From the NCBI GenBank assembly GCA_051294905.1, contig CM119379.1, positions 23,312,001 to 23,376,000 on the forward strand: a stretch of 64,000 nt of DNA. The letters are read 5' to 3'. The DNA is from Botryllus schlosseri (Eukaryota). Of the stretch, positions 1 to 64,000 are shown in pieces. Positions within the stretch are counted from its first letter, which is position 1, and the number at the start of each line of letters is the position of its first letter. The position numbers and the translations under genes are program-made. Under the pieces are notes generated by a model. That model made no database searches, was not told where the DNA came from, and saw nothing but the letters and a program-made list of their open reading frames with translations.

Positions 1-498
1 AGTATAATAATAAGAGAATAATGATAAGAGAACAAATTTCTACAAAAGTCAGATATTAGTCAAGATGACAAAATCCACAAATCGATTTTATATAAGAACA
101 AAGGTAATGGCAATCTAACTCTTCGTAGACCACCTCACGCCAATACCTTTATGATCATATCGAAACTAACATCACGCCAACACATCCAGGCTATGTCATT
201 GTCCTTGTCCATACTACTACTAATATGTGACGTAATAATTCATACGTAATAGCTCGAAGGAAATAATAGTTGTAATGACAATTCTGTGATAATTCTGATA
301 CACACAAATATTGTCGTTGTCGTCGTTTCTTTACACTGTCGTTGATTGAAGAATCCTAGGTTGTACGTATAGTTAACTAAGTTATAACTTAATACAACCA
401 AAAACTCCAATGTTAATTCTACATTCATGCATCGAACAAGCAGGTTGCCGGCTCGGAAGTCTCTGATTCAGATATTAATTTCCTACATGCCGCTTCAG

Positions 499-3400
499 AG
501 ACACTACGGTACAAAGCCTGACTGTTCAACCCACCGTGAAAGACGGAACGATCGTTTACGAGGACTCGCCTCTGGTGCGAGCCGTGAGACTGGGACACGC
601 GTTGGTGGTCGATGAAGCGGACAAAGCGCCGACGCACGTAACCTGCGTGCTGAAGAATCTTTTGGAGAGCGGACGCGCCACTCTGGCTGATGGGCGGAAA
701 ATCGTGTCCGGTAATTGGAATTGTTTTGTTCTGAGAATGTGGCGGGTTTGGCTTGGTGGATGTATAATGTTTGTTTCTGGCAGTGGTTTTCAATGCGAGT
801 AATATTGCCCTCAGGTGGAATAGTTTGAGAGAAAGGCGGATGAAAATGTGAGAAGAGTAATTTTGCGCAGAAATGTAACGCGCGAATAGCCGAGTTGCTA
901 AAATATTGCCACTCAAGTCCGTTACAACCTTGCGTGATAAGCAAATATATATTCATTCTTTAAAACAGATGAAGCCGAACTGAGCAATCTCCTGACGTCG
1001 TACCAGGACGAAGACGTGATCGTCATGCACCCGGGTTTCCGCATGTTTGTTCTCGCCAACCGACCCGGATTTCCATTCCTCGGAAACGACTTCTTTGCCG
1101 CCATGGGTGAGTGGCCGACGTTCTGACTTCTCTACGTTCTGTGACCAGAGTAAAGTACAAGTATATCGTTCCTGTCTGTCCAGGCGACGTGTTCAGTTGC
1201 CACGCCGTCGACAATCCCAGCGTCGAGTCTGAACTGAAAATGCTGCAGCAATACGGAGTGGACGTGCCTGAACACGTACTGCGGAAGTTGGTGGCCGCGT
1301 TCGGGGAGCTACGCGCCATGGCGGACGAAGGATTGATCTCGTATCCCTACTCCACTAGAGAGGTCGTGAACATTGTCAAGCATTTGCAGGTGGGTGATTG
1401 TGATTGCTGATAATGCAGCAGTGAGGGTGTCGACGATTAGGTTTGTCTTGCCTTGGTACTCTATTACATGTAGAATTAGCAATTTTCAAGAGTCCGTGGG
1501 CATGCGACACTTGAGCATGTGGGTAATAATTGGGGTGATGGCCAGGTATAGTTTAGATTGAGGATAGGGTTAGGGTTAGATTTGAGGTTGTGAAACCACA
1601 TCCCAAAGTGGCACATACTGAAGTGTCGCATGTGTCAGGCAACCAAGACTAAACTACTTCAAGTTGTGCCACAATGTGAAACATAGTCTCCTCATGGCGT
1701 AGTATCTGTAGGCAAAACGATTGAATACCCAGAAAAAGTTAAAAAGTACTTTGTTACTGACTATATCTGGCCAAATCACATCCTAATTCACACTCATAAA
1801 TTCATAAACAAGCCATTTTCTTATGCTACATTCATCAAGTGCCAAATACACAATATGTCCGCCGCACGCTGGGCCTGTTTTTCCGACTGTCTTAACATTG
1901 CTGTATATTGGTCACAGGAATTTCCGAAAGAAGGCCTCGCCAGCGTGGTTCGGAACGTTTTCGATTTCGACGCGTACTCGATTGAATCGAGACAACAGGT
2001 GGAGTCTGTGATGCACAAGCACGGCATACCCATCGGAGCGCGACCGCAAAACGTTGAACTTTCCAACCAGTGAGAAGATAATTTTCAATGTAGATGACAA
2101 CGTACCTTATCAGCGATTTCGCGCTCGATTAAAAGCTCGGTTGTTTTACGTTCTATGCAATAAATGTCAATCCCAAAATACTATTTGTGGTTTGTGAATG
2201 TAAATAGTGGAACACTAGGCAGAGTATATTCGTGGCCAAGTCACGACATAACTCTCGTGGTCAGCATTGTTGATGTGAACTGAGCTGTATTTGCAGGTTT
2301 CCTATGAACCCTCCAGAGCATTCTGGATTTTGGACGATAATGAACGATGCCAAAAAGGCGTGCAAACCGAGGCCAGTTAAGCTCAATGTGAAGGTAGATA
2401 TCGTTTTTTAGAATCGTTCGAGATCTTCAGAGTTGTTACTAAAGCTAAACTCCACAGGGCCCGGTGTATTTGCACGTTCAAGATTTTCCACTCGAAAGGG
2501 TTGAGGATCGGGCGCTGACGTTTTCCGAGCAGAGAGCGCACTGGCAAATTCCGAAGCTTTCCCAAGTGTCGATAATTTCCGACATCGCGACTACGAAAGG
2601 TCTGATTGTTAGTTTTGGCTCCTGTCAGGAATGAGCAATTCTACGAACAGAACTGCGAAATGCCACAAGCATTACTTGCTTTATTTCTAATAAGACTGCA
2701 GTATTTACAACGTTAAAGGCTTTATAGTAGTTGCAAGACCTAACATCTCATTAGGAATTAATGCCTCTAGTGGCAAGACTTTTTCAAATATTCGGTATCG
2801 GATGTCACTGTCACATAGCAATCATGAATACCTGAGAAAAAATTTAAAACTGCCGAATTTTATAGATCTTTTCTCAGACGTTCCAAACCAAGCTAAATTA
2901 GAAGCTCACTTTGTGGGCTGCACGATTTATTTTTGCGCATCCCTCCCTGGTCTACTGAAATATGTGCTCCAAATCGATGAGTTTTGTGTTCGTCCCGTCA
3001 ATCTTGATATTTGCCGCATTATTGCTGTGGTATACAATACACACGCGGATAAAAAATTGTGTGTGATAAATTTATTGTTAATAATGACTAACATCTGTGG
3101 CTACAAAAGCAATTTGTTAACAAAATCATTTGAAAGGGCGGAAAAGCTGTTTTTAGTAAGAAAGAAAATCGATGGGCAAAGATTTTCATGTTAAGATATA
3201 TCGATGGTCTTGACTTTGAGTAATAACAAGCATTGAACTATCACAATAGTGATGCTAACATGGTCCAAAACAAAAACTTTTATACCAACACCACCGCGTG
3301 TTATTTTTGTGTGGTGTTTTATTGTATTATGACATGGCCTACTTTGATCACCACTCACTATGTGGCTGTATAATTTAATGAATCGCACATTCAATTCAAT

Positions 3401-6400
3401 TGATTGTTAACAACTTCATCATTTCAATACACCACAAGACTGCGATACAATGGAAGATAGGAAGGTGTCGAAACAACTTGGAGTAGTCTTCGAAATCAGA
3501 CACCCACCTGGGCCTAGGATGTAAAAAGGAGGCATGCACACTGAATTTAACGTAAAGAAGTTAATACAAAGGGATATTACGAAACTTTCAGACAGCACAA
3601 CTGGCGATCAAGTGCATGTGGCCACGGTGAACACCGCCTCATTGTACTCGTACACGCAAGGCAGTCAGCACATCAAATTTATGGATCTTTTCGACGTGTT
3701 CCCAAACTCGGGACCCACTTTCCAAACGAGCGTAAAAATCGCGCCCCTCGGCAATCCGCTCCGCGGCCAAGTTCTACTGTTTGAAGAAAAGGTATTTTCC
3801 TGTTATTCTGTGCTTACACGGTTACAGAACTTCAATATACAATTGAATAATTTATCAAGTGCCAACCTAGTTTGTGCCACCAGATGGAGTTTGTGTATAA
3901 TCTAAAATAGTACATGGGGATATGATTGTTGATATACAATGTTCTTTCCAATTCTGTACTAGTGTCGGTGAAAAATATTCTGGTTCATTTTAATATGAAC
4001 ATATTATTCGATTGAATAGTATATTCATATTGAAATGAACCCGAATATTTTCGGCTGACACTCGTCAGAGTTGATCGTCAGCAAGTAGTAGAGAATTGGA
4101 AAAAACATAGCATATCGACAATTGTATCACAAAATATGACGTCACCAGCATCAAATTTCGACTGACACAGCTGTGTCAACAAATGGAGTTCTTGTATCAT
4201 CTAAAAGTAGTATATTGAATGCTCTCTTATTCGAAATTTCATGCTGGTGACGTCATGTTTTGTCATACGATGTTGATGTACAATGTTCTTTCCCATTCTC
4301 TACTAGTTGCTGGCGATTACCCCTGACGAGTGTCAGCCGAAAATATTCGGGTTCATTTCAATATCAATATACCATTCAATTGTATACTGAGGATCTGAAC
4401 CTCCAAGAAGCTATTCAAATATTATTCAAGTGCATGTTAATAGTTATTCCGTTTTTCAGTCCAACGTTGTCTTGGTGGCGGATACAAATTCTGGTTCCGT
4501 GCGTAGACTGGTGATACCAGGCGTCGACCGCGAACTGGGCATGGGATCTGTGGCTAATCTGTTCCGGCCCAAGCAAACGAGTCCGTCCATGTACAAAATG
4601 GCCGCCGAATACAGCAACGAGTTTGGCACGGTCGTCTTTTATCAAATGAACGGGTATGAATGCACACGAATGTGGATTATACCCAAGTACAGCCGAAAAG
4701 TGACTATTTGACTTTCGTGTCTGTTACTAAGGCAGGCAATGTCGCGTTTAACAAGCTTTGTCCAAAATAAGTCTGTTGACTGTGCACTGTATGAAGAAGA
4801 TGGTCTCCCAGTCACTGGCGTAGCAGCATGTGCTGCCGCCCCTGGCTCTCGCTTAAAATGCCGCCCCTCCCTAAGTAGGCCGCAGCAAATTTCGACATAT
4901 ATTCATGTTCAAGCAATCTTGTCAATAAAAATAATTACAAATAATATGCCGCGTCTCAGCCTCACCGTCTCAACGTTAATAAGGCCAAAAATAATAAAGA
5001 CAAGAAATAGCGAACGAATTGTGCAAATAGAAAATCAATAGCCGCCTCAAAGCAAAATCATTGATAATATCCTCAAATTTAAGTTTTTGAACGTAGTCTC
5101 TTTCTATACACAGAATGGATAGAGCTGATAGCCGATCATCATTTATGGTAGAACGTAAATAAGACTTTATCAGTTTAAGCTTTGAGAAGCTCCTCACACA
5201 GCTCGCAATTGAAACACCAATGGTCAGATGAAGTTTCAGACATGAGCATAAATATGGTGTCGAATCAAGTAGCTTTGCATTAACTAACCACTGTGAAACA
5301 TCAAACGCTCTTGCACTACGATCAAACGTGGTCTCGCTGCTCCGCACCAGCCTCTTAACCTTTTTAAAATCTCAAGCTGAACAACTTCATATGATCATAT
5401 CTTAATTTGTGTTCGTCCTAGAGGCCTCATATTGGTTTGTACGAAAAGCTAGCAATCTTCTGATTTATATGATCCCTAATTCGAAGGTATAAGGCATGAC
5501 AAGTTTCGCAGGTAACTCCAAAAAGTCCACCTCGTCGTCATAGGTGCTTCTAAAATCGCTGGTGAATAAATTGAGACTTTCGCTTTGCAGCAGCGCGTGG
5601 TAATTCAAAAATCCAAACATATCATTGAAGTGGTGTATGGCGGTAAACCTAGTTTCAGCTTTAAGTTTAAATCTGTCCAAAGCTTGAAACATCCATCGCC
5701 TAACTTCTTCAACAACACTGAGGCCAGCATCTTCTGATTGTTCGCCAGGCATTCTCCTTTTTCTGCGAACTCTCCGAACAATCGGCCTTGACGGCTATTT
5801 CGGAGTGGTTCCATCGCCATGTTAACATATTAATTCGTGTTTTCGGAATCAGCGCGACACTAGCTTTCGATTGAGACCTGTTTGATTAAATTTTAGCTCA
5901 CGGGACGCCAGCTATAGGACTACCAGCAATTACGCTTCTTTTAGCCGGCTGTGTACACTGTGCCGAGCGAGATAGTGATGCGTCCGGTTTCTTGATCGGT
6001 AGGTCGTGGGTTCGATCCCCGGCCGAGTCAGACCGAATACTCGAAAACTGGTATCCGCGGTTATCCCGCCAGGCGCTCAGCAATCACGGAGTAGAAAAAA
6101 AACGAGGGTGCAGACTAGATGACCTTACTATAAAGTCCGTATCGCATCTCCGTCGTCAAAGCACCTCGGTGGTGTAGGCGAAAAAAGAATACCATCTCTC
6201 TCTCTCTCTCTCACTGTGCAGCCTCATTTTGCCGCCCCCTTTGAGCCTGCCGCCCCTGGCGCAGAGCCAGAACCGCCAAGTGGCTGCTACGCCACTGCTC
6301 CCAGTAAAGTAAATATCTATCGAAACCAGGTTCCGAAGTTCAAGCTGAACTGAATTTAAGCTGCTGAAATGTATACGCGACTACCGCAATTGGACTGATG

Positions 6401-9400
6401 ACATTACCATCAACCTAGCTCGAGTGATATAGAATGGCTTACATTCATTATATAGTATTTTTCCTCAATGTTAACAGTTTCTGGCCCTATTTTCCGAGTA
6501 TCAGGATAGACGAAATACCGATAACGTTGTAACTTTACTATTCTTCGAAGTTACAATAAAATGTCTGTCTTGGCCTCCCTAGTCTTGAGTCATGCATAAC
6601 GACTCGAGTACAAGTCGAGTATGTACAAAAAATTCTAAAAAAATAAAATTATGGTCTTTTGTTACTGCTCACCTCTGGTTGTCATCCCAAGTGTATTGGT
6701 GTGTGTCGCTCCAGATATTGTGATTCTTAAGATTATTCTCCTATTTCCAGGAAGAAAATTTATCACGTCGACGCGATCGAGGGTAAAGTTCACGAATACG
6801 ATGTTCCGTTCATGATCGGGGGTTTCCACATGACCGAATACAACAAATGGCTAGTCACCGAAGCGGAAACCAATAGGTTCGGCGGCTGCGTGTGTGGAAA
6901 GTAAATTTTAAAATCTTGAATCTTTTGTGATTTTAGAAAATTCCTTCTGTCTGGGTCCGACGCTGATGTCCTTCCCAACTCTCTCAGACTAGTCAAGGAA
7001 GAGGGCGTAAGTAAAGGATTTGGCAGTTTCACGGGTAAGTTTCACGGTTCAGATGTAACCTTCATCTTTGACTCGGTACATAAGCAGGATTGAATTTAGT
7101 AGACAGTAAAGTCATATCCAATTGAAATTTCAAGGTCTAGCAACGAGTTTAGTATTCAGCGAGGTGCCGCAGTCTTCGAACTTTTCCTCGATTTTTCAGA
7201 GACTACCCAAGACGAATTGCTAGCGATTAGCGCCGAGGGCCTTTCCTCGGATACACTCAGCCAAGCGTTGCAGCAGTCAATATCTTCACCAAACAGAGTG
7301 GTCGTCGATAAGCACAATTTTGCGCACTGCATCGTTGGTTTCCCGGATTTGGAGGTAACAATGGAAATACTGTGAGGACTGAAATCATATGCCGCTTTTC
7401 AGCCAAGAGTTATATTTTACTATGGAATGTAGTTTTGATACGTCTTTCCCAACGTGGAAGCCTTGAAATCTTGATTTGTTGTGTCCATCCAGGATTATAA
7501 TGACACGAGTCGCAATTTTTTAGTGACCCGACTTGACTCGAGTCATTTTTTCAAATGCGTGCAATGAATCGACTCAAGTAAATTTTTGTTTTGACTTGCA
7601 CTCGAGTCAATGCACGTGACTCGAACCAAGTCATATGACTCGAGACTAGGACGGCCAAGACAGACATTTGATTTCACTTTGAAGAAATGTAAAGTCACCA
7701 CGTTATTGGTGTTTTGTCTACTAAGTCCTGATACTTGGAAAATAGGGCCAGAAACTGTTGAAACTGAGGAGAATTACTATATTATGAATGCGGGCCGTTC
7801 TATATCACTCGGGCACAGATGATAACAGTGGGTTGAACGGTATTGAACTGAACACGGAACATAATGACTTGAACTCGGACTCAAGTCACAACACTATGAC
7901 TCGGACTCGACGCTCTACTAGCTGACTTGACTCGGTGGTGAATTGAAAATGACTCGACTTGACTCGAGTAAAAACTATAAAAGTGAGATTGACTCGTGAT
8001 TCGGAACCTTGTGGTTTGGTTACTACCCTGGTCATATCACAACATCCTAAGCATGTAGTATAAAGCTACTCGCGTTAGTGCAAATTACATTTAAGTAAAG
8101 TCCTAAACATTCTGAACCACCCTTGGCGTTGTCACGAAGAGCAACGAAATGAATATGGTCCAAGTTATCTTTACGCGGTGTGGAAATGGCATTATTGTCT
8201 TTGTAGTCACATGAAAAGTACATAGTTAAATTTTCCTCTTCATCCATACTCTTATGATATGTTAATGAGTGATACTCAATTTAGAATCGAAATGCTAACG
8301 AACTCTAATTAGCCCGCTCCTAGTAATGATACAACAATTATTTATCGATGAGTATTGTACACACGCAGGCTCCAAGCGAAATACATTCGTTTTCGCGCGG
8401 CGACACGATCATTCCCGAGCAAAACCGGACTCATTTCCGCAATCCGCCTCCATCGCTTCCAGCACCGCCTTGCGCGGTACTCCCGGAAATTGGTCAGGTC
8501 GTTAGGATCGTGCCGACAAAAAGCGCACCCGACCAGGCGTTTGACAATGGTGAGAAATCTGGTGATTGCAAGCTCTAGTCCGGATACTGGTAACTTATCT
8601 TTGGTATTTTACAGAAGCACGAGCGGATGATGCTTCGTACTGCATAGAAGTTGCTGACATCAAGAACCACAAACTATTTTACCTACCTGTTCCAAAGTGA
8701 GTCGTCGAACTGGAAATTCCTAATGGTTTTGTGGTATTGGTAGAGCTATTCAACGTAGATTTGGTTGAGGTGAGGGGTCGGACAGCGCTACAAATAAGTG
8801 CAATTTTCGTCAATAAATTCAGTTACCGTGATATAGAACTATGCCGCCCGGTTGTTCTGACAATTTAGCACGTTACGGCCATCCAAACATATCCCGGAAT
8901 TTCTTTCTATTTTAAAAATTTGAAAGTGTTGGAAGCAATTAGTCTTGCCTTCAAAACTGTTCAAGTAGGGGGGGGAGTAGCATAAAATTAACATAACTAC
9001 TTTTGTAAGTTGCACTCATGCAATACCTACTTGAGTACTCCAAAGGTAAGTATTTTCGAAACTTAATTTCGATTTGAACGTTGTCAGCCCGCCGCGCATG
9101 TCACCCTACGTGTCCTGGCAGAAAATGATTTCAGAATCGGGCGTGATGATTTCGTCTGGAAGCGACAACATCGTATACACTGTCGACACTTCGGGGTAAG
9201 CGAAATGTCACACGTAACTCAGTTAAAATTACAACTTGGGTACCGTTACGTGTAGATGTGTACGCGAGTGGGAGACCGAACTTGCGGCTGTCTCTAATTC
9301 TCTCGCTGAATGGAGATCGATGATTGGTACGGACGCGGAAAACTCTCACATGCAGGTAATTACTTGCAATTGTAAGAAGGGCTGTAACCAAGCCTAGGTA

Positions 9401-12400
9401 CCAGTACTAATAGACGAAATACCAATAGCGTGGTAGCTTTACTATTCTTCGAAATTACAATGAAATGTCTGTCTTGACCGTTCATTTCTCGCGAGTCATA
9501 TGACGTGGTCCGAGTCATTTTCCGTATTTTGAAAAAATTACTCGAGTCAGGTCGAGTCACTACAATTCTGATTGTAAGTAGCGGTGGTCAAAATAGTTGT
9601 TGTTGGTACTCGGTAGAAATAAACGTAATGGTAATGAGTCAAATTTCTATACTCAAGTATAAGTAGTGATATCCAGGTAATTGAAAAATTATGTGTTCTA
9701 GATCTAAGTAGAAGGAAGTAAAAAAAGCATTGTAGGCAGGCTAAACTAAAGAAAGATTACTTCTTTACTGACCACCTCTGATCTGTGAGAGAAATTCCGG
9801 TACTTCAGATTACGACAGAAAAAGAGAGTGGAAGAGACCCGACTGCCCCAAAACACGGGAAGACAGATTCGAAGAATCAACCGCATGTCGGTGGCAACAC
9901 GTGGGCCGGCGGGACTGGCGGCAGCAGCACAGCTGGGCTCGGTGGTAAAGGCGGGCCGTACAGGCTGGACGCCGGGCATGATGTCACCCAAGTAGGTCCT
10001 TTTTGTGTAATCCATATTCATAGCTTGTTTTTTTATGTTATCCTATATTACTTTTAGTTCACTGTACAATGTACATGGCTCTTATTTTCACGCTCTAACC
10101 CAGCAGCCTAAATGCCAAGAGCTTTTTTCAGGAGGCCATGAAAAATGTTTGAAAAAATTTAGCATCTTCAACTCTACTCCACTGTGACATAAGAAATGAA
10201 TTAAAATTCAATAAAAACACTAGTACAGCAATTGAGACTAGCTCAACCATTACATCAACTGAATATGTAATAGCTTATTTACGTAGGCCCAATGACATGC
10301 TTTTTGTGTGTTGTATTGATGGCATTTTATTATTTTAACTCCCGGCCACTATATAAACCAGTTTTTTTAATTAAACTAACGTTTCTTAAATTTTAAAAAA
10401 TAAGGGGAGTCATAGTTTTTTCAATTTTTTTTGAAGGGTGCTGTGCACTGTGTAAAAATCGCTTGGCAACCCCTGCTCTAAGCCAAAATGGGTATCTGAT
10501 TGAGAGACGGCTCCAAGTCGTTTTGACATCATCATATCTTTTCATTCTATGACAATCTTGTGGTGTTTTGAATCGATCAAAATATCACTAAATGACTGAC
10601 CGAGAGTATAGAGAATTTTCACAATGCCGCAACGCAGGTGCCGGATTGGGAAAAGGAAGCTGTTCCGGAACACGTAAAGAAAGCAGCCAGGGAGATGGCG
10701 CAAAAGGCATTCCACCAAAGGTAGGGGCGTTTAGTTTGGCACAGGTTTTGCGATTTTTCGATATAATCAAGCGTTATATGTTTTAGGTTGAAGGAGATTA
10801 ACATGAGCGAATATGACGCTCATATGTATGAGAATTTCTCGGCGTCAGTACGTAGGCAAGTCAAGTCTCTTCGGATCATTATGGACAGTTTGCAGGTATG
10901 AACTTCGACAAGTATGGGCTGAGACACAAGTTATAACTAGAAACACCTACAGTTTTAATGTAATTCAGTGGTACCTATTTTTTTTTAACTGGAATCAAAT
11001 TTGAAGCAATATTGTCGTTGATAAAATCTCGCATCGCCAATGATAGTTCTCCAGTCAAGCCTGAATAGACAAACCAGATTACTTGATAATTCATATTTCA
11101 CTGATGATGCCGTTGGTTGAAGTCACAAAAGTCGTTCCATAGATAATAAAAATGCGAACTGGCTGCGGCTAAAGAAAACTTATCACTCAATTACTACAAC
11201 GTGTGAAAATTTTCTTCAAGCATATTCTTGTGCCGATTTGGTGCCTGCATATGCCAGTGTCTTAATTGATTATGTCTGGCCACAAATATCCTTAGTCTGC
11301 ATATATTTTTGCAGCCGTTGTGCTGACTTACCATAGAACTCAATTCCACGGTCAATGACAGCCTTGTCCCGTCTTACGAAAAGAGTTTCTTTTAGGCCAA
11401 AGGCAAAGAGCGACAATGGCATCGACACCAGACTAACGGTGAACTCGATGACATGAAACTCATCGAAGGACTCACGGGCGAGAAGAATATTTATAAACGA
11501 AGAGCTGAGAAGGAGCCAGAGGTATTGATTCGTAAATTATGTTCCGCCCATTGAGATCATACAAGATGCCGGCATTGGAAAACTGCAAAACACTGACCTA
11601 AGATGTCCAATAGTTAAAGTTGGCTGAATGTGCTGTTGACAGAGAAATTCTAATGTTATTCCATTGAACTAAAGACACTAATCATAATTTATGATCGTTT
11701 CCTCATTTAAAGCCTGGCACACCGCAGCAGAAGCCAAAAAGACTCCGAATAGTCGTCGACGTCAGTGGAAGCATGTACCGGTAAGAAACGATTCTATTCA
11801 TCTCTTTGATGTCCATATAAAATTTGCTTTCACTTCACAGATTCAACGGCTTGGACAATCGGCTTGAAAGATCGATGGAAGCGGTGTGTATGGCGATGGA
11901 AGCATTTGAAGGTTATAAAGATAAATTAAAGGTACTTCTATACGATGTGCTCTTACCGTCAACATTCCAAAGATGGAAAAGCAAGACGTTTCTCTGTTAT
12001 GGAATAATTAACACTGTCATTCAAGTTCCAGACTATTGCACATAGTTATGTTGGTGGAGCTCATACGTAACAATTCACATCCTGTACTACAACTACTCAC
12101 ATCCACCTAAGGTCAAAATAGTTTTTCAACTCTGCTCTAGTGATATAGATTGGCTCGCATTCATGATACCGTAATTTCCTCAGTCTTCACAGTTTCTGGC
12201 CCTATTTTCCAAGTATCACGACTGATAGACGAAACACCGATAATGTAGTAACTTCAGCACTTCACTATTCTTCGCAGTTGCAATGAAATGTCGGTCTTGG
12301 ACGTCCTAGTCTCGAGTCATGCGCAATGAATCGAGTACAAGTTGAGTCAATGCACAAATCAACTCGAGTCGAGTCATTTTACGCATTTTAATAAATGAGT

Positions 12401-14148
12401 CTAGTCGAGTCACCAAAAAATCTTGACTCGAGTCATGACAACCTTGGAAAAATCCAAAAACAAAATAGTTTGGCCTAAAAAACTGTTTGAATAGAAATGG
12501 AAGTAGTTTGAACACAGAGCCGCTTGAGCAAGTTGTACAAGTAAACAAAATGACTATTCAGAAAAAGTAGTACATCATCAGTGACCGCCTCTTCTTATGT
12601 GATCGTTTATCCAAAATAATTTCAGTACGACGTTTGGGGCCATAGCGGCGACGGTTATGAGATCGAACTGTTGAATTCGGAAAAACCGCCGCTGAACAAC
12701 AAGGAGCGGCTGAAAGTGTTACAAACGATGCACGCGCACGCCCAATTCTGCATGAGCGGAGACCATACGCTGGAAGCTACGGATTTCGCGATCAAGGTAA
12801 GCTTTCGACCGGGGTTTGAAATTGAGTACCTGGGTGATTCGATTCTGAATCCGCTATCGCTCAGTATGATATCATAGCCGTATGAAAGATGTGTAAAGTT
12901 CAAATATGTACATGTTATGGGACCACAAAGAATGTAATGCCCGTTCTGCATGACCATACCTATTTCGTTGCACTTTGTGACAACGCTGTGGGACATGGGT
13001 TGATAACGGCCTCACAGATTATGTCATTTCCACTAACGTGTGTAGCTTTTTACTGCATGTTTCGTAAGCTCCGATACGACCAATCGTGTTTCAAGACTTC
13101 AATAGTGGAAACTATAATTTTCGTTGATCAACTATCGCTTTGTGGTAAGGAGCGCATAATATCGGCACTCAAACCATTGTGCCCAACCCTAGCAATCTAG
13201 AATCGATTCTATTACAGTCTGTGAAAAATGAAGAGGCCGACGAGCACTTTGTGATTATACTGAGCGACGCCAATTTCGATCGATACGGAATCAGACCGGT
13301 TAGATTCACGGAAGCCCTGCAGCGAGATGAGGAGGTCAACGCTTTCGCGATTTTCATCGGATCTTTGGGAGACCAGGCCGAAAGGTATTCACAAATCCTT
13401 GTTAGGTGTCTGGAAGGCACTTTCAGGCGATTTTTACCACTTTCGCTTTGTAAAGATTGACTGAAGTGGTTTAAGTAACTAGCTGGTACTCAGGTAGAAG
13501 TAATGCTGTAAATTTTCTACTCAAATACAAGTACAAGTAGCGATTACAAAGGCATTTCAAAACTACTTGGTAAGTTTAGGTCTCTAAACGACTCGAGTAC
13601 TGTAAATTCGTTTCAAGAAGTGGGTTCAGTCGAGGAATCGCACACTTGTAGGACTTGAATTGGAGGTGACTTATTTCAAAACTTGCAGGGTGCATTATTG
13701 CAACTGCTGCAAAATGACTATATACACTACAAAGAAGTGCAATTTTCGAACATATATTGAATTACTGTGAATCTGTGATATAGGGGTTATTTCGTTGAGT
13801 TGTTCCGATAATTTCACTCGTGACGGTGATGCAAGCATCTCCCGAAGCGACTTGATACTTTACGAAATACAAAGCGTAAAAAGTGAGTATTTTTGCCTAA
13901 AAAGTAAAGTAAAAACTAAGTTCAAATGCAGATCATCTGTCTTTGTCGCTCAAGTGAGTCATCTATTGAGCGTCTGATATTGTGCTATGTATATGTATCA
14001 CAAACCGCAAGCCTCACTCTTACCTTTTCTCCTGTTTAGACTCAAAAAGCAGCTGCCCGCTGGAAGATCCTTCGTGTGTATGGACACGAAAAACATCCCT
14101 CAAATCATGCAGCAGATATTCACTTCTACCCTCCTCAGCACCAAATGA
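499..14148 (+). CDS. VWA8: von Willebrand factor A domain-containing protein 8 (AAA+ ATPase plus C-terminal vWA domain); 3' part, 5' exons lie left of the window
   Basis: 24 phase-compatible GT-AG exons: 499-710, 969-1106, 1184-1389, 1918-2069, 2297-2393, 2458-2599, 3592-3791, 4460-4653, 6751-6876, 6937-7034, 7200-7354, 8369-8549, 8615-8696, 9088-9195, 9256-9355, 9809-9991, 10638-10720, 10787-10895, 11396-11521, 11713-11780, 11841-11931, 12626-12796, 13218-13384, 14040-14148 (TGA). Diagnostic peptides: VVDEADKAPTHV (Walker B), LANRPGFPFLGNDFF, YPYSTREVVNIVKHLQ, PHVGGNTWAGGTGG, VDVSGSMYRFNG (MIDAS), LSDANFDRYGI, C-terminal IPQIMQQIFTST. Confidence 0.96.
4813..6297 (-). mobile_element. Internally deleted hAT DNA transposon in a VWA8 intron
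   Basis: TIRs CACTGGCGTAGCAGC (4813) and GCTGCTACGCCACTG (ending 6297), 1 mismatch. Perfect 8-bp TSD CTCCCAGT at 4805-4812 and 6298-6305. Minus-strand fragments encode the hAT C-terminal dimerisation motif (SIASCVRSFSKLKLIKSYLRSTINDDRLSALSILCIE, within 4976-5347) and further transposase-like sequence at 5465-5752. Confidence 0.9.
5963..6211 (+). mobile_element. tRNA-derived SINE nested in the hAT remnant
   Basis: B-box GGTTCGATCCC near 6008, central core CTGGTATC...GCGCTCAGCA, (TC)n tail, flanking CACTGTG repeat at 5956-5962 and 6212-6218. Head and core match the SINE at 45171. Confidence 0.8.
7490..8030. repeat. Copy of a ~500-bp dispersed GACTCGAGTC-rich non-autonomous element family
   Basis: Many internal GACTCGAGTC/TTGACTCG motifs. 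An opposite-orientation full copy lies at ~42350-42810, with partial copies at ~6410-6620, ~9380-9560, ~12140-12445 and ~62030-62110. Boundaries are approximate and no clean TSD was seen. Confidence 0.7.
10101..10475. mobile_element. hAT-type MITE inserted into a LINE 3' tail
   Basis: Ends CAG...TGCCAAG and CTTGGCAACCCCTG. Flanks CTCTAACC (10093-10100) and CTCTAAGC (10476-10483) match 7/8. The right flank continues as the LINE 3'-UTR seen elsewhere in the window. Confidence 0.6.
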
Positions 14149-14756
14149 ATGAAATTATGATGATGTATGTTCATTGTTCAATTATTTTTCAATCAGAAGA
14201 AATATAAGTCTCTATTCGATTCAAGTGTGGATTGTGTCTCATCGGCAACATGAGTACCGACAAGTGGTTATTTACGCAGGTAGATATACGGCTACAAGAA
14301 ATAAACGATCATACTCCAGGCTAACACGTATAGTTGATAGTCTTTTCGAATAACGATATAGTTAGTGAGTTGTTTTGAAAGTCGTTGTCAAATGCGCATC
14401 CATGCTGAAACCTTGAATCTGACATGGAAATATGGATGCAGCCAAAATAATGAGAAATTTTGTCAACTACGATGACACAACTTGACTGGAGTCACATAGA
14501 AGATCTGTGAGACTTGCAGTAACTCTCAGGTAGTGACGGTCGCTCAGGCAAAGTTGAGGTGTGTGGCAAGGTTAATCAAAGTGCAAGTATCAACAGACGA
14601 CGCAGAATTCATATGAAATTATGTATTTGGCAACAAACGACATAGACAACACTCTTCCTCCACCAAACACTTCATTCAAACTTTCCTATATATATTCATA
14701 AATTGTTCTTGCATAATTTCAACGGCGCGACCAGATCAGACGTTAAATCGCAGACA

Positions 14757-16346
14757 TCAATCCTTCATCGCCTTCATAAGCTTTTCCAGCTTCATCGCCA
14801 ATCCCATGTTGCCTTTAATGGACAGTTTCCCGGACATGAACGCCTGCGTAGCGTTGAGCTGGCCCTGCAGCATTTTCACGAAATCGTCGCTGTCCAACTC
14901 CATTGTCACGTCAGGATTATCAACAGTTGATTCGGACAGGCTGCCGTCTCCATTTTTGAGATCGACAGTCCAATTTCCTGGTTCTTTGCCGGACAACGTA
15001 AACTGGTAGACACCACCAATTTTCGAGACTAGGTCTGCGTTTATCATTTTTTTCATTTTATCCATCGAGGATGATACGGTCGCTGATTCACCAGATTTTT
15101 CGGTCTGCGAAGAGGCAGGTTTTGAAGCCTTACCGGCCTTCATTACTTTCTCCAACTTCATAGCTACTCCCATGTTACCCTCGATCTTTAATTTCCCTTG
15201 CATGAAAGCTTGCGTGGAGCTGAGCTTGCCATCAAAAATAGCCACAAAATCTTTGCTCGTCATAGTCATGGTGCAGTCACTTTCTCCATCCTTTTGCGTG
15301 ACACTGCCGCTACCGTTTTTGAGGTCTAAAATCCACGTTTCAGAAGAATCACTCAGAACAAACTTGTACACGCCGTTTACACTTGACACTAGATCAGCGG
15401 ACAAGGACGCCCGTATCTTATCAAAGATAGCGTTGCTAGAGTCTTTAGGCTTGGCAATCTCTACGGCCTGATCTTTCAATGATTTTACATACGATTCTTC
15501 GGCAGTGTCGAGGAAAAAGTCTGGCAACAGGTTTTTTCCGGGTGCTATCGCGTATTGATCGAAATTAGTAATTCCTTCTTTTTCCAAAACGTCATCGTCT
15601 ATGAGGAATTCTCCCGATACTTTGGACGAATCTTTCGTTAAAATCGCGTACGCAGCATCAGCCATGATGGATGGTTTTCGACAGTTTTCCCCGATGTTAT
15701 CCCCGCCTAGCATCTCCATAGCGGCTGTATAAATAGCGGTCCTCGGCCATAGAGCATTAACAGCTATTCCTTCAGGTTGTAACTCAGCGGCCATACCCAA
15801 CACACACATCGACATGCCGTATTTAGCCATTGTATATGCCGTGTGATTTTTAAACCAGATCGGTTTCATGTTCAATGGCGGGCTAATGTTTAAAATGTGC
15901 GGATCCTTGCCGTTTTTCTTTGAATTTATCAAATGCGGAAGGCATACGCGTGAACATAAATACGTGCCACGTGCGTTAATTTGATTCATCAAATCATATA
16001 CTTTCATCGGAGTTGCTTGAGTGCCTGTTAAGCTGATCGCGCTGGCGTTATTTACCAAGATATCGATCCCGCCGAATTTCTTGACGGCTTGTTCGGTGGC
16101 TGCTTGTACCGAGTCTTCGTGTCGCACATCGACTACGCACGGTAAGCATTTTCCGCCGGCTTTTTCTATTTCTTCAGCTGCAGTGTATATGGTACCTGGG
16201 AGTTTGGGGTGGGGTTCTGCGGTCTTGGCGGCGATTACTACGTTAGCGCCGTCTACTGCGGCTTTCAAAGCGATTTCCTTTCCGATTCCTCTGCTAGCAC
16301 CTGTTACAAATATGGTGTAACCGGCTAACTTTCCAGCATTCAGCAT
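14757..16346 (-). CDS. HSDL2: Hydroxysteroid dehydrogenase-like protein 2 (SDR domain plus two SCP2 domains), single coding exon, 529 aa
   Basis: Uninterrupted ORF. N-terminus MLNAGKLAGYTIFVTGASRGIG (TGxxxGxG), NNASA, catalytic YTMAK, ALWPRTAIYTAAM. Two SCP2 repeats, each ending in QAFMxGKLxIxGNMGxAMKLEK. Confidence 0.96.
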   Translation of the reverse strand: MLNAGKLAGYTIFVTGASRGIGKEIALKAAVDGANVVIAAKTAEPHPKLPGTIYTAAEEIEKAGGKCLPCVVDVRHEDSVQAATEQAVKKFGGIDILVNNASAISLTGTQATPMKVYDLMNQINARGTYLCSRVCLPHLINSKKNGKDPHILNISPPLNMKPIWFKNHTAYTMAKYGMSMCVLGMAAELQPEGIAVNALWPRTAIYTAAMEMLGGDNIGENCRKPSIMADAAYAILTKDSSKVSGEFLIDDDVLEKEGITNFDQYAIAPGKNLLPDFFLDTAEESYVKSLKDQAVEIAKPKDSSNAIFDKIRASLSADLVSSVNGVYKFVLSDSSETWILDLKNGSGSVTQKDGESDCTMTMTSKDFVAIFDGKLSSTQAFMQGKLKIEGNMGVAMKLEKVMKAGKASKPASSQTEKSGESATVSSSMDKMKKMINADLVSKIGGVYQFTLSGKEPGNWTVDLKNGDGSLSESTVDNPDVTMELDSDDFVKMLQGQLNATQAFMSGKLSIKGNMGLAMKLEKLMKAMKD

Positions 16347-17461
16347 TTTTGTAAATAAGATGATGAGTTTTTGGCTAAAATTTCGGCGGTTGTGAATTCA
16401 GATAGAATATCGTATCGGTCAAGAGGCAAGAGCAAACTTTCTGAATACGCTGCCGTACAGCCGATATTAGCACTCCTGTCAAATGTTCCAAGAGTCAAGT
16501 TTTGTTTGCATTTGTATTGATTATGCATATAAATGGTCGATGGCGGCGATGTCATCACATGCGTCTTCGGTGTCCTCGATATATTCATATATTTTGAAGA
16601 GCTTTTTGGCGATATCGTAGTATACTTTGACGATGTCACGACATACTGTTCTTGGGTAAGATTGGATGTACAGAGTATGGACCAATCTTGTTTTTGTTAG
16701 GCTTTTAGATGGGTGGATGGGTTGTGTCAGGGGTTCGTTACATAGGAATTTACAACGGAAATTGCAATAGTCAGAGGTTCGGTTTGGCGATAGGTTAGCG
16801 TTCTGGTTTGTTATGCCATCAATTAGCTTTTATCGGGGGCAGACGAGGTTAAACTGAATCGTAGGAGGTTGGGCGCATCGTCATCATTAGTAGGTTGAAG
16901 AGTTAATTGTAGGTTTTGGGATGACCAAGTGTTGATCCTAATATATACTCGAACCCAACCTAGCCTTACATAAGCAAAACACTAAACAAATCCGACTCCT
17001 ACCCTAACAAAACCATAACCCTACCCACATCCAATGTGACATCGCTAATGACATCGGGGACATCGGTGAAGCATATGTTGACATCGCCAATTTAGATATA
17101 CCCTCTCATTGACTTCTCATATTTACTATTTTGGGCACTGTTATTTTATTCTTGTTCGATAATCACAATATAACTAAGTAGTCGAAAATTCGAATATATA
17201 TAATATAAGTATATATATCTTATGCACATATATCTTAAGTTGTGATATATTATAGAGCATTAGATAGTAGATTCCTTAGAAATACATTGTATGGGTCAGT
17301 GGCCGTGTGATTGACGAGTGAAACGAACCGTATCAAACTATGCGGAGTTCGATTTCGATCTCAAGATTTCGGTGCTCGTTTGAAATATACCAGTGAATCT
17401 AGGCGAAGTCGCTATTTTCGTGTTCACTTCCATTCCCGTTTCATGAGAAATAGGTCTCATA

Positions 17462-19471
17462 ATGTACAAGCACGAATATCAAGGCGGACCTACAGTGGAA
17501 ATATTAAGTTGTCAAGGAAAAGACCCTCTCCAAAAGTGGAAGATCTCAGGCAGCACGAATGGAACCGCACATTTGACATACGAGAAAAACGTGAAAGGCT
17601 ATGCGGTACAGCTAGAAGGGAGTACTGTCACAAATAAAATGCAACTACCGAAAAATGGTAAGAAGTCCCTTCATTTGACACAGAGATATCTGATACTGCA
17701 GGTTTATGTGCCGCTTTCCAAAGATTTCTCGATTGAACTCGCAATGACTGATACCACGGGTAGCAAAAGAAGAGTAATGATGTCTACATCAGCTCGTGAA
17801 ATTTCCATCACTCCCCTTCACGCTAAATTGAATATATCCCTTGTAAAGAGGGACACTTGGTTGAATTTATGTCTTGATTTGGCGTCGCTGGTTTCCGACA
17901 TATTTTTGAGGCAGACTTTCAAGTGTCTGGATTTTATCGTTATTGCCGGAAACTGTAAGGTCAGGAAAATATTCACAATGCGAAATCAGCCTCCAGACAC
18001 TACGGCATCGGATTGCGAGTCTACAGACTCTCACACAAAGCAGTCTTGTTTTCAATTGGAAAATGTCCCGCCGAGCGTGCAATTTTCTAGCACCGTGATG
18101 TACATGACGCAAGTTATAACGGTGCCGAAAATTCGATCTGAACTAAGTCGCACTTCAAAACTGAAGAGTATATCGTCAGGCGGAATCACTTCACGAAAGG
18201 ACAGCGATTCATTACGAAATACATACGAAAATCAACCAAGCAGCAGAGAATCTACAAAATCTTTTGCGTCAAATCCACGCCATGATAAGAAACCTAAACG
18301 TCCAGCATCATCGGAATCCGAAAAATCAGCTCGCACGCTATCACAAAAAGCAGTCAAACCATCCAAAAATCCCGACCCTGCACCAGATCAAAGCACGCTT
18401 TTAGCATCAGCGCGGTCACCTTTCTCACTAATTCAACTTGTCGATGACATGGAGATTAGAGACTCCTTAGATAGCGGCGCTGGCGACGTACTTAAGACAG
18501 CAAACAGCGATAAGAGCGATGTGTTTTTATTTTCTTCCAAGCCACATATCGCACACGAAAGGCCTAAAAGTGCCACCAATCGAACAGTATACAAAAGTGA
18601 CTCTTTGACTGAAGATTTAAATTACGATGAAGACGATGCTACTACAATTCAGCCATCTGAAAATAAGATACGTCTTAAAGAATCAAACTCTTTACCTATA
18701 TTAGCTAGCGGGAGTTTCAGAGGTTTATCGCTACGCGATTCCGAAACTACCTTGATATCTTCTGCGGAAACCCTCGTGCAAACAACTGGAAGAAATGCAC
18801 TTTCGAATTGCGAAGGTAAACGCGATTATGCGCTTTCTAAATACACGGATGGTGGCGAGGGCACTCCGCAGAACGTCACTATAAGTCGGAAAACTATCAG
18901 AGAAATTCCTCCGAAATCCGACACATCTTATCAGGACCATGATTTTTCCAATCTACCCGTAGATTCATGGAGTGAATCTTTCGACAGCCGTATCCTGTCG
19001 GAAATGAAACGCGAGCAGGAAGAAGAAGACCTCGTAGCTGATGATCTCAAAGCGAGACAAGAGACGGTAACAAACAACGACGTGGATTATAACGACGACA
19101 GTTTCGACGCTAGTTGGAGCACTTGGAAACAGCCGCCTGGGATGGATTCCGAGGCGTACGCGGGCGAAATGAGAGGCACACTGCACAATCACACGCAGAC
19201 TTTAGATCTTACTTTAGACGAGGCTAAGTATGAGAGCTCCGGGAGTCTGCCCAGTCCGCCGATAGTTCTGCCGTCGCAAAGAGGGAGGCATAGGAACGAT
19301 GAATTTTATTCGTCGGAAGCTTTCGGGATTTCAGACGGCAGCACTGTGAGTGGGCAAAGTACGTCGCTGAACGAATCTGACGATGAGGAAATGCTCGATT
19401 TAATGTACGATCCTTGTCTCAACTGCTATTTTGACCCGAAAAGCGGAAGATATTATGAGCTGAAAGGGTGA
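17462..19471 (+). CDS. CFAP20DC: CFAP20 domain-containing protein (C3orf67 orthologue), single coding exon, 669 aa
   Basis: N-terminal CFAP20/DUF667-type domain (YQGGPTVEILSCQGKDPLQKWK; LHLTQRYLILQVYVP; LVKRDTWLNLCLDL), Ser-rich low-complexity middle, and the conserved C-terminus LDLMYDPCLNCYFDPKSGRYYELK. Confidence 0.92.
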   Translation: MYKHEYQGGPTVEILSCQGKDPLQKWKISGSTNGTAHLTYEKNVKGYAVQLEGSTVTNKMQLPKNGKKSLHLTQRYLILQVYVPLSKDFSIELAMTDTTGSKRRVMMSTSAREISITPLHAKLNISLVKRDTWLNLCLDLASLVSDIFLRQTFKCLDFIVIAGNCKVRKIFTMRNQPPDTTASDCESTDSHTKQSCFQLENVPPSVQFSSTVMYMTQVITVPKIRSELSRTSKLKSISSGGITSRKDSDSLRNTYENQPSSRESTKSFASNPRHDKKPKRPASSESEKSARTLSQKAVKPSKNPDPAPDQSTLLASARSPFSLIQLVDDMEIRDSLDSGAGDVLKTANSDKSDVFLFSSKPHIAHERPKSATNRTVYKSDSLTEDLNYDEDDATTIQPSENKIRLKESNSLPILASGSFRGLSLRDSETTLISSAETLVQTTGRNALSNCEGKRDYALSKYTDGGEGTPQNVTISRKTIREIPPKSDTSYQDHDFSNLPVDSWSESFDSRILSEMKREQEEEDLVADDLKARQETVTNNDVDYNDDSFDASWSTWKQPPGMDSEAYAGEMRGTLHNHTQTLDLTLDEAKYESSGSLPSPPIVLPSQRGRHRNDEFYSSEAFGISDGSTVSGQSTSLNESDDEEMLDLMYDPCLNCYFDPKSGRYYELKG

Positions 19472-19494
19472 ATACCGTTTCTGATATGTTTGTA

Positions 19495-20141
19495 CGGTAG
19501 GGGTGTTCAAAAATGACTTTTTCTTAAATTGTACTGGCTACTTGATAAAATTGTTTGGTTACCTAATTAAAGGCTGTACACCAAATTATTTTTAATTCCA
19601 ACGAGTAGCCGCATTGCTACAAGAGAAAAAAGTTTTTTATTATATAAAAATAAATTTCAAAATTTTCTGTTCACCCAATGAAATTGTTAGGTTGTCTATA
19701 GAATCGATGCACACCAATTTTGGCTCAATTCCAACCAGTGGAAACGGAGTTATTGCCGTCGAAAATTTGGATTCAAATGAAATAGTATTTACGGTGCCAA
19801 ATTCTTCAATTACCGGCATTTATTATAGGTCTGCCCACCGTAAATACAATTTTTTCAAATCAAAATTTTTTGACGGGAATAACTCTGCTTCCACTGGTTG
19901 GAATTGAGCCAAATTTGGTGAGCATCGTTTCTATAAACAACCTAACAATTTCATGGGGTGAACAGAAGTTTTGAAATCGTTTCTTGAATAATAAATAAAA
20001 AACTTTCTTCTCCTGTAGCAATGCGTCTACTCCTTGGAACTGAACCAAATTTGGTGTGCAGCCTTTAATTAGGTAGCCTGACAATTTTATCACCTAGCCA
20101 GTACAATTTGAGAAAAAAGTCATTTTTGAGCACCCCTACTG
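19495..20141. mobile_element. Foldback MITE, Tc1/mariner-like (TA TSD)
   Basis: Starts CGGTAGGGGTGTTCAAAAATGAC, ends GTCATTTTTGAGCACCCCTACTG, flanked by TA on both sides. About 260 bp of each arm are reverse complements; the mirrored LLQEKKVFY in ORFs 19614+ and 19860- reflects this. Confidence 0.85.
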
Positions 20142-20658
20142 TACAGTTGCTAATCTCCACTGTGTAATTTGGTCTTGCTGTTCTGTAATATTTTTATAGA
20201 TAAAGCCTACTAAACTTTGCTCGACAATTCCAACTCCTCTGTTCCATGGGATGTTCCTTCTCTATACAATTGCATGGTATGTTCATATTGAAATATACCC
20301 TAATATTTTTGTTTAACACTCTTCATGGGTAATCGTCGGCCACTAGTAGAGAATCGAGAAGAACATTGTATATCAACAATCATATCAACGTTCTTATCAA
20401 TTCTTGATTAGTTGCTGACTACCATATGGAGTGTCAGTATTTAGGAATACTTTAATATGAATATCATTCAACTGTATGATGAAGTTCTGTACCTCGATAA
20501 CGTTCCTTCTGTATACATTTACCTGAAACTGACTTTTTTGCACACTTTATATCACACGTTGTAATCGATGCTGTAGGATATGTATAATTTGGTTTGCCAT
20601 GAATGAACTAACCATATATGTACGCATTTTTCATAGTATCTTTCCTAATATAAGTATA

Positions 20659-23245
20659 ATGTTGTCGACATACTCGCGACTGGCAAGACTCGCTCAGCTG
20701 AAATGTGTCCGTCGCTCCGTGCACAGTAGCAGTTCTCTGCAGAAGCCGCTCGGAATACCGTTTGTAATCGAGCAGACCGGAATCGGGGAAAGGTCTTATG
20801 ATATTTATTCAAGATTGTTGAAAGAGAGAATCATATTTCTTATGTCCCCTGTGAGTATTGATTGTTTCCGATTGTTATTAAAATGGGTCTTTTATTGGGC
20901 TGTCCCGTTGCCCCAGGGAGTCTTGAAATTGACAAAATAGATAGGCCTACACCTGATTTACTCATTGAGCTACTTCGGGTTGGTAGACTCAGTTTGTGAA
21001 ATTGTCGATTGTCGACATTAATGACATTGACAAAATAGATACATTCGAGCAAGTCAACTGGTTTTGTTAGACACGTAATGTCAATTCTTCTAATCTCTTG
21101 CATCCACAAAACGCATTCCATACTCAAACAGACATTTACCATTTAATATCTTTGCCTACAGATTGATGATTTCGTATCAGGACTTGTTGTGGCTCAATTG
21201 CTTTTCCTGCAATCCGAGAGCAACAAAAAACCGGTGCACATGTACATAAATTCTCCGGGTTAGTAAAGGTACTATTACGTCTGCAAGTGATTTGTTGTAT
21301 TATATAAAAAACTTTTGAACATCCCAGGGGGCGCTGTAACGTCCGGCCTCGCCATTTACGACACAATGCAGCACCTGCAATGTCCCGTTGCCACTTGGTG
21401 TATCGGGCAAGCCAGTAGCATGGGGTCTTTATTGCTGTGTGCCGGTACGAAAGGCATGCGACAATCGCTACCACACTCAAGAATAATGCTGCATCAGCCT
21501 CACGGGGGAGCTCAGGTGTGTGATGACGATTCCATGTACATTGTATGTAGCACAGGTTACCGGTGTAGTCACAAATGCTACTCAAGTAGAATCAGAGGTG
21601 GTCAGTAACTAAGGACATTACTATTTCAGCGTACTCAAGTGGGATGTCTTGTAGCTACTTCTGCAAGTTTTTCATGCTATCTACTAAATTTTTGGATGTT
21701 GAATTTTGTAAACTGGATTGTAGTATTGCTTGAGTACTTTTCAAATCCTCATTTTCTGTTTCCACTTGGAGTAGTTTTGACATGTCTTGGAAATAGCAAC
21801 TTGTAATTAGAAGAAATTTACTGCGTTACTACTGCTTTGCCTTGAGTAACAACGATGACTCCTTAGTCTCCTTTGACCTCTGAGTAAAATTATTCCCACT
21901 ACATCATATTCCGAGTTCAACTAGATATTGTCGTCTGATTGACCCCAGTTGCTGTTACAAATGCGCTCAAATATATCCAAAAACAAGTACTGCAGTTTTA
22001 AAACCTTGTTAGTGTATGCCAGATGCTTCTTCACTGACCGCCTCTCTCAAATAGTTGATTTCGCGTCATCTGGAGGGGCCGCTCACACTTCAATCTGTGT
22101 GCCTTGGAGTCGGCCTTTATCAAAATACATCAGCCCAAGCTTTGTCTACAAAAGGAGTTCGTGTACCATCTTAAAATAGTACATTGAACCATAGTGTCCT
22201 ATATGGTGTCGACACAGGCAAATCTCACGAGTCAGTGAAATTGTATCACGTCACAATTTCCATTTGGCTACAGGCAATTTGACGGTCATTTTTGACCGGC
22301 TTGCCGAGCATTAAATTTGGTAAAACGGGTATCAATCGAAAGCTGACTCTCCACTGATTACGAAAATATAAATTTTATTCCGCTCGTGGCCCTGGAACTT
22401 CCACAATCAGCCTCGAATTTTTCATTGTTATGGAGATTGGCATTGGGACGCAACAATGCTGTCTGGCGAAACGAGAGAGTAGCTCAGGACGTAACAATGC
22501 TGTCTGGCGAAACGAGAGAGTAGCTCAAGAGAAAAAGAGCCAGACATTGTTTCGTCCCAATGCCAATCTTCATAACAATGAAAAATTCGAAGCTGATTGT
22601 GGGAGTTCCAGGGACACGAGCGGAATAAAATTTATATTTTCGTAATCAGTGCAGAGTCGGCTTTCGATTGATACCCGTTTTACCAAATTTAATGCTTGTC
22701 AAGCCGGTCAAAAATGACCGTCAAACTGCCTGTAGCCAAATGGAAATTGTGACGTGATACAATTTCACTGAGGCGTAAGATTTGCCTGTATCGACACCAT
22801 ATAGGACACTATGTTTGAACGCTCTCTTATTTGAGATCTCATTTCATGCTGGTATATGACATATTCGGGTTAATTTCAATATGACTATACTATGCAATTG
22901 TATATTGAAGTTATGTACCTCCGAAAAGCTCTTTAATAGAATATGCATGCAAATTCCTACATACAAGTTTTGTGAACTAGGGTCAAACATCCGACATCCT
23001 CCTGCAAGCAGAAGAAATGAAGAGAATGAGAAACGAATTAAATTTGATATACGTCAAACACACGGGTCAACCTATCGACGTAATAGGTGAGCCCGTCCCT
23101 CGTGATTGTTGGCGAATTTGCGTTTGTCAACAAAATTGACGGTGTTTTAGAAAAAGCGTTGGATCGCGACAACTTCATGAATGTCGAGGAGGCGAAAGAT
23201 TTCGGCATAATCGATTCTATCCTATATCCGTCCGGGAAGAAATGA
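20659..23245 (+). CDS. CLPP: Mitochondrial ATP-dependent Clp protease proteolytic subunit, 225 aa
   Basis: Exons 20659-20850, 21162-21258, 21328-21515, 22981-23086, 23151-23245 (678 nt, phases compatible). Arg/Ser-rich presequence-like N-terminus; [35 protein letters not shown] (catalytic Ser), RIMLHQP (His), LDRDNFM. Confidence 0.96.
22190..22813. mobile_element. 624-bp foldback element with ~280-bp TIRs beginning CATAG and a 7-bp TSD (P-element-like MITE) in CLPP intron 3
   Basis: Left arm CATAGTGTCCTATATGGTGTCGA mirrors the right arm ending TCGACACCATATAGGACACTATG. Flanks ATTGAAC and TTTGAAC. An uninterrupted copy of the host repeat near 4200-4235 has a single ATTGAAT. Confidence 0.8.
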
Positions 23246-23946
23246 TGAGCGTCCAATCGTGTTCTTTTTCTTTGATGTGCACCTTCGCCGAGCACCGCAG
23301 CTGCCAATTTCCAGTGATTTTTTACGCGTACCGTTTCTGCTCGATCGTTTTCCTGTTCGTGGCATATCCTCACTATTACTGTTGTTTATGTTGACCAACT
23401 TCGGGATGGAATGTAGTCGTTAACTTCGCGATTATATATAATATCAGTATCAGTTTATTAATAATTTTCATCATTTCAAAACACCACAAGATTGCGATAC
23501 AATGAAAATGATAGGAAGGCTTCAAAGCGACTTGGGGTAGTCTTTGAAATCAGACTCCCTCCTGGGCAGTGTTATCAGAGAAGTTGGCGATTAGCTTGGA
23601 TTAGGACCGGACTTGACCGCATCTATGGAAGATGAAAACGGATTCAAACTCTATATTACCGGATGGATCTGCGATCTACCGATTTTTGTATTGATGGTGT
23701 CGCGTGTAAAATTGGCATTACAACAAATTCTGTGTTACTCGTATGCTGCATATGAATTTGAAAAGCATCGAGCCAAGAGTGGCAAGCAAGACGTTGTTTT
23801 GGTATTCATGATATCCGACTCTATTGGTGATTTTACATCAGGCCGATATTCTTCAATACGATTTTGGTATCTGCCGACTTGTTGCTCTTCTACGCTATTT
23901 GAGACGACGCGTACGCGGATCAGATGGCGAGTAGGAGCCTATAGAT

Positions 23947-24265
23947 CAGTGGTTCCCGACCTTTTTCGCCCCATCGCCCCCCAAATTTTGTGTACCGAAA
24001 ATTGGGCATACAAACTGTAATTACCGGCGGGTTGACTAAAAAAAAAGGTCAAATTTCCGGCACGATGTCTAATTTGACACACTTTTAAGCTAAATTTCAG
24101 TGTGTTTAAAAAAAAAAAAAAAAGGTCAGCCGTTTTGGCGCGTCATCGCCCCCGTCGCCCCCTTTGTCCATTTTCGCCCCCCTGTCGCCCCCTCTGTCAT
24201 TTTCGCCCCCCTAGACAGCCAAATCGCCCCCTGGGGGGCGATATCGCCCACGTTGGGAACCACTG
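23947..24265. mobile_element. Buster/Charlie-type hAT MITE
   Basis: TIRs CAGTGGTTCCC and GGGAACCACTG; perfect 8-bp TSD CTATAGAT (23939-23946, 24266-24273) with central TA; internal TCGCCCCC repeats. Confidence 0.9.
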
Positions 24266-24319
24266 CTATAGATAAACCTTCAATACGGCGCCGTAGGAAT
24301 TCTGGAGTCGATCTGACAA

Positions 24320-25650
24320 TCAAACAGCAGTGATCGGAAATACAGGCGTTGCTAGTTGTTGTTCTTTAGGAGCTGTAGCTTGCGGTGGAGGTCGTCTGGT
24401 GTCCGGAACAGCTCTTCTCAATCGCGTTATTGCTGGAATATCGAATCTCCAGTTGGTGATCGTTACTGGGTCTTCTTCTTGTGGCGGCTGGTCGTTTCGC
24501 TTGCGCTCTGAGCAGAGTACCGCGGAACATGCTGCTATTAGCATCACACAACCGAAACCGATAAAGGCAAACCCAATTGTTGAGATGTTACTCTGCAGAC
24601 CCATGCTTATTGCTCCGTATAATGCCATGGTTATGCCGGTGATCAAGAGCGCCGCGCAGATAATGAGTACACATTCTGTCTTTGACGCTCTGGGTTTAGT
24701 AGTGCCTGCAAATAAAGCCAATATTGCCACTCGTGGAATGTAATTCGGACGTGCCGCCGTACGCGAGATTAGTCGGGCCTATACCGCAGCGCTGGTTTTG
24801 ACCGTAATGACTTTTCAAGTACAATTTATACAACGGGTGTGGTCGTGACGTCGCTGGCGAGGAAGTAGATCATAATATAGAATTGTTGATTGATAACGAC
24901 ATCCGCGGTGCCCGGCTGACGCGATGAATCTACTGCGCCTGAGAATACTGGACCTCCGTGCCTGGTATGTACTATTCAAAATAGGCAATGTTGCAACATT
25001 AAAAAATGAGGCTTGTAGAAACTCAAGCCAATAAAAGAAAGTGATGTTACTGTACTGTATGGGCTTATATGCGGATTATGGTAGTACACAATTTTCGCGG
25101 CGCCTATCATCCATTTTGAGCTGGTATTTCGGTGAACGTGACACGACCTGCAAAGTCGAAAATATTCAAGTTATCGTGGCAATATATTCGTCGATCTGGC
25201 ACATACGCAGCCACCATAAGTGACATTGTGAAAGTGGATTGAGTAAGCCTATGGTTGTTCGCGGCGATTTCACGACAACACACGCACCGTATTTCTATAC
25301 AAATTAACAAAATGTTTATCGCGGCACCGCTTAACCTACACACACACAGTGCAATTAAAATCCATGAATGTTTGTTGTTTACATTCTACCAGGCCTTATA
25401 CACCATACTTTCAGTGCGACTGAACAGATCATTTCACTCGAAACCAAAAGCGCAGCCTTATTGTTTTTTTTTTGAGGCTATACTTACGGTAAGTTTCTTC
25501 TTCAGGATGCGTCGGAATCCTTATAGGCCTAAACTTTGGTCCGGGAAACTGTAGATCTGGGTGCTCGACTCCACTCCAAGTGCTAACCATGTCCACAAAG
25601 TCAAAATGACACGAGAAGTCTTCATACGGACAGCGTTCATAGATCGGCAA
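24320..25650 (-). CDS. Predicted two-TM hairpin membrane protein, ~190 aa (cluster member 1)
   Basis: Exon 1 25488-25650 (MPIYERCPYEDF...PEEETY, phase-1 donor GTAAGT) joins in frame to exon 2 24320-24729. Exon 2 encodes hydrophobic CVLIICAALLITGITMALYG and ISTIGFAFIGFGCVMLIAACSAVL, then a Pro-rich tail. The acceptor (TTCCACGAG) is weak. Confidence 0.65.
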
Positions 25651-26573
25651 CTAGTTGATTGCTACGGGGATTTCTATGGCATAAGTAATTTGATAGATGG
25701 CCTACCTGTGGTACAGTGTGAGCTTGTAATTTGATCGCGGATCTCAGTCATCACAGCCGTGCTACGGACGTATCGTCGCGTAAGGTATACAAATCGATTA
25801 ATTGCTTTGATTTTGACCAATTATTGTGACAGTGGCGTAGAACCTGAGGTGGAAAAAACGCTTTGGTCCCTCCAGATTTTAGCTTGCGCATTTGTATGGC
25901 GCTCTAATCCAAGCCACTTTATGTAAAATCGTAATCACTTCTATTTGAATCTTTTCGAATGATGATGATGATCTGATGATTTCAAAATGCCTAGTACGAT
26001 GTGCAATAAAAAGACAATTCGTTGTGATATTTATTAATTTCCCAAAATATCCAGCGGTGTTTATCGATGATAGCATCATAGAAATTTCGATAACACATGT
26101 TCACTCGCGTGTATTAACTGGTTTATATACACGATGAAAGTTCAAATTTCATTCCCAAAATCATGTAACAGAGAATCAAACCGTAAAAGTTATTCGGTTA
26201 ACACCAAATCTAAATCAACAGGTAAGAATTGAGAGAACAATTAATATAACGATTATGAAGCGCGGAATATCTTCAGCGTATTGACAACAGTATTTCCAGT
26301 AGCCTATATTTTTCCCAAATTCGTTGGCAGACAGGTACACACAGAAGAAACCTAACTGCTTCAGTGCAAACAATTTAGGTCGATTCAATTGTTAACAGCT
26401 ATACAGGTGATAATCGGGGGTTGAGTGTAAATGTGTTCTGTAGAATTTTTGTACTTGTTGTTTGCTATTTGTACATATATCTACGGATGAGAGCGATGGA
26501 TGCTGCACATTTTGTGGTTTCAGGCTCAGCTCTTCTCATAGTGTGTTTGACACTGATTCTGGGATAGGCCTAC

Positions 26574-26711
26574 TGTGATTGTGATTAACGTAATGATTAT
26601 GTGTGTGCTCCCGACGCTCCTGTCGCGCGATCGACAGAACGGGCTCGAAGGCGAGAGGACTGGTTGTGCGGTTTTTACTGAAACGTTTTAAATACATTGA
26701 ACTATATTACA
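26574..26711 (+). repeat. 5' LTR (138 bp)
   Basis: TGTGATTGTGATTAAC...AACTATATTACA; identical to 32555-32692 except TGTCGCGCGA versus TGTCACGCGA. Confidence 0.97.
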
Positions 26712-26726
26712 AGCTATCGCGGCACA

Positions 26727-28844
26727 ATGGCGAATATGAAGTTAACTGATATTGTGAGGAGTTATGAAGATTATCCAACATCTGGTGATTTTGCAAAGTG
26801 GGTTGAGAAACTGGAACTGGTCGCCGAGCTGCAAGAACTGACGGACAAACTGCCAACTATTTTCCCATTGCTGTTGGATGGCCCTGCATTTGCAGTGTTC
26901 AAGCAGTTGCCAGAAGGCGACAGGAAGGATTACAAGAAGTCGAAACAAGCTATTTTGAACGCGTTTGGAGTGAATTGCTATGACGCGTATAGCGAATTCC
27001 AGCGAAGAATACTGCTGGATGAAGAACCTGTCGATGTGTACCTTTCCGACCTAAAAAGGCTTGCGCTATTGATTGGGATCAGACTTGGACAACTAGATAA
27101 TTCTAGTTGTCTAATTTCACTAAATTAGAGCGAAATACCAGTAATCTAATTCTAATCTAATTTGTGAAATGTTTCCATGCGCTAATTCTAATTCTAATCT
27201 AATTTGTGAAATGTTGTTATGCTCTAATTCTAATTCTAATCTAATTTGTGAATTGTCCTTATGCTCTAATTTTAATTCTAATCTAATTCATTGTTTTCCT
27301 GAAAATTCCTCTTTGTCCGAGTCATATTGCAGTGACTTGACAAGAATAATCTCGCGCAGGGAAGTCCAATGCAAAGTCGCCATCGCCTTACATACACCGA
27401 TCAGTCATAGTAGTTATTATGGCGACTAATAGCCTGCTAGAGTAGCTTGTATAGTCTGCGAACAACATTCTAGTTTTTAAAACTTTACGTTAGTACAACG
27501 CCGTTCTTACTAACGTGGGCAATGTCCATGACTACCACAAAAGAAGTAAGATTTTATTAAAGTAGTACAAATACAACAAGAAATATCATGATCATAAACG
27601 TCATTTTATTTTGAACGATTGTGAGCTGCGTACGATACCCGACATCGACAACGCTTTCCAACGACTAGTGAATCGATATTGGGGCTAGCCAGACATGTCA
27701 CTATATCTGAAAGACTATCTCATCCTAAAGATTGATCTTGTGGGGACGTCCTATAGGCTACATCGTTTTCGAAGCGTCTCTGTCTTGGCGATGTCTGGGC
27801 CATTGCATGTGGAGGCAATATGCATATTGGTATCACTTAATTGTCTCTCCGTGGAATGCTGTTGCCATCGCCGAAGCCGTTTCAGCTAGTGTCGAATAGT
27901 GTTGTTGGGCACAGGCGAATTGCTTATTTTGAAACAACAACAATAATAATAATTGGAAACTGAAATCAATTTTAGCAATTCAAAATGCTTTATTTAGCGT
28001 ATTTCCAAAATCTCAAATCAGATCGACGACCGCGATTGCGGTGACCCCTGGTATAGTAGAAAGCGAGTCAAGCTTGGTGTACAGAAGTTACCCATTCTCA
28101 TGGTTATGGGAATGCACTGTTGTTTTTGTTGTTGTTGTTTATTAAACAAAAATATGTGGCGCTAATCGCCTGACGGCCTTTTGTACCACGCACTGTGATT
28201 TGATGTGAACTGATGTGGCTGTATTCATTTCCCATTCACAATTTCATTCAATTTCCAAGTTTTCGCGAAAGTCAGTAACTCTAATTCTAATTCTAATTTA
28301 ATTTAGAAAATGCTTTGTAGCTCTAATTCTAATTCTAATCTAATTTAGAAAAGCTGTGTTGCTCTAATTCTAATTCTAATCTAATTTGGGAAAACTGTGT
28401 AGCTCTAATTCTAATTCTAATCTAATTTGGAAAAATCTGTGGAGCTCTAATTCTAATTCTAATCTAGTTCAAAAAAGCTAAAAATTTTCTAGTTGTCCAA
28501 GTCTGATTGGGATGAGAGTGGATGCATCCGAGGCGTTAATTCGGTGCGCGTTTGTAAATGGTCTCCCCCCAGAGGTTTCATGTCAGTTAAAGTCTGTAGC
28601 AGAAGTGGACAAAATGAATTTGAGTGATCTCGTCGCGCGGGCACGAGTAATAATGTCGGTCAGGAGCAGCTTCAATGTATCGTGCGCGGTCGGTTCGCGT
28701 CAGCGGAAGGACAACTGTTTTTTCTGCGGGAAGCCTGGTCACTTTGCTAAAGAATGCCCTATTAAAGAGCCAAGAAATGACGGTAACGAAATGGCCTGGA
28801 GACAACCAAGATGTTTTTCCTGTGGTAAGCTTGGTCATATATAG
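26727..28844 (+). pseudogene. gag: Gypsy gag, split by a MITE and truncated in the second zinc knuckle
   Basis: Removing 27080-28505 plus one TSD fuses ...LALLIG|MRVDASEALIRCAF... in frame. First knuckle CFFCGKPGHFAKEC is intact; the second, CFSCGKLGHI, stops at TAG 28842-28844. Confidence 0.88.
27080..28505. mobile_element. 1426-bp hAT-type non-autonomous element inserted in gag
   Basis: TIR CAGACTTGGACAACTAGA(T/A)AATT (22/23); perfect 8-bp TSD ATTGGGAT (27072-27079, 28506-28513); subterminal arrays of a ~40-bp CTAATTCTAATTCTAATCTAATTT unit. Confidence 0.92.
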
Positions 28845-28951
28845 CTCGCCAATGCAGAGCCGATGAACGTCACAAGATCGCAGCAGGAAAATTACCAAGG
28901 AGAACCGTCAGCACCGGACGCGTTCTCCCGTATTCACAAGTTGGAAAAAAG

Positions 28952-31903
28952 GTGCTACCGTTTGTTGTGGTTTCAATTGGTGGAAAACCTCTCAAGGCTC
29001 TGGTGGACACTGGGTGCCAGCAATCTGTTGTTCTTGAAGACGTGTGTCGTCGTATGGGCCATACCGTTTCGGGTCCGAGAAGGATTGTGGAGATGCTGAA
29101 CGGGGAAAGCACTAGTTGTTACGGAGAGACCATGGTAATGATGGTTGTAGGCGAGACCAACGTCAGGGTGCAATGCTTGGTAGCCTCGGAGCTCGTATGT
29201 GCTGCTGGCGTGATTCTCGGTATTGATGTTATCCAGCAATTAGGCGGAGTATTCGTTGATTCAAATCTTGACGTGTGGTTTGGTGCAAAGGTGTGTGTAG
29301 CAAGTGCGGTGGCCGCGACGAATAAACGGTTACAAATTGACGATAAATATTTCATTGCAAAATTTGATGGAGCGAAGTGGACTATGGAGTGGAGATGGGA
29401 AAATGGCGAGCCTGAGTTGACTAATCAATGTGGGGGATATCAGATGCCGTCGGAGTGTCGTACATCGTTTGATGATGAACTCAGCCAATGGATCAGAGAC
29501 GGGTGGTTGGTGGAGTACGATCCTGCCCGTCACGGTTCCCACGGCGGAATAATCCCGCTGTTGGCGGTCAAGCAACCAAACAAGAAGCAGAAGGTACGGC
29601 CAGTGATGGACTACCGCGAGCTGAATTCCCATGTCATGAGTCACCCCGGACTGGATGCGGCAGTATGCCAAGAAAAATTGAGAAATTGGCGCAAACGAAG
29701 TAATCGTGCATCGATCTTGGATCTCCGGAAGGCATACCTACAGATTCACGTGTCCGAGAGGCTGCAAAAATTCCAAGTAGTGTGGCATCAAGGAAATGTT
29801 TACGTTATGACACGAATGGGGTTCGGTTTGAACATCGGCCCAAAGGTGATGACCAAGATCATTTCTACCGTATTGTCACTGGAAGACGACATAGCAAGGG
29901 GAACCGACCATTACATCGACGACATCTGGGTTGATGAGAATGTTGTAGCGGTTGAGAAAGTGCGCAGGCATTTGGCAAGTTATGGGTTAGCGACGAAGGA
30001 TCCAGTTCCGTTACGTGATGCACGTGTACTTGGATTGCGGGTGAATGAGACCCAGAATGGAGTACTGGAGTGGAGGAGAGATGGTGATCTGCCGAGTTTG
30101 AACGGCCGCATGACGAAGAGAGGGCTATTTTCTGTGTTCGGCAAGCTCACGGGGCATTATCCCGTGGCCGGGTGGTTGAGAACTGCATGCAGTCATGTAA
30201 AACGACTTACTAACGAGATAGCGTGGGATGCGGTAATCCCGAATCCAGTTATGCATTTGGCTGAAGAAATCTTGACGAAGGTACGAGAGAACGATCCAGT
30301 AAGAGGGGACTGGAGAGTATATCGTGATGGAAGAGCGCAAATTTGGTGCGATGCGAGCAATATGGCGGTGGCATGCTGTTTGACCGTAAATGGGAAGGTT
30401 GTCGAAGATGCAGCATGGATGAGGAAAGAGGACGACGTAACGCATATAAATGTCGCGGAGCTCGACGCTGTCGTAAAGGGATTAAGTTTGGTGCTGAGAT
30501 GGGGTTTCACTAATGTAGAAGTTGTGACCGACTCGGTCAGTGTGTTCCATTGGGTCAAGTCAATATTGGAAGATTCGCGTCGACCTAGAGTCAGTGGGCT
30601 AAGTGAAATGATTATTAAAAGAAGATTGGGAATTATCGCGCAGCTCTTTCAGGAATACTGCATGGAGGTCACAATCCGTTGGGTACCATCGTCGGAGAAT
30701 CTCGCAGATGCACTAACGAGAGTCCCGCAACGCTGGCTAAAGAAGGTGTGTCTTGGAGTAAACCGGCGTAATGAGAACGTGATTGAACAGGTACGGGCTC
30801 TTCATAACGTGCATCACCTAGGTGTGAATCGGACGCTTTTCGTGGCCAAAAGAAGCATTGGCGAAGCTGTTACTCGTGATGTTGTTCAACGGGTAATCAA
30901 TGAGTGCAACATCTGTCGCAGAATTGATCCGAGTCCCGTGAGATGGGAACACGGGCAGCTTTCCGTTCCCGTTGTCTGGGAGCGCCTGGCACTTGACATT
31001 ACTTACGTAAACACTCGACCATACCTGAGTTTGATCGACTGCGGGCCTAGTCGATTTGCGATATGGCGGGCGGTGCGAAATGAAACGGCCGATAAAATCA
31101 TCCAGATCCTTGAACAAGTCTTCTCGGAAAGAGGTGCGCCGAGTGAAATTCTGAGTGATAACGGACCTTGTTTTACTAGTCAGAATATGCGCCAGTTTTT
31201 GAACAGTTGGGGGGTGGAACATGTGTTCAGCTGCGCCTACCGGCATTCTGGAAATGGTATTGTGGAGCGGAATCACAGAACTATCAAAAGAATGGCCGCG
31301 AGATCTGGAGGTAGTGTTGAACGAATGGTGTATTGGTACAATCACACTCCGAATTCGGAGGATATTGTACCTGCGGATAAGGTGTTTCGCTATGAATCTG
31401 GTTTGCCATCTTCAATGATCCGCGCAAGCAGAAAGAGATTGGACCGACAAAATAGTTCCAACCCATACCGAGACGGTGATGTAGTGTTCGTGAAGCCACC
31501 AAATGCTCGATGTACTACTCAATGGAATAGAGGTGTCGTTACCAGGGTTGTCGCCGACGTGGTGGTCGAGGTTGACGGGATGAATCGACATCTTTCTGAC
31601 GTTAGACTCGCCGTCGGGGATCTACCTAACCCACCAGGAGGAAGTGTTACGACGCGCGAAATCGACTTGAATTGTAGCAGAGAAGATGATGCCATTGATA
31701 CGGAAAACAGCGGTAACTCGGGTGAAGCTATTGACCCAGTCGGTACGGAAGAGAATATCACCGATGGGAATAACTCAGCTGATCTGGATCAACCTGGTGA
31801 TGACAATGTCGACCATGATATTGAGAGAAATAACTCTGACCATTCGCGACCAAATCGGGATCGAGCGCCGCCACAATGGTTGGCTGACTTTTATGTAGGC
31901 TAG
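28952..31903 (+). CDS. pol: Gypsy pol polyprotein (protease, RT, RNase H, integrase), uninterrupted 983 aa
   Basis: PR LVDTGC; RT LDLRKAYLQ and YIDD; RNase H WCDAS, ELDA, DS, NLADALTR; integrase HHCC (HNVHH...CNIC), LDITY, SDNGPCF, NGIVERNHRTIK; GPY/F-like NPYRDGDVVFVK. The frame is open from 28829. Confidence 0.95.
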   Translation: MLPFVVVSIGGKPLKALVDTGCQQSVVLEDVCRRMGHTVSGPRRIVEMLNGESTSCYGETMVMMVVGETNVRVQCLVASELVCAAGVILGIDVIQQLGGVFVDSNLDVWFGAKVCVASAVAATNKRLQIDDKYFIAKFDGAKWTMEWRWENGEPELTNQCGGYQMPSECRTSFDDELSQWIRDGWLVEYDPARHGSHGGIIPLLAVKQPNKKQKVRPVMDYRELNSHVMSHPGLDAAVCQEKLRNWRKRSNRASILDLRKAYLQIHVSERLQKFQVVWHQGNVYVMTRMGFGLNIGPKVMTKIISTVLSLEDDIARGTDHYIDDIWVDENVVAVEKVRRHLASYGLATKDPVPLRDARVLGLRVNETQNGVLEWRRDGDLPSLNGRMTKRGLFSVFGKLTGHYPVAGWLRTACSHVKRLTNEIAWDAVIPNPVMHLAEEILTKVRENDPVRGDWRVYRDGRAQIWCDASNMAVACCLTVNGKVVEDAAWMRKEDDVTHINVAELDAVVKGLSLVLRWGFTNVEVVTDSVSVFHWVKSILEDSRRPRVSGLSEMIIKRRLGIIAQLFQEYCMEVTIRWVPSSENLADALTRVPQRWLKKVCLGVNRRNENVIEQVRALHNVHHLGVNRTLFVAKRSIGEAVTRDVVQRVINECNICRRIDPSPVRWEHGQLSVPVVWERLALDITYVNTRPYLSLIDCGPSRFAIWRAVRNETADKIIQILEQVFSERGAPSEILSDNGPCFTSQNMRQFLNSWGVEHVFSCAYRHSGNGIVERNHRTIKRMAARSGGSVERMVYWYNHTPNSEDIVPADKVFRYESGLPSSMIRASRKRLDRQNSSNPYRDGDVVFVKPPNARCTTQWNRGVVTRVVADVVVEVDGMNRHLSDVRLAVGDLPNPPGGSVTTREIDLNCSREDDAIDTENSGNSGEAIDPVGTEENITDGNNSADLDQPGDDNVDHDIERNNSDHSRPNRDRAPPQWLADFYVG

Positions 31904-32554
31904 ATGTTGAGTGTATCTGTACTAAGAATAAGTGATTTTTTACATTTTGATTTGTTCGCGCGTAAATGCTTATGCCTTGTGATGATTGCATATACCTTGC
32001 AAGTTTTAGCCTTCAATTACGAATTCTGTATGCTACAAATTCCAGTTATCATCGCTTTCGTCCATCGTTTGAGGCACACCTACACCGCAGTTTTTCGTTT
32101 TTTTGTACGCCAGTATGTTTTAGTTGTGGGATCCACTTTGTGTGCTTCTAATAGCGAACGACTCGTGTTAATTTATTCAGAATTGGCCCATTGGCCTATA
32201 TAGGCTACACTGCGGGGTTACACTCAAAAGCTTTGAATTTGGGCCAGTGATCAATAGATCACGGGGGTAGGAAGACCATATGACTCCCCGTCCCCGTCAA
32301 TAGATCACAGGCATATATCGAATTTTAACTTTCAATTTGATGTATCGATATGTGTACACTGCGTATTAGTTTGTTTTTGTGTCCACATTTATCACGTTGA
32401 CTTGGCTTCCCGTGCGATCTTCAGACCAAGGGGAAGTTTGCCGTTTCATGTAGGCTATACACTGTTTTAGAATTGTTCACCTGATTTTCACGTTTGAAGT
32501 TACATCGTTGCGTTATGTGTTGGTTTCCCATGTGATCTTTAGATCAAGGGGAAG

Positions 32555-32692
32555 TGTGATTGTGATTAACGTAATGATTATGTGTGTGCTCCCGACGCTC
32601 CTGTCACGCGATCGACAGAACGGGCTCGAAGGCGAGAGGACTGGTTGTGCGGTTTTTACTGAAACGTTTTAAATACATTGAACTATATTACA
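32555..32692 (+). repeat. 3' LTR (138 bp)
   Basis: Direct repeat of 26574-26711, preceded by the PPT and followed by TSD CCTAC. Confidence 0.97.
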
Positions 32693-33726
32693 CCTACTGC
32701 ACGTTTTGTGATTTCGTTTGATAATATTGACTGAAATAAAACGTTTTTATGACTCACTCGAGTCTACAACTATATCTATTTACGACGAGGCCAAAATGCC
32801 AAAAATAAACTCTGAAAAATGCCGAAAATAAACATGCTTGCCTATAAACAGTCAATAGTAGAATTGTTATCTGCATATTACATACATTGTCACAATACTC
32901 AATGCGATTCACATATGGAGGATATTGTGACGACCATATGTCATCTATTAATCTAACATATCTAGTCCCGCTCTACTGATTTATAATATTATTCATGGCC
33001 GAAATAATTGAGCCATCTTATTCTTCGTCATTGCATGACTGCACTTTCTTTTGTTTGTTTTATTCACACACAACCGTGGATCTCATCGCCTCTATATTAC
33101 GTCATTTGCGTCATGACAGTATCACTTCAGCAATCGTCAGTGTCTTTAGGTCAGTGCATGGTTCTCAAACTTTTGTAGACACGCCCCCCTTTATGATAGT
33201 GAAAGATTTCGCACGCCACTTACCGATATATAACAAAATGCAACCAGAATACTAGCAATCCCAACGGATAGTTTGGTGGCATAAGAGATGACTGTTGATG
33301 AGAGAATATGAAATCCGGACTACACACAGAGCAATAACTATAGGAATTGGGGGTAAATCACGCTGATCGCGAAACATTTTTCAGTTGACGGCTGCTTCGC
33401 GACCCTTCAGATGCATTCACGCCCTCAGGTTGAGAATCCATGCTTTCAAAGGTCTTTGAGATATTTCGGACGACTTCCATGTCGCGCTCTTTCACAATCG
33501 GTCTCTCGTTTTTCATGCTCCCGTAACTTATCTACCGACTTTTGACTCGGCTCACCTTCACTCTGTGCTTTGAAACACTGCTATGGCAGTGCATGAGGTC
33601 GGCGATGAGGCGTCCACAGATAATTACGCAATTTTGTCCGTCAGTTCCTTTCAAGTCTTTCATCAGTGTTATTGGCACGATCCTTTTATGATGTCGGTCA
33701 TGTTTGTCACCACGTGATTGGCAAAA

Positions 33727-35983
33727 TTATTCGCTTTCATTCTTATACGTGCACATGTACACGGAAAATAATATAATTCCAAAGAAACTTAAATTCGAAC
33801 CAATGACACGAACATCATCCGAAGTATTCCAGCCTAAGTAATATATAAAAAGCATCCCGACTCCTAGAAGTAAAATGAAAAGAAAAAATATCATAGCTGC
33901 GAAGTGTTCCCACGTATCATTAACGACCAGACGAAACAGCGTCCATTTGGGTATCCGAAGACTTCCCGCGAGAGATGTGACACTGTCAACGAGAGCTCCT
34001 GAAACATACACATCACGATAAGCGCTACGAAATCATCACATCTATATAGGCCTATAATACAATTTATTTCATAGGAGATTTTGTCTTCGCCTACTCAGCA
34101 AATGTATGCTTGCGTACCTGCCTCAATCGCTGTACCTTTGATGTCTCCAAATCTAATAATTGGTTTGGTGTGCCACATAAGTTATATGATTGGGTGAAGG
34201 CCCCGGCCCCATCATCATCATCATCGGTTTATTAGCAATTTTATCAGTCCCATAATCCATACACCACAAAAATGCGATACAGTGAAAAGATAGGAAGGTA
34301 TCCAAGCGACATGTAGTCTATGGAATCAGACACCCACCTTGGCCTAGGCCAGTGGTTCTCAACCGGGGGTCCGCGGACCCCTGTGGGTCCGTGAAGCATT
34401 TTCAGGGGATCCGCGAAGCCTCAAAATAATTGATAACCAAATTTGAATTTTTTTAATTAGAAAAATCACGAGGCGCAGTTTCGCTTCATTACTAGTAAAA
34501 CTCCAGAGCTAACATCAACAGAATGCCGATCTGAGGTGAAATATCCTGCTGTGCAGACTCATTTTAATTGGTAAATTGCCAATAGCCCACTGATACAAAC
34601 ATTTTGCTGTTTGGGGATGTTTTGTTCGGGATTGTGGAAAAAAAGTTGGATGAGTAACGTCAATTACGCGGTGACTTCGAAATGTTTATAAAATCCATTT
34701 TCTCCTGGAATATACTAAACGATCTTTCCATCATGACTTCACGATAAGCTGCGATGTGGAAACGACCAGACTTGACGGTATATGTTCATTAAAAATTATA
34801 TCTTTTTGGTCCCATATTTGTTGCGATCATACCCAAATGTGTCTTCGGAAGCGTTACACGTTATTGCCACATTTGCCACCTATTATATTTGTGGTAATGG
34901 ATTTTCGGCACTCATTCATATCAAATCGAAGGCGCGTATTTTCAAGATACGACCACGTATTTCAAGAATTGCGGTTGCAGAATTAGCTTTGAAACTGGAA
35001 CTAAACCCAATTTCTACATGAATAGTATGATCTTATTTTCAAGAACGGTCATTTTGTTGCTGTTTAACACTAAGCCTACAGTGATCATTTGCACAAGACA
35101 GGAGACGGTTGCACGTGAGCTAAATCTGAACTTAAACTTCGTGGCGGTCCGCGGGGGTCCGTGACGATCCGAAACGGGTCCGCGAAGACAAAAAGGTTGA
35201 GAACCACTGGCCTAGGCGATGTAAAGAGGAGGCATGCATACTGAATGGAAAGTAAAAGAAGATGGTATTGAAAAAAAGCCAGCGACAAAATTGAGGTGGC
35301 ATGTCATGGAAGGCGAGATCGATAGGTCAGGTCGTGGTCCGCTAATCTTGAGGATGGACTAGTATTTATTTAGTAGTAATTGCTTGTATTTCGACTTGAA
35401 TGTGGACATGCTCGTCGACTGACGGATGGCCGGCGGGCGGGATATACTGTTCCACACGTCAGGTCCGACATATTTGATAGAGCAATGATCTTTTCGGTCG
35501 ATCATATTATGATGAACGGTATATGGACGGTGATGAAAAAATAGTAAACTTTGACATCAGTATCAGTTTATTAATAATTTCAACATTAATCAAAACACGG
35601 CAAGACTGCGGTACAAAAAAAGATAGGACGGTGTCTTTGGAATCAGACACCGACGTCCAACATAGGCCTTGCACCTGCACGCATTAGGCTACATCACCAA
35701 TAAAACAAAATTGAAAACTATTTTGAATGCAGCATATAATTATCCAATGGAATAATATTATCAAACATATATTCTCTGATATAAGCATGTCCTACATAGG
35801 GGAAAGTCGGAAAATACACTTCTCAAAAATTCCAAATTTAATCGCTCAAAACTCACGGTGAGTGCGAGCAGGGATTGTACCATCTTCATGATTGCCTGTC
35901 TCGTTTTGTTTGGTGCCAATTATTTCCCCAGCATGTCGAACCGGTTTGTTGTTTGCACCTGCCCCTGCAGACATCTTCTTCAT
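33727..35983 (-). CDS. Predicted two-TM hairpin membrane protein, ~132 aa (cluster member 2)
   Basis: Exon 1 35857-35983 (MKKMSAGAGANNKP...PARTH, phase-1 donor GTGAGT) joins in frame to exon 2 33727-33998 (acceptor ATGTTTCAG). Exon 2 encodes FAAMIFFLFILLLGVGMLFIYYLG and VIGSNLSFFGIILFSVYMC. Confidence 0.55.
34213..35520 (-). mobile_element. 5'-truncated L2/CR1-group LINE 3' end, interrupted by a hAT element
   Basis: Minus strand reads HCSIKYVGPDVWNSI...TFKSKYKQLLLNKY*, a typical ORF2 C-terminus, then a 3' UTR shared with 41040-41465 and a (ATG)n-like tail. Confidence 0.8.
34350..35209 (+). mobile_element. Buster/Charlie-family hAT deletion derivative
   Basis: TIR CAGTGGTTCTCAACC; perfect TSD GCCTAGGC (34342-34349, 35210-35217). 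The internal remnant YPNVSSEALHVIATFATYYICGNGFSALIHIKSKAR resembles the Buster transposase C-terminus (FATTYLCExGFS motif). Confidence 0.9.
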
Positions 35984-38117
35984 CACTCTCTATATGTGGG
36001 ACATCTTCTTCATCACTCATCTAATTTCGTCGGTCCTGCCACGTAAGTCGGTTATTTCGGCTGTATTCAATGTCAGTGACGCCACATATAGCCTACCTTC
36101 ATTTCTGCCGTAGCAGACGGATAACCGAATATATAGGTTCCGTACGTCAACTAGCTTTGTCTTTCCAGCGCGAAAAACGTTTGTCCACGATCACCGATTA
36201 TGTTTGCTCTCAATCAATCATTCTACGTACAAACACTCATTATTCACCCCCACGAAAGATTGACCATCGAGAGATTTGCGATATGGGAAAATAATATTGC
36301 GCTGGGATGAAAAAAGCAAACTGCAATTGTCTTTTGGGAGTTCAGCCAGGTGCATGATTCAATCGGATTCAAAAACTTGATGCCACTGTCGGTGACATTC
36401 AACTACTGAGTGATGACATAAAGACGATTTCCGACGACATTTATCTGCACCGTGATTATTCACGCGTAATAATCAGTGTGTTACTATTCAGACTCATCTG
36501 TTTCTTAGTTTGAAACTTACATTTACGAATTGTGACTCCTTCGCCGACGTGGAGGTTCCTGTTTGGGTCAGTAAATTGCTGTCAGTTTTCACGTCAGCTT
36601 AGATCGATTGCATAACATAGGTTTCCATATTATGTTAGAATATGTAATGAGAGTAATCTGACCGGACATTGGTTTTGCCATTACATGGGCTAATAGTGAA
36701 CTGAATCGTCAAATTTTGTTGCGCGATTCGACAGGTTGCCAAACTTGGAATCGATATATCAATTTTCACTATCAAATCTGCACATTCGAACTATGTCAAT
36801 TGCGGTAAAAAACTCACAAATCTCACTTTCGTTAGTATGGTGAATAGGTTTGGTGCGTTCAATACCCTTTTGATGCGGCTACTCAAAATCGTATCCGAAG
36901 ACCCAAATACGCCGGCCTTTATAGTTGAGTCTCTTGTATTCCTCAAAACCCTCAGGCAGGGCCAAAGACCTCTCACGACAGACGGAGACATTCAAAATTA
37001 TATCGCCCTCGTGCGCAAGTGAGCGCCGCTGTTTCAGTGGTGTAGAAGTCTATTCGATTAGCCGATGATCGCCTTTCCGATGTCTTCGAATGAAGTTACT
37101 GCTAGAACGGATCCTCAATGACCCGTAATATTATCTGTATTATGTAAAAGCTTGAAACTAAAGCATGCCGCTGAAAAGGGGTATCATTTGACTGGACCAG
37201 GCCGTAAGTGATCAAAGGTTCCGGTCCGCGACTCAAATTTAGTTCCCCATCCCTGTTTTAGACGAATGTCCTGTAAAGACTCAATCATAACACAACTCAG
37301 AAATTTGGAAAGAAAAATCAACCAGGCCTATTTGCAAGTGTGCAAACCCTTTATGAAGGACAATTCGTCTGTCATGTCGAAGCGAGAGACGTTACATCGT
37401 CTTGCACGTCATCTTGCACGCATTACTGTATTTTTGAATGAATTTCCAACGGTCGAACAGAAGTCTCGCGGGATACCCGCAATAATCCGCAAGACCTTAC
37501 ATTCCCATAGATTTCAATTTCCTGCGCCGATCAATCTGTTGAACTAAACCTTATGTTTCCCGTCTAATCGATGAACTCGTAAGAACTTCAATTTAATTCT
37601 GTACATGCGGTGAGCGACAGAAAAGCAATATTCGTCGCTAATACGAGGAGTTATACCATAGTAAGAAACAGTCTGTAGACGCAGTAGTGGTAAATGTGCG
37701 TAATATATTTCAATAAAAACGTACGATATTAACAATGACTATCACAAAAATAGAAAGGTCTCAGAATACTGCAGCGTCACCTCGTGGTGTACACAGTTGG
37801 TAAAGTAGTCATCATTGGTACTCATGTAGAAGTAACGCCGTAAATTTATACTCAAGTAGAAGTAGAAAAGTACAAATAAGCAGAAAAGTACAAGTAGGCC
37901 TATACTTCATTACTGACCACCTTTTGAGTAGAAGTAGTAGGGATTTCAGAGTAAGTAAAAATGTAAGTATCAGCCGTAGTTTCGCCTAAAGAAACCGAAA
38001 ACTGTCAAGTAGAAATAGACTAAGATCATACCCATTTGAGTCAATAATGCAGGAAGAATTACCTCGTTTCTGACCAACACTGATAGTGTATCATAAAAGA
38101 CATCATTAAATTGAATA

Positions 38118-38428
38118 CTATAATGACTGCTTCTGCGGCAATACAGAAATGATTGGTTTATAATTGAGGCCCACCAAACCCTTCTCCGCCAACGACAGAA
38201 TAAGCGAGTCCATCGAAGAGAAATAGCTAGCTAAAAATACGAGGCTGCTAGCGATCAGAAGGTAAGTTCCGACCAAATTCTGTCTAGCAGTATAGCCGTT
38301 TGAAAGAATCATGACCGCGGCACCAAATATCAGTAACAAGACGGAGATCGAGAGGAATATTCGCCCAGTGTTCATCAAATGGCCGACTTGATTGCCTTTC
38401 GTGTAATGTTCATCATTTCGGAGAGTGT
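38118..38428 (-). CDS. Terminal exon of a predicted two-TM hairpin protein (cluster member 3)
   Basis: Acceptor TTTATTCAG before 38428, phase 1, open to a stop. Encodes IFLSISVLLLIFGAAVMILS and LVGTYLLIASSLVFLASYF. A candidate 19-nt first exon at 38647-38665 (MGFNFF, donor GTAATA) is uncertain. Confidence 0.5.
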
Positions 38429-41039
38429 CTGAATAAATATGCATGCATTTCATAAGCAGGGAGAATACATTCCATCAACTGATGTCAAATTATCTTATCG
38501 GAACGTTGGCCATAGGCGCCGAACCGTCATTTTGTTTGGGTATGCCGAGTATGTGACGTCACAATCGATGACATCATGGTTTCACTAGAACGCACTTTAT
38601 TACATGCCGCTGTAGTAACGTTTTGATACCAGCCTCTCAATATTACCAAAGAAATTGAATCCCATATCGGTGCGATGATTAAATTACTGGTTCGTCCGAC
38701 GACGAACGATTTGTTGGCATATAAAAGGTACTCGTTCAAATGTATCGAATAATATCAAAATTCGTGCCAGTGAGAATTTGGTGTTGCATTAATATTTCAG
38801 AATGTAATTCCAGCACAACGCGCCGCGCAAATAACGAATTAAACTGCGCACTGGCAAAAACTGCCCACTGGCAAGAACTGCGCACTGGCAAACACAGCGC
38901 GACAATCTTGAAATACGAGATTTGTCGAGCAAACAACAGTGATGATTTGATTACAAACGAGAAAGCGCGCAGCCAATCAGTGCATTACGGCCAACACGAT
39001 GGGTTTCTGATTCTGACTTGGTTCACGACCACGAGCAGCGCGCATCCCGGCTAGTGAAAACACTAATTCTGTTTGCATTGCTGCGTTTCCCGATTCACGT
39101 ATGCAAAGCATTATTGGTATACATACAATGCACAATAATACACTAACCAATTTCGGGCTCTGATTAAAAAACTGATCACAAAAAGGTTCACAAATTATAC
39201 TGAATGAGATATGCGCCTCGGCTCTCACAGACGCATATACAAATTAATTTAGAGACGGGACACGGTACGTTTGGTGGTCTAAATCGCTAAAAGAGATAGT
39301 GTTTCTCAAAGCGGGTACAGGGTACACGGCATATCTAGCATACCCGGTTGGGCGCTTATGTAGGCCCGCTTGGCTTATACATCTCAGCTAAATGCGTCTG
39401 TTATTGTTGACGTCAGCTTCAATAGTATGTTTAAGATGTGGATCCTAAACAAGTCAGGATACCATTGACCTTTGCCGATGAATCCAATACCAAAAATCGC
39501 ATGATCAAGTCCATCCCAATCCTAATCATGAAAACTTCGCGACTGTTAACACTAACAATGCCTCATTTATCACCGACCAAGGCCGACATTGCAATTAATT
39601 TGAAAACATGTTAGAAAGACATGTTGACTACATGCTGTCTATGACGATCCGAATTTACCAAATCTCTCACGGGGGGGAGGGGGGTAAGGCAGAAAGGGCT
39701 GGTACTCTGCGCATGGCTAGGTTGTGATTGGCCTCATCACTGGGAAAAACTTGAATGAATTAGAAACTGGAAAAGGTAAAAGATATGGCTCACCATTATC
39801 TGCCGAACTCTTCATTATTGATACTGTTTATGTAGTGCAATCATATCATGAAAGTTTCTCATAGAATACAATTATAATATAAGTTCTGTAAAAATTAGAG
39901 TCAAGGTAAATATTTTATCGAATAACAAGTCACGTCTTTACAGCAACCATCCAGAAATGCAATATCAGTCGAAATACGAAACTATCCCACAATGGCAATA
40001 TTTTCCATATTATGAAAATCTGTGTACAATAGAAATACACGAGAACTCGGAATGCAATACAAGGGATGGACGATTTAGGTTAATATAAATATATTCACTA
40101 ACTAAATGAATATATAGCTTCGTAAGTGATAGGAATCATTATATAATAAAGCGCAGTTCAAGTGTTGACAATCCACTATTCATATACCAATACTGTAGTA
40201 TCATGTTCAGTGAAATTACTGGTAACTGTGGAAAAATGAAATCATGAAGGCATTCAACTCTTGTAATGTGCAAAATTTGGAACTAATGTTTTAGAACAAC
40301 CTGCATACTGTTCGTGATAGGAACACTGGTCAGTGAATTGATCTGGTTTCATAATAAATTTTCAATTGAAGACTTACCAAATATCAAATCTAATTCGAGA
40401 TTTATACTGGTACACAATTGCATATGCAGAGAAATCAAGTCCTATTCTGTAAAATCGGAACTAATAATACGACAAATAGTTACAGCATATAAGAGGTAGC
40501 CGGGCGGGGGAATTAATAAAACACCTTATAAAAGTTCTACCATAATGCATCAGTACTTTTTATTACTACTAAAAGCATATGTACCATCTAACGTGCAATT
40601 CTTCATTTCAAATTGCAATTTAAAAATGTTTGTGCTAAGGAGTTGCCTACTGTCATGGATTCCAACACCAAATCATCAAAAGGTCTGAATTTGAGTTGTC
40701 AGCTACTTAGAAAATCAACGAGTAACTAATAATCCATGGATAACATAAGGCCGTACTAATAAGGGCTGACCGATAGAATACTATTTATTCAGCTTGTATT
40801 TAACCCTACCTGGGAATAATCAATGACAATGGCACATCTTCACTCATTTTGAATGAAGCCATCTAAATATGCGACGATGTTAAGATTGCCGTTATCATGG
40901 ATTAATCAAATGCAGAGCAAATTGACCAGTAAAGCAAATGCTAATCAGCCTATCCATCAACATTCAGTTTCATGGCAGCATGTTTCGAGGGATGACTAGT
41001 TATAGATTGATTTTGCGAGTAGCTAACAGCACCAATATC

Positions 41040-41465
41040 AGCATCACTTCATTATTATTTTCATCATTTCATAACACCACAAAACTGCGATACAATGAAA
41101 AGATAGGAAGGTGTCAAAACGACTTGGAGTAGTCTTTGAAATCAAACACCCACCTTGGCCTAGGCGAAGTAGAGAAGAGGCCTGGTCACTGAATGAAAAG
41201 TAAAGCAGAGAATATAAAAGGCAAGCGACAAAATGAGGCGGCATGTGGCAGAAGGCGAGATCGATATGTTAGGTCATGGTCCAGTAATCCTGTAGGCTGA
41301 TTAGTATTCATTTAGAAGAAATTGCTTGTATTTCGACTTGAATGCGAACATGCTCGACGACTGTCGGATAGCCGGCGAGATGTTGTTCCACAATTAGGGT
41401 CCGGCATACCTGATAGAGCAATGAGTTTTCTCGTATTCCGTCCTGGTCTTATGATATCATTTGTA
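41040..41465 (-). mobile_element. 5'-truncated L2/CR1-group LINE 3' end
   Basis: Minus strand reads TRTEYEKTHCSIRYAGP*LWNNISPAIRQSSSMFAFKSKYKQFLLNEY*, then the 3' UTR. Shorter tail copies lie at ~3410-3550, ~10476-10580, ~23445-23575 and ~35555-35660. Confidence 0.82.
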
Positions 41466-41820
41466 TCTGTTCAAGCACAGTCTATAAATCAATCATCCAC
41501 CTTGGTCCACTGGTATTGTTAGTATTACTGCCCGATGTGACAGTATTTCATTTCAGTCTTTCCGCTGCATTTATTTTCGCCCCTTCCTCCCTCTTTTGAT
41601 AGTCTTCATTGTATTTGTTTTTTTTGTTAGGCCTTTCTCCTGGCTGTTTTTTTGTAACACTCCCTTAAAAATAGTGATGTAGGCGAGGAGGAGTCCAGAA
41701 AAATCTCCAGCATAAAATGTGCCATACCCAGGCTTCAAACCTCAGTTTTGTTGTTAAGGAAAAGGCATCACTAGCGATACCCAGGTTGTTTTAGTTTCTC
41801 AAATTACTTGATTAATGAAA

Positions 41821-43154
41821 TCATGATATCTTCAGAGTCGCTTCAGCATAAGAAGGTGGTGGTGGTTCCGCGGATACTGAAGTTGGATACGCGAAACCGC
41901 CATATTGCATTGTCTGATTTCCTTGCATTGCCGAAGTATAAGATGGTGCATCGTCCGGGTACGCGTTGACCTCCAACCCTTCATTTGATACAGTGGGAAC
42001 ATTTGGTGGCGCTATGGTAGCAGCAACTTCCACAGTCCTGTTTGCAGGCCTGTTACGGTGAACGAGATACAAAGCAAAAGCTGCTGTGACCGACAACGTT
42101 CCGAAGGCGATAGGTGCTATACCAATAACGGTCGATACTTGAAATGTTAGTACTAGCCCAATGCCAACAAATATGATTCCTATGATCAACAGGACAGATA
42201 TGCAACTACCTGTCGATTGTCTGGAAGCACCTGTGAATTGAGAATATATTGTCAGGCAATGGTTATTACAGCAACTTCTGGATAGTACGGGAGTGCAGTG
42301 TAAATAGAAACTCTCGAGTTATTCGGTTTAGGGGTTGGCCCTAGCAGGCTTGTAACCAAGTGACAAGTCAATCTCGATTTTATAGTTGACTCGAGTCAAG
42401 TCAGCTAGTAGTAGAGGGTCGAGTCCGAGCCATCGTGTTTTGACTCGAATCAGAGTACAAGTCACTGTTCAGTTTTCAGTTCAATCCGGTTCAACCCAGT
42501 TTTTTCATCTCTGCTCGAGTGATATAGAATGGCTCGCATTCATAATATAATAATTTTCCTCCGTCTGAACAGTTCCAGGTCCCATTTTCCAAGTATCAAG
42601 ACTGACGGACAAGACACCAAAAATGTGGTAACTTTACTATTCTACGAAGTTGCAATGAAATGACTGTCTTGGCCGTCCTAGTCCCGAGTCATATGACTTG
42701 TTCGAGTCATGCACAATGAATCAAGTACAATTAGAATCAATACTAAAATTCACTCGTGTCGACTCATTTTACGTATTTGAAAAAATGACCCGAGTCATTA
42801 TAAATAACCCCGGAACGCTGGACCCTAGTCCAATTCACATAACGGTATGGAACTTTGTACAATTCATTTCAATGTGCAAGCATTGTTGAGGTCACTCGTT
42901 GATGAGAAGGATAAGAATTAGGTGGCATGTGACAGAAGGGAGGTTTGTTCATCAGATCGTGGATGAGCGTTGACTACACTGATAAATATATGAATGAATA
43001 TACCCATATTACCTATAGAAGTACCGACATGTGTTCCTGTCCTCCGATTTCGATGGAAATTCCGACGTCTCTGCCGATGGTGTCGCCGTGCATTGATGTG
43101 AGTTCGCCGCGCTCTACGGGCCCTTGCACGCCGAGCACCGCCTCTTCTTGGCAT
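41821..43154 (-). CDS. Arg-rich, two-TM, PPxY-tail membrane protein, 183 aa (tandem paralogue A, intact)
   Basis: Exon 1 43013-43154 (MPRRGGARRARARRARRTHINARRHHRQRRRNFHRNRRTGTHVGTSI, donor GTAATA) plus exon 2 41821-42230 (acceptor TTCACAG), in frame, 552 nt. TM segments ISVLLIIGIIFVGIGLVLTF and VIGIAPIAFGTLSVTAAFALYLV; tail APSY...PPPPSYAEAT. Confidence 0.82.
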
Positions 43155-43596
43155 ATTACCGACGTAACAGCTACCGAACGATCGACAGATCGGTGTAAAT
43201 TAACATATTAGTACTATATCTTAAAGCAAGTTATCGATTAGCACCCACTCCTATTTCCTTGATATTGGTCACAAACCATTCACACTCATACGCCAACGCA
43301 ATCACATTTGTTGTTGTTGTGAATATGGTTCCGTTTGGTTTCATTATTCAAAATCACAGATTCATAAAGAGCATCCGAATTTGTGTACGTGCTTACAGAG
43401 ATTACAATTTTAGTTTTGAACGAAATTTCAATGCTGCATTAAGATATCTGATATACATAAAGGCGGTTCAATGACAATGGGTTGTTAGACCCGTATACTG
43501 AATTACAGAAGTCTTGATTTGCCTTGTAGATTACCCTTATTCAGTTGCAGTAAAATCATATGTTGCCTTGCTGTACTGTTTACACATAGCCTACGC

Positions 43597-45099
43597 CAGT
43601 GGTTCTTAACCTTGCCCCCAGCGCCCCCCAGGGGGCGCTGGCGATGTTGAAGGGGGGCGGAAACGCTCAGGGGGCGATATGGGGGGCGCTGGGCTCAGGG
43701 GGGCGGTATGGGGGGCGCTGGAGAAAAAGGCTTCGCAGTAGATGATGTGGTGATAGGTCATATCCTTAATGAGTATTCAGAGCAAATTATCACCGAAAAC
43801 TTCGTTACATATAGCCTTCAAAATACATATATGGTTAATTGTCCATGGGCGCCTAAAAAACTGACACCGAATGTTCATGTCTTGGCAATCTGAACCCCAG
43901 AAGACGAATTCCATCTGGCAGGGAAAAATTATATGTCAGTGAAGAAATACCAATCTGAAATCGTGTGCGTCTTTTAGTTTAGTACGATTGGGCGACAGGG
44001 ATATTCCTGTTGGGCGATATCCCCATTGAGTGATTCTATATTTTTTGATATTGCAGACAGGGGGTCACGAAATAACATCATGCAACGAAGTCATACCAAC
44101 GGGTTCGCCCGCCCGAATATGTTTAATTATTAGTAACGGGCCCTACTGTTTCCAAGAAACCTCACAATGTTCGCTTCAAGTTTTGATGAGTCTGCGCACA
44201 CTCAACAACTCACTGCGCTGACCCCTGGACAACAGTGCGTATCGACTAAAAAAAGGTAATAACTTCGGATTTGTTGTGCGCAACGTAGATTTTCTGTGCG
44301 CAGAGACCGTGTCAGCACTGCGCACGTGCGCAGCTTAGAGGGAACATTGCACCTCCCTCAGCTCTACCGGTAAATGTGTTTACGTGAGCAGAGAGAGGAT
44401 AAAAATTAATCTCAATTTACATGCAATTTCCGATGATATTGACCAATTCAATCATTAATTAGTGAAATTTTTCGCGCGACTAGGCGACAATAGCTGCCTC
44501 AGTAAATGGACACCTAACAGGCTTTCTAACAGGATACCTAACAGGCTTTCAGCAAATAGAGGACAGCCTAATGGGGGTCTGGGAGTGAAGTCCCCCGGAA
44601 GCTCGGTTTATCACCCGATGGGCGCCCAGGACCAACGTTTTTTGTTTGGGGGGGGGGGCTGGCGAAGTGCTGTTACGGCCCTGGTGACGAATAATTGTGC
44701 CTGCGGGCACGCCCGAATATGTTTAATTATTAATTACGTGCCCTTTATCTTCCCATACAACAGCTCACTCAGTTTATCGCGACGTATATTTGTAATTGCC
44801 ACCTATTCATTCATGCATTATAGAAAATTTTGGTACCTAGGGTGACCAGGCCACACAAACTTTGCTGACCATCGAAATCACGATAGGGGGTTCGTGGGGG
44901 CGAAGCCCTCAGAAGTTCGGTTTATCACGCTATGGGTGCGCAAGGCAATCGTTTTTAGGGGGTTGACGAAGTGCTGTTACGGCCCTCCCTCTTACTCATT
45001 GTCTTTATTACATTCCTTACATTATGAAGTTTGGGGGGGCGCTGGAGCACGATAATTTTTGAAAGGGGGCGCTGGAGGAAAAAAGGTTAAGAACCACTG
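43597..45099. mobile_element. Buster-type hAT non-autonomous element containing fragments of other elements
   Basis: TIR CAGTGGTTCTTAACC; flanks GCCTACGC and GCCTACGT (7/8). Absent from the paralogous promoter copies at 49606-49990 and 55006-55544. Confidence 0.85.
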
Positions 45100-45148
45100 G
45101 CCTACGTCGTGTGACGTTGTTTCTTTAGCCTCTCCACCAACTTGCAAG

Positions 45149-45715
45149 ATGGAAGCTAGTGGTGTCGATAACCGACAAGATAGTGTAATGGTGGAGCGTC
45201 CAGCTTCATGAATGGTAAGTCGTGGGTTCAATCCCCGGCCGGGTCCGACCAAAGACCTGATTAGTAACACTGGTATCTACGGCTTCCCCACTTGACGCTC
45301 AGCATTACCAGGATAGCATGAAAGGGTGGTGCAAGACTTGAAAACCCTTACAAGGTTATATCTGCACCATCCTTGTCCAGTGGCATATGCCAATCATCAA
45401 CTTATGGCATGTATATGCACAGTTCGGGTGCGCACGTCATGAGGGTCGGTGTATATGCCACAAAACATTCAGAGCAAAATATACTACATCCTATGCTGCC
45501 AGTGGAAACGCAAAAGAGATAGAAGCCGTGTCAGAGCTGCTGCAGAATGATACTGATGTCACATTTAATATCCTTGGTTTGAAAGACCTCCTTTCTAGAA
45601 CCTGAGGGAGGGTTGAAATGTTCAAAAATTCAACAGGAATTCATTCCAATTGCCATTGAAGGAAAATATGTCATAGGTAATGCAGTAACTGGTTCTGGAA
45701 AAACTTGGGCCTTCC
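45149..45715 (+). pseudogene. Decayed duplicate of DDX47 exon 1, interrupted by a SINE
   Basis: ATGGAAGCTAGTGGTGTCGATA, then an insertion, then CCAGTGGAAACGCAAAAGAGATAGAAGCCGTGTCAGAGCTGCTGCAGAATGATACTGATGTCAC...GGTTCTGGAAAAAC. Aligns with 55545-55790 but carries indels and stops and has no downstream exons. Confidence 0.88.
45171..45498 (+). mobile_element. tRNA-derived SINE
   Basis: A-box TAGTGTAATGG, B-box GGTTCAATCCC and core CTGGTATC...GACGCTCAGCATT shared with 5963-6211; the 3' half differs from that copy. Confidence 0.78.
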
Positions 45716-46853
45716 AACACCATGATTAGTATAACTTACAACTAGAAAAGCTAGAAGATATGGCTCACCAATATCTGCCGAACTCTTGATTATTGATATT
45801 GCTTTTGGTAGTGCAATCATATCATTTAAGACTATCATACAAATATTACTTCTGTAAAAATAGGAGTCAAGGTAAATATTGAAAATAAATACCAAGTCAC
45901 ATCTTTACAGCCATCCAGAAATGCAATATCATTCGCAATACAAAACTATCCCACAATGACAATATTTCATAAACAATACAACAAATAAATCAGAAATCGG
46001 AATGCAATAGAAGGACTGGACAGTGGAAAAAATATATATTTGCCAAATACTCTGAATTTATAACTTTGCTAGAAACAGAAATCATAATCATATAAAGTGT
46101 CGATAAAATATATAATTTCATATAGCAAATACTGTAGCATTGCATTCAGTGAAATTACTGGCCAGGTAGGAAAAATGAAGGAATTGAACTTTTGGAAAGC
46201 GCTAAATTTAGAACTAATATATTAGAGCACATTGCATACTATTGTGTTTGGAGTAGCCTACTGGTCATTGAATTGTTCTGGTTTCAAATAAAAATTTTTA
46301 CTTGAAGAATTATCAACTACCGGTATCAATATGTAACTTCATATTCATGCTGGTACGTAATTGCACATACAGAGAAGCGATGCAAAATCGAAACAGTCCT
46401 TTTTCTCACAAAATAAAAATTACAGCAGACTACCATCCAACATGCAACTCACTAATATTAATTGTATAACATAAAGGCCACACAAAAAAGGGCTGGTAGA
46501 GAGGGTAATATTTATTCAGTTTTGCAATTAATCCTTCCCTGTAATAAATATAATCAATGACAAGGGCAAATCTTCACTCATCTAGTGGTCATCTGAAGTA
46601 AGTGAGCAATTGCGATTGTCAGGAATTAATTCGAGGCAGATGCAATTGTCCGGCCAAACAAATGCTAATCAGCCAATTGAGCTAATCTAGCAGACTTTAG
46701 TTTTATGGCCATATGTCAGATAGACTTCATACAGCTCAAAACCTGCTACAGCCAAGACTCAAACATCAGCTGTTGTTCAGGATAAGGCATCGCGAGCATT
46801 ACACAGTACAGTAATTGTGGTGTCTCGAATCTTCTTGACTAGTGAAATTAGAA

Positions 46854-49605
46854 TTACATCTTCCGAGTTGCTTCAGCGTAAGAAGGTGGCGGTTTCGAGG
46901 ATACTGAAGTTGAATATGCAAATCCACTGTATTGCATATCTTGATTTACTTGCATTGTCGAAGTATAAGATGGTACATCATCAGGGTGTGCATTGGCCTC
47001 CAACCCTTCATTTGATACAGTAGGGGCATACTGCGGCGCTATGGTGGCACCAACTTCCACAGTCCTGTTTGCAAGCCTTTTACGATGATCGCGATACACA
47101 GAAAGTGCCGCCACGACAAATATCGTTCCGAATACGATAGGTCCTATACCAAAAACGGGCGATACTTGAAATGCTATTATAAGTCCAAAACCAACAAGTA
47201 TGATTCCGTTGACGATGAAGAAACTTACGCAACTACGCGCTGATTGACCGGCGGTAATGGTGGCACCTGTTAATTGAAATCAAATTGTCAGGCAATGCCT
47301 GTTACTTTTATGGCTACAAGATATATCAACTAATGATGAAGTGAGAAGGTTGACCGATAACAAATCACTGAAATCAGTGTAAAAGAGACAAACCAAAAGT
47401 GATACTTCTTGACTGGGGGGTTGGGAGCGCTATTGACTCAAATTGTTAGAATAAATACTCGATTCTGATCGCAGTACTCCATCATTGTGCCCAGTCATAA
47501 TTACAGTGCACAACCATTATCAAGGTCGCTCGTTTCTGGTGGCAGTGGGAGTCGAGTAGTGATGAGATTAAAGCAATGCCACTTGACACAATCAATATGA
47601 ATAGTATATGTATATAAATATAACCCTGTTACCTGTGGACGTACTGGAAGTGCCAGGATGTGTCCCCACCGTCGATTGTCTCACACTTGCGGTACCTGTA
47701 AATCGAGAAAAATTGTCAGAGAATGGCTATTAGAAAGACGACCCAATATGTTCAACTAATGATGAAGTCAGAAGACATGCCCATTGACTGAATCACCGAC
47801 AAGACAAGACACCCAACAAGCGGCAATTCTTGAGCTTTTCAGTTCAAAACTTGCATCCCACATCTTTACTAAAATCGAAAAATAGTATCTTGGAAGTGAT
47901 CACCGCAAATTAGATGATGCCAAGCAGCTTGGTATACTCCGGTAGTTTCCAAAGTGAGTGCCAGTGTCACATCGGAGGGGTTCGCAAACTGGAAGTGGGC
48001 GCTAGCTACAATCTGGAATTGGGGGGAGGGTGCCGTGTAGACTGGGGGTGGGCAGATCTGCTTCATGCGCGAGCTGCATATCAAAAATCTCTGAGTTAGG
48101 AGAGCCACAACACAAAAATTCAAAAATACGAATTTATGACGTCACAATGAAAGGTAGGCTGTCGAATGAAGTATATTATTGTGTGGTGTGGATGAGAATT
48201 TAAGGATGATATCAGATGCGTATCCTATGTCAAACTCTGCAGTTATTGCTAGCCTCTACGATAAAATGGTAGAGCCGTATCAGCCATTGCTACCTCGGAA
48301 ATGATTTCGACCTGCGCTAGCATCATAAATTTTCAATTTCATTGTTGAACACAATGATTTATCATTGATACATGACCATGACCAGGCACCCATTGTTGCG
48401 GGTTAAACGTTTATGTGACCTCAATTCGAGAGTTCAATTGCAAATTTCTAAAACTGTAGTTCCACCTTCCCCTAAATTTTATTAGTCTTGCGTAAGCCAT
48501 AAGGAAATGAATAGGACGGAAACAATACCCAAATTGTTAATACGCGATGCAATGAATTTAAACCTCTCTATCAAAATGGCGAAACGTGTGTCCAATCATT
48601 AAAGAGCCGCGATAAACGGTTGAAAGAGCCACCGTTTTCCCACCACTAGTATAGACTACAGAAAACTGTTTGGAAATTGGTAACAATTGAGTGTACTAAC
48701 CAGCGATCTAATCAATCAATGAAAAGATCCATTAGCATGCATAAGCTTTTTGAACAAGAATCCTCAACATACATAGTCGAATTCCCGTAAAACGTTATCC
48801 TTAAAGCGTTATTCACTTATTGCATCACCACGAAGCAACTTCAGATGAGAAATAAACTTGCACGATTTTATTCAGATTGCGTCTGCCCTGGAATATCAAC
48901 AAAGTGGTGACCCCTATATAACCACGCTATCTCTTTCTATAGAACGATTGATGCGACACAAAATACTCATGAGTGGTTGCAACACCGAAAAATATTCCAA
49001 TCAAATTTATGAACCGTTAAGAGCCGAATGGAACTGTTTCGTAGATTGGCCTGTTACGTGCAAAGAAATACGCGTTGATAGTAAATTCTAGGGTTCTGTA
49101 CCATAATTTCTCTTTCCAAATTTGTAAATGTGCGACGACACGAAATACTCCTGAGAATCACGGGAAACACGGCTCGACTTCGACGAGACGCGCAATGGCG
49201 TCACAATCAGTACATGACACGTATCAGCCATTGTCTAGCGGCGCTACTATTGTTAGAAACAATGCCGGTTTCAGACTTTGCAGGCGAAATGACAGTCATG
49301 AAAGCACCTTTAATGTCCAACTAGTTATTAAGATAAGTTTGGCAAACAATATGGTATATACACTGATAACCGGAGACCGCTGTACTCATTCTGCAGGAGT
49401 GATCATACATACGCTATCTATTAAATTCGCTATTTTTCCAGCAAAGTCATTGCGAACGACACATATGCATACACCCAAGTTACCTTCGATTTCGTCGGTG
49501 ATTTGGAGACTGTCTCGGCCAATGGCTTCGCCCTGTATTGATGCGAATTCGTGCAAGTGTATGGGCCCTTGCATGTCCATGTCCACCAACAACTATTCTA
49601 CGCAT
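46854..49605 (-). CDS. Two-TM PPxY paralogue B (3 exons); the ancestral Arg-rich frame is out of phase, while an alternative-frame ATG gives an open 190-aa product
   Basis: Exon 1 49484-49605 (49484-49580 from the alternative ATG), mini-exon 47633-47695 (63 nt, phase 1-1), exon 3 46854-47266 (open, ending KPPPSYAEATRKM). The ATG at 49605 reaches the donor in phase 2; the ATG at 49580 reaches it in phase 1. Confidence 0.55.
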
Positions 49606-49990
49606 ATATCCAGCGCACGGGCTATCTAACTATCGACGTACTGGTGCAATTCAACATGTCGAACACTTCTCATTTCCTCGATATTGGTGACAGACCATTC
49701 ATAGGCACACACCTACACCTACGCCAACGCAGTCACCTCGATTTTTGTTTTGATTGTGAATATGGTTGCGCCTGGCTTCATTATTCATGATCTCATATGC
49801 GTAAAGGTGATCCAAGGACATTGGGTTGTTGGATCTGTATGCTGAAATAGAGAAGCCCAGATTTGGCTCACAGGTTATCCGGCCGCAGTAAAATGACACA
49901 CGTTGCGTTGCAGTGCTATTGTTTAAGCGTACCCCTGTATCGTACCGATTCTCTGGCACCTCATCACTCTCTTTACGCATACTTGAAAAG

Positions 49991-50222
49991 ATGGTAGCTA
50001 GTGGTATCGGCACCAGTACAAACGGAGAAGAGATTAAAGCCGTGTTGGAGATGCTGCATAAGGATACATTTAAATCTCTCGGCTAGAAGGATGTCCTGTG
50101 TGAAACCTGCGAAGAGCTGAAATGGAAGACCCCTTCAAAATTACAGCAGGAATCCATTCCAGTTTCCATTGAAGAAATGTATGTCACAGGTCGTGCAGAA
50201 ACTGGTTCTGGGTATTCTGCGA
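49991..50222 (+). pseudogene. Second decayed duplicate of DDX47 exon 1
   Basis: ATGGTAGCTAGTGGTATCGGCACCAGT...GTCCTGTGTGAAACCTGCGAAGAGCTGAAATGGAAGACCCCTTC...GAAACTGGTTCTGG aligns with DDX47 exon 1, with deletions and no splice donor or downstream exons. Confidence 0.9.
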
Positions 50223-50674
50223 TCGCCTTGCAGCACCAGGAATCCAATAACTTTAAAACTGGAAAAGCTAGAAGATACGGCTCACCCGTATCTGCCGAGC
50301 TCTTGATTATAGATATTGCTTTTGGTAGTGCAATCATATCATTTAGGACTATCAAATATTAGTTCTGTAAAAATAGGTCAAGGTAAATATTGAAAATAAA
50401 TACCAAGTCACATCTTTACAGTCATCCAGAAATGCAATAGGGCCTATCATTTGCAATACAAAATTATCTCACAATGGCAAAATTTTACTAACAATACAAC
50501 AATTTAAATCAGAAATGGGAATGCAATACTAGGACTGGACAGTGGAAAATCTAGAAAAAATAAATATTTGCGAAATATACTGAATATATAACTTTGTAAA
50601 ATATAGATATCATAATATAATAATATGTTGATAATACATAACTCCACGTAGCAATACTATAATATCGTGTTCAG

Positions 50675-51018
50675 TAGGGTTACAATATTTTGGAATCGGG
50701 AAAGGACAGTTTTTCACAATTTGAATACCAGAGGAAAATCCAGAAAAAATGGTAAATTTTTCGCTTGACTAAAAAAACAGAAATTCATTTTTCTTTCATA
50801 TTGTCCGTTGATTGACTAAAAAATAAGGTTGTCACTTTCGTTCGAACCACGAATTTCCTATATAGTGTCATTTATGCCCACCCGCTATCTTAGCTCTAAA
50901 AGCTGTAAAGGAGTACGAATTGGCAAAAAGTATGACATTTAGGCGTCCTCAGACGACATTTTGAAAAACCGGAAAAAGGAAGACAAATCCTCCTAAAGGA
51001 GGATGTATGGTAACCCTA
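50675..51018. mobile_element. hAT-type MITE
   Basis: TIR TAGGGTTAC(A/C)ATA; perfect 8-bp TSD GTGTTCAG (50667-50674, 51019-51026); empty sites in the paralogous units near 40205 and 46145. Confidence 0.88.
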
Positions 51019-51621
51019 GTGTTCAGTAAAATTACTGGCAACCTAGAAAAAAATGAAGTCATGAAGGCATTCAACTTTCGGAAACAAACAAATATTATGG
51101 AGCACATCGAATACTATCGTGTTTTATATCTGGTTTTAGATATAGTTGAATTAAATTGAAGATTCAGATTCATACTGGTACATAATTGCACATACAGTGA
51201 CAGAGAAGCCATGCAAAATCGAAACTAAACTGCAATAGGTAAGGAGTTGAGAAAATAAAACTTCTAATTATAGTTCTACAATATTGCATCAGTATTTTTT
51301 CTCAATAGATAAAAATTAAACCATATGTTTGTCTACCACTCAATATGCAATGTAAAAAGACTGTGCTTAAAGGTTGGCTACATACTGTCAAATGCAGCCT
51401 AGTCATTGTCCAGTATTTCAATACTAATTCCTAATTTAATACCTAATTTACAGTATCAACGATTTGGAAAACCAAGCCCTACTCAAGATTTCTTGGATAG
51501 CATTATACATTAATTTTAGTGTCTCGAATCCCTTTGACTAGTGACATTTTCATGATAGGCATCACTATCGATATCCGAGTTCTTTTAGTTTCTCGAAATT
51601 TCTCGATAAATGAAATGATCA

Positions 51622-54600
51622 CTATATCTTCAGAGTTGCTTCTGCATATGAAGGTGGTGGTGGTGGTTCTGAGGTTACTGAAGTTGGATACCGGTATGCA
51701 AAACCGACACATTGCGCTGCTTGGTTTCCTTGTATAGTTGAGGTATAAGATGGTGCAGTGCCAGGGTATGCACCGACATCCAACACTTCAGTTGATACAG
51801 TAGAAACATCTTGCGGTGATATGGTAGCAACAGCGTCCACAGTTCTGTTCGCAGGCCTTTTACGATGAACAAGACAAAAAATAAACACTATCATGAGCGA
51901 TACTGTTCCGAAGAAGATAGGTCCAATCCCAACGAAGGGCGATACTTGAAATGTTAGCACAAGTCCAATACCAAAAAATATGATACCATTGACCAGCAAA
52001 CCATATATGCAACACCAACCCACCGATTGTCTGGCGGAACCTGTTAATTGAGAATATATTGTCAGGCAATGGTTATTACTACAACAGGAGTGAAACCCGA
52101 GTGTCTGCGTGGCATTTGGAATTCTGACGCCAAGTAGGTATTTGACATCTGTACGACTGAATAGCTAGATGGCGTTTGAGACGCTAAGTCGCTCTGTATG
52201 GCATTTGGCGTTTCCTATGTACCACAGATATTCAGACGACGTACAGCGTGCCATATCACGTCTCGCGAATAGGGTTCAATTTGAAGGTTGAGGCTTGCAC
52301 AGCAGCATTTGCAGCTAAAATCTAAGCAAAGCATGTCAGTGGGCAAGTGATATGATGTTTTTTTCATGCGTACAGTGTACTACCACTGCAAGAGGATTAC
52401 AGTATGTGACATAGTAAGAGTAACAAGACATTTTATCGTTTTCTAGTATATTGATTCATTCTAGACTGAAACAGCTGCGAAACCCTTGTAGCTCCACTTC
52501 GTATATGTTGTGGTAAATCAACAGTTCAAGTCACTGAGATCGTATTCACCTATTCAACACCTATTTCGTTTCCATGTTACTCACCGAAATTCTACACAAG
52601 TACTACAAATGAAACTCGGTGGTGGGAAGTCCATTATTAAAGGCCAGGAGGAAGGATTCATGTACAAAAGATGGACTTGTGTAGTGCTTGCTTTAAAGGT
52701 TTCTGATGCTATTAGGTTTTGAGATTTGAGAAAACTGATCCGCAATCTACTCTCACTTGATAGGCATCCGAACTCGACCATAACCGTACAACTAGAGCAT
52801 TAATCCCTCCTGCACAGCTACAATTTGACCATCCTGCACAAGCTTGTGAAAACTACCGAAAACAGTAAAGTAAACTTCCGTTTGATGAAACGGATATGTT
52901 AGTCCACGTCAATGTCATGTCAGATAAAAACCATCTCAAATATGTAGCATGTTTTTCCTGCAGATGAGAAAGAATTGGCGAAATATTGCAACAAATGCAG
53001 TTGTCATCACTCATCAGTGTCAGATCAGCCAGTGCTTATTATAACATGACTCATGACTGTATCTATATGTATGCAGTGTTAGGAATCAGATAGCTGCAAG
53101 AAGGCCAGACAGAAGTCGATTCATATAAGGATCAATATGGGTTGGGAGGAGCAGTGTGAAATGACTGAACATGCAATCTTAGGCATCAGATAGCTGCGAG
53201 AATATGATAGTCTCACGGAGTCACTAGTGAAAGGATTTAGCTATCGACCAGCTTCTCGAGATACCAGACGCCATGTAGCTGTTGGCGTTGGAATAAACGG
53301 GATGACAAACGCTATGTAGCTACTCGCCATGTCAAAATACCAGATGCCAAACACCGTGTAGCTACTTGGCGTCTCAGAATTCCAGTGTCTGTGCAGGTTC
53401 AACCCCAACTAGTGGACAAGCAGTGAATATTTCAGTACTCGATTCCAATTCGAACACTCAGTCATTGTGCCTAGCCATAATTACTATGTACAAACAGGGT
53501 CGCTCGTTTCTGGCGGCAGTGGGTGTCAAGTAGTGATGATATTACTGTTACGGTATGTCATTACTCAAATTTAATATGAATAGTATATGTATAAAAATTT
53601 AACCATGATACCTGTGGAGGTACCGGAAGGTGTTCCTGTCCTCCGATTTAGGTGGACCGTCGAATCTCTCACACTTGCAGTACCTGTAAATTGAGAATAA
53701 ATTGACAGGGAACGCCTATTACAAAGGCGACCAAATATTTTCTCAACTAATGATGAAGTCAGAAGATTGGTCCATTGACCGAAATCAGTGATAAAACACC
53801 CAACAAGCGACAATTCTTGAGTTGTTCAGTTCAAAACTTGCATCATAGATCTTTATTAGGAGCGAAAAATAGTATCTTGAAGTGATCACCACTAAATAGA
53901 TGAAGAGCTTCTTGGAGGTACAGAACTTCAATATACAATTAAATAGTATATTCATATTGACGCTGACGGTTACCCCTGACGAGAGTCAGCCGAAAATATT
54001 CGGGTTCATTTCAATATGAATATACTACTTAATCACTAAATAGATGATGCCAAGCAGATTGGTTACAGACTGGTAGTTTACAATCTGGACGCTACAGCCC
54101 CTATACAGTTCCTGGAAACCTGGATAGTAACTTCAGTGATACAGAATACTGTTCGCTAATATTATTTGGTTAACTTACTACAGAATTCTCAAATTAATTG
54201 GTGGTTATCTAACAATCAGGACTGTGGATGGCTATGTTTGTGATCTGAATTTATTCATGGGAATGTCACTTCCAAGGGAGTTCATTTCTAGTTAATGATC
54301 AAGAAGACATTGGATATGAAAAATGCATTGTTATACTGGCGTGTCCATGTCGGACATTCTCTCTGATCAAACACCGTGTCGTGTACTCCAAGATTTCAAG
54401 GCACGCAGTATCGGGCACGGCAAATTCGCTCATGATTTTAGTAGCCAACTTTTTTTTAGTTGCAGGCCTACTGTACCGTATCTTACACATTTTTCAGATT
54501 TTTCCGATGTAGACCCCTAAATACCTATAGGCCTATGCAATAGAAAATATTGTGTTGGACTGATAAATGAGCAATTAGAGGCAGGGAATGTCTGAAAAAA

Positions 54601-55005
54601 ATCAGGGAGTTTGAAAGGGATGACTACGCAAGCACCTAATACCCATGGATACGATTACATCACTGTCTTAACCGCACCAAGACTAGTCTCTGGCTCTCTA
54701 CTACAGCAAGAATAATTATGGTGGTCGTTGTGATTGTGAAAATATACAAAAAATTTGCACCAATATTGATCAATAAATTCCCTCACAGAGCCATGTCATA
54801 TCCCGAAAAGAGCCATATATGGATCGCGAGCCATACCGGTATAGGTTCCTGACCCTTGGTTAATATATACCCATGTTACCTATATAAACACCGGTATGAG
54901 GTCTTCTTATTCGATTTCGTCGGTGAGGAGGCGGTCTCGACCCACCCGGCCCACCCTCCTCGGTCTGTGGGCCCTTGCACGTCCACCACCACCTCTTCTT
55001 GGCAT
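51622..55005 (-). pseudogene. Two-TM PPxY paralogue C (3 exons); exon 1 frameshifted, exon 3 fully open
   Basis: Exon 1 54880-55005 starts MPRRGGGGRARAHRPRR but meets an in-frame TAA; the homologous end HRRNRIRRPHTGVYIG is in another frame with no ATG. Mini-exon 53612-53683 (72 nt, phase 1-1). Exon 3 51622-52040 is open and ends PPPPPSYAEATLKI. Confidence 0.65.
52110..53384. mobile_element. Putative Mutator-like non-autonomous element
   Basis: Inverted ends TGGAATTCTGA(GA)CGCCAAGTAG with TGGC-rich subterminal repeats; 9-bp flanks GTGTCTGCG and GTGTCTGTG (8/9). Confidence 0.5.
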
Positions 55006-55544
55006 ATTACCGGCGATCGGGCTATCGCACTATCGACGTGCTGGTGCAATTTAACATGGCGAGAACTCCTCATTTCCTTATATTGGTCACAGACCTTATA
55101 CTACACAGTCATACAATACACATACCTGACATACGCCTATACATACGCCAACGCAATCACCTTTGTTTTGTTGTTGCAAATATATGGTTCCGCCTGGCTG
55201 CATTATTCATGATTTGATTCATAATGAGCACCGAACACTAGTGCTCATAATATATCCTATTATCCGTCCAAATAGCGATTACTTTCATCATTAGTTTTGT
55301 GAACGAAAATTTCGACTCTGCTATCTGCATTACTGTATCTGATATGCCATTCGTAACGGCCATCCAAGGACATTGGGTTGTTAGATCCGTATACTGAAAT
55401 ACAGAAGTCCGGATTTGGCTTATAGGCTATCCATATTCAGTCGGAGTAAAATCACACGTTGCCTTGCTTTGCTACTGCGCTATACGCTGTGCTATATACG
55501 CTGTGTTTGCGGAGTCTTTCCCCTCTCTTCGCATACTTGAAAGG
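55006..55544. promoter_or_regulatory. Putative bidirectional promoter between paralogue C (-) and DDX47 (+)
   Basis: 539 bp separate the divergent ATGs, and the block is conserved in both upstream duplicate units. Promoter function is inferred from the geometry only. Confidence 0.55.
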
Positions 55545-58500
55545 ATGGAAGCTAGTGGTATCGACACCAGTGAAAACCAAGAAGAGATTGAAGCTGTATC
55601 GGAGCTGCTGCAGAATGATGCTGATGTCACATTTAAATCTCTCGGCTTGAAGGACGTCCTGTGTGAAACCTGCGAAGAGCTGAAATGGAAGACCCCGTCA
55701 AAAATACAGCAGGAATCCATCCCGGTTGCCATTGAAGGAAAAGATGTCATAGGTCTTGCAGAAACGGGTTCTGGAAAAACAGGGGCATTCTGCTTACCAA
55801 TCCTACAAGTAAGTCAAATTGTGCTCAGCTTCACTATATAACGTTACCCAGTCTATCCACTTATCCAGTGTGTATACGTGCAGTATACTGGAAAATAATA
55901 TATTAAATGACCAGGACCATAATTCGAAATACTTGTAAACAGTTTAATTCGAAAGCAGCTTGCATACTAATTATGGAACTACCGTAGTAAAAACACCCTT
56001 GAAGACTTGATAACTACATTAACTGGCATTATCGCAATCGATTGAACAGGGTTGAATCAATGTATACCTTTTCTGCATGTAATTGTGTGTGATGGTAATC
56101 TTTTGCGCGTAACAGATCCGATTTTGTGACGTGATGAGACTAGAATTGGGTTATTATCCAGAGTGGAATCGGTGGCAACGACACGCAAGCATTTATATCT
56201 GATCACGCCGATTAATAAATTATGCTGATGTCACACAGCGATATCAGAGTCCAGATCCAGAATAAGGCGCTTGCGCTTTACAATAAACTCAAGCAAGCGT
56301 GGCATTTGCGTAACAGTGAATATACGTCCGGTCCGGTCCTACCAGGTCTATTTTAGCACATTGTGTCGTTTAATAAGTAATTCAGTATTGAATCAGAGTG
56401 AAAAATATTTCCGTCACACGGATGAAATTTTCCAATCCCCCGAGAAATCCGTCTGTCACGCACAACATGTTGTCAAAAACAACCACTGATTCCATTCTGG
56501 GTTATTATTTCTCTGTGAAATCTGTCTTAAGAGTCTGAATATAACATCTTGATTCCTCACTGAGTGAACAGCAGGTCAGCAGTCCGGTTGTAATTATTCC
56601 TTGTTTCTAATAGTAGGCTACTGGTATATTTCTCATAAAAATTTATCTGATTGATTGCTTATGTGAAACGTCGAGCTCGCTGAGAACCGAAATTTCTGCA
56701 AAACTTGAGACGTCAATTTGGGATTCGTTTCTATGCACACAGTTTGATTCAAAATGAACCAAAATTCCACAGAGCCAGGATTGACAGCAACGACACGCGC
56801 GATTTTCCGTCTAATAAATAATTGTTCTGTGCAAAACATTGCCGAGAACAACCAACGTTTCCAGTCTCTCCAGAAAGTAGGCTAATTTCGGCACTTCTGA
56901 GAAATTTTTAAAAGTTCTTCTAATGACACTGGGCTACAATTATGGATTATGTTAGTGAATGTTCTTCACTACTTCTGATTTGGTTGAGGGCTCACTAGCA
57001 TGCAGTCCCACACTGTCGAGAGAAAAGGGGCATGATGTCTGAGGTGAGACGTGAAGGAGCGGTGATGTGGAGACTTCAAAAACCATACTTCCTTCTGCTA
57101 AATGCAGAATGTGGAGACTTCAAAAATCTTACTCCTTAAATGCAGAATGTACACAGTATTGAGACTAACACTCGATAGGGATCATATTCTCTGCAAATAT
57201 TTTGTTACAGGCTCTCCTTGACACTCCTCAGAGAATATTTGCGCTCGTGCTGACCCCCACACGCGAGTTGGCATTTCAAATCGACGAACAGTTCAAAGCG
57301 CTCGGCTCCGCTATCGGTATAAAAACAGCTGTCGTGGTTGGTGGCGTGGATATGATGGGACAGTCAATAATGTTGGCAAAGAAGCCCCACATAGTTATTG
57401 CCACACCAGGTAATTTCGCCTATGACTGAAATATTTTTAATGTTTCATGTGGTGCCGAACTGTATTTCAGGGAGGTTGATCGATCATCTTGAAAAAACAA
57501 GGGGATTTACGTTGCGCACCGTGAAATTTCTTGTCATGGACGAAGCTGACAGAATTTTGAACATGGACTTTGAAGCTGAAGTTGATAAGATTTTGAAGGT
57601 ACAATGAATTTTCGTTATGTTGTTGATTATATGAAGTCTATGTAAATTTTGAATAAAATGTCACCGATAAACCGGCCGAGAATTACAAAATCACGATTTA
57701 AATTTCAGAGGTGGTCAGTAATGAAGTACTTTTACTTTTTAGAGTAACCCTATCAAGTGTGTTACCTACTTTTTATGTTATGGATTTTAAAAGGCATAAA
57801 GTGAAATTGTCACTGTATCATTGAACAACAACGGCACGGCATATATTTTCAGTTATTGTTCACATTTGTAGTGTCATCAGTAGGGCAAGTTTTTTGTTAC
57901 ACTTAAATCCGTGGAAAGTTGCATTTCTTTTTTACAAAAGTTGCACTAAATGACAACATTTTGGTCGGTGGACTAAAAAAAATGAAAAAAAAAGGTCAAC
58001 TTTCCGGCTCAGCTCCCAAAATACCCGTTACAGCGTTCCTTCAGTGCTGATTTACGGTATTTCAGTCGAATTTGGCCGTGTATTTCACCAAAATTCTCGA
58101 AAAACAGTGACATAATCAAGCGATCTATTTACATATACTGTCAAATATTTCCAGTAAAAAGTGCATGAAAAATCATAAAAGTTTCATGAAAAATCGAAAA
58201 AGTTGCAAAAAGTTACACTACAAGATTCCTTCAAACAGCTTAAAACAGCATTCTACATAACTTCCGAGCATTTAGGAAGCTGCCGGAAGCTGTAAAAAAA
58301 AGGTGCAAAAACTTGCCCTAGTCATCAGTCATTTTGCATAAGCTGAAAAGTGGCATTTTGCATGTCCCGAATGTAACCAACTCTATTTAACTGCTAGAAC
58401 TCTAGAAGCATACGGCCCCTCGACCAAAGTTGCAGTACTTTCCATACCTTTCATTTTCTACTTCCAAGTAGTTTATACACGGTCTTGTAAATTCATACTC

Positions 58501-60585
58501 CTACTTGTAATTGAGTTGAAATTTACAGCGTTACTTCTACGTCTACTTGAGTAGCAACGCTGACTAGGCCCTGCCTAATTACCACCTCTGATTAATTTCA
58601 CAGTCAATATCGTGGGTCACCATTTTGTTTTGCATTACCGGTCTGTTCTATTTGATTGTCTGTACTGCTTTTGATTTCTGGTTGTTATTGTTGCGTATAG
58701 ACGGTTGCTGAAAAATCACTTATTTAATTAGGTGATTCCAAGGGAGAGGCAAACATTCCTCTTCTCCGCTACTATGACCAAAAAAGTGAAAAAGCTTCAG
58801 CGTGCGGCGTTGAGAAATCCTGTGAAATGCGCCGTCAATACGAAGTATCATACAGTCGATAAGTTGCAACAATATTATATATTTATTCCCGCCAAGGAAA
58901 AGGATAGCTATCTAGTCTCGGTGCTAAATGAGCATGCAGGTATTGTATATATTTGTACGAGTTGTTTGTAGTTAGCAATTCACCAGTTGATCAATCATTT
59001 TACAGGCAACTCCTTCATTGTATTCTGCAGCACTTGTGCCAATACGCAAAGAACAGCTCTATTATTACGCAGTCTTGGGTTTGCCGCGATACCTTTACAC
59101 GGTCAAATGCCACAGGTTAGTTAAATCTTGTTAATGGGATCCTGTGATTAGCAAATGTGAGGAGCTGCCATTACGTTATCTATTTTGCTACTATGTAATT
59201 AAGCTGACTGTGTGCTCTTCCTTTCAGCCTAAGCGGCTCGGTGCGCTTAACAAATTTAAAAGCAAATCAAGCTCAATTTTACTGGCAACCGATGTCGCTA
59301 GCCGAGGACTTGATATACCCCACGTGGATTTTGTGATCAATTTTGACATTCCGACGCATTCTAAAGATTACATTCACAGAGTGGGCCGCACAGCCCGAGC
59401 AGGAAGAGCGGGAAAGTCGATCACATTTGTCACGCAGTAAGTTTGATTTCCTTTCATTTTTAATCAGCTCGTCACAAATGATCTTTCTTCAAATTGTCCA
59501 ATGTCCATCCGTGATAGGCTGTCTGCAAAATCAGCATTCAATGATACATTTTTTCATCGCTAATGTTGGTAACTGAGCTGTTGAAAATCTTTTGTCATGC
59601 AGGTATGATGTTGAGCTTTATCAAAGGATAGAACATCTGATTGGCAAAAAGTTACCTCTGTACGAGACTCGTGAAGATGAGGTAAGTTTATATAATTATG
59701 GCGATCATGTTTCGTTCGTTACGTCAGCAATGTTTTAGCAATGCCGATCATCAACAGTAGGAATTTCTCTGCCAACTTTCATTGGGTCCTTTACCTGATC
59801 CCTATGCCATAGCCATTTCAGTGGCAGTTGGTCCTGTGCCTGGCATTATTCCCATTCTAAAAATGTACAGATATGAATGCTGAAAGTCTTGCTGTTGTCT
59901 AATTGTCTTCCAATATGCAACATCACATTACAACTACTTGGGTAGCTTGCAGCAAATTTTGAATTGAAGTCCCAAATACTGGATTTGGAATAGGAATGCA
60001 TGTTTGGCAGTATAACTTTGGCGTGGCAATGTTGCTGGTGTTACTGCAATATAACGAAGGAAATTCGGCTTGGTCATCGATTGGTTACGCACAAAATAGT
60101 GTGATACATCTTTGCGACTAATGCAAAATGACTAACGGAGCTACCAATAGGCGTAGCCTAAAAAGTATGCCACAATGCAGAGATCATTTTGCCATTCTGT
60201 TATGCCATTTCTCTTGCAAAAGTGACGCAAACTTGGTAAAATCCACAACAGTAGTTTGCTTCCAAAATTGACACGTGGAAGTGGCAAAAAAGCATACCTA
60301 CTTGACTAAGTGGTGACCGTATGCAAGACATACTCCGATAGTCTGAAATTGTTGAGCTACTATTGTTTACGCTTTTCGCAGGTAAATGTGCTCAAAGAGA
60401 GAGTGTCTGAGGCTCAGCGGCTGGCGCGGATGGAAATTAAAGAGCAACAGCAGAATAAGAAGGACAGGTCAAGCCGCAAGAGAGACTTTGACGGGGACGA
60501 TACTGAAGAGACCTATGCTAAGGGCGGTGGATTTGTGAAAAATTTCAAAGCGGGTAAAGGGGGAAAGAAAAAGTTCAAGAGATGA
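55545..60585 (+). CDS. DDX47: DEAD-box RNA helicase DDX47 (RRP3 orthologue), 466 aa
   Basis: Exons 55545-55808, 57211-57409, 57471-57598, 58732-58939, 59006-59115, 59228-59436, 59603-59681, 60382-60585 (1401 nt). Motifs [10 protein letters not shown] (Q), [58 protein letters not shown]; family-typical ILNMDFE and [17 protein letters not shown]. Confidence 0.96.
57706..58590. mobile_element. AGTA-rich MITE (TIR CAGAGGTGGT) hosting a nested MITE
   Basis: Ends CAGAGGTGGTCAGTAA and TAATTACCACCTCTG; imperfect 8-bp flanks TTAAATTT and ATTAATTT. Family fragments also end at 9780, start at 21593, and lie near 37800-37925. Confidence 0.65.
57881..58320. mobile_element. 440-bp hAT-type MITE
   Basis: TIR TAGGGCAAGTTTTT; perfect 8-bp TSD GTCATCAG (57873-57880, 58321-58328); a second diverged copy in opposite orientation starts near 61604. 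Confidence 0.9.
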
Positions 60586-63500
60586 TGGCGATGGACGAGG
60601 CCTTTTATAATGCTTTGATCCAAGCAGGGATTTGGTCTGGAATTGATCTGGACACTCTCGAAATTTTCAAATCTGGTTATTTTTTCGGTGATTCGTCGCA
60701 TGATGACAAACGCCTGCAGAAAATCTTCGCTGGTTGTACATTCGGTCTATACTATTATCTTGCTGAAATTTGGATAGTTGCTAGTTTAAAGCTACTTTTT
60801 CTTGATTTTGATAGAGAAATGCAATGAGTGAATGCATGTTTACGGAATACATGCTCCACTATATGTTGTAGAAAGCGATTGTTTCCGCTTCCTGATGTGA
60901 TTGTCAATCACAGGCAGGCAACATGAACACTGAACAGGGAAATCACCGGCGCACGCTACTCATGAATGGTCAGCTCACGTTTGGTCCAGCATTGATTGCG
61001 AACTACACATTTCTTTATCGGGTATCCACGCTGTCATTTCCATTCAATGAAGTCCTGATTAAAATGAAGGGCGAATATGCGTATATATGGAAGATTTCAG
61101 AAGTAATTAACGACATGGATATCTAGATAGCGGGTTGTGAGAAAGCTTTAAGGATCGTTGGTTGATGAGAAAAGTAGGTATTTAGATACGCGTCCGTGTA
61201 TATGTGACGTTGTGAATTCGTACATCATCTGGCCGCTGTTACTGTGGCCGGCATGTTGATGGTTACGCCGAGTTGCTCAATCGAGACTGCCATGATGTAT
61301 TTGGATAGATTACCAACAGTCATTGATGTAAATGTGTTATATATTAATGACCAAGTAGTACATGATTCGAATTGGCGGCGAACCGATTAGATCGTCCGTT
61401 GTATATTTTTGTCCTTCATGTCTTTGCGACATATACGCCGACTCGTATACATTTCACACGATCTGTGCAAATGCATGCCGTGACTACATGGTGTGCATAT
61501 GGCGCTGGACAAGGAAAGTACAGAAATAGTCATACATCCCCCTCTTATCCCTGTAATGCTGAGCGCCAAGTGGGGACGCCATAAATACGAGCTTTGCTGA
61601 TCAGTAGAGCAAGTTTTTGCACCTTTTTTCAACAGATTCCGACACCTTAAATACTCAGAACTGACGTCATGGCGTTTTAAGCTGTTTGGAGGATTATTAT
61701 ATTGCAACTTTTTTCGATTTTTCTGGCAAATTTTCGCATGTTTTCTTTTTTCATGCAACCAACTTTTTACTGGAAATATCTGTCACAACATGGAAATAGA
61801 TCGCTTGATTATTTCCCTGTTGTTTAGATTCGAGGTCCTTTCTGATTTGACGTACATTCAGGCTAGGCCGCCGAAAAATATATTTTCACTGAGTAAATTT
61901 TTTCAGGCTATTGATTTTGAAAGGCTTGGAGGTACAAAACTACCGGCTATTGATTTTGTAGTAATCGCCGACACTGAGTTTTGCTACAGTGCCATGGATA
62001 AGGATCGATTCGAGCAGCCTATCTCAGACCTATCTCGACTTGACTCGAGTCAAAACTATAAAACTGATATTGACTTGTGACTCGGAGCTTTGTGACTTGG
62101 TTACAACCCCGGTCTTTGGTCTAACTATAGATCACTGGTAATCGATGAAAATATAAAATCCGACGCTTACTACCATTGCACATTGTGTGTCTTGAGCTGA
62201 TGAAAATATAAACCCCTACGAATACTTTTGTTCCTGCTTCGGGCACCCGGTGTACTCTTCCCACTCGTTCTCGCCCATCTTAAAATTGGGACTGCAATCG
62301 TTGGCTAGCGTTCATCATCTTCATTGGCTTACCATAAGCAACAAAAAACAGATATCAGCGCGAAAACAATGAAGATCAAACTATAGTATACCGTATACCC
62401 AATCATCAGTACGCACACGATATTATCATTGCAGTTCGGTTGATTACGGCGGGGGAGATAGCGTAGTGATGACGATAAGCGCCTGCGGCCCGGGTTCGAT
62501 TCCGCAACGGAGGTAATTCTGGGCTCCTCTTCCCCCGCGTTGCTGTTCTTACAAAAAATCACAGAAAAGAGTGCACTTACGCTTACAAGGAATGGAAAGG
62601 GCCGCGGAATAGAGACAAACGTCGCAGAAAGAACTGCGACGTCGGGCACTAGGCCGAGGCGGATGCCAGTTCAGGAGACCGGAATTGGTCGTTCGGCATC
62701 CTATCTGTTCATCACATCGCATTGCACATTGTGTGTGTCTTGTTCAGATAAACATATAATCTGAGGATTATTTTATCTCTACCGACGTTGACTTTAAAAT
62801 GGAAAAGTGGTGATTCCATTCAAATTAAATTATTCAATAAGAGCCATAACTACTTAACCATGAATAGCTGTAGCCATCCGCGTAGCTTTCAAGTCTTGTT
62901 ATTGGTTGAGAATGACAATAATAAGCCCTACGGTTTCCTATTCCTAGTTGATACTGCATGATCAATAAAAGCGAGGACGTGTGCGACTATTGAGATTATA
63001 GATCTATTAGATCTATAGTGCGACATGTTTTAGAGAAATCTGAGGGTACTCTTATATGTACATTGTTCAGTTTCATGTAGTGCTGAAATAGCTCGAAGCG
63101 GTCGCGATCTCCATTTCTCGTGCAACAATTTCAGGGTGTCAAGCTTGTGATCAGCCTAGTTCTGGTTGCATTCATATACGGTACTTTCCTCCTATAATCT
63201 GGAGGTGTGACACACTGTGACTGCGTGATAATCCTGCCAATTTCGTAAAGTGCTTCTGGCCATCAGATGTTGGCCATCATGTGTTGTCGATCACAGCCAT
63301 CTTATTTGAGGGCACTGGAAAATGAAGACGGGATGTGGATTTTGCATTGTAAATATTAAATTATCAAACGCTTATATTGGAAATGAACTGTCATAACTGT
63401 GTTGACCTTACCCCGTGTTACTGAATCCAAAAATACAGCTTTTAGGCCTAGACCAGAGGTGGACAATTACTCTTTCAGGATGGCCAATAATTTGCAAATG

Positions 63501-64000
63501 ATAGGTTGGCGTATTATCTTTCTAAATCGAAAATAGTCAATCAAATTGAAATTGCTAACACATGCTGCTAGCAGTGTTAAGTGCATACATTATAATGAGA
63601 AAGTGTCATTCAATGTCGTTTTATTCAATAAAAATGTATTTGGGATATTACAAAGCTGGTCTTGGTCCCAAGCCGTGTCCAGCTTGGTGGTTAGCCTTGT
63701 TGTTTTGAGAGCTTCGCTGGCTGCTGGCAGGTGTTCTGAAATTCGCGCTCACTTGTGATCAGCCGAGTATCTGCATGTCACTGCGTTTTCGCATAATGCC
63801 GACTCAAATTATATTCCTAAACACGTTCACCTACTCACCACAACAAACGCTGTTTTAAATGTGGAAACGTGTGTTTTGACTTGAATTGTTGCGTCACAAT
63901 TTGCGTAATTATGGTACATGAATAAACAAACAAACAACATTTCCGGTTCACTTTATACACCCTATTCACGCACTATTCAAAACTTGGTTTTATGTTCTAA

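Follow-up and report, generated by a model that had tools for sequence, protein, structure and literature searches.

The window analysed here, 64,000 nucleotides of the Botryllus schlosseri genome (contig CM119379.1 of assembly GCA_051294905.1, forward-strand positions 23,312,001 to 23,376,000), contains in the interval between CLPP and DDX47 six minus-strand open reading frames (ORFs), m1 to m6, which a reading made from the sequence only had described as one family of two-helix membrane hairpins. All six occur in the ORF listing at the coordinates assigned to them in that sequence-only reading; each encodes a pair of hydrophobic segments with a short loop between them (hairpin score 1.81-2.42), and each of the six nine-residue strings quoted for helix 2 agrees exactly with its translation. 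Hairpin ORFs scoring at least 1.8 are commoner in the window than chance would allow, with seven observed against 0.18 +/- 0.43 expected from 60 second-order Markov simulations of the window, and all but one of the seven are minus-strand ORFs located at 24-52 kb. A plus-strand hairpin ORF comparable to the m1-m3 type is located at 26379-26564. The window also encodes HSDL2, whose best named match is HSDL2 of Styela clava (71% identity over the full length, with the same two-SCP2 layout). The features are as follows:

24320-24729, minus strand: m1, hairpin ORF of 135 codons with a Pro-rich tail, without PPxY; marginal kinship to the family
33727-33998, minus strand: m2, hairpin-like ORF with a stop 8 residues past helix 2; kinship undetectable
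38118-38453, minus strand: m3, hairpin-like ORF of 111 aa with its own ATG; kinship undetectable
39764-55790: three tandem duplication units (approximately 39764-45714, 45740-50211 and 50256-55790)
41821-42230, minus strand: m4 exon 2 (last exon, stop included), encoding two transmembrane (TM) helices, a basic juxtamembrane stretch and a disordered tail containing APSY and, terminally, PPPSYAEAT
42231-43012, minus strand: m4 intron, 782 nt, phase 1, donor TATAG/GTAAT, acceptor caattcacag/GT
43013-43154, minus strand: m4 exon 1, ATG plus 47 codons plus 1 base, with 18 R, 5 H and zero acidic residues
45501-45714, plus strand: dead, frameshifted copy of DDX47 exon 1 that was duplicated together with m4
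46854-47266, minus strand: m5 last exon, hairpin and PPxY tail
47633-47695, minus strand: candidate m5 middle exon, 63 nt, phase 1-1, a chimera of exon 2 start and exon 1 end
49479-49605, minus strand: remnant of the ancestral Arg-rich first exon of m5, with a stop in the ancestral frame and the old donor lost
49991-50212, plus strand: dead copy of DDX47 exon 1, with an in-frame stop and a 3-codon gap, co-duplicated with m5
51622-52040, minus strand: m6 last exon, hairpin and PPxY tail
53612-53683, minus strand: candidate m6 middle exon, 72 nt, phase 1-1, of chimeric origin as in m5
54880-55005, minus strand: remnant of the ancestral first exon of m6, with a 17-nt gap relative to m4 and an in-frame TAA
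55545-55808, plus strand: coding portion of exon 1 of the real DDX47, in head-to-head orientation to m6, the two ATGs being 540 bp apart

The m4, m5 and m6 proteins are 55-66% identical in pairs (E 1e-43 to 1e-60) and their genes align at the DNA level with 71-78% identity, as had been claimed for three DNA-alignable duplicates, but with a dS of 0.42-0.49 the duplication is "recent" in a relative sense only. Their relatives among 1.84 billion representative proteins number three (P0001-P0003, E 1e-28 to 9e-14), all of them nameless, their sources being assemblies of raw reads or a metagenome of marine biofilm, and no Pfam family fits, which bears out the claim that there is no named orthologue. 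No relative of m4-m6 was found in the annotated ascidian proteomes of the protein library searched, which may reflect missed annotation instead of true absence. A family profile built from the six certain sequences (m4-m6 and P0001-P0003), across which 20 columns including PPPSYAEAT are invariant, scores m4-m6 at 203-225 bits. The dN/dS ratio is 0.41-0.66 among the three paralogues and 0.22-0.47 against other species, and dN to a related genomic contig, L002, is 0.41 for m4 and 0.55-0.57 for m5 and m6.

Joined, the two exons of m4 form an open frame of 183 aa, and the acceptor ..caattMacag/GT, in phase 1, is common to m4-m6. The same layout recurs in L002 as a divergent DDX47 exon 1, an MPRRGRARR exon, a 71-nt phase-1 intron (donor G/GT, acceptor cag/GT, in the same phase as m4-m6) and a hairpin exon, and another related sequence (L001), presumed to be a transcript, has a contiguous ORF of 182 aa with the Arg-rich start of the family. 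The shared phase-1 acceptor formerly ascribed to all six exons is upheld for m4-m6, backed by the L002 intron and the L001 ORF, and the predicted gene design (Arg-rich exon 1, phase-1 intron, hairpin exon ending in PPPSYAEAT, head-to-head with DDX47) is confirmed by these relatives. The MPRRGG-type first exon is intact in m4, L002 and P0003; m5 and m6 have it as well, but out of frame, so that the proposal that in-frame first exons can be attached to most members holds for m4 and fails for the ancestral first exons of the other two. The first exon of m6 is out of phase because it measures 126 nt (phase 0) between the ATG at 55005 and the old donor; in m5, a reading frame other than the ancestral one runs from an ATG at 49580 to a strong phase-1 donor, AAG/GTAACT, at 49484. 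Since their ancestral first exon fails to read into the gene, m5 and m6 are either decaying or using new starts. The candidate middle exons of m6 and m5 (72 and 63 nt) are both multiples of three, and m4-m6 each have a poly(A) signal 180-340 nt from the stop.

Each duplication unit holds a spacer, a hairpin gene, a shared promoter region and DDX47 exon 1, with the real copy of this exon head-to-head with m6 and dead copies likewise beside m4 and m5, an arrangement found also in L002. The ancestral gene would have had two exons and stood head-to-head with DDX47 at a distance of about 0.5 kb, and the array would have originated by tandem duplication of a unit of ~4.5-6 kb (gene, shared promoter and DDX47 exon 1); because the unit carried DDX47 exon 1, the outcome would be three gene copies and two dead copies of that exon. 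Two adjacent copies may then have fused in the common ancestor of m5 and m6, joining the start of exon 2 to the end of exon 1 and yielding an in-frame chimeric middle exon. Constraint on the last exons of m5 and m6, still open, would have been relaxed, with m4 remaining intact; the dN/dS of 0.66 between m5 and m6 and their broken first exons allow that both are pseudogenes.

The product of exon 1 is 47-61 residues long and extremely Arg-rich, with zero acidic residues (MPRRGG.RRARARR...), and that of exon 2 consists of two TM helices with a loop of ~5 residues, a basic stretch and a disordered, Pro-, Ser- and Thr-rich tail of ~70 residues. AlphaFold2 places the helices of the hairpin exon product at residues 2-30 and 33-58 (pLDDT 75-86, remainder below 50), and residues G17, G24, G36, P39 and G43 within them are invariant. 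PPPSYAEAT, three to six residues from the C-terminus, is the sole stretch outside the helices that is invariant in all six family sequences; a second motif, APSY, is non-canonical and unconserved in P0002 and P0003. Both termini are predicted to be cytosolic by the positive-inside rule, that is, from charge distribution only.

Nine sequences searched against Pfam at E<=10 gave nothing beyond unspecific membrane families, a PDB sequence search gave no match below E 0.3, and the Foldseek check proposed earlier brought up no match (best E 1.4). The supposed likeness to barttin, TMEM171 and TMEM174 extends to architecture but not to any of their Pfam models at E<=10. Barttin (BSND) resembles m4-m6 in its N-terminal hairpin of two helices and in its long cytoplasmic tail bearing a PY motif, but it lacks an Arg-rich leader, nothing seen in the m4-m6 family corresponds to its role as a ClC-K subunit, and it shares no sequence or profile similarity (Pfam) with m4-m6. 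TMEM174, TMEM171 and TMEM100 are small vertebrate membrane proteins with paired helices; TMEM171 and TMEM174 gave no Pfam signal at E<=10, and TMEM100 gave the sole faint Pfam signal, with m1 (12.2 bits, E 0.14, against a Pfam gathering threshold of 34) and not with m4-m6. Ndfip1, Ndfip2 and yeast Bsd2, also small polytopic membrane proteins, use cytosolic PPxY motifs to recruit and activate ligases of the Nedd4 family, but their PY motifs are N-terminal and their TM helices number three; the m4-m6 proteins differ from this group in having two helices, a C-terminal motif and no Pfam match. Closest in architecture and proposed mechanism is yeast Sna3p of the Pmp3/Sna family, likewise a small protein with two TM domains, whose C-terminal cytoplasmic PPAY binds the Nedd4-type ligase Rsp5p and is required for its endosomal and multivesicular body (MVB) sorting (PMC2171029). 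The m4-m6 proteins have this layout, with two helices and PPPSY near the C-terminus on a side that is cytosolic as judged from charge only, but Sna3p lacks their Arg-rich N-terminal extension, its family is fungal and plant whereas m4-m6 are animal, and the Pmp3/Sna Pfam model is unlisted against the nine sequences at E<=10, so that no sequence relationship is indicated.

Taken together, m4-m6 are probably paralogues, arisen in tandem, of an ascidian gene that is taxonomically restricted and encodes a two-helix membrane protein, with m1-m3 as hairpin-like ORFs of doubtful membership. The likeliest function, suggested by one short linear motif, is that of a membrane-anchored PPxY partner of Nedd4-type ubiquitin ligases: a cytosolic PPxY would dock the WW domains of Nedd4-family HECT ligases, and the protein might be either an adaptor recruiting the ligase to the membrane or, as in the case of Sna3p, a ligase-dependent cargo sorted into the endosomal pathway. 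It is unlikely, but worth weighing, that the family is real and works without such ligases, as a channel or transporter accessory subunit resembling barttin or as an oligomerising hairpin, with PPxY serving its own turnover or other WW proteins. The invariant Gly/Pro pattern of the helices suggests helix packing or partner contacts, and the adaptor model leaves the Arg-rich N-terminus unexplained; against this, the PPxY block alone is invariant outside the helices, and neither sequence nor fold connects the family with any channel subunit.

Whether m1-m3 belong with m4-m6 is a separate matter. That all six exons form one old family, with m1-m3 as ancient paralogues beyond easy alignment, now appears distinctly improbable, although the hairpin ORFs are strongly enriched and co-oriented, m1 is the top non-family match of the family profile (12.1 bits, E 0.01 among 777 window ORFs) and outscores 1000 of 1000 whole-core shuffles, and evolution is fast: P0003 is only 35% identical to m4, compared with 80% for the window's HSDL2 and that of a neighbouring run accession of the same series. 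In the same profile m2 and m3 score -0.8 and -1.1 bits, no better than their own shuffles, and the score of m1 is reached by 83 of 2000 shuffles preserving the helix-loop-helix layout (per-helix profiles, p = 0.085; hhalign against the family, 4.7% probability), leaving its kinship marginal. No MPRRGG-type Arg-rich exon was found upstream of m1-m3, C-terminal PPxY or PPPSYAEAT is absent from them, nhmmer finds no DNA-level similarity for them, and they fall outside the duplicated units. Their proposed acceptors are bare AG dinucleotides picked upstream of the ORF, with a poor pyrimidine tract in m1 and, in m3, an in-frame ATG (38453) 25 nt upstream. The earlier view of an old, still-expanding lineage-specific family with a modular N-terminal exon thus survives in its lineage restriction, tandem expansion and separate N-terminal exon, but not in its six members; because only m4-m6 show demonstrable kinship, the expansion is a modest one.

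A serious contender, though short of probable, is that m2, m3 and possibly m1 are non-genes, chance open frames in T-rich DNA that read as hydrophobic helices. ORFs of 90-110 codons are common (95 ORFs of at least 60 aa in 31 kb of the window), helix 2 of m2 and m3 is only marginally hydrophobic (1.81 and 1.84), a similar hairpin ORF occurs on the plus strand, neither Pfam nor a homologue search for m1 among proteins of 74-236 aa gave a match, and a poly(A) signal is either lacking or lies more than 500 nt off, in contrast to m4-m6. However, four non-family hairpin ORFs are observed where the Markov null expects 0.18, three of the four share the strand and neighbourhood of the family, and the ORF of m1, at 152 codons, encodes two very hydrophobic helices (2.45 and 2.42) with basic flanks. 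It is very improbable that a single unrelated gene for a multi-pass membrane protein contains m3, m2 and m1 as consecutive exons, one hairpin per exon: they agree in strand and order, a 6.1-kb LTR element could be intronic, and the size range of the m1 homologue search would miss a longer protein, but a stop terminates each ORF, no phase-1 GT donor follows helix 2 of m2, the donor of m3 is weak (AGG/GTTTGG), and no Pfam membrane family rises above noise for any of the exons. Also improbable is the notion that the CLPP-DDX47 interval is a birth-and-death nursery of one fast-evolving hairpin gene, with m1-m3 the oldest and m4-m6 the youngest copies, N-termini acquired by fusion of neighbouring exons, and the Arg-rich exon of m5 reread from the ATG at 49580 via its phase-1 donor; if true, an orphan family would here show, still in progress, overprinting at the exon level and a modular turnover of its N-termini.

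For annotation, family status is warranted for only three of the six flagged exons, and two hydrophobic helices with a Gly pattern are insufficient for homology. Under the preferred reading of m4-m6 as tandem paralogues, the array would be a tidy case of orphan-family growth, in which a bidirectional promoter and the first exon of a neighbour were co-duplicated, after which the fusion of two copies gave a three-exon gene and first exons either degenerated or gave way to others. Ascidian gene content would thereby gain an unannotated, taxonomically restricted family, for which the invariant PPxY at the C-terminal side of a minimal two-helix membrane anchor offers a testable handle.

All six minus-strand ORFs (m1 to m6) that the sequence-only reading had grouped as one family of two-helix membrane hairpins, between CLPP and DDX47, are present in the frames claimed, and the second-helix strings quoted for them are correct in every case. 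A hydropathy scan for ORFs with two distinct hydrophobic 19-mers (score at least 1.8) found 7 hairpin ORFs in the window versus 0.18 ± 0.43 in 60 Markov simulations, and six of the seven are m1 to m6, all on the minus strand at 24-52 kb; given this excess and the clustering by strand and position, the two-helix pattern is real and beyond trivial chance. The seventh (26379-26564, plus strand, 62 aa, scores 2.14 and 2.29), which ends 10 bp short of the insertion site of an LTR element, means that such ORFs are possible outside the proposed set. The window is eukaryotic, and its recognisable genes, with the hairpin ORFs and two DDX47 remnants, are as follows.

Near the left end of the window: AAA/VWA8-like gene
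14757-16346, minus strand: intronless HSDL2 (short-chain dehydrogenase and two SCP2 domains)
17462-19471: CFA20-domain ORF
Near 20.6-21.6 kb: CLPP-like exons
24320-24729, minus strand: hairpin ORF m1
33727-33998, minus strand: hairpin ORF m2
38118-38453, minus strand: hairpin ORF m3
41821-42230, minus strand: hairpin exon of m4
46854-47266, minus strand: hairpin exon of m5
51622-52040, minus strand: hairpin exon of m6
45501-45714, plus strand: dead DDX47 exon-1 copy, frameshifted
49991-50212, plus strand: dead DDX47 exon-1 copy, in-frame stop
Start at 55545: DDX47

HSDL2, which marks the host as an ascidian, is one unbroken ORF of 529 codons whose best named full-length match is that of Styela clava (71% identity, 525 aa, sharing the two-SCP2 layout); Phallusia, Clavelina and Ciona come next (67-70% identity; proteins listed at 411-417 aa), and proteins from read assemblies match it at 92, 80 and 75% identity. 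Its divergent neighbour is a CFA20-domain gene in a related read assembly too. An Rfam and tRNA scan found nothing relevant.

Demonstrable kinship among the hairpin ORFs is confined to m4, m5 and m6, which are clear paralogues (55-66% protein identity) and align at 71-78% DNA identity, in agreement with the earlier claim of three DNA-alignable duplicates. A profile of these three and three outside relatives, run against all 777 window ORFs of at least 40 aa, recovered m4 to m6 at E values of 1e-61 to 1e-68; m1 was the next match (E 0.01), and m2 and m3 were absent from the matches. Scored directly, m2 and m3 reach -0.8 and -1.1 bits, and their own shuffles do equally well. For m1, whose score of 12.1 bits is attained by 0 of 1000 whole-core shuffles, that apparent homology was set aside: 83 of 2000 shuffles preserving the helix-loop-helix layout equal it and per-helix profiles give p = 0.085, which largely removes the signal, so no homology is claimed. 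An hhalign comparison of m1 with the family gives 4.7% probability, an nhmmer DNA search detected no similarity at m1, m2 or m3, and these three have no Arg-rich first exon upstream and no PPxY. Word-index homologue searches found no match for m1 among proteins of 74-236 aa and none for m6, and JGI metagenome scans with the family alignment and with m1 were both empty. Synonymous codon usage, tried as a coding test for m1 to m3, does not discriminate in this genome, ranking the bona fide HSDL2 20th of 127 ORFs and m4 to m6 near the bottom. A single gene made of m3, m2 and m1 was rejected, there being no phase-1 donor after helix 2 of m2. We conclude that the window holds three demonstrable family members; the kinship of m1 is marginal, and family membership of m2 and m3 is unsupported. 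The proposed grouping therefore stands as one real family for m4 to m6 and was too broad in taking in m1 to m3: no statistical test run supports an old family of six.

The opposite strand of m1 carries a 137-codon ORF (24330-24743, plus strand) of almost the same span. A G/C-rich 29-bp minisatellite lies directly downstream of the m1 stop (24149-24212) and, inverted, upstream of m4 exon 1 (43653-43721); 24175-24265 matches 43688-43597 at 74%.

The gene model rests on the outside relatives. When 1.84e9 cluster representatives were searched exhaustively with HMMER, no more than three proteins matched (E 1e-28, 4e-17 and 9e-14). Each is an unnamed singleton; Logan read assemblies supplied two of them, and the third belongs to an ENA marine biofilm metagenome assembly. 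One of the three, P0003, is a single uninterrupted ORF of 182 aa, flanked by UTR-like sequence on a contig of 1.2 kb; it starts MPRRGGGRRARARR, runs on through the hairpin and closes with PPPSYAEATMVK. A related genomic contig, L002, has DDX47 exon 1 on one strand and, at a distance of about 0.5 kb on the opposite strand, an exon starting MPRRGRARR, separated from the hairpin exon by a 71-nt phase-1 intron (donor G|GT, acceptor cag|GT). Together they validate both the phase-1 acceptor and the MPRRGG-type first exon for m4 to m6, and the arrangement in L002 marks the head-to-head position beside DDX47 as the ancestral state of the family. In-frame first exons had been proposed for most members: the m4 join (43013-43154 plus 41821-42230) is indeed open and encodes a 183-aa protein, whose leader has 18 Arg, 5 His and zero acidic residues in 47 positions, but in m5 and m6 the ancestral first exon has ceased to fit. 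A 17-nt gap in m6 leaves 126 nt from the ATG at 55005 to the old donor at 54880, which breaks the phase, and a TAA lies in between; in m5 the Arg-rich frame is closed by a stop and the old donor is lost, and an alternative frame from the ATG at 49580 leads to a strong phase-1 donor at 49484.

Both m5 and m6 share an extra piece: its 5' part is a copy of the acceptor and opening codons of exon 2, and its 3' part repeats the exon-1 end together with the donor. A deletion fusing two adjacent copies would be the simplest origin of this piece. The resulting chimeric middle exons are candidates of 63 and 72 nt, lengths that preserve phase 1-1 in both. Among m4 to m6, dS is 0.42-0.49 and dN/dS 0.41-0.66. 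With a dN to L002 of 0.41, versus 0.55-0.57 for m5 and m6, m4 looks like a well-preserved copy, although it is m6 that holds the ancestral position adjoining the real DDX47.

Self-comparison of the window resolves three tandem units (approximately 39764-45714, 45740-50211 and 50256-55790), in each of which a spacer and a hairpin gene with its upstream region are accompanied by DDX47 exon 1. The dead exon-1 copies came along as passengers when the adjacent hairpin gene was duplicated in tandem, which implies duplication of the shared promoter region as well. A fourth unit containing m3 was rejected: no DDX47 exon-1 remnant is present near 39.5 kb, and the leftmost spacer copy (39764-40953) is accounted for as the left end that the duplicated segment had originally. 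Between the m4 upstream region and its dead DDX47 exon lies about 2 kb of inserted repeat material (43600-45500), pieces of which match 5972-6082 and 61398-61604; the equivalent gap in m5, m6 and L002 is about 0.4-0.5 kb.

A complete young LTR retrotransposon (26574-32692, plus strand) lies between m1 and m2, with 138-bp LTRs of 99.3% identity, TG..CA ends and a 5-bp target-site duplication (CCTAC). It has gag pieces with a zinc knuckle, broken by 41-42-bp tandem repeats (27145-27288 and 28275-28479), and a pol ORF of 983 aa that encodes protease, RT, RNase H, integrase and DUF7047. Short interspersed repeats of two families (about 100-400 bp long, 72-90% identical, in both orientations) are dispersed over introns and spacers; the copy at 42392-42797 sits within the m4 intron.

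3415-3573, 10478-10592, 23440-23567, 34256-34348, 35556-35635, 41034-41221: interspersed repeats, first list
6410-6629, 7488-7934, 9398-9518, 12122-12448, 42392-42797: interspersed repeats, second list

AlphaFold2, given the six-sequence alignment, predicts helices at 2-30 and 33-58 (pLDDT 75-86) and disorder in the remainder. Foldseek, suggested by the sequence-only reading, turned up no specific relative for this model, all hits being generic hairpins of helices (best E 1.4), as expected of a two-helix fold; a PDB sequence search gave nothing specific and a Pfam search nothing relevant. Invariant positions are Gly and Pro within the helices and a PPPSYAEAT block near the C-terminus. From the Arg-rich leader and a basic stretch after helix 2 we infer, by the positive-inside rule, that both termini are probably cytosolic. 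A cytosolic PPxY is a classical ligand for group I WW domains of Nedd4-family ligases. The family resembles yeast Sna3p in having two transmembrane helices and a C-terminal PPxY-type motif (PPPSY in the family, PPAY in Sna3p); the Sna3p motif binds Rsp5p, and sorting of the protein depends on it (PMC2171029). By this analogy the family protein is tentatively proposed, as a possibility on the less probable side, to be a PPxY partner that HECT ligases would have at the membrane, where it is anchored, serving either as an adaptor or as cargo that sorts itself; for the Arg-rich leader, a role as a retention signal or in lipid binding is conjecture. The family is three-copy, lineage-restricted and unnamed, and its two-exon design is verified; it is a new family, of a kind already familiar.

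Follow-up and report, generated by a model that had tools for sequence, protein, structure and literature searches.

A two-exon gene of Botryllus schlosseri encoding an arginine-rich head, a predicted membrane hairpin and a conserved PY motif

Paralogue A, located on the minus strand of the 64,000-nucleotide stretch of Botryllus schlosseri DNA analysed here (hereafter the window), is, to judge from its sequence, a real gene. Its predicted product joins an arginine-rich head, a two-helix membrane hairpin and a tail with a PY motif, and belongs to no described family. We give about an even chance to the reading that this protein is an adaptor or a substrate of NEDD4-type ubiquitin ligases, with both of its ends in the cytosol. 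Small membrane adaptors with PY motifs determine which membrane proteins are tagged for removal by NEDD4-type ligases. The arginine head of A has no described counterpart.

Specifically, the joining of 43154..43013 to 42230..41821 on the minus strand gives 552 nt, whose translation yields 183 residues followed by a TGA stop. The first exon opens with ATG and has a GT donor at its 3' end; the second follows an AG acceptor, preceded by a pyrimidine-rich stretch, and ends with TGA. The features of the gene are the following:

43013..43154, minus strand: coding exon 1, the arginine-rich head; residues 1-47 and base 1 of codon 48, with 18 of the 22 arginines of the protein
43113..43154, minus strand: N-terminal motif of 14 codons, MPRRGGARRARARR; nearly invariant, with Arg at positions 3-4
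42231..43012, minus strand: intron, 782 nt, GT..AG, phase 1
41821..42230, minus strand: coding exon 2, hairpin and tail; residues 48-183 plus the TGA
42061..42204, minus strand: hydrophobic hairpin by hydropathy, residues 57-104; 48 residues, two helices
41938..41949, minus strand: APSY, residues 142-145; a subfamily-specific xPxY, replaced in the relatives P0004 and P0005
41836..41865, minus strand: PPPPSYAEAT, the PY motif block, residues 170-179; PPPSYAEAT is kept in 8/8 family sequences
41830..41832, minus strand: Lys181, the only lysine of the protein, six residues past the PY tyrosine

An initial annotation of this DNA had proposed a 183-residue product with 18 arginines and no acidic residue among its first 38, two transmembrane helices, and a tail carrying both APSY and PPPPSY. 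The translation bears out the composition of the head: residues 1-38 hold 18 Arg (47%), no Lys and neither Asp nor Glu, with many RR and RXR pairs. Both tail motifs are present as well, at residues 142-145 and 170-175. All elements of that description are found where it places them, and the reading offered with it, a membrane-anchored polycation coupled to the recruitment of a ubiquitin ligase, is supported in part.

Relatives of A were sought in large protein libraries. Word seeding across 5.8 billion protein clusters and a HMMER profile run over 1.84 billion representatives returned three relatives each, two of those found by the latter being new, which makes five in total; a second profile search recovered the same five. 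They originate from sequencing runs or from a marine-biofilm metagenome; none comes from NCBI or UniRef, none is named or matches Pfam, and all five are single observations. The head, the hairpin and the tail occur together in P0001 (201 residues), in P0005 (182 residues) and in the spliced model of contig L002, and this recurrence of the same three-part architecture indicates that the pattern seen in A is not due to chance. All three modules are kept in four full-length sequences belonging to two subfamilies.

The relatives also bear on the exon junction. P0001 and P0005 are encoded on the contiguous contigs L001 and L004, which have untranslated flanks and no intron and thus look spliced. 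In L002, which is genomic, an intron of 71 nt (GT..AG) separates a first exon of 184 nt from the second exon, and the likewise genomic L003 shows an acceptor at the position homologous to that of A. In A, L002 and L003 the intron lies in phase 1, about ten residues ahead of the first helix. Since the relatives share the intron site and its phase, and since two contigs from other samples appear already spliced, the 43013/42230 junction put forward in the initial annotation is favoured by our comparison. The same contigs of other samples suggest that the family is expressed.

Both exons are under purifying selection in the correct frame. Comparing L001 with L002, we obtained a dN/dS of 0.14 for exon 1 in the arginine frame, against 1.4 and 1.35 in the remaining two frames, and of 0.22 for exon 2. 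As the ratio is low in the arginine frame only, selection acts on the arginine-rich reading itself, which is therefore no by-product of a GC-rich, promoter-proximal sequence. In addition, the first 14 residues of A and of P0005 (L004) are identical at 13 of 14 positions, despite synonymous differences in seven of the 14 codons, and this in a pair whose hairpin-and-tail pieces share only about 35% identity in the family alignment. Therefore, the head holds a defined N-terminal motif besides its bulk charge. In all four full-length members the head contains 19-22 Arg, 5-7 His, at most one Lys and at most one acidic residue, and begins with MPRRG, with arginines at positions 3-4.

The head had been called protamine-like, and this holds for its composition: like protamines and other arginine-rich nucleic-acid-binding arms, it is nearly half arginine and free of acidic residues. 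It does not hold for the family, as the protamine profile is unmatched in Pfam and the protein has a membrane hairpin, and we reject protamine membership. Protamines and such arms are soluble and are found in the nucleus or inside virions, whereas the head of A is fused to the hairpin and has a conserved N-terminal motif.

Hydropathy analysis of A showed 19-residue Kyte-Doolittle windows above 1.6 across most of residues 51-104. The hydrophobic core (57-104) is interrupted solely by TFQVS at 76-80, and is the only strongly hydrophobic stretch of the protein. An AlphaFold2 model of the orthologue P0005, computed with the family alignment as input, places helices at 54-79 and 82-113, with a pLDDT of 87-90 and a two-residue turn between them; together with the hydropathy it supports the two transmembrane helices first proposed for A. 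In this model, whose mean pLDDT is 58.9, confidence is low in the head (about 53), and the tail, at 35-40, looks disordered. Among the columns that are invariant in the family alignment of eight sequences, those of the hairpin are a Gly, a Gly-Leu pair, a Phe, a Ser, a Gly, a Pro and a Gly, and a few Thr and Pro columns just past it are invariant too.

According to the positive-inside rule, positively charged flanks stay in the cytosol. The hairpin of A is flanked by a net charge of +19 on its N-terminal side and by HRNRPANR on its C-terminal side, and its turn of 2-3 residues is neutral. By this rule the charges point to a cytosolic location of both ends, and we infer that A forms a tight two-helix hairpin with its N- and C-terminus on that side.

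In the tail, PPPSYAEAT is the only long invariant block of the family, where invariant refers to a shallow sampling of eight sequences. It contains the [L/P]PxY core that class-I WW domains recognise, and it lies inside a segment modelled as disordered, a combination that carries the signature of a short linear motif; the flank charges would place it in the cytosol. Group-I WW domains of Rsp5/NEDD4 bind PPXY (PMC2171029). Being the only invariant block in the disordered tail, PPPSYAEAT makes the recruitment of a WW domain, or of NEDD4, by PPPSY a plausible prediction. Of the two tail motifs listed in the initial annotation, PPPPSY contains the canonical and conserved PPPSY, whereas APSY departs from [L/P]PxY and is absent from subfamily 2, and was rejected as a second PY motif.

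The lysine that follows the PY motif occupies the same column in six of the eight sequences, is shifted by one residue in P0005, and is missing from P0003. It is the single lysine among the 183 residues of A, compared with a lysine content of 7-10% in neighbouring genes; at the neighbouring-gene rate, the 135 residues outside the membrane would contain no more than one lysine with a probability of about 1e-4. Stretches without lysine show enrichment among ubiquitin-system components and among proteins that work beside ligases, and have been proposed to guard against stray ubiquitylation (PMC10169902). This enrichment, taken with the one lysine of A, suggests that ubiquitylation of the protein would be confined to one site.

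These observations are compatible with the following mechanism. A would insert as the hairpin described above, and PPPSYAEAT, acting as a class-I WW ligand, would bring a NEDD4-type HECT ligase to the membrane in which the hairpin resides. The sole lysine past the PY motif would then allow single-site ubiquitylation of A itself, as in yeast Sna3, and the ubiquitylated protein would be sorted into an endosomal or multivesicular-body route. Neighbours bound by the conserved Gly/Pro-rich hairpin may also be ubiquitylated, as with NDFIP. The arginine head would act as a lysine-free, and hence ubiquitin-proof, polybasic cytosolic domain, whose most probable roles are to set the topology and to bind an anionic partner on the surface of the membrane, whether acidic lipid head groups or a coat or sorting factor. 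Among the candidate partners of the head, namely acidic lipids (together with a role in topology), the COPI coat and nucleic acid, we would rate each below an even chance.

Sna3 is the closest known design to A. This two-TM protein binds Rsp5 through a cytoplasmic C-terminal PPAY and has a single ubiquitin acceptor, K125, in its C-terminal tail; PPAY and K125 are both needed for its sorting to endosomes and multivesicular bodies (PMC2171029). Likewise A is small, with two transmembrane segments, one C-terminal PPxY, few cytoplasmic lysines and a single lysine in the tail: the hairpin at 57-104, PPPSY at 171-175 and the sole lysine at 181 reproduce the Sna3-type architecture. Sna3 differs in having no arginine-rich head and in occurring in fungi and plants, whereas the family studied here is ascidian; in addition, the lysine of A lies past the motif, and its tail spans about 80 residues. 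No Pmp3 profile matched A at E values up to 10, and membership in the Sna3/Pmp3 family (UPF0057) was rejected.

NDFIP1, NDFIP2 and yeast Bsd2 are also small membrane adaptors, which bind and activate NEDD4-family ligases through cytosolic PY motifs and hand them to membrane-protein clients. The NDFIPs, however, have three transmembrane helices, several PY motifs in the N-terminal tail and no polyarginine domain; A, with two helices, one canonical C-terminal PY and no Pfam match, is not a member of that family. Given the lack of homology to Sna3 or NDFIP, the likeness of A to both is one of design and not of descent. A further parallel is offered by LAPTM4/5 (PMC3214061) and by IFITM3 (PMC13194588), small membrane proteins of lysosomes or endosomes that bind NEDD4 through PY motifs in the cytosol, by which their sorting is controlled. 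In contrast to A, the LAPTMs have four helices and no arginine head, and their family is unmatched in Pfam; IFITM3 has an N-terminal PPxY and a CD225 domain, and no arginine head. As the CD225 profile is unmatched in Pfam, membership of A among the dispanins (IFITM, PRRT2) was likewise rejected.

Known PY adaptors (NDFIP, Sna3, LAPTM, IFITM3) arose independently several times. Should the PY-adaptor reading of A be true, the family would represent another independent invention of this kind, in a chordate lineage, with two added features: the arginine head (no lysine in A, at most one in relatives) and a near-single-lysine design. It would then also be a clean example, provided by nature, of a ligase-recruiting protein that avoids lysine.

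Some points weaken the PY-adaptor reading. PPxY motifs also bind WW proteins other than ligases, and the invariant AEAT past the tyrosine is not explained by WW binding alone. P0003 is without the post-motif lysine, and about 20 arginines far exceed what topology or a sorting signal needs. Moreover, the canonical PY motif of A is single, in contrast to the several motifs with which NDFIP and other strong activators of NEDD4 work (PMC12720080).

A different account of the head is that its arginines form a signal for ER retention or retrieval that is recognised by COPI, which would make A a resident or a cycler of the ER and early Golgi. We regard it as possible but on balance unlikely. A di-arginine at positions 2-3, 3-4 or 4-5 of the N-terminus, or an RXR, retains or retrieves type II membrane proteins (PMC2799409). 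An RR within the first five residues is found in 4/4 full-length members, and the many further RR and RXR pairs also agree with this rule; in addition, the extreme N-terminal 14-mer is the best-conserved part of the head, as expected for a position-dependent signal. An invariant chain isoform and glucosidase I provide the precedent, with arginine pairs within residues 1-5 of an N-terminus that lies in the cytosol ahead of a membrane span. Their signals, however, comprise 2-4 arginines in an otherwise ordinary tail, and two or three arginines suffice, whereas the heads of this family contain 19-22, in A spread throughout and with no lysine. Furthermore, Gly or Pro near a di-lysine signal abolishes retention (PMC2799409), and Pro2 and Gly5-6 flank the first RR of A, although that rule is given for di-lysine. 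An ER signal would concern the head only and is compatible with the PY-adaptor reading, the PY tail acting either in the ER and early Golgi or once the signal is masked.

It is distinctly unlikely, in our estimate, that the PY motif tethers a WW protein other than a ubiquitin ligase (for instance WWOX, a co-activator of the YAP/Yorkie type, or a scaffold of the dystrophin or MAGI type), with A as a membrane sink or scaffold. The class-I WW domains of YAP-, WWOX-, dystrophin- and MAGI-type proteins read the same [L/P]PxY core, A has the invariant PPPSY near its C-terminus, and the invariant AEAT could encode specificity for one particular WW domain. However, the conserved scarcity of lysine and the lysine beside the motif fit a ubiquitin ligase partner more simply, and the best-matching designs (Sna3, NDFIP and LAPTM) all use NEDD4-type ligases.

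We consider improbable that the head binds nucleic acid, either retaining A at the inner nuclear membrane through chromatin or RNA, or holding RNA at a budding membrane from which the PY motif, acting as a late domain, would direct it into vesicles. Its composition, rich in arginine, containing histidine and free of acidic residues, resembles that of known RNA- and DNA-binding arms. Vesicle packaging has a precedent too, since the PPxY motifs of Ndfip1 route cargo into extracellular vesicles, which an engineered ARRDC1-Tat:TAR pair can load with RNA (PMC7582630). Against this, no homology to nucleic-acid-binding families (in Pfam) or to viral proteins was detected, and with a distance of only about 20 residues between head and membrane, acidic lipids would be competitors. 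Very improbable is the more specific proposal of a natural, cell-encoded counterpart to the vesicle loaders built by engineers, in which the lysine-free arginine arm would hold RNA or another polyanion and the PPxY late domain would recruit NEDD4-type ligases and budding machinery, achieving export without a capsid-like protein. If the head does bind a defined partner, be it a coat, a lipid or RNA, the family would show a linear polycation joined to ubiquitin-dependent sorting; if it does not, A would stand as an orphan gene that is well documented and restricted to one lineage, and whose linear motifs are clear.

A cleavable mitochondrial presequence, with the hairpin as inner-membrane anchor, is hardly credible: the head is N-terminal, rich in Arg and Ala and devoid of acidic residues, as such a reading would have it, but its first 45 residues contain only 3-4 hydrophobic ones, Met1 included, with no hydrophobic helix face and a mean hydrophobicity of -0.75 to -1.37, its 47% arginine over 38 residues is far above that of typical presequences, and a PPxY tail is meaningful in the cytosol only. 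This reading was rejected on composition.

Finally, that there is no gene at all, but a chance pair of open reading frames or a pseudogene, is almost certainly wrong. The family is unannotated everywhere, and B and C seem to be damaged in their 5' parts; nevertheless, purifying selection on the correct frame of either exon, the conserved intron phase, the spliced-looking contigs of other samples and the invariant motifs speak for a gene.

The placement of A outside the described families rests on several searches. A Pfam scan of A at E values up to 10 returned DUF2207_C only, at E 0.077 and below the cut-off, and P0005 gave no family at E up to 0.01. A PDB profile search with A gave nothing significant, its weak matches being limited to enterotoxin B chains; these matches to the heat-labile/cholera-type B subunit (E 0.09-1.2) come from one redundant family, fall on the tail modelled as disordered and are accompanied by no fold match, and were attributed to chance. 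Foldseek comparison of the P0005 model with the PDB and with viral models found nothing below E 0.06, the matches being generic helical hairpins. JGI metagenome contigs and IMG/VR viral contigs contained pattern matches and no relatives, and thus gave no sign of a viral origin. The literature on arginine-rich and PPxY membrane proteins yielded reviews and engineered vesicle loaders, with no natural protein combining the two. The view, already expressed in the initial annotation, that this combination is undescribed agrees with the Pfam, PDB sequence and fold, protein-library and literature searches.

A is not alone in the window. A tblastn search with its product revealed three tandem copies on the minus strand, whose last exons are about 65% identical in protein. 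The other two copies, and a duplicated block upstream of A, map as follows:

43246..43572, minus strand: block upstream of A, duplicated together with it; homologous to the regions upstream of B and C (49664-49806 and 55142-55468, 71-73% identical by blastn)
46857..49605, minus strand: paralogue B; last exon 46857-47266 open, 65% identical to A
51625..55005, minus strand: paralogue C; last exon 51625-52040 open, 65% identical to A

The last exons of B and C retain PPPSYAEAT, and pairwise dN/dS among the last exons of A, B and C is 0.41-0.56. Their 5' regions are different. Read from the start homologous to that of A, the first exon of B has lost about half of the arginines and ends in the wrong phase, and that of C opens with MPRRGG and then meets an in-frame stop. 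In both paralogues the arginine-type first exon is out of frame with the last exon, so that A had rightly been singled out as the intact copy. Pieces resembling mini-exons, at 47633-47695 in B and 53612-53683 in C, are partial duplicates of A-type sequence, consisting of the acceptor region and of the donor-bearing 3' end of exon 1. B and C may be pseudogenes or head-less variants. C stands head-to-head with a DEAD-box helicase gene, and the same arrangement is found in L002; hence C occupies the ancestral position, and A is a duplicate which has kept an intact head. The locus is an instance of tandem duplication in which the 5' exon later decayed.

The gene family seems, as far as the searched databases show, to be restricted to some ascidians. 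The annotated proteomes of Styela and Ciona, which were within the searched libraries, contained no family match, a result from which small unannotated genes or sub-threshold relatives would escape. Marine biofilms are a habitat where ascidians settle. The metagenome that contributed P0004 is of this type (BioSample in PMC6355793). In the window itself, the family HMM run against all six-frame open reading frames gave one marginal match, ORF 24323-24778 (E 0.085), which was put down to transmembrane composition and not accepted as a family member; Rfam and tRNA scans of the 64-kb window were empty.

The window also contains an intronless HSDL2-like open reading frame, at 14757-16346, with a short-chain dehydrogenase and two SCP2 domains. 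The best named full-length relatives of its product are ascidian (Styela clava 71%, Phallusia 70%, Clavelina and Ciona 67%), compared with 54-64% for echinoderms, molluscs and amphioxus, which by itself places the window in an ascidian; an exact look-up of the product returned no record. Contig matches to it, at 92% and 80%, come from the same run or run series as members of the family of A.

Paralogue C lies on the minus strand and faces, on the opposite strand, the beginning of a helicase gene:

55464-55841, plus strand: first coding exon of a DEAD-box helicase

About 460 nt separate this exon from the point where paralogue C begins, and the same head-to-head arrangement of a family gene with a DEAD-box helicase was observed on L002, a genomic contig carrying an intron-containing relative of paralogue A. 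These data suggest a bidirectional promoter common to paralogue C and the helicase, part of which would have been copied upstream of paralogues A and B.

Within the tandem paralogues B and C, we found two short segments resembling mini-exons:

47633-47695, minus strand: mini-exon-like piece of paralogue B, with AG and GT at its flanks
53612-53683, minus strand: mini-exon-like piece of paralogue C, with AG and GT at its flanks

Both are chimeric partial duplicates, in which the acceptor region of the last exon is joined to the 3' end of exon 1, donor included, and they are in frame with the last exon only when the upstream exon is phase-1.

Database matches to the family tail were also assessed. 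Specifically, profile positions 73-126 (approximately residues 121-174 of paralogue A) matched B chains of heat-labile enterotoxin and cholera toxin in the PDB; the E-values are weak (0.09-1.2), all the matches belong to one redundant family and the segment concerned is modelled as disordered, and we judged this likeness to be due to chance. Sequence encoding the nonapeptide PPPSYAEAT occurs 25 times in JGI metagenome contigs, and IMG/VR contains 5 sites that encode PPPSYAEA; by tblastn, no relative of the family of paralogue A is encoded at any of these sites.

Other small open reading frames (ORFs) lie in the window:

24320-24730, minus strand: 136-aa ORF encoding a two-helix hydrophobic hairpin of its own and a tail that is rich in proline but lacks PPxY
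24330-24743, antisense to the preceding: ORF almost co-extensive with it
38118-38453, minus strand: 111-aa ORF with two hydrophobic segments
20599-20940, plus strand: ORF weakly matching the beginning of the Clp protease family

Among the 1661 ORFs of the window, the 136-aa ORF gave a marginal match to the family HMM (E 0.085), probably due to transmembrane composition. A family match was sought for the 111-aa ORF and none was found. The Clp-like ORF probably represents a single exon of a ClpP gene.

Two intronless genes are likewise arranged head-to-head:

14757-16346, minus strand: HSDL2-like gene, 529 aa, with a short-chain dehydrogenase and two SCP2 domains
17462-19471, plus strand: CFAP20-domain gene, 669 aa

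The best named relatives of the HSDL2-like product are from ascidians, which assigns the window to that lineage, and the pairing is also present on a contig from run SRR25569784, where the HSDL2-like product is 92% identical.

The window also holds an LTR-retrotransposon-like element (26574-32692), which is unrelated to the paralogue A finding:

26574-26711 and 32555-32692: bounding direct repeats, 138 nt each, 99% identical
27120-27298 and 28261-28479: internal tandem-repeat arrays, unit of about 42 nt

It contains gag-like ORFs, one of them carrying a CCHC zinc knuckle, as well as a protease-RT-RNaseH-integrase ORF of 983 aa. Both GC and GC skew are locally increased by the element.
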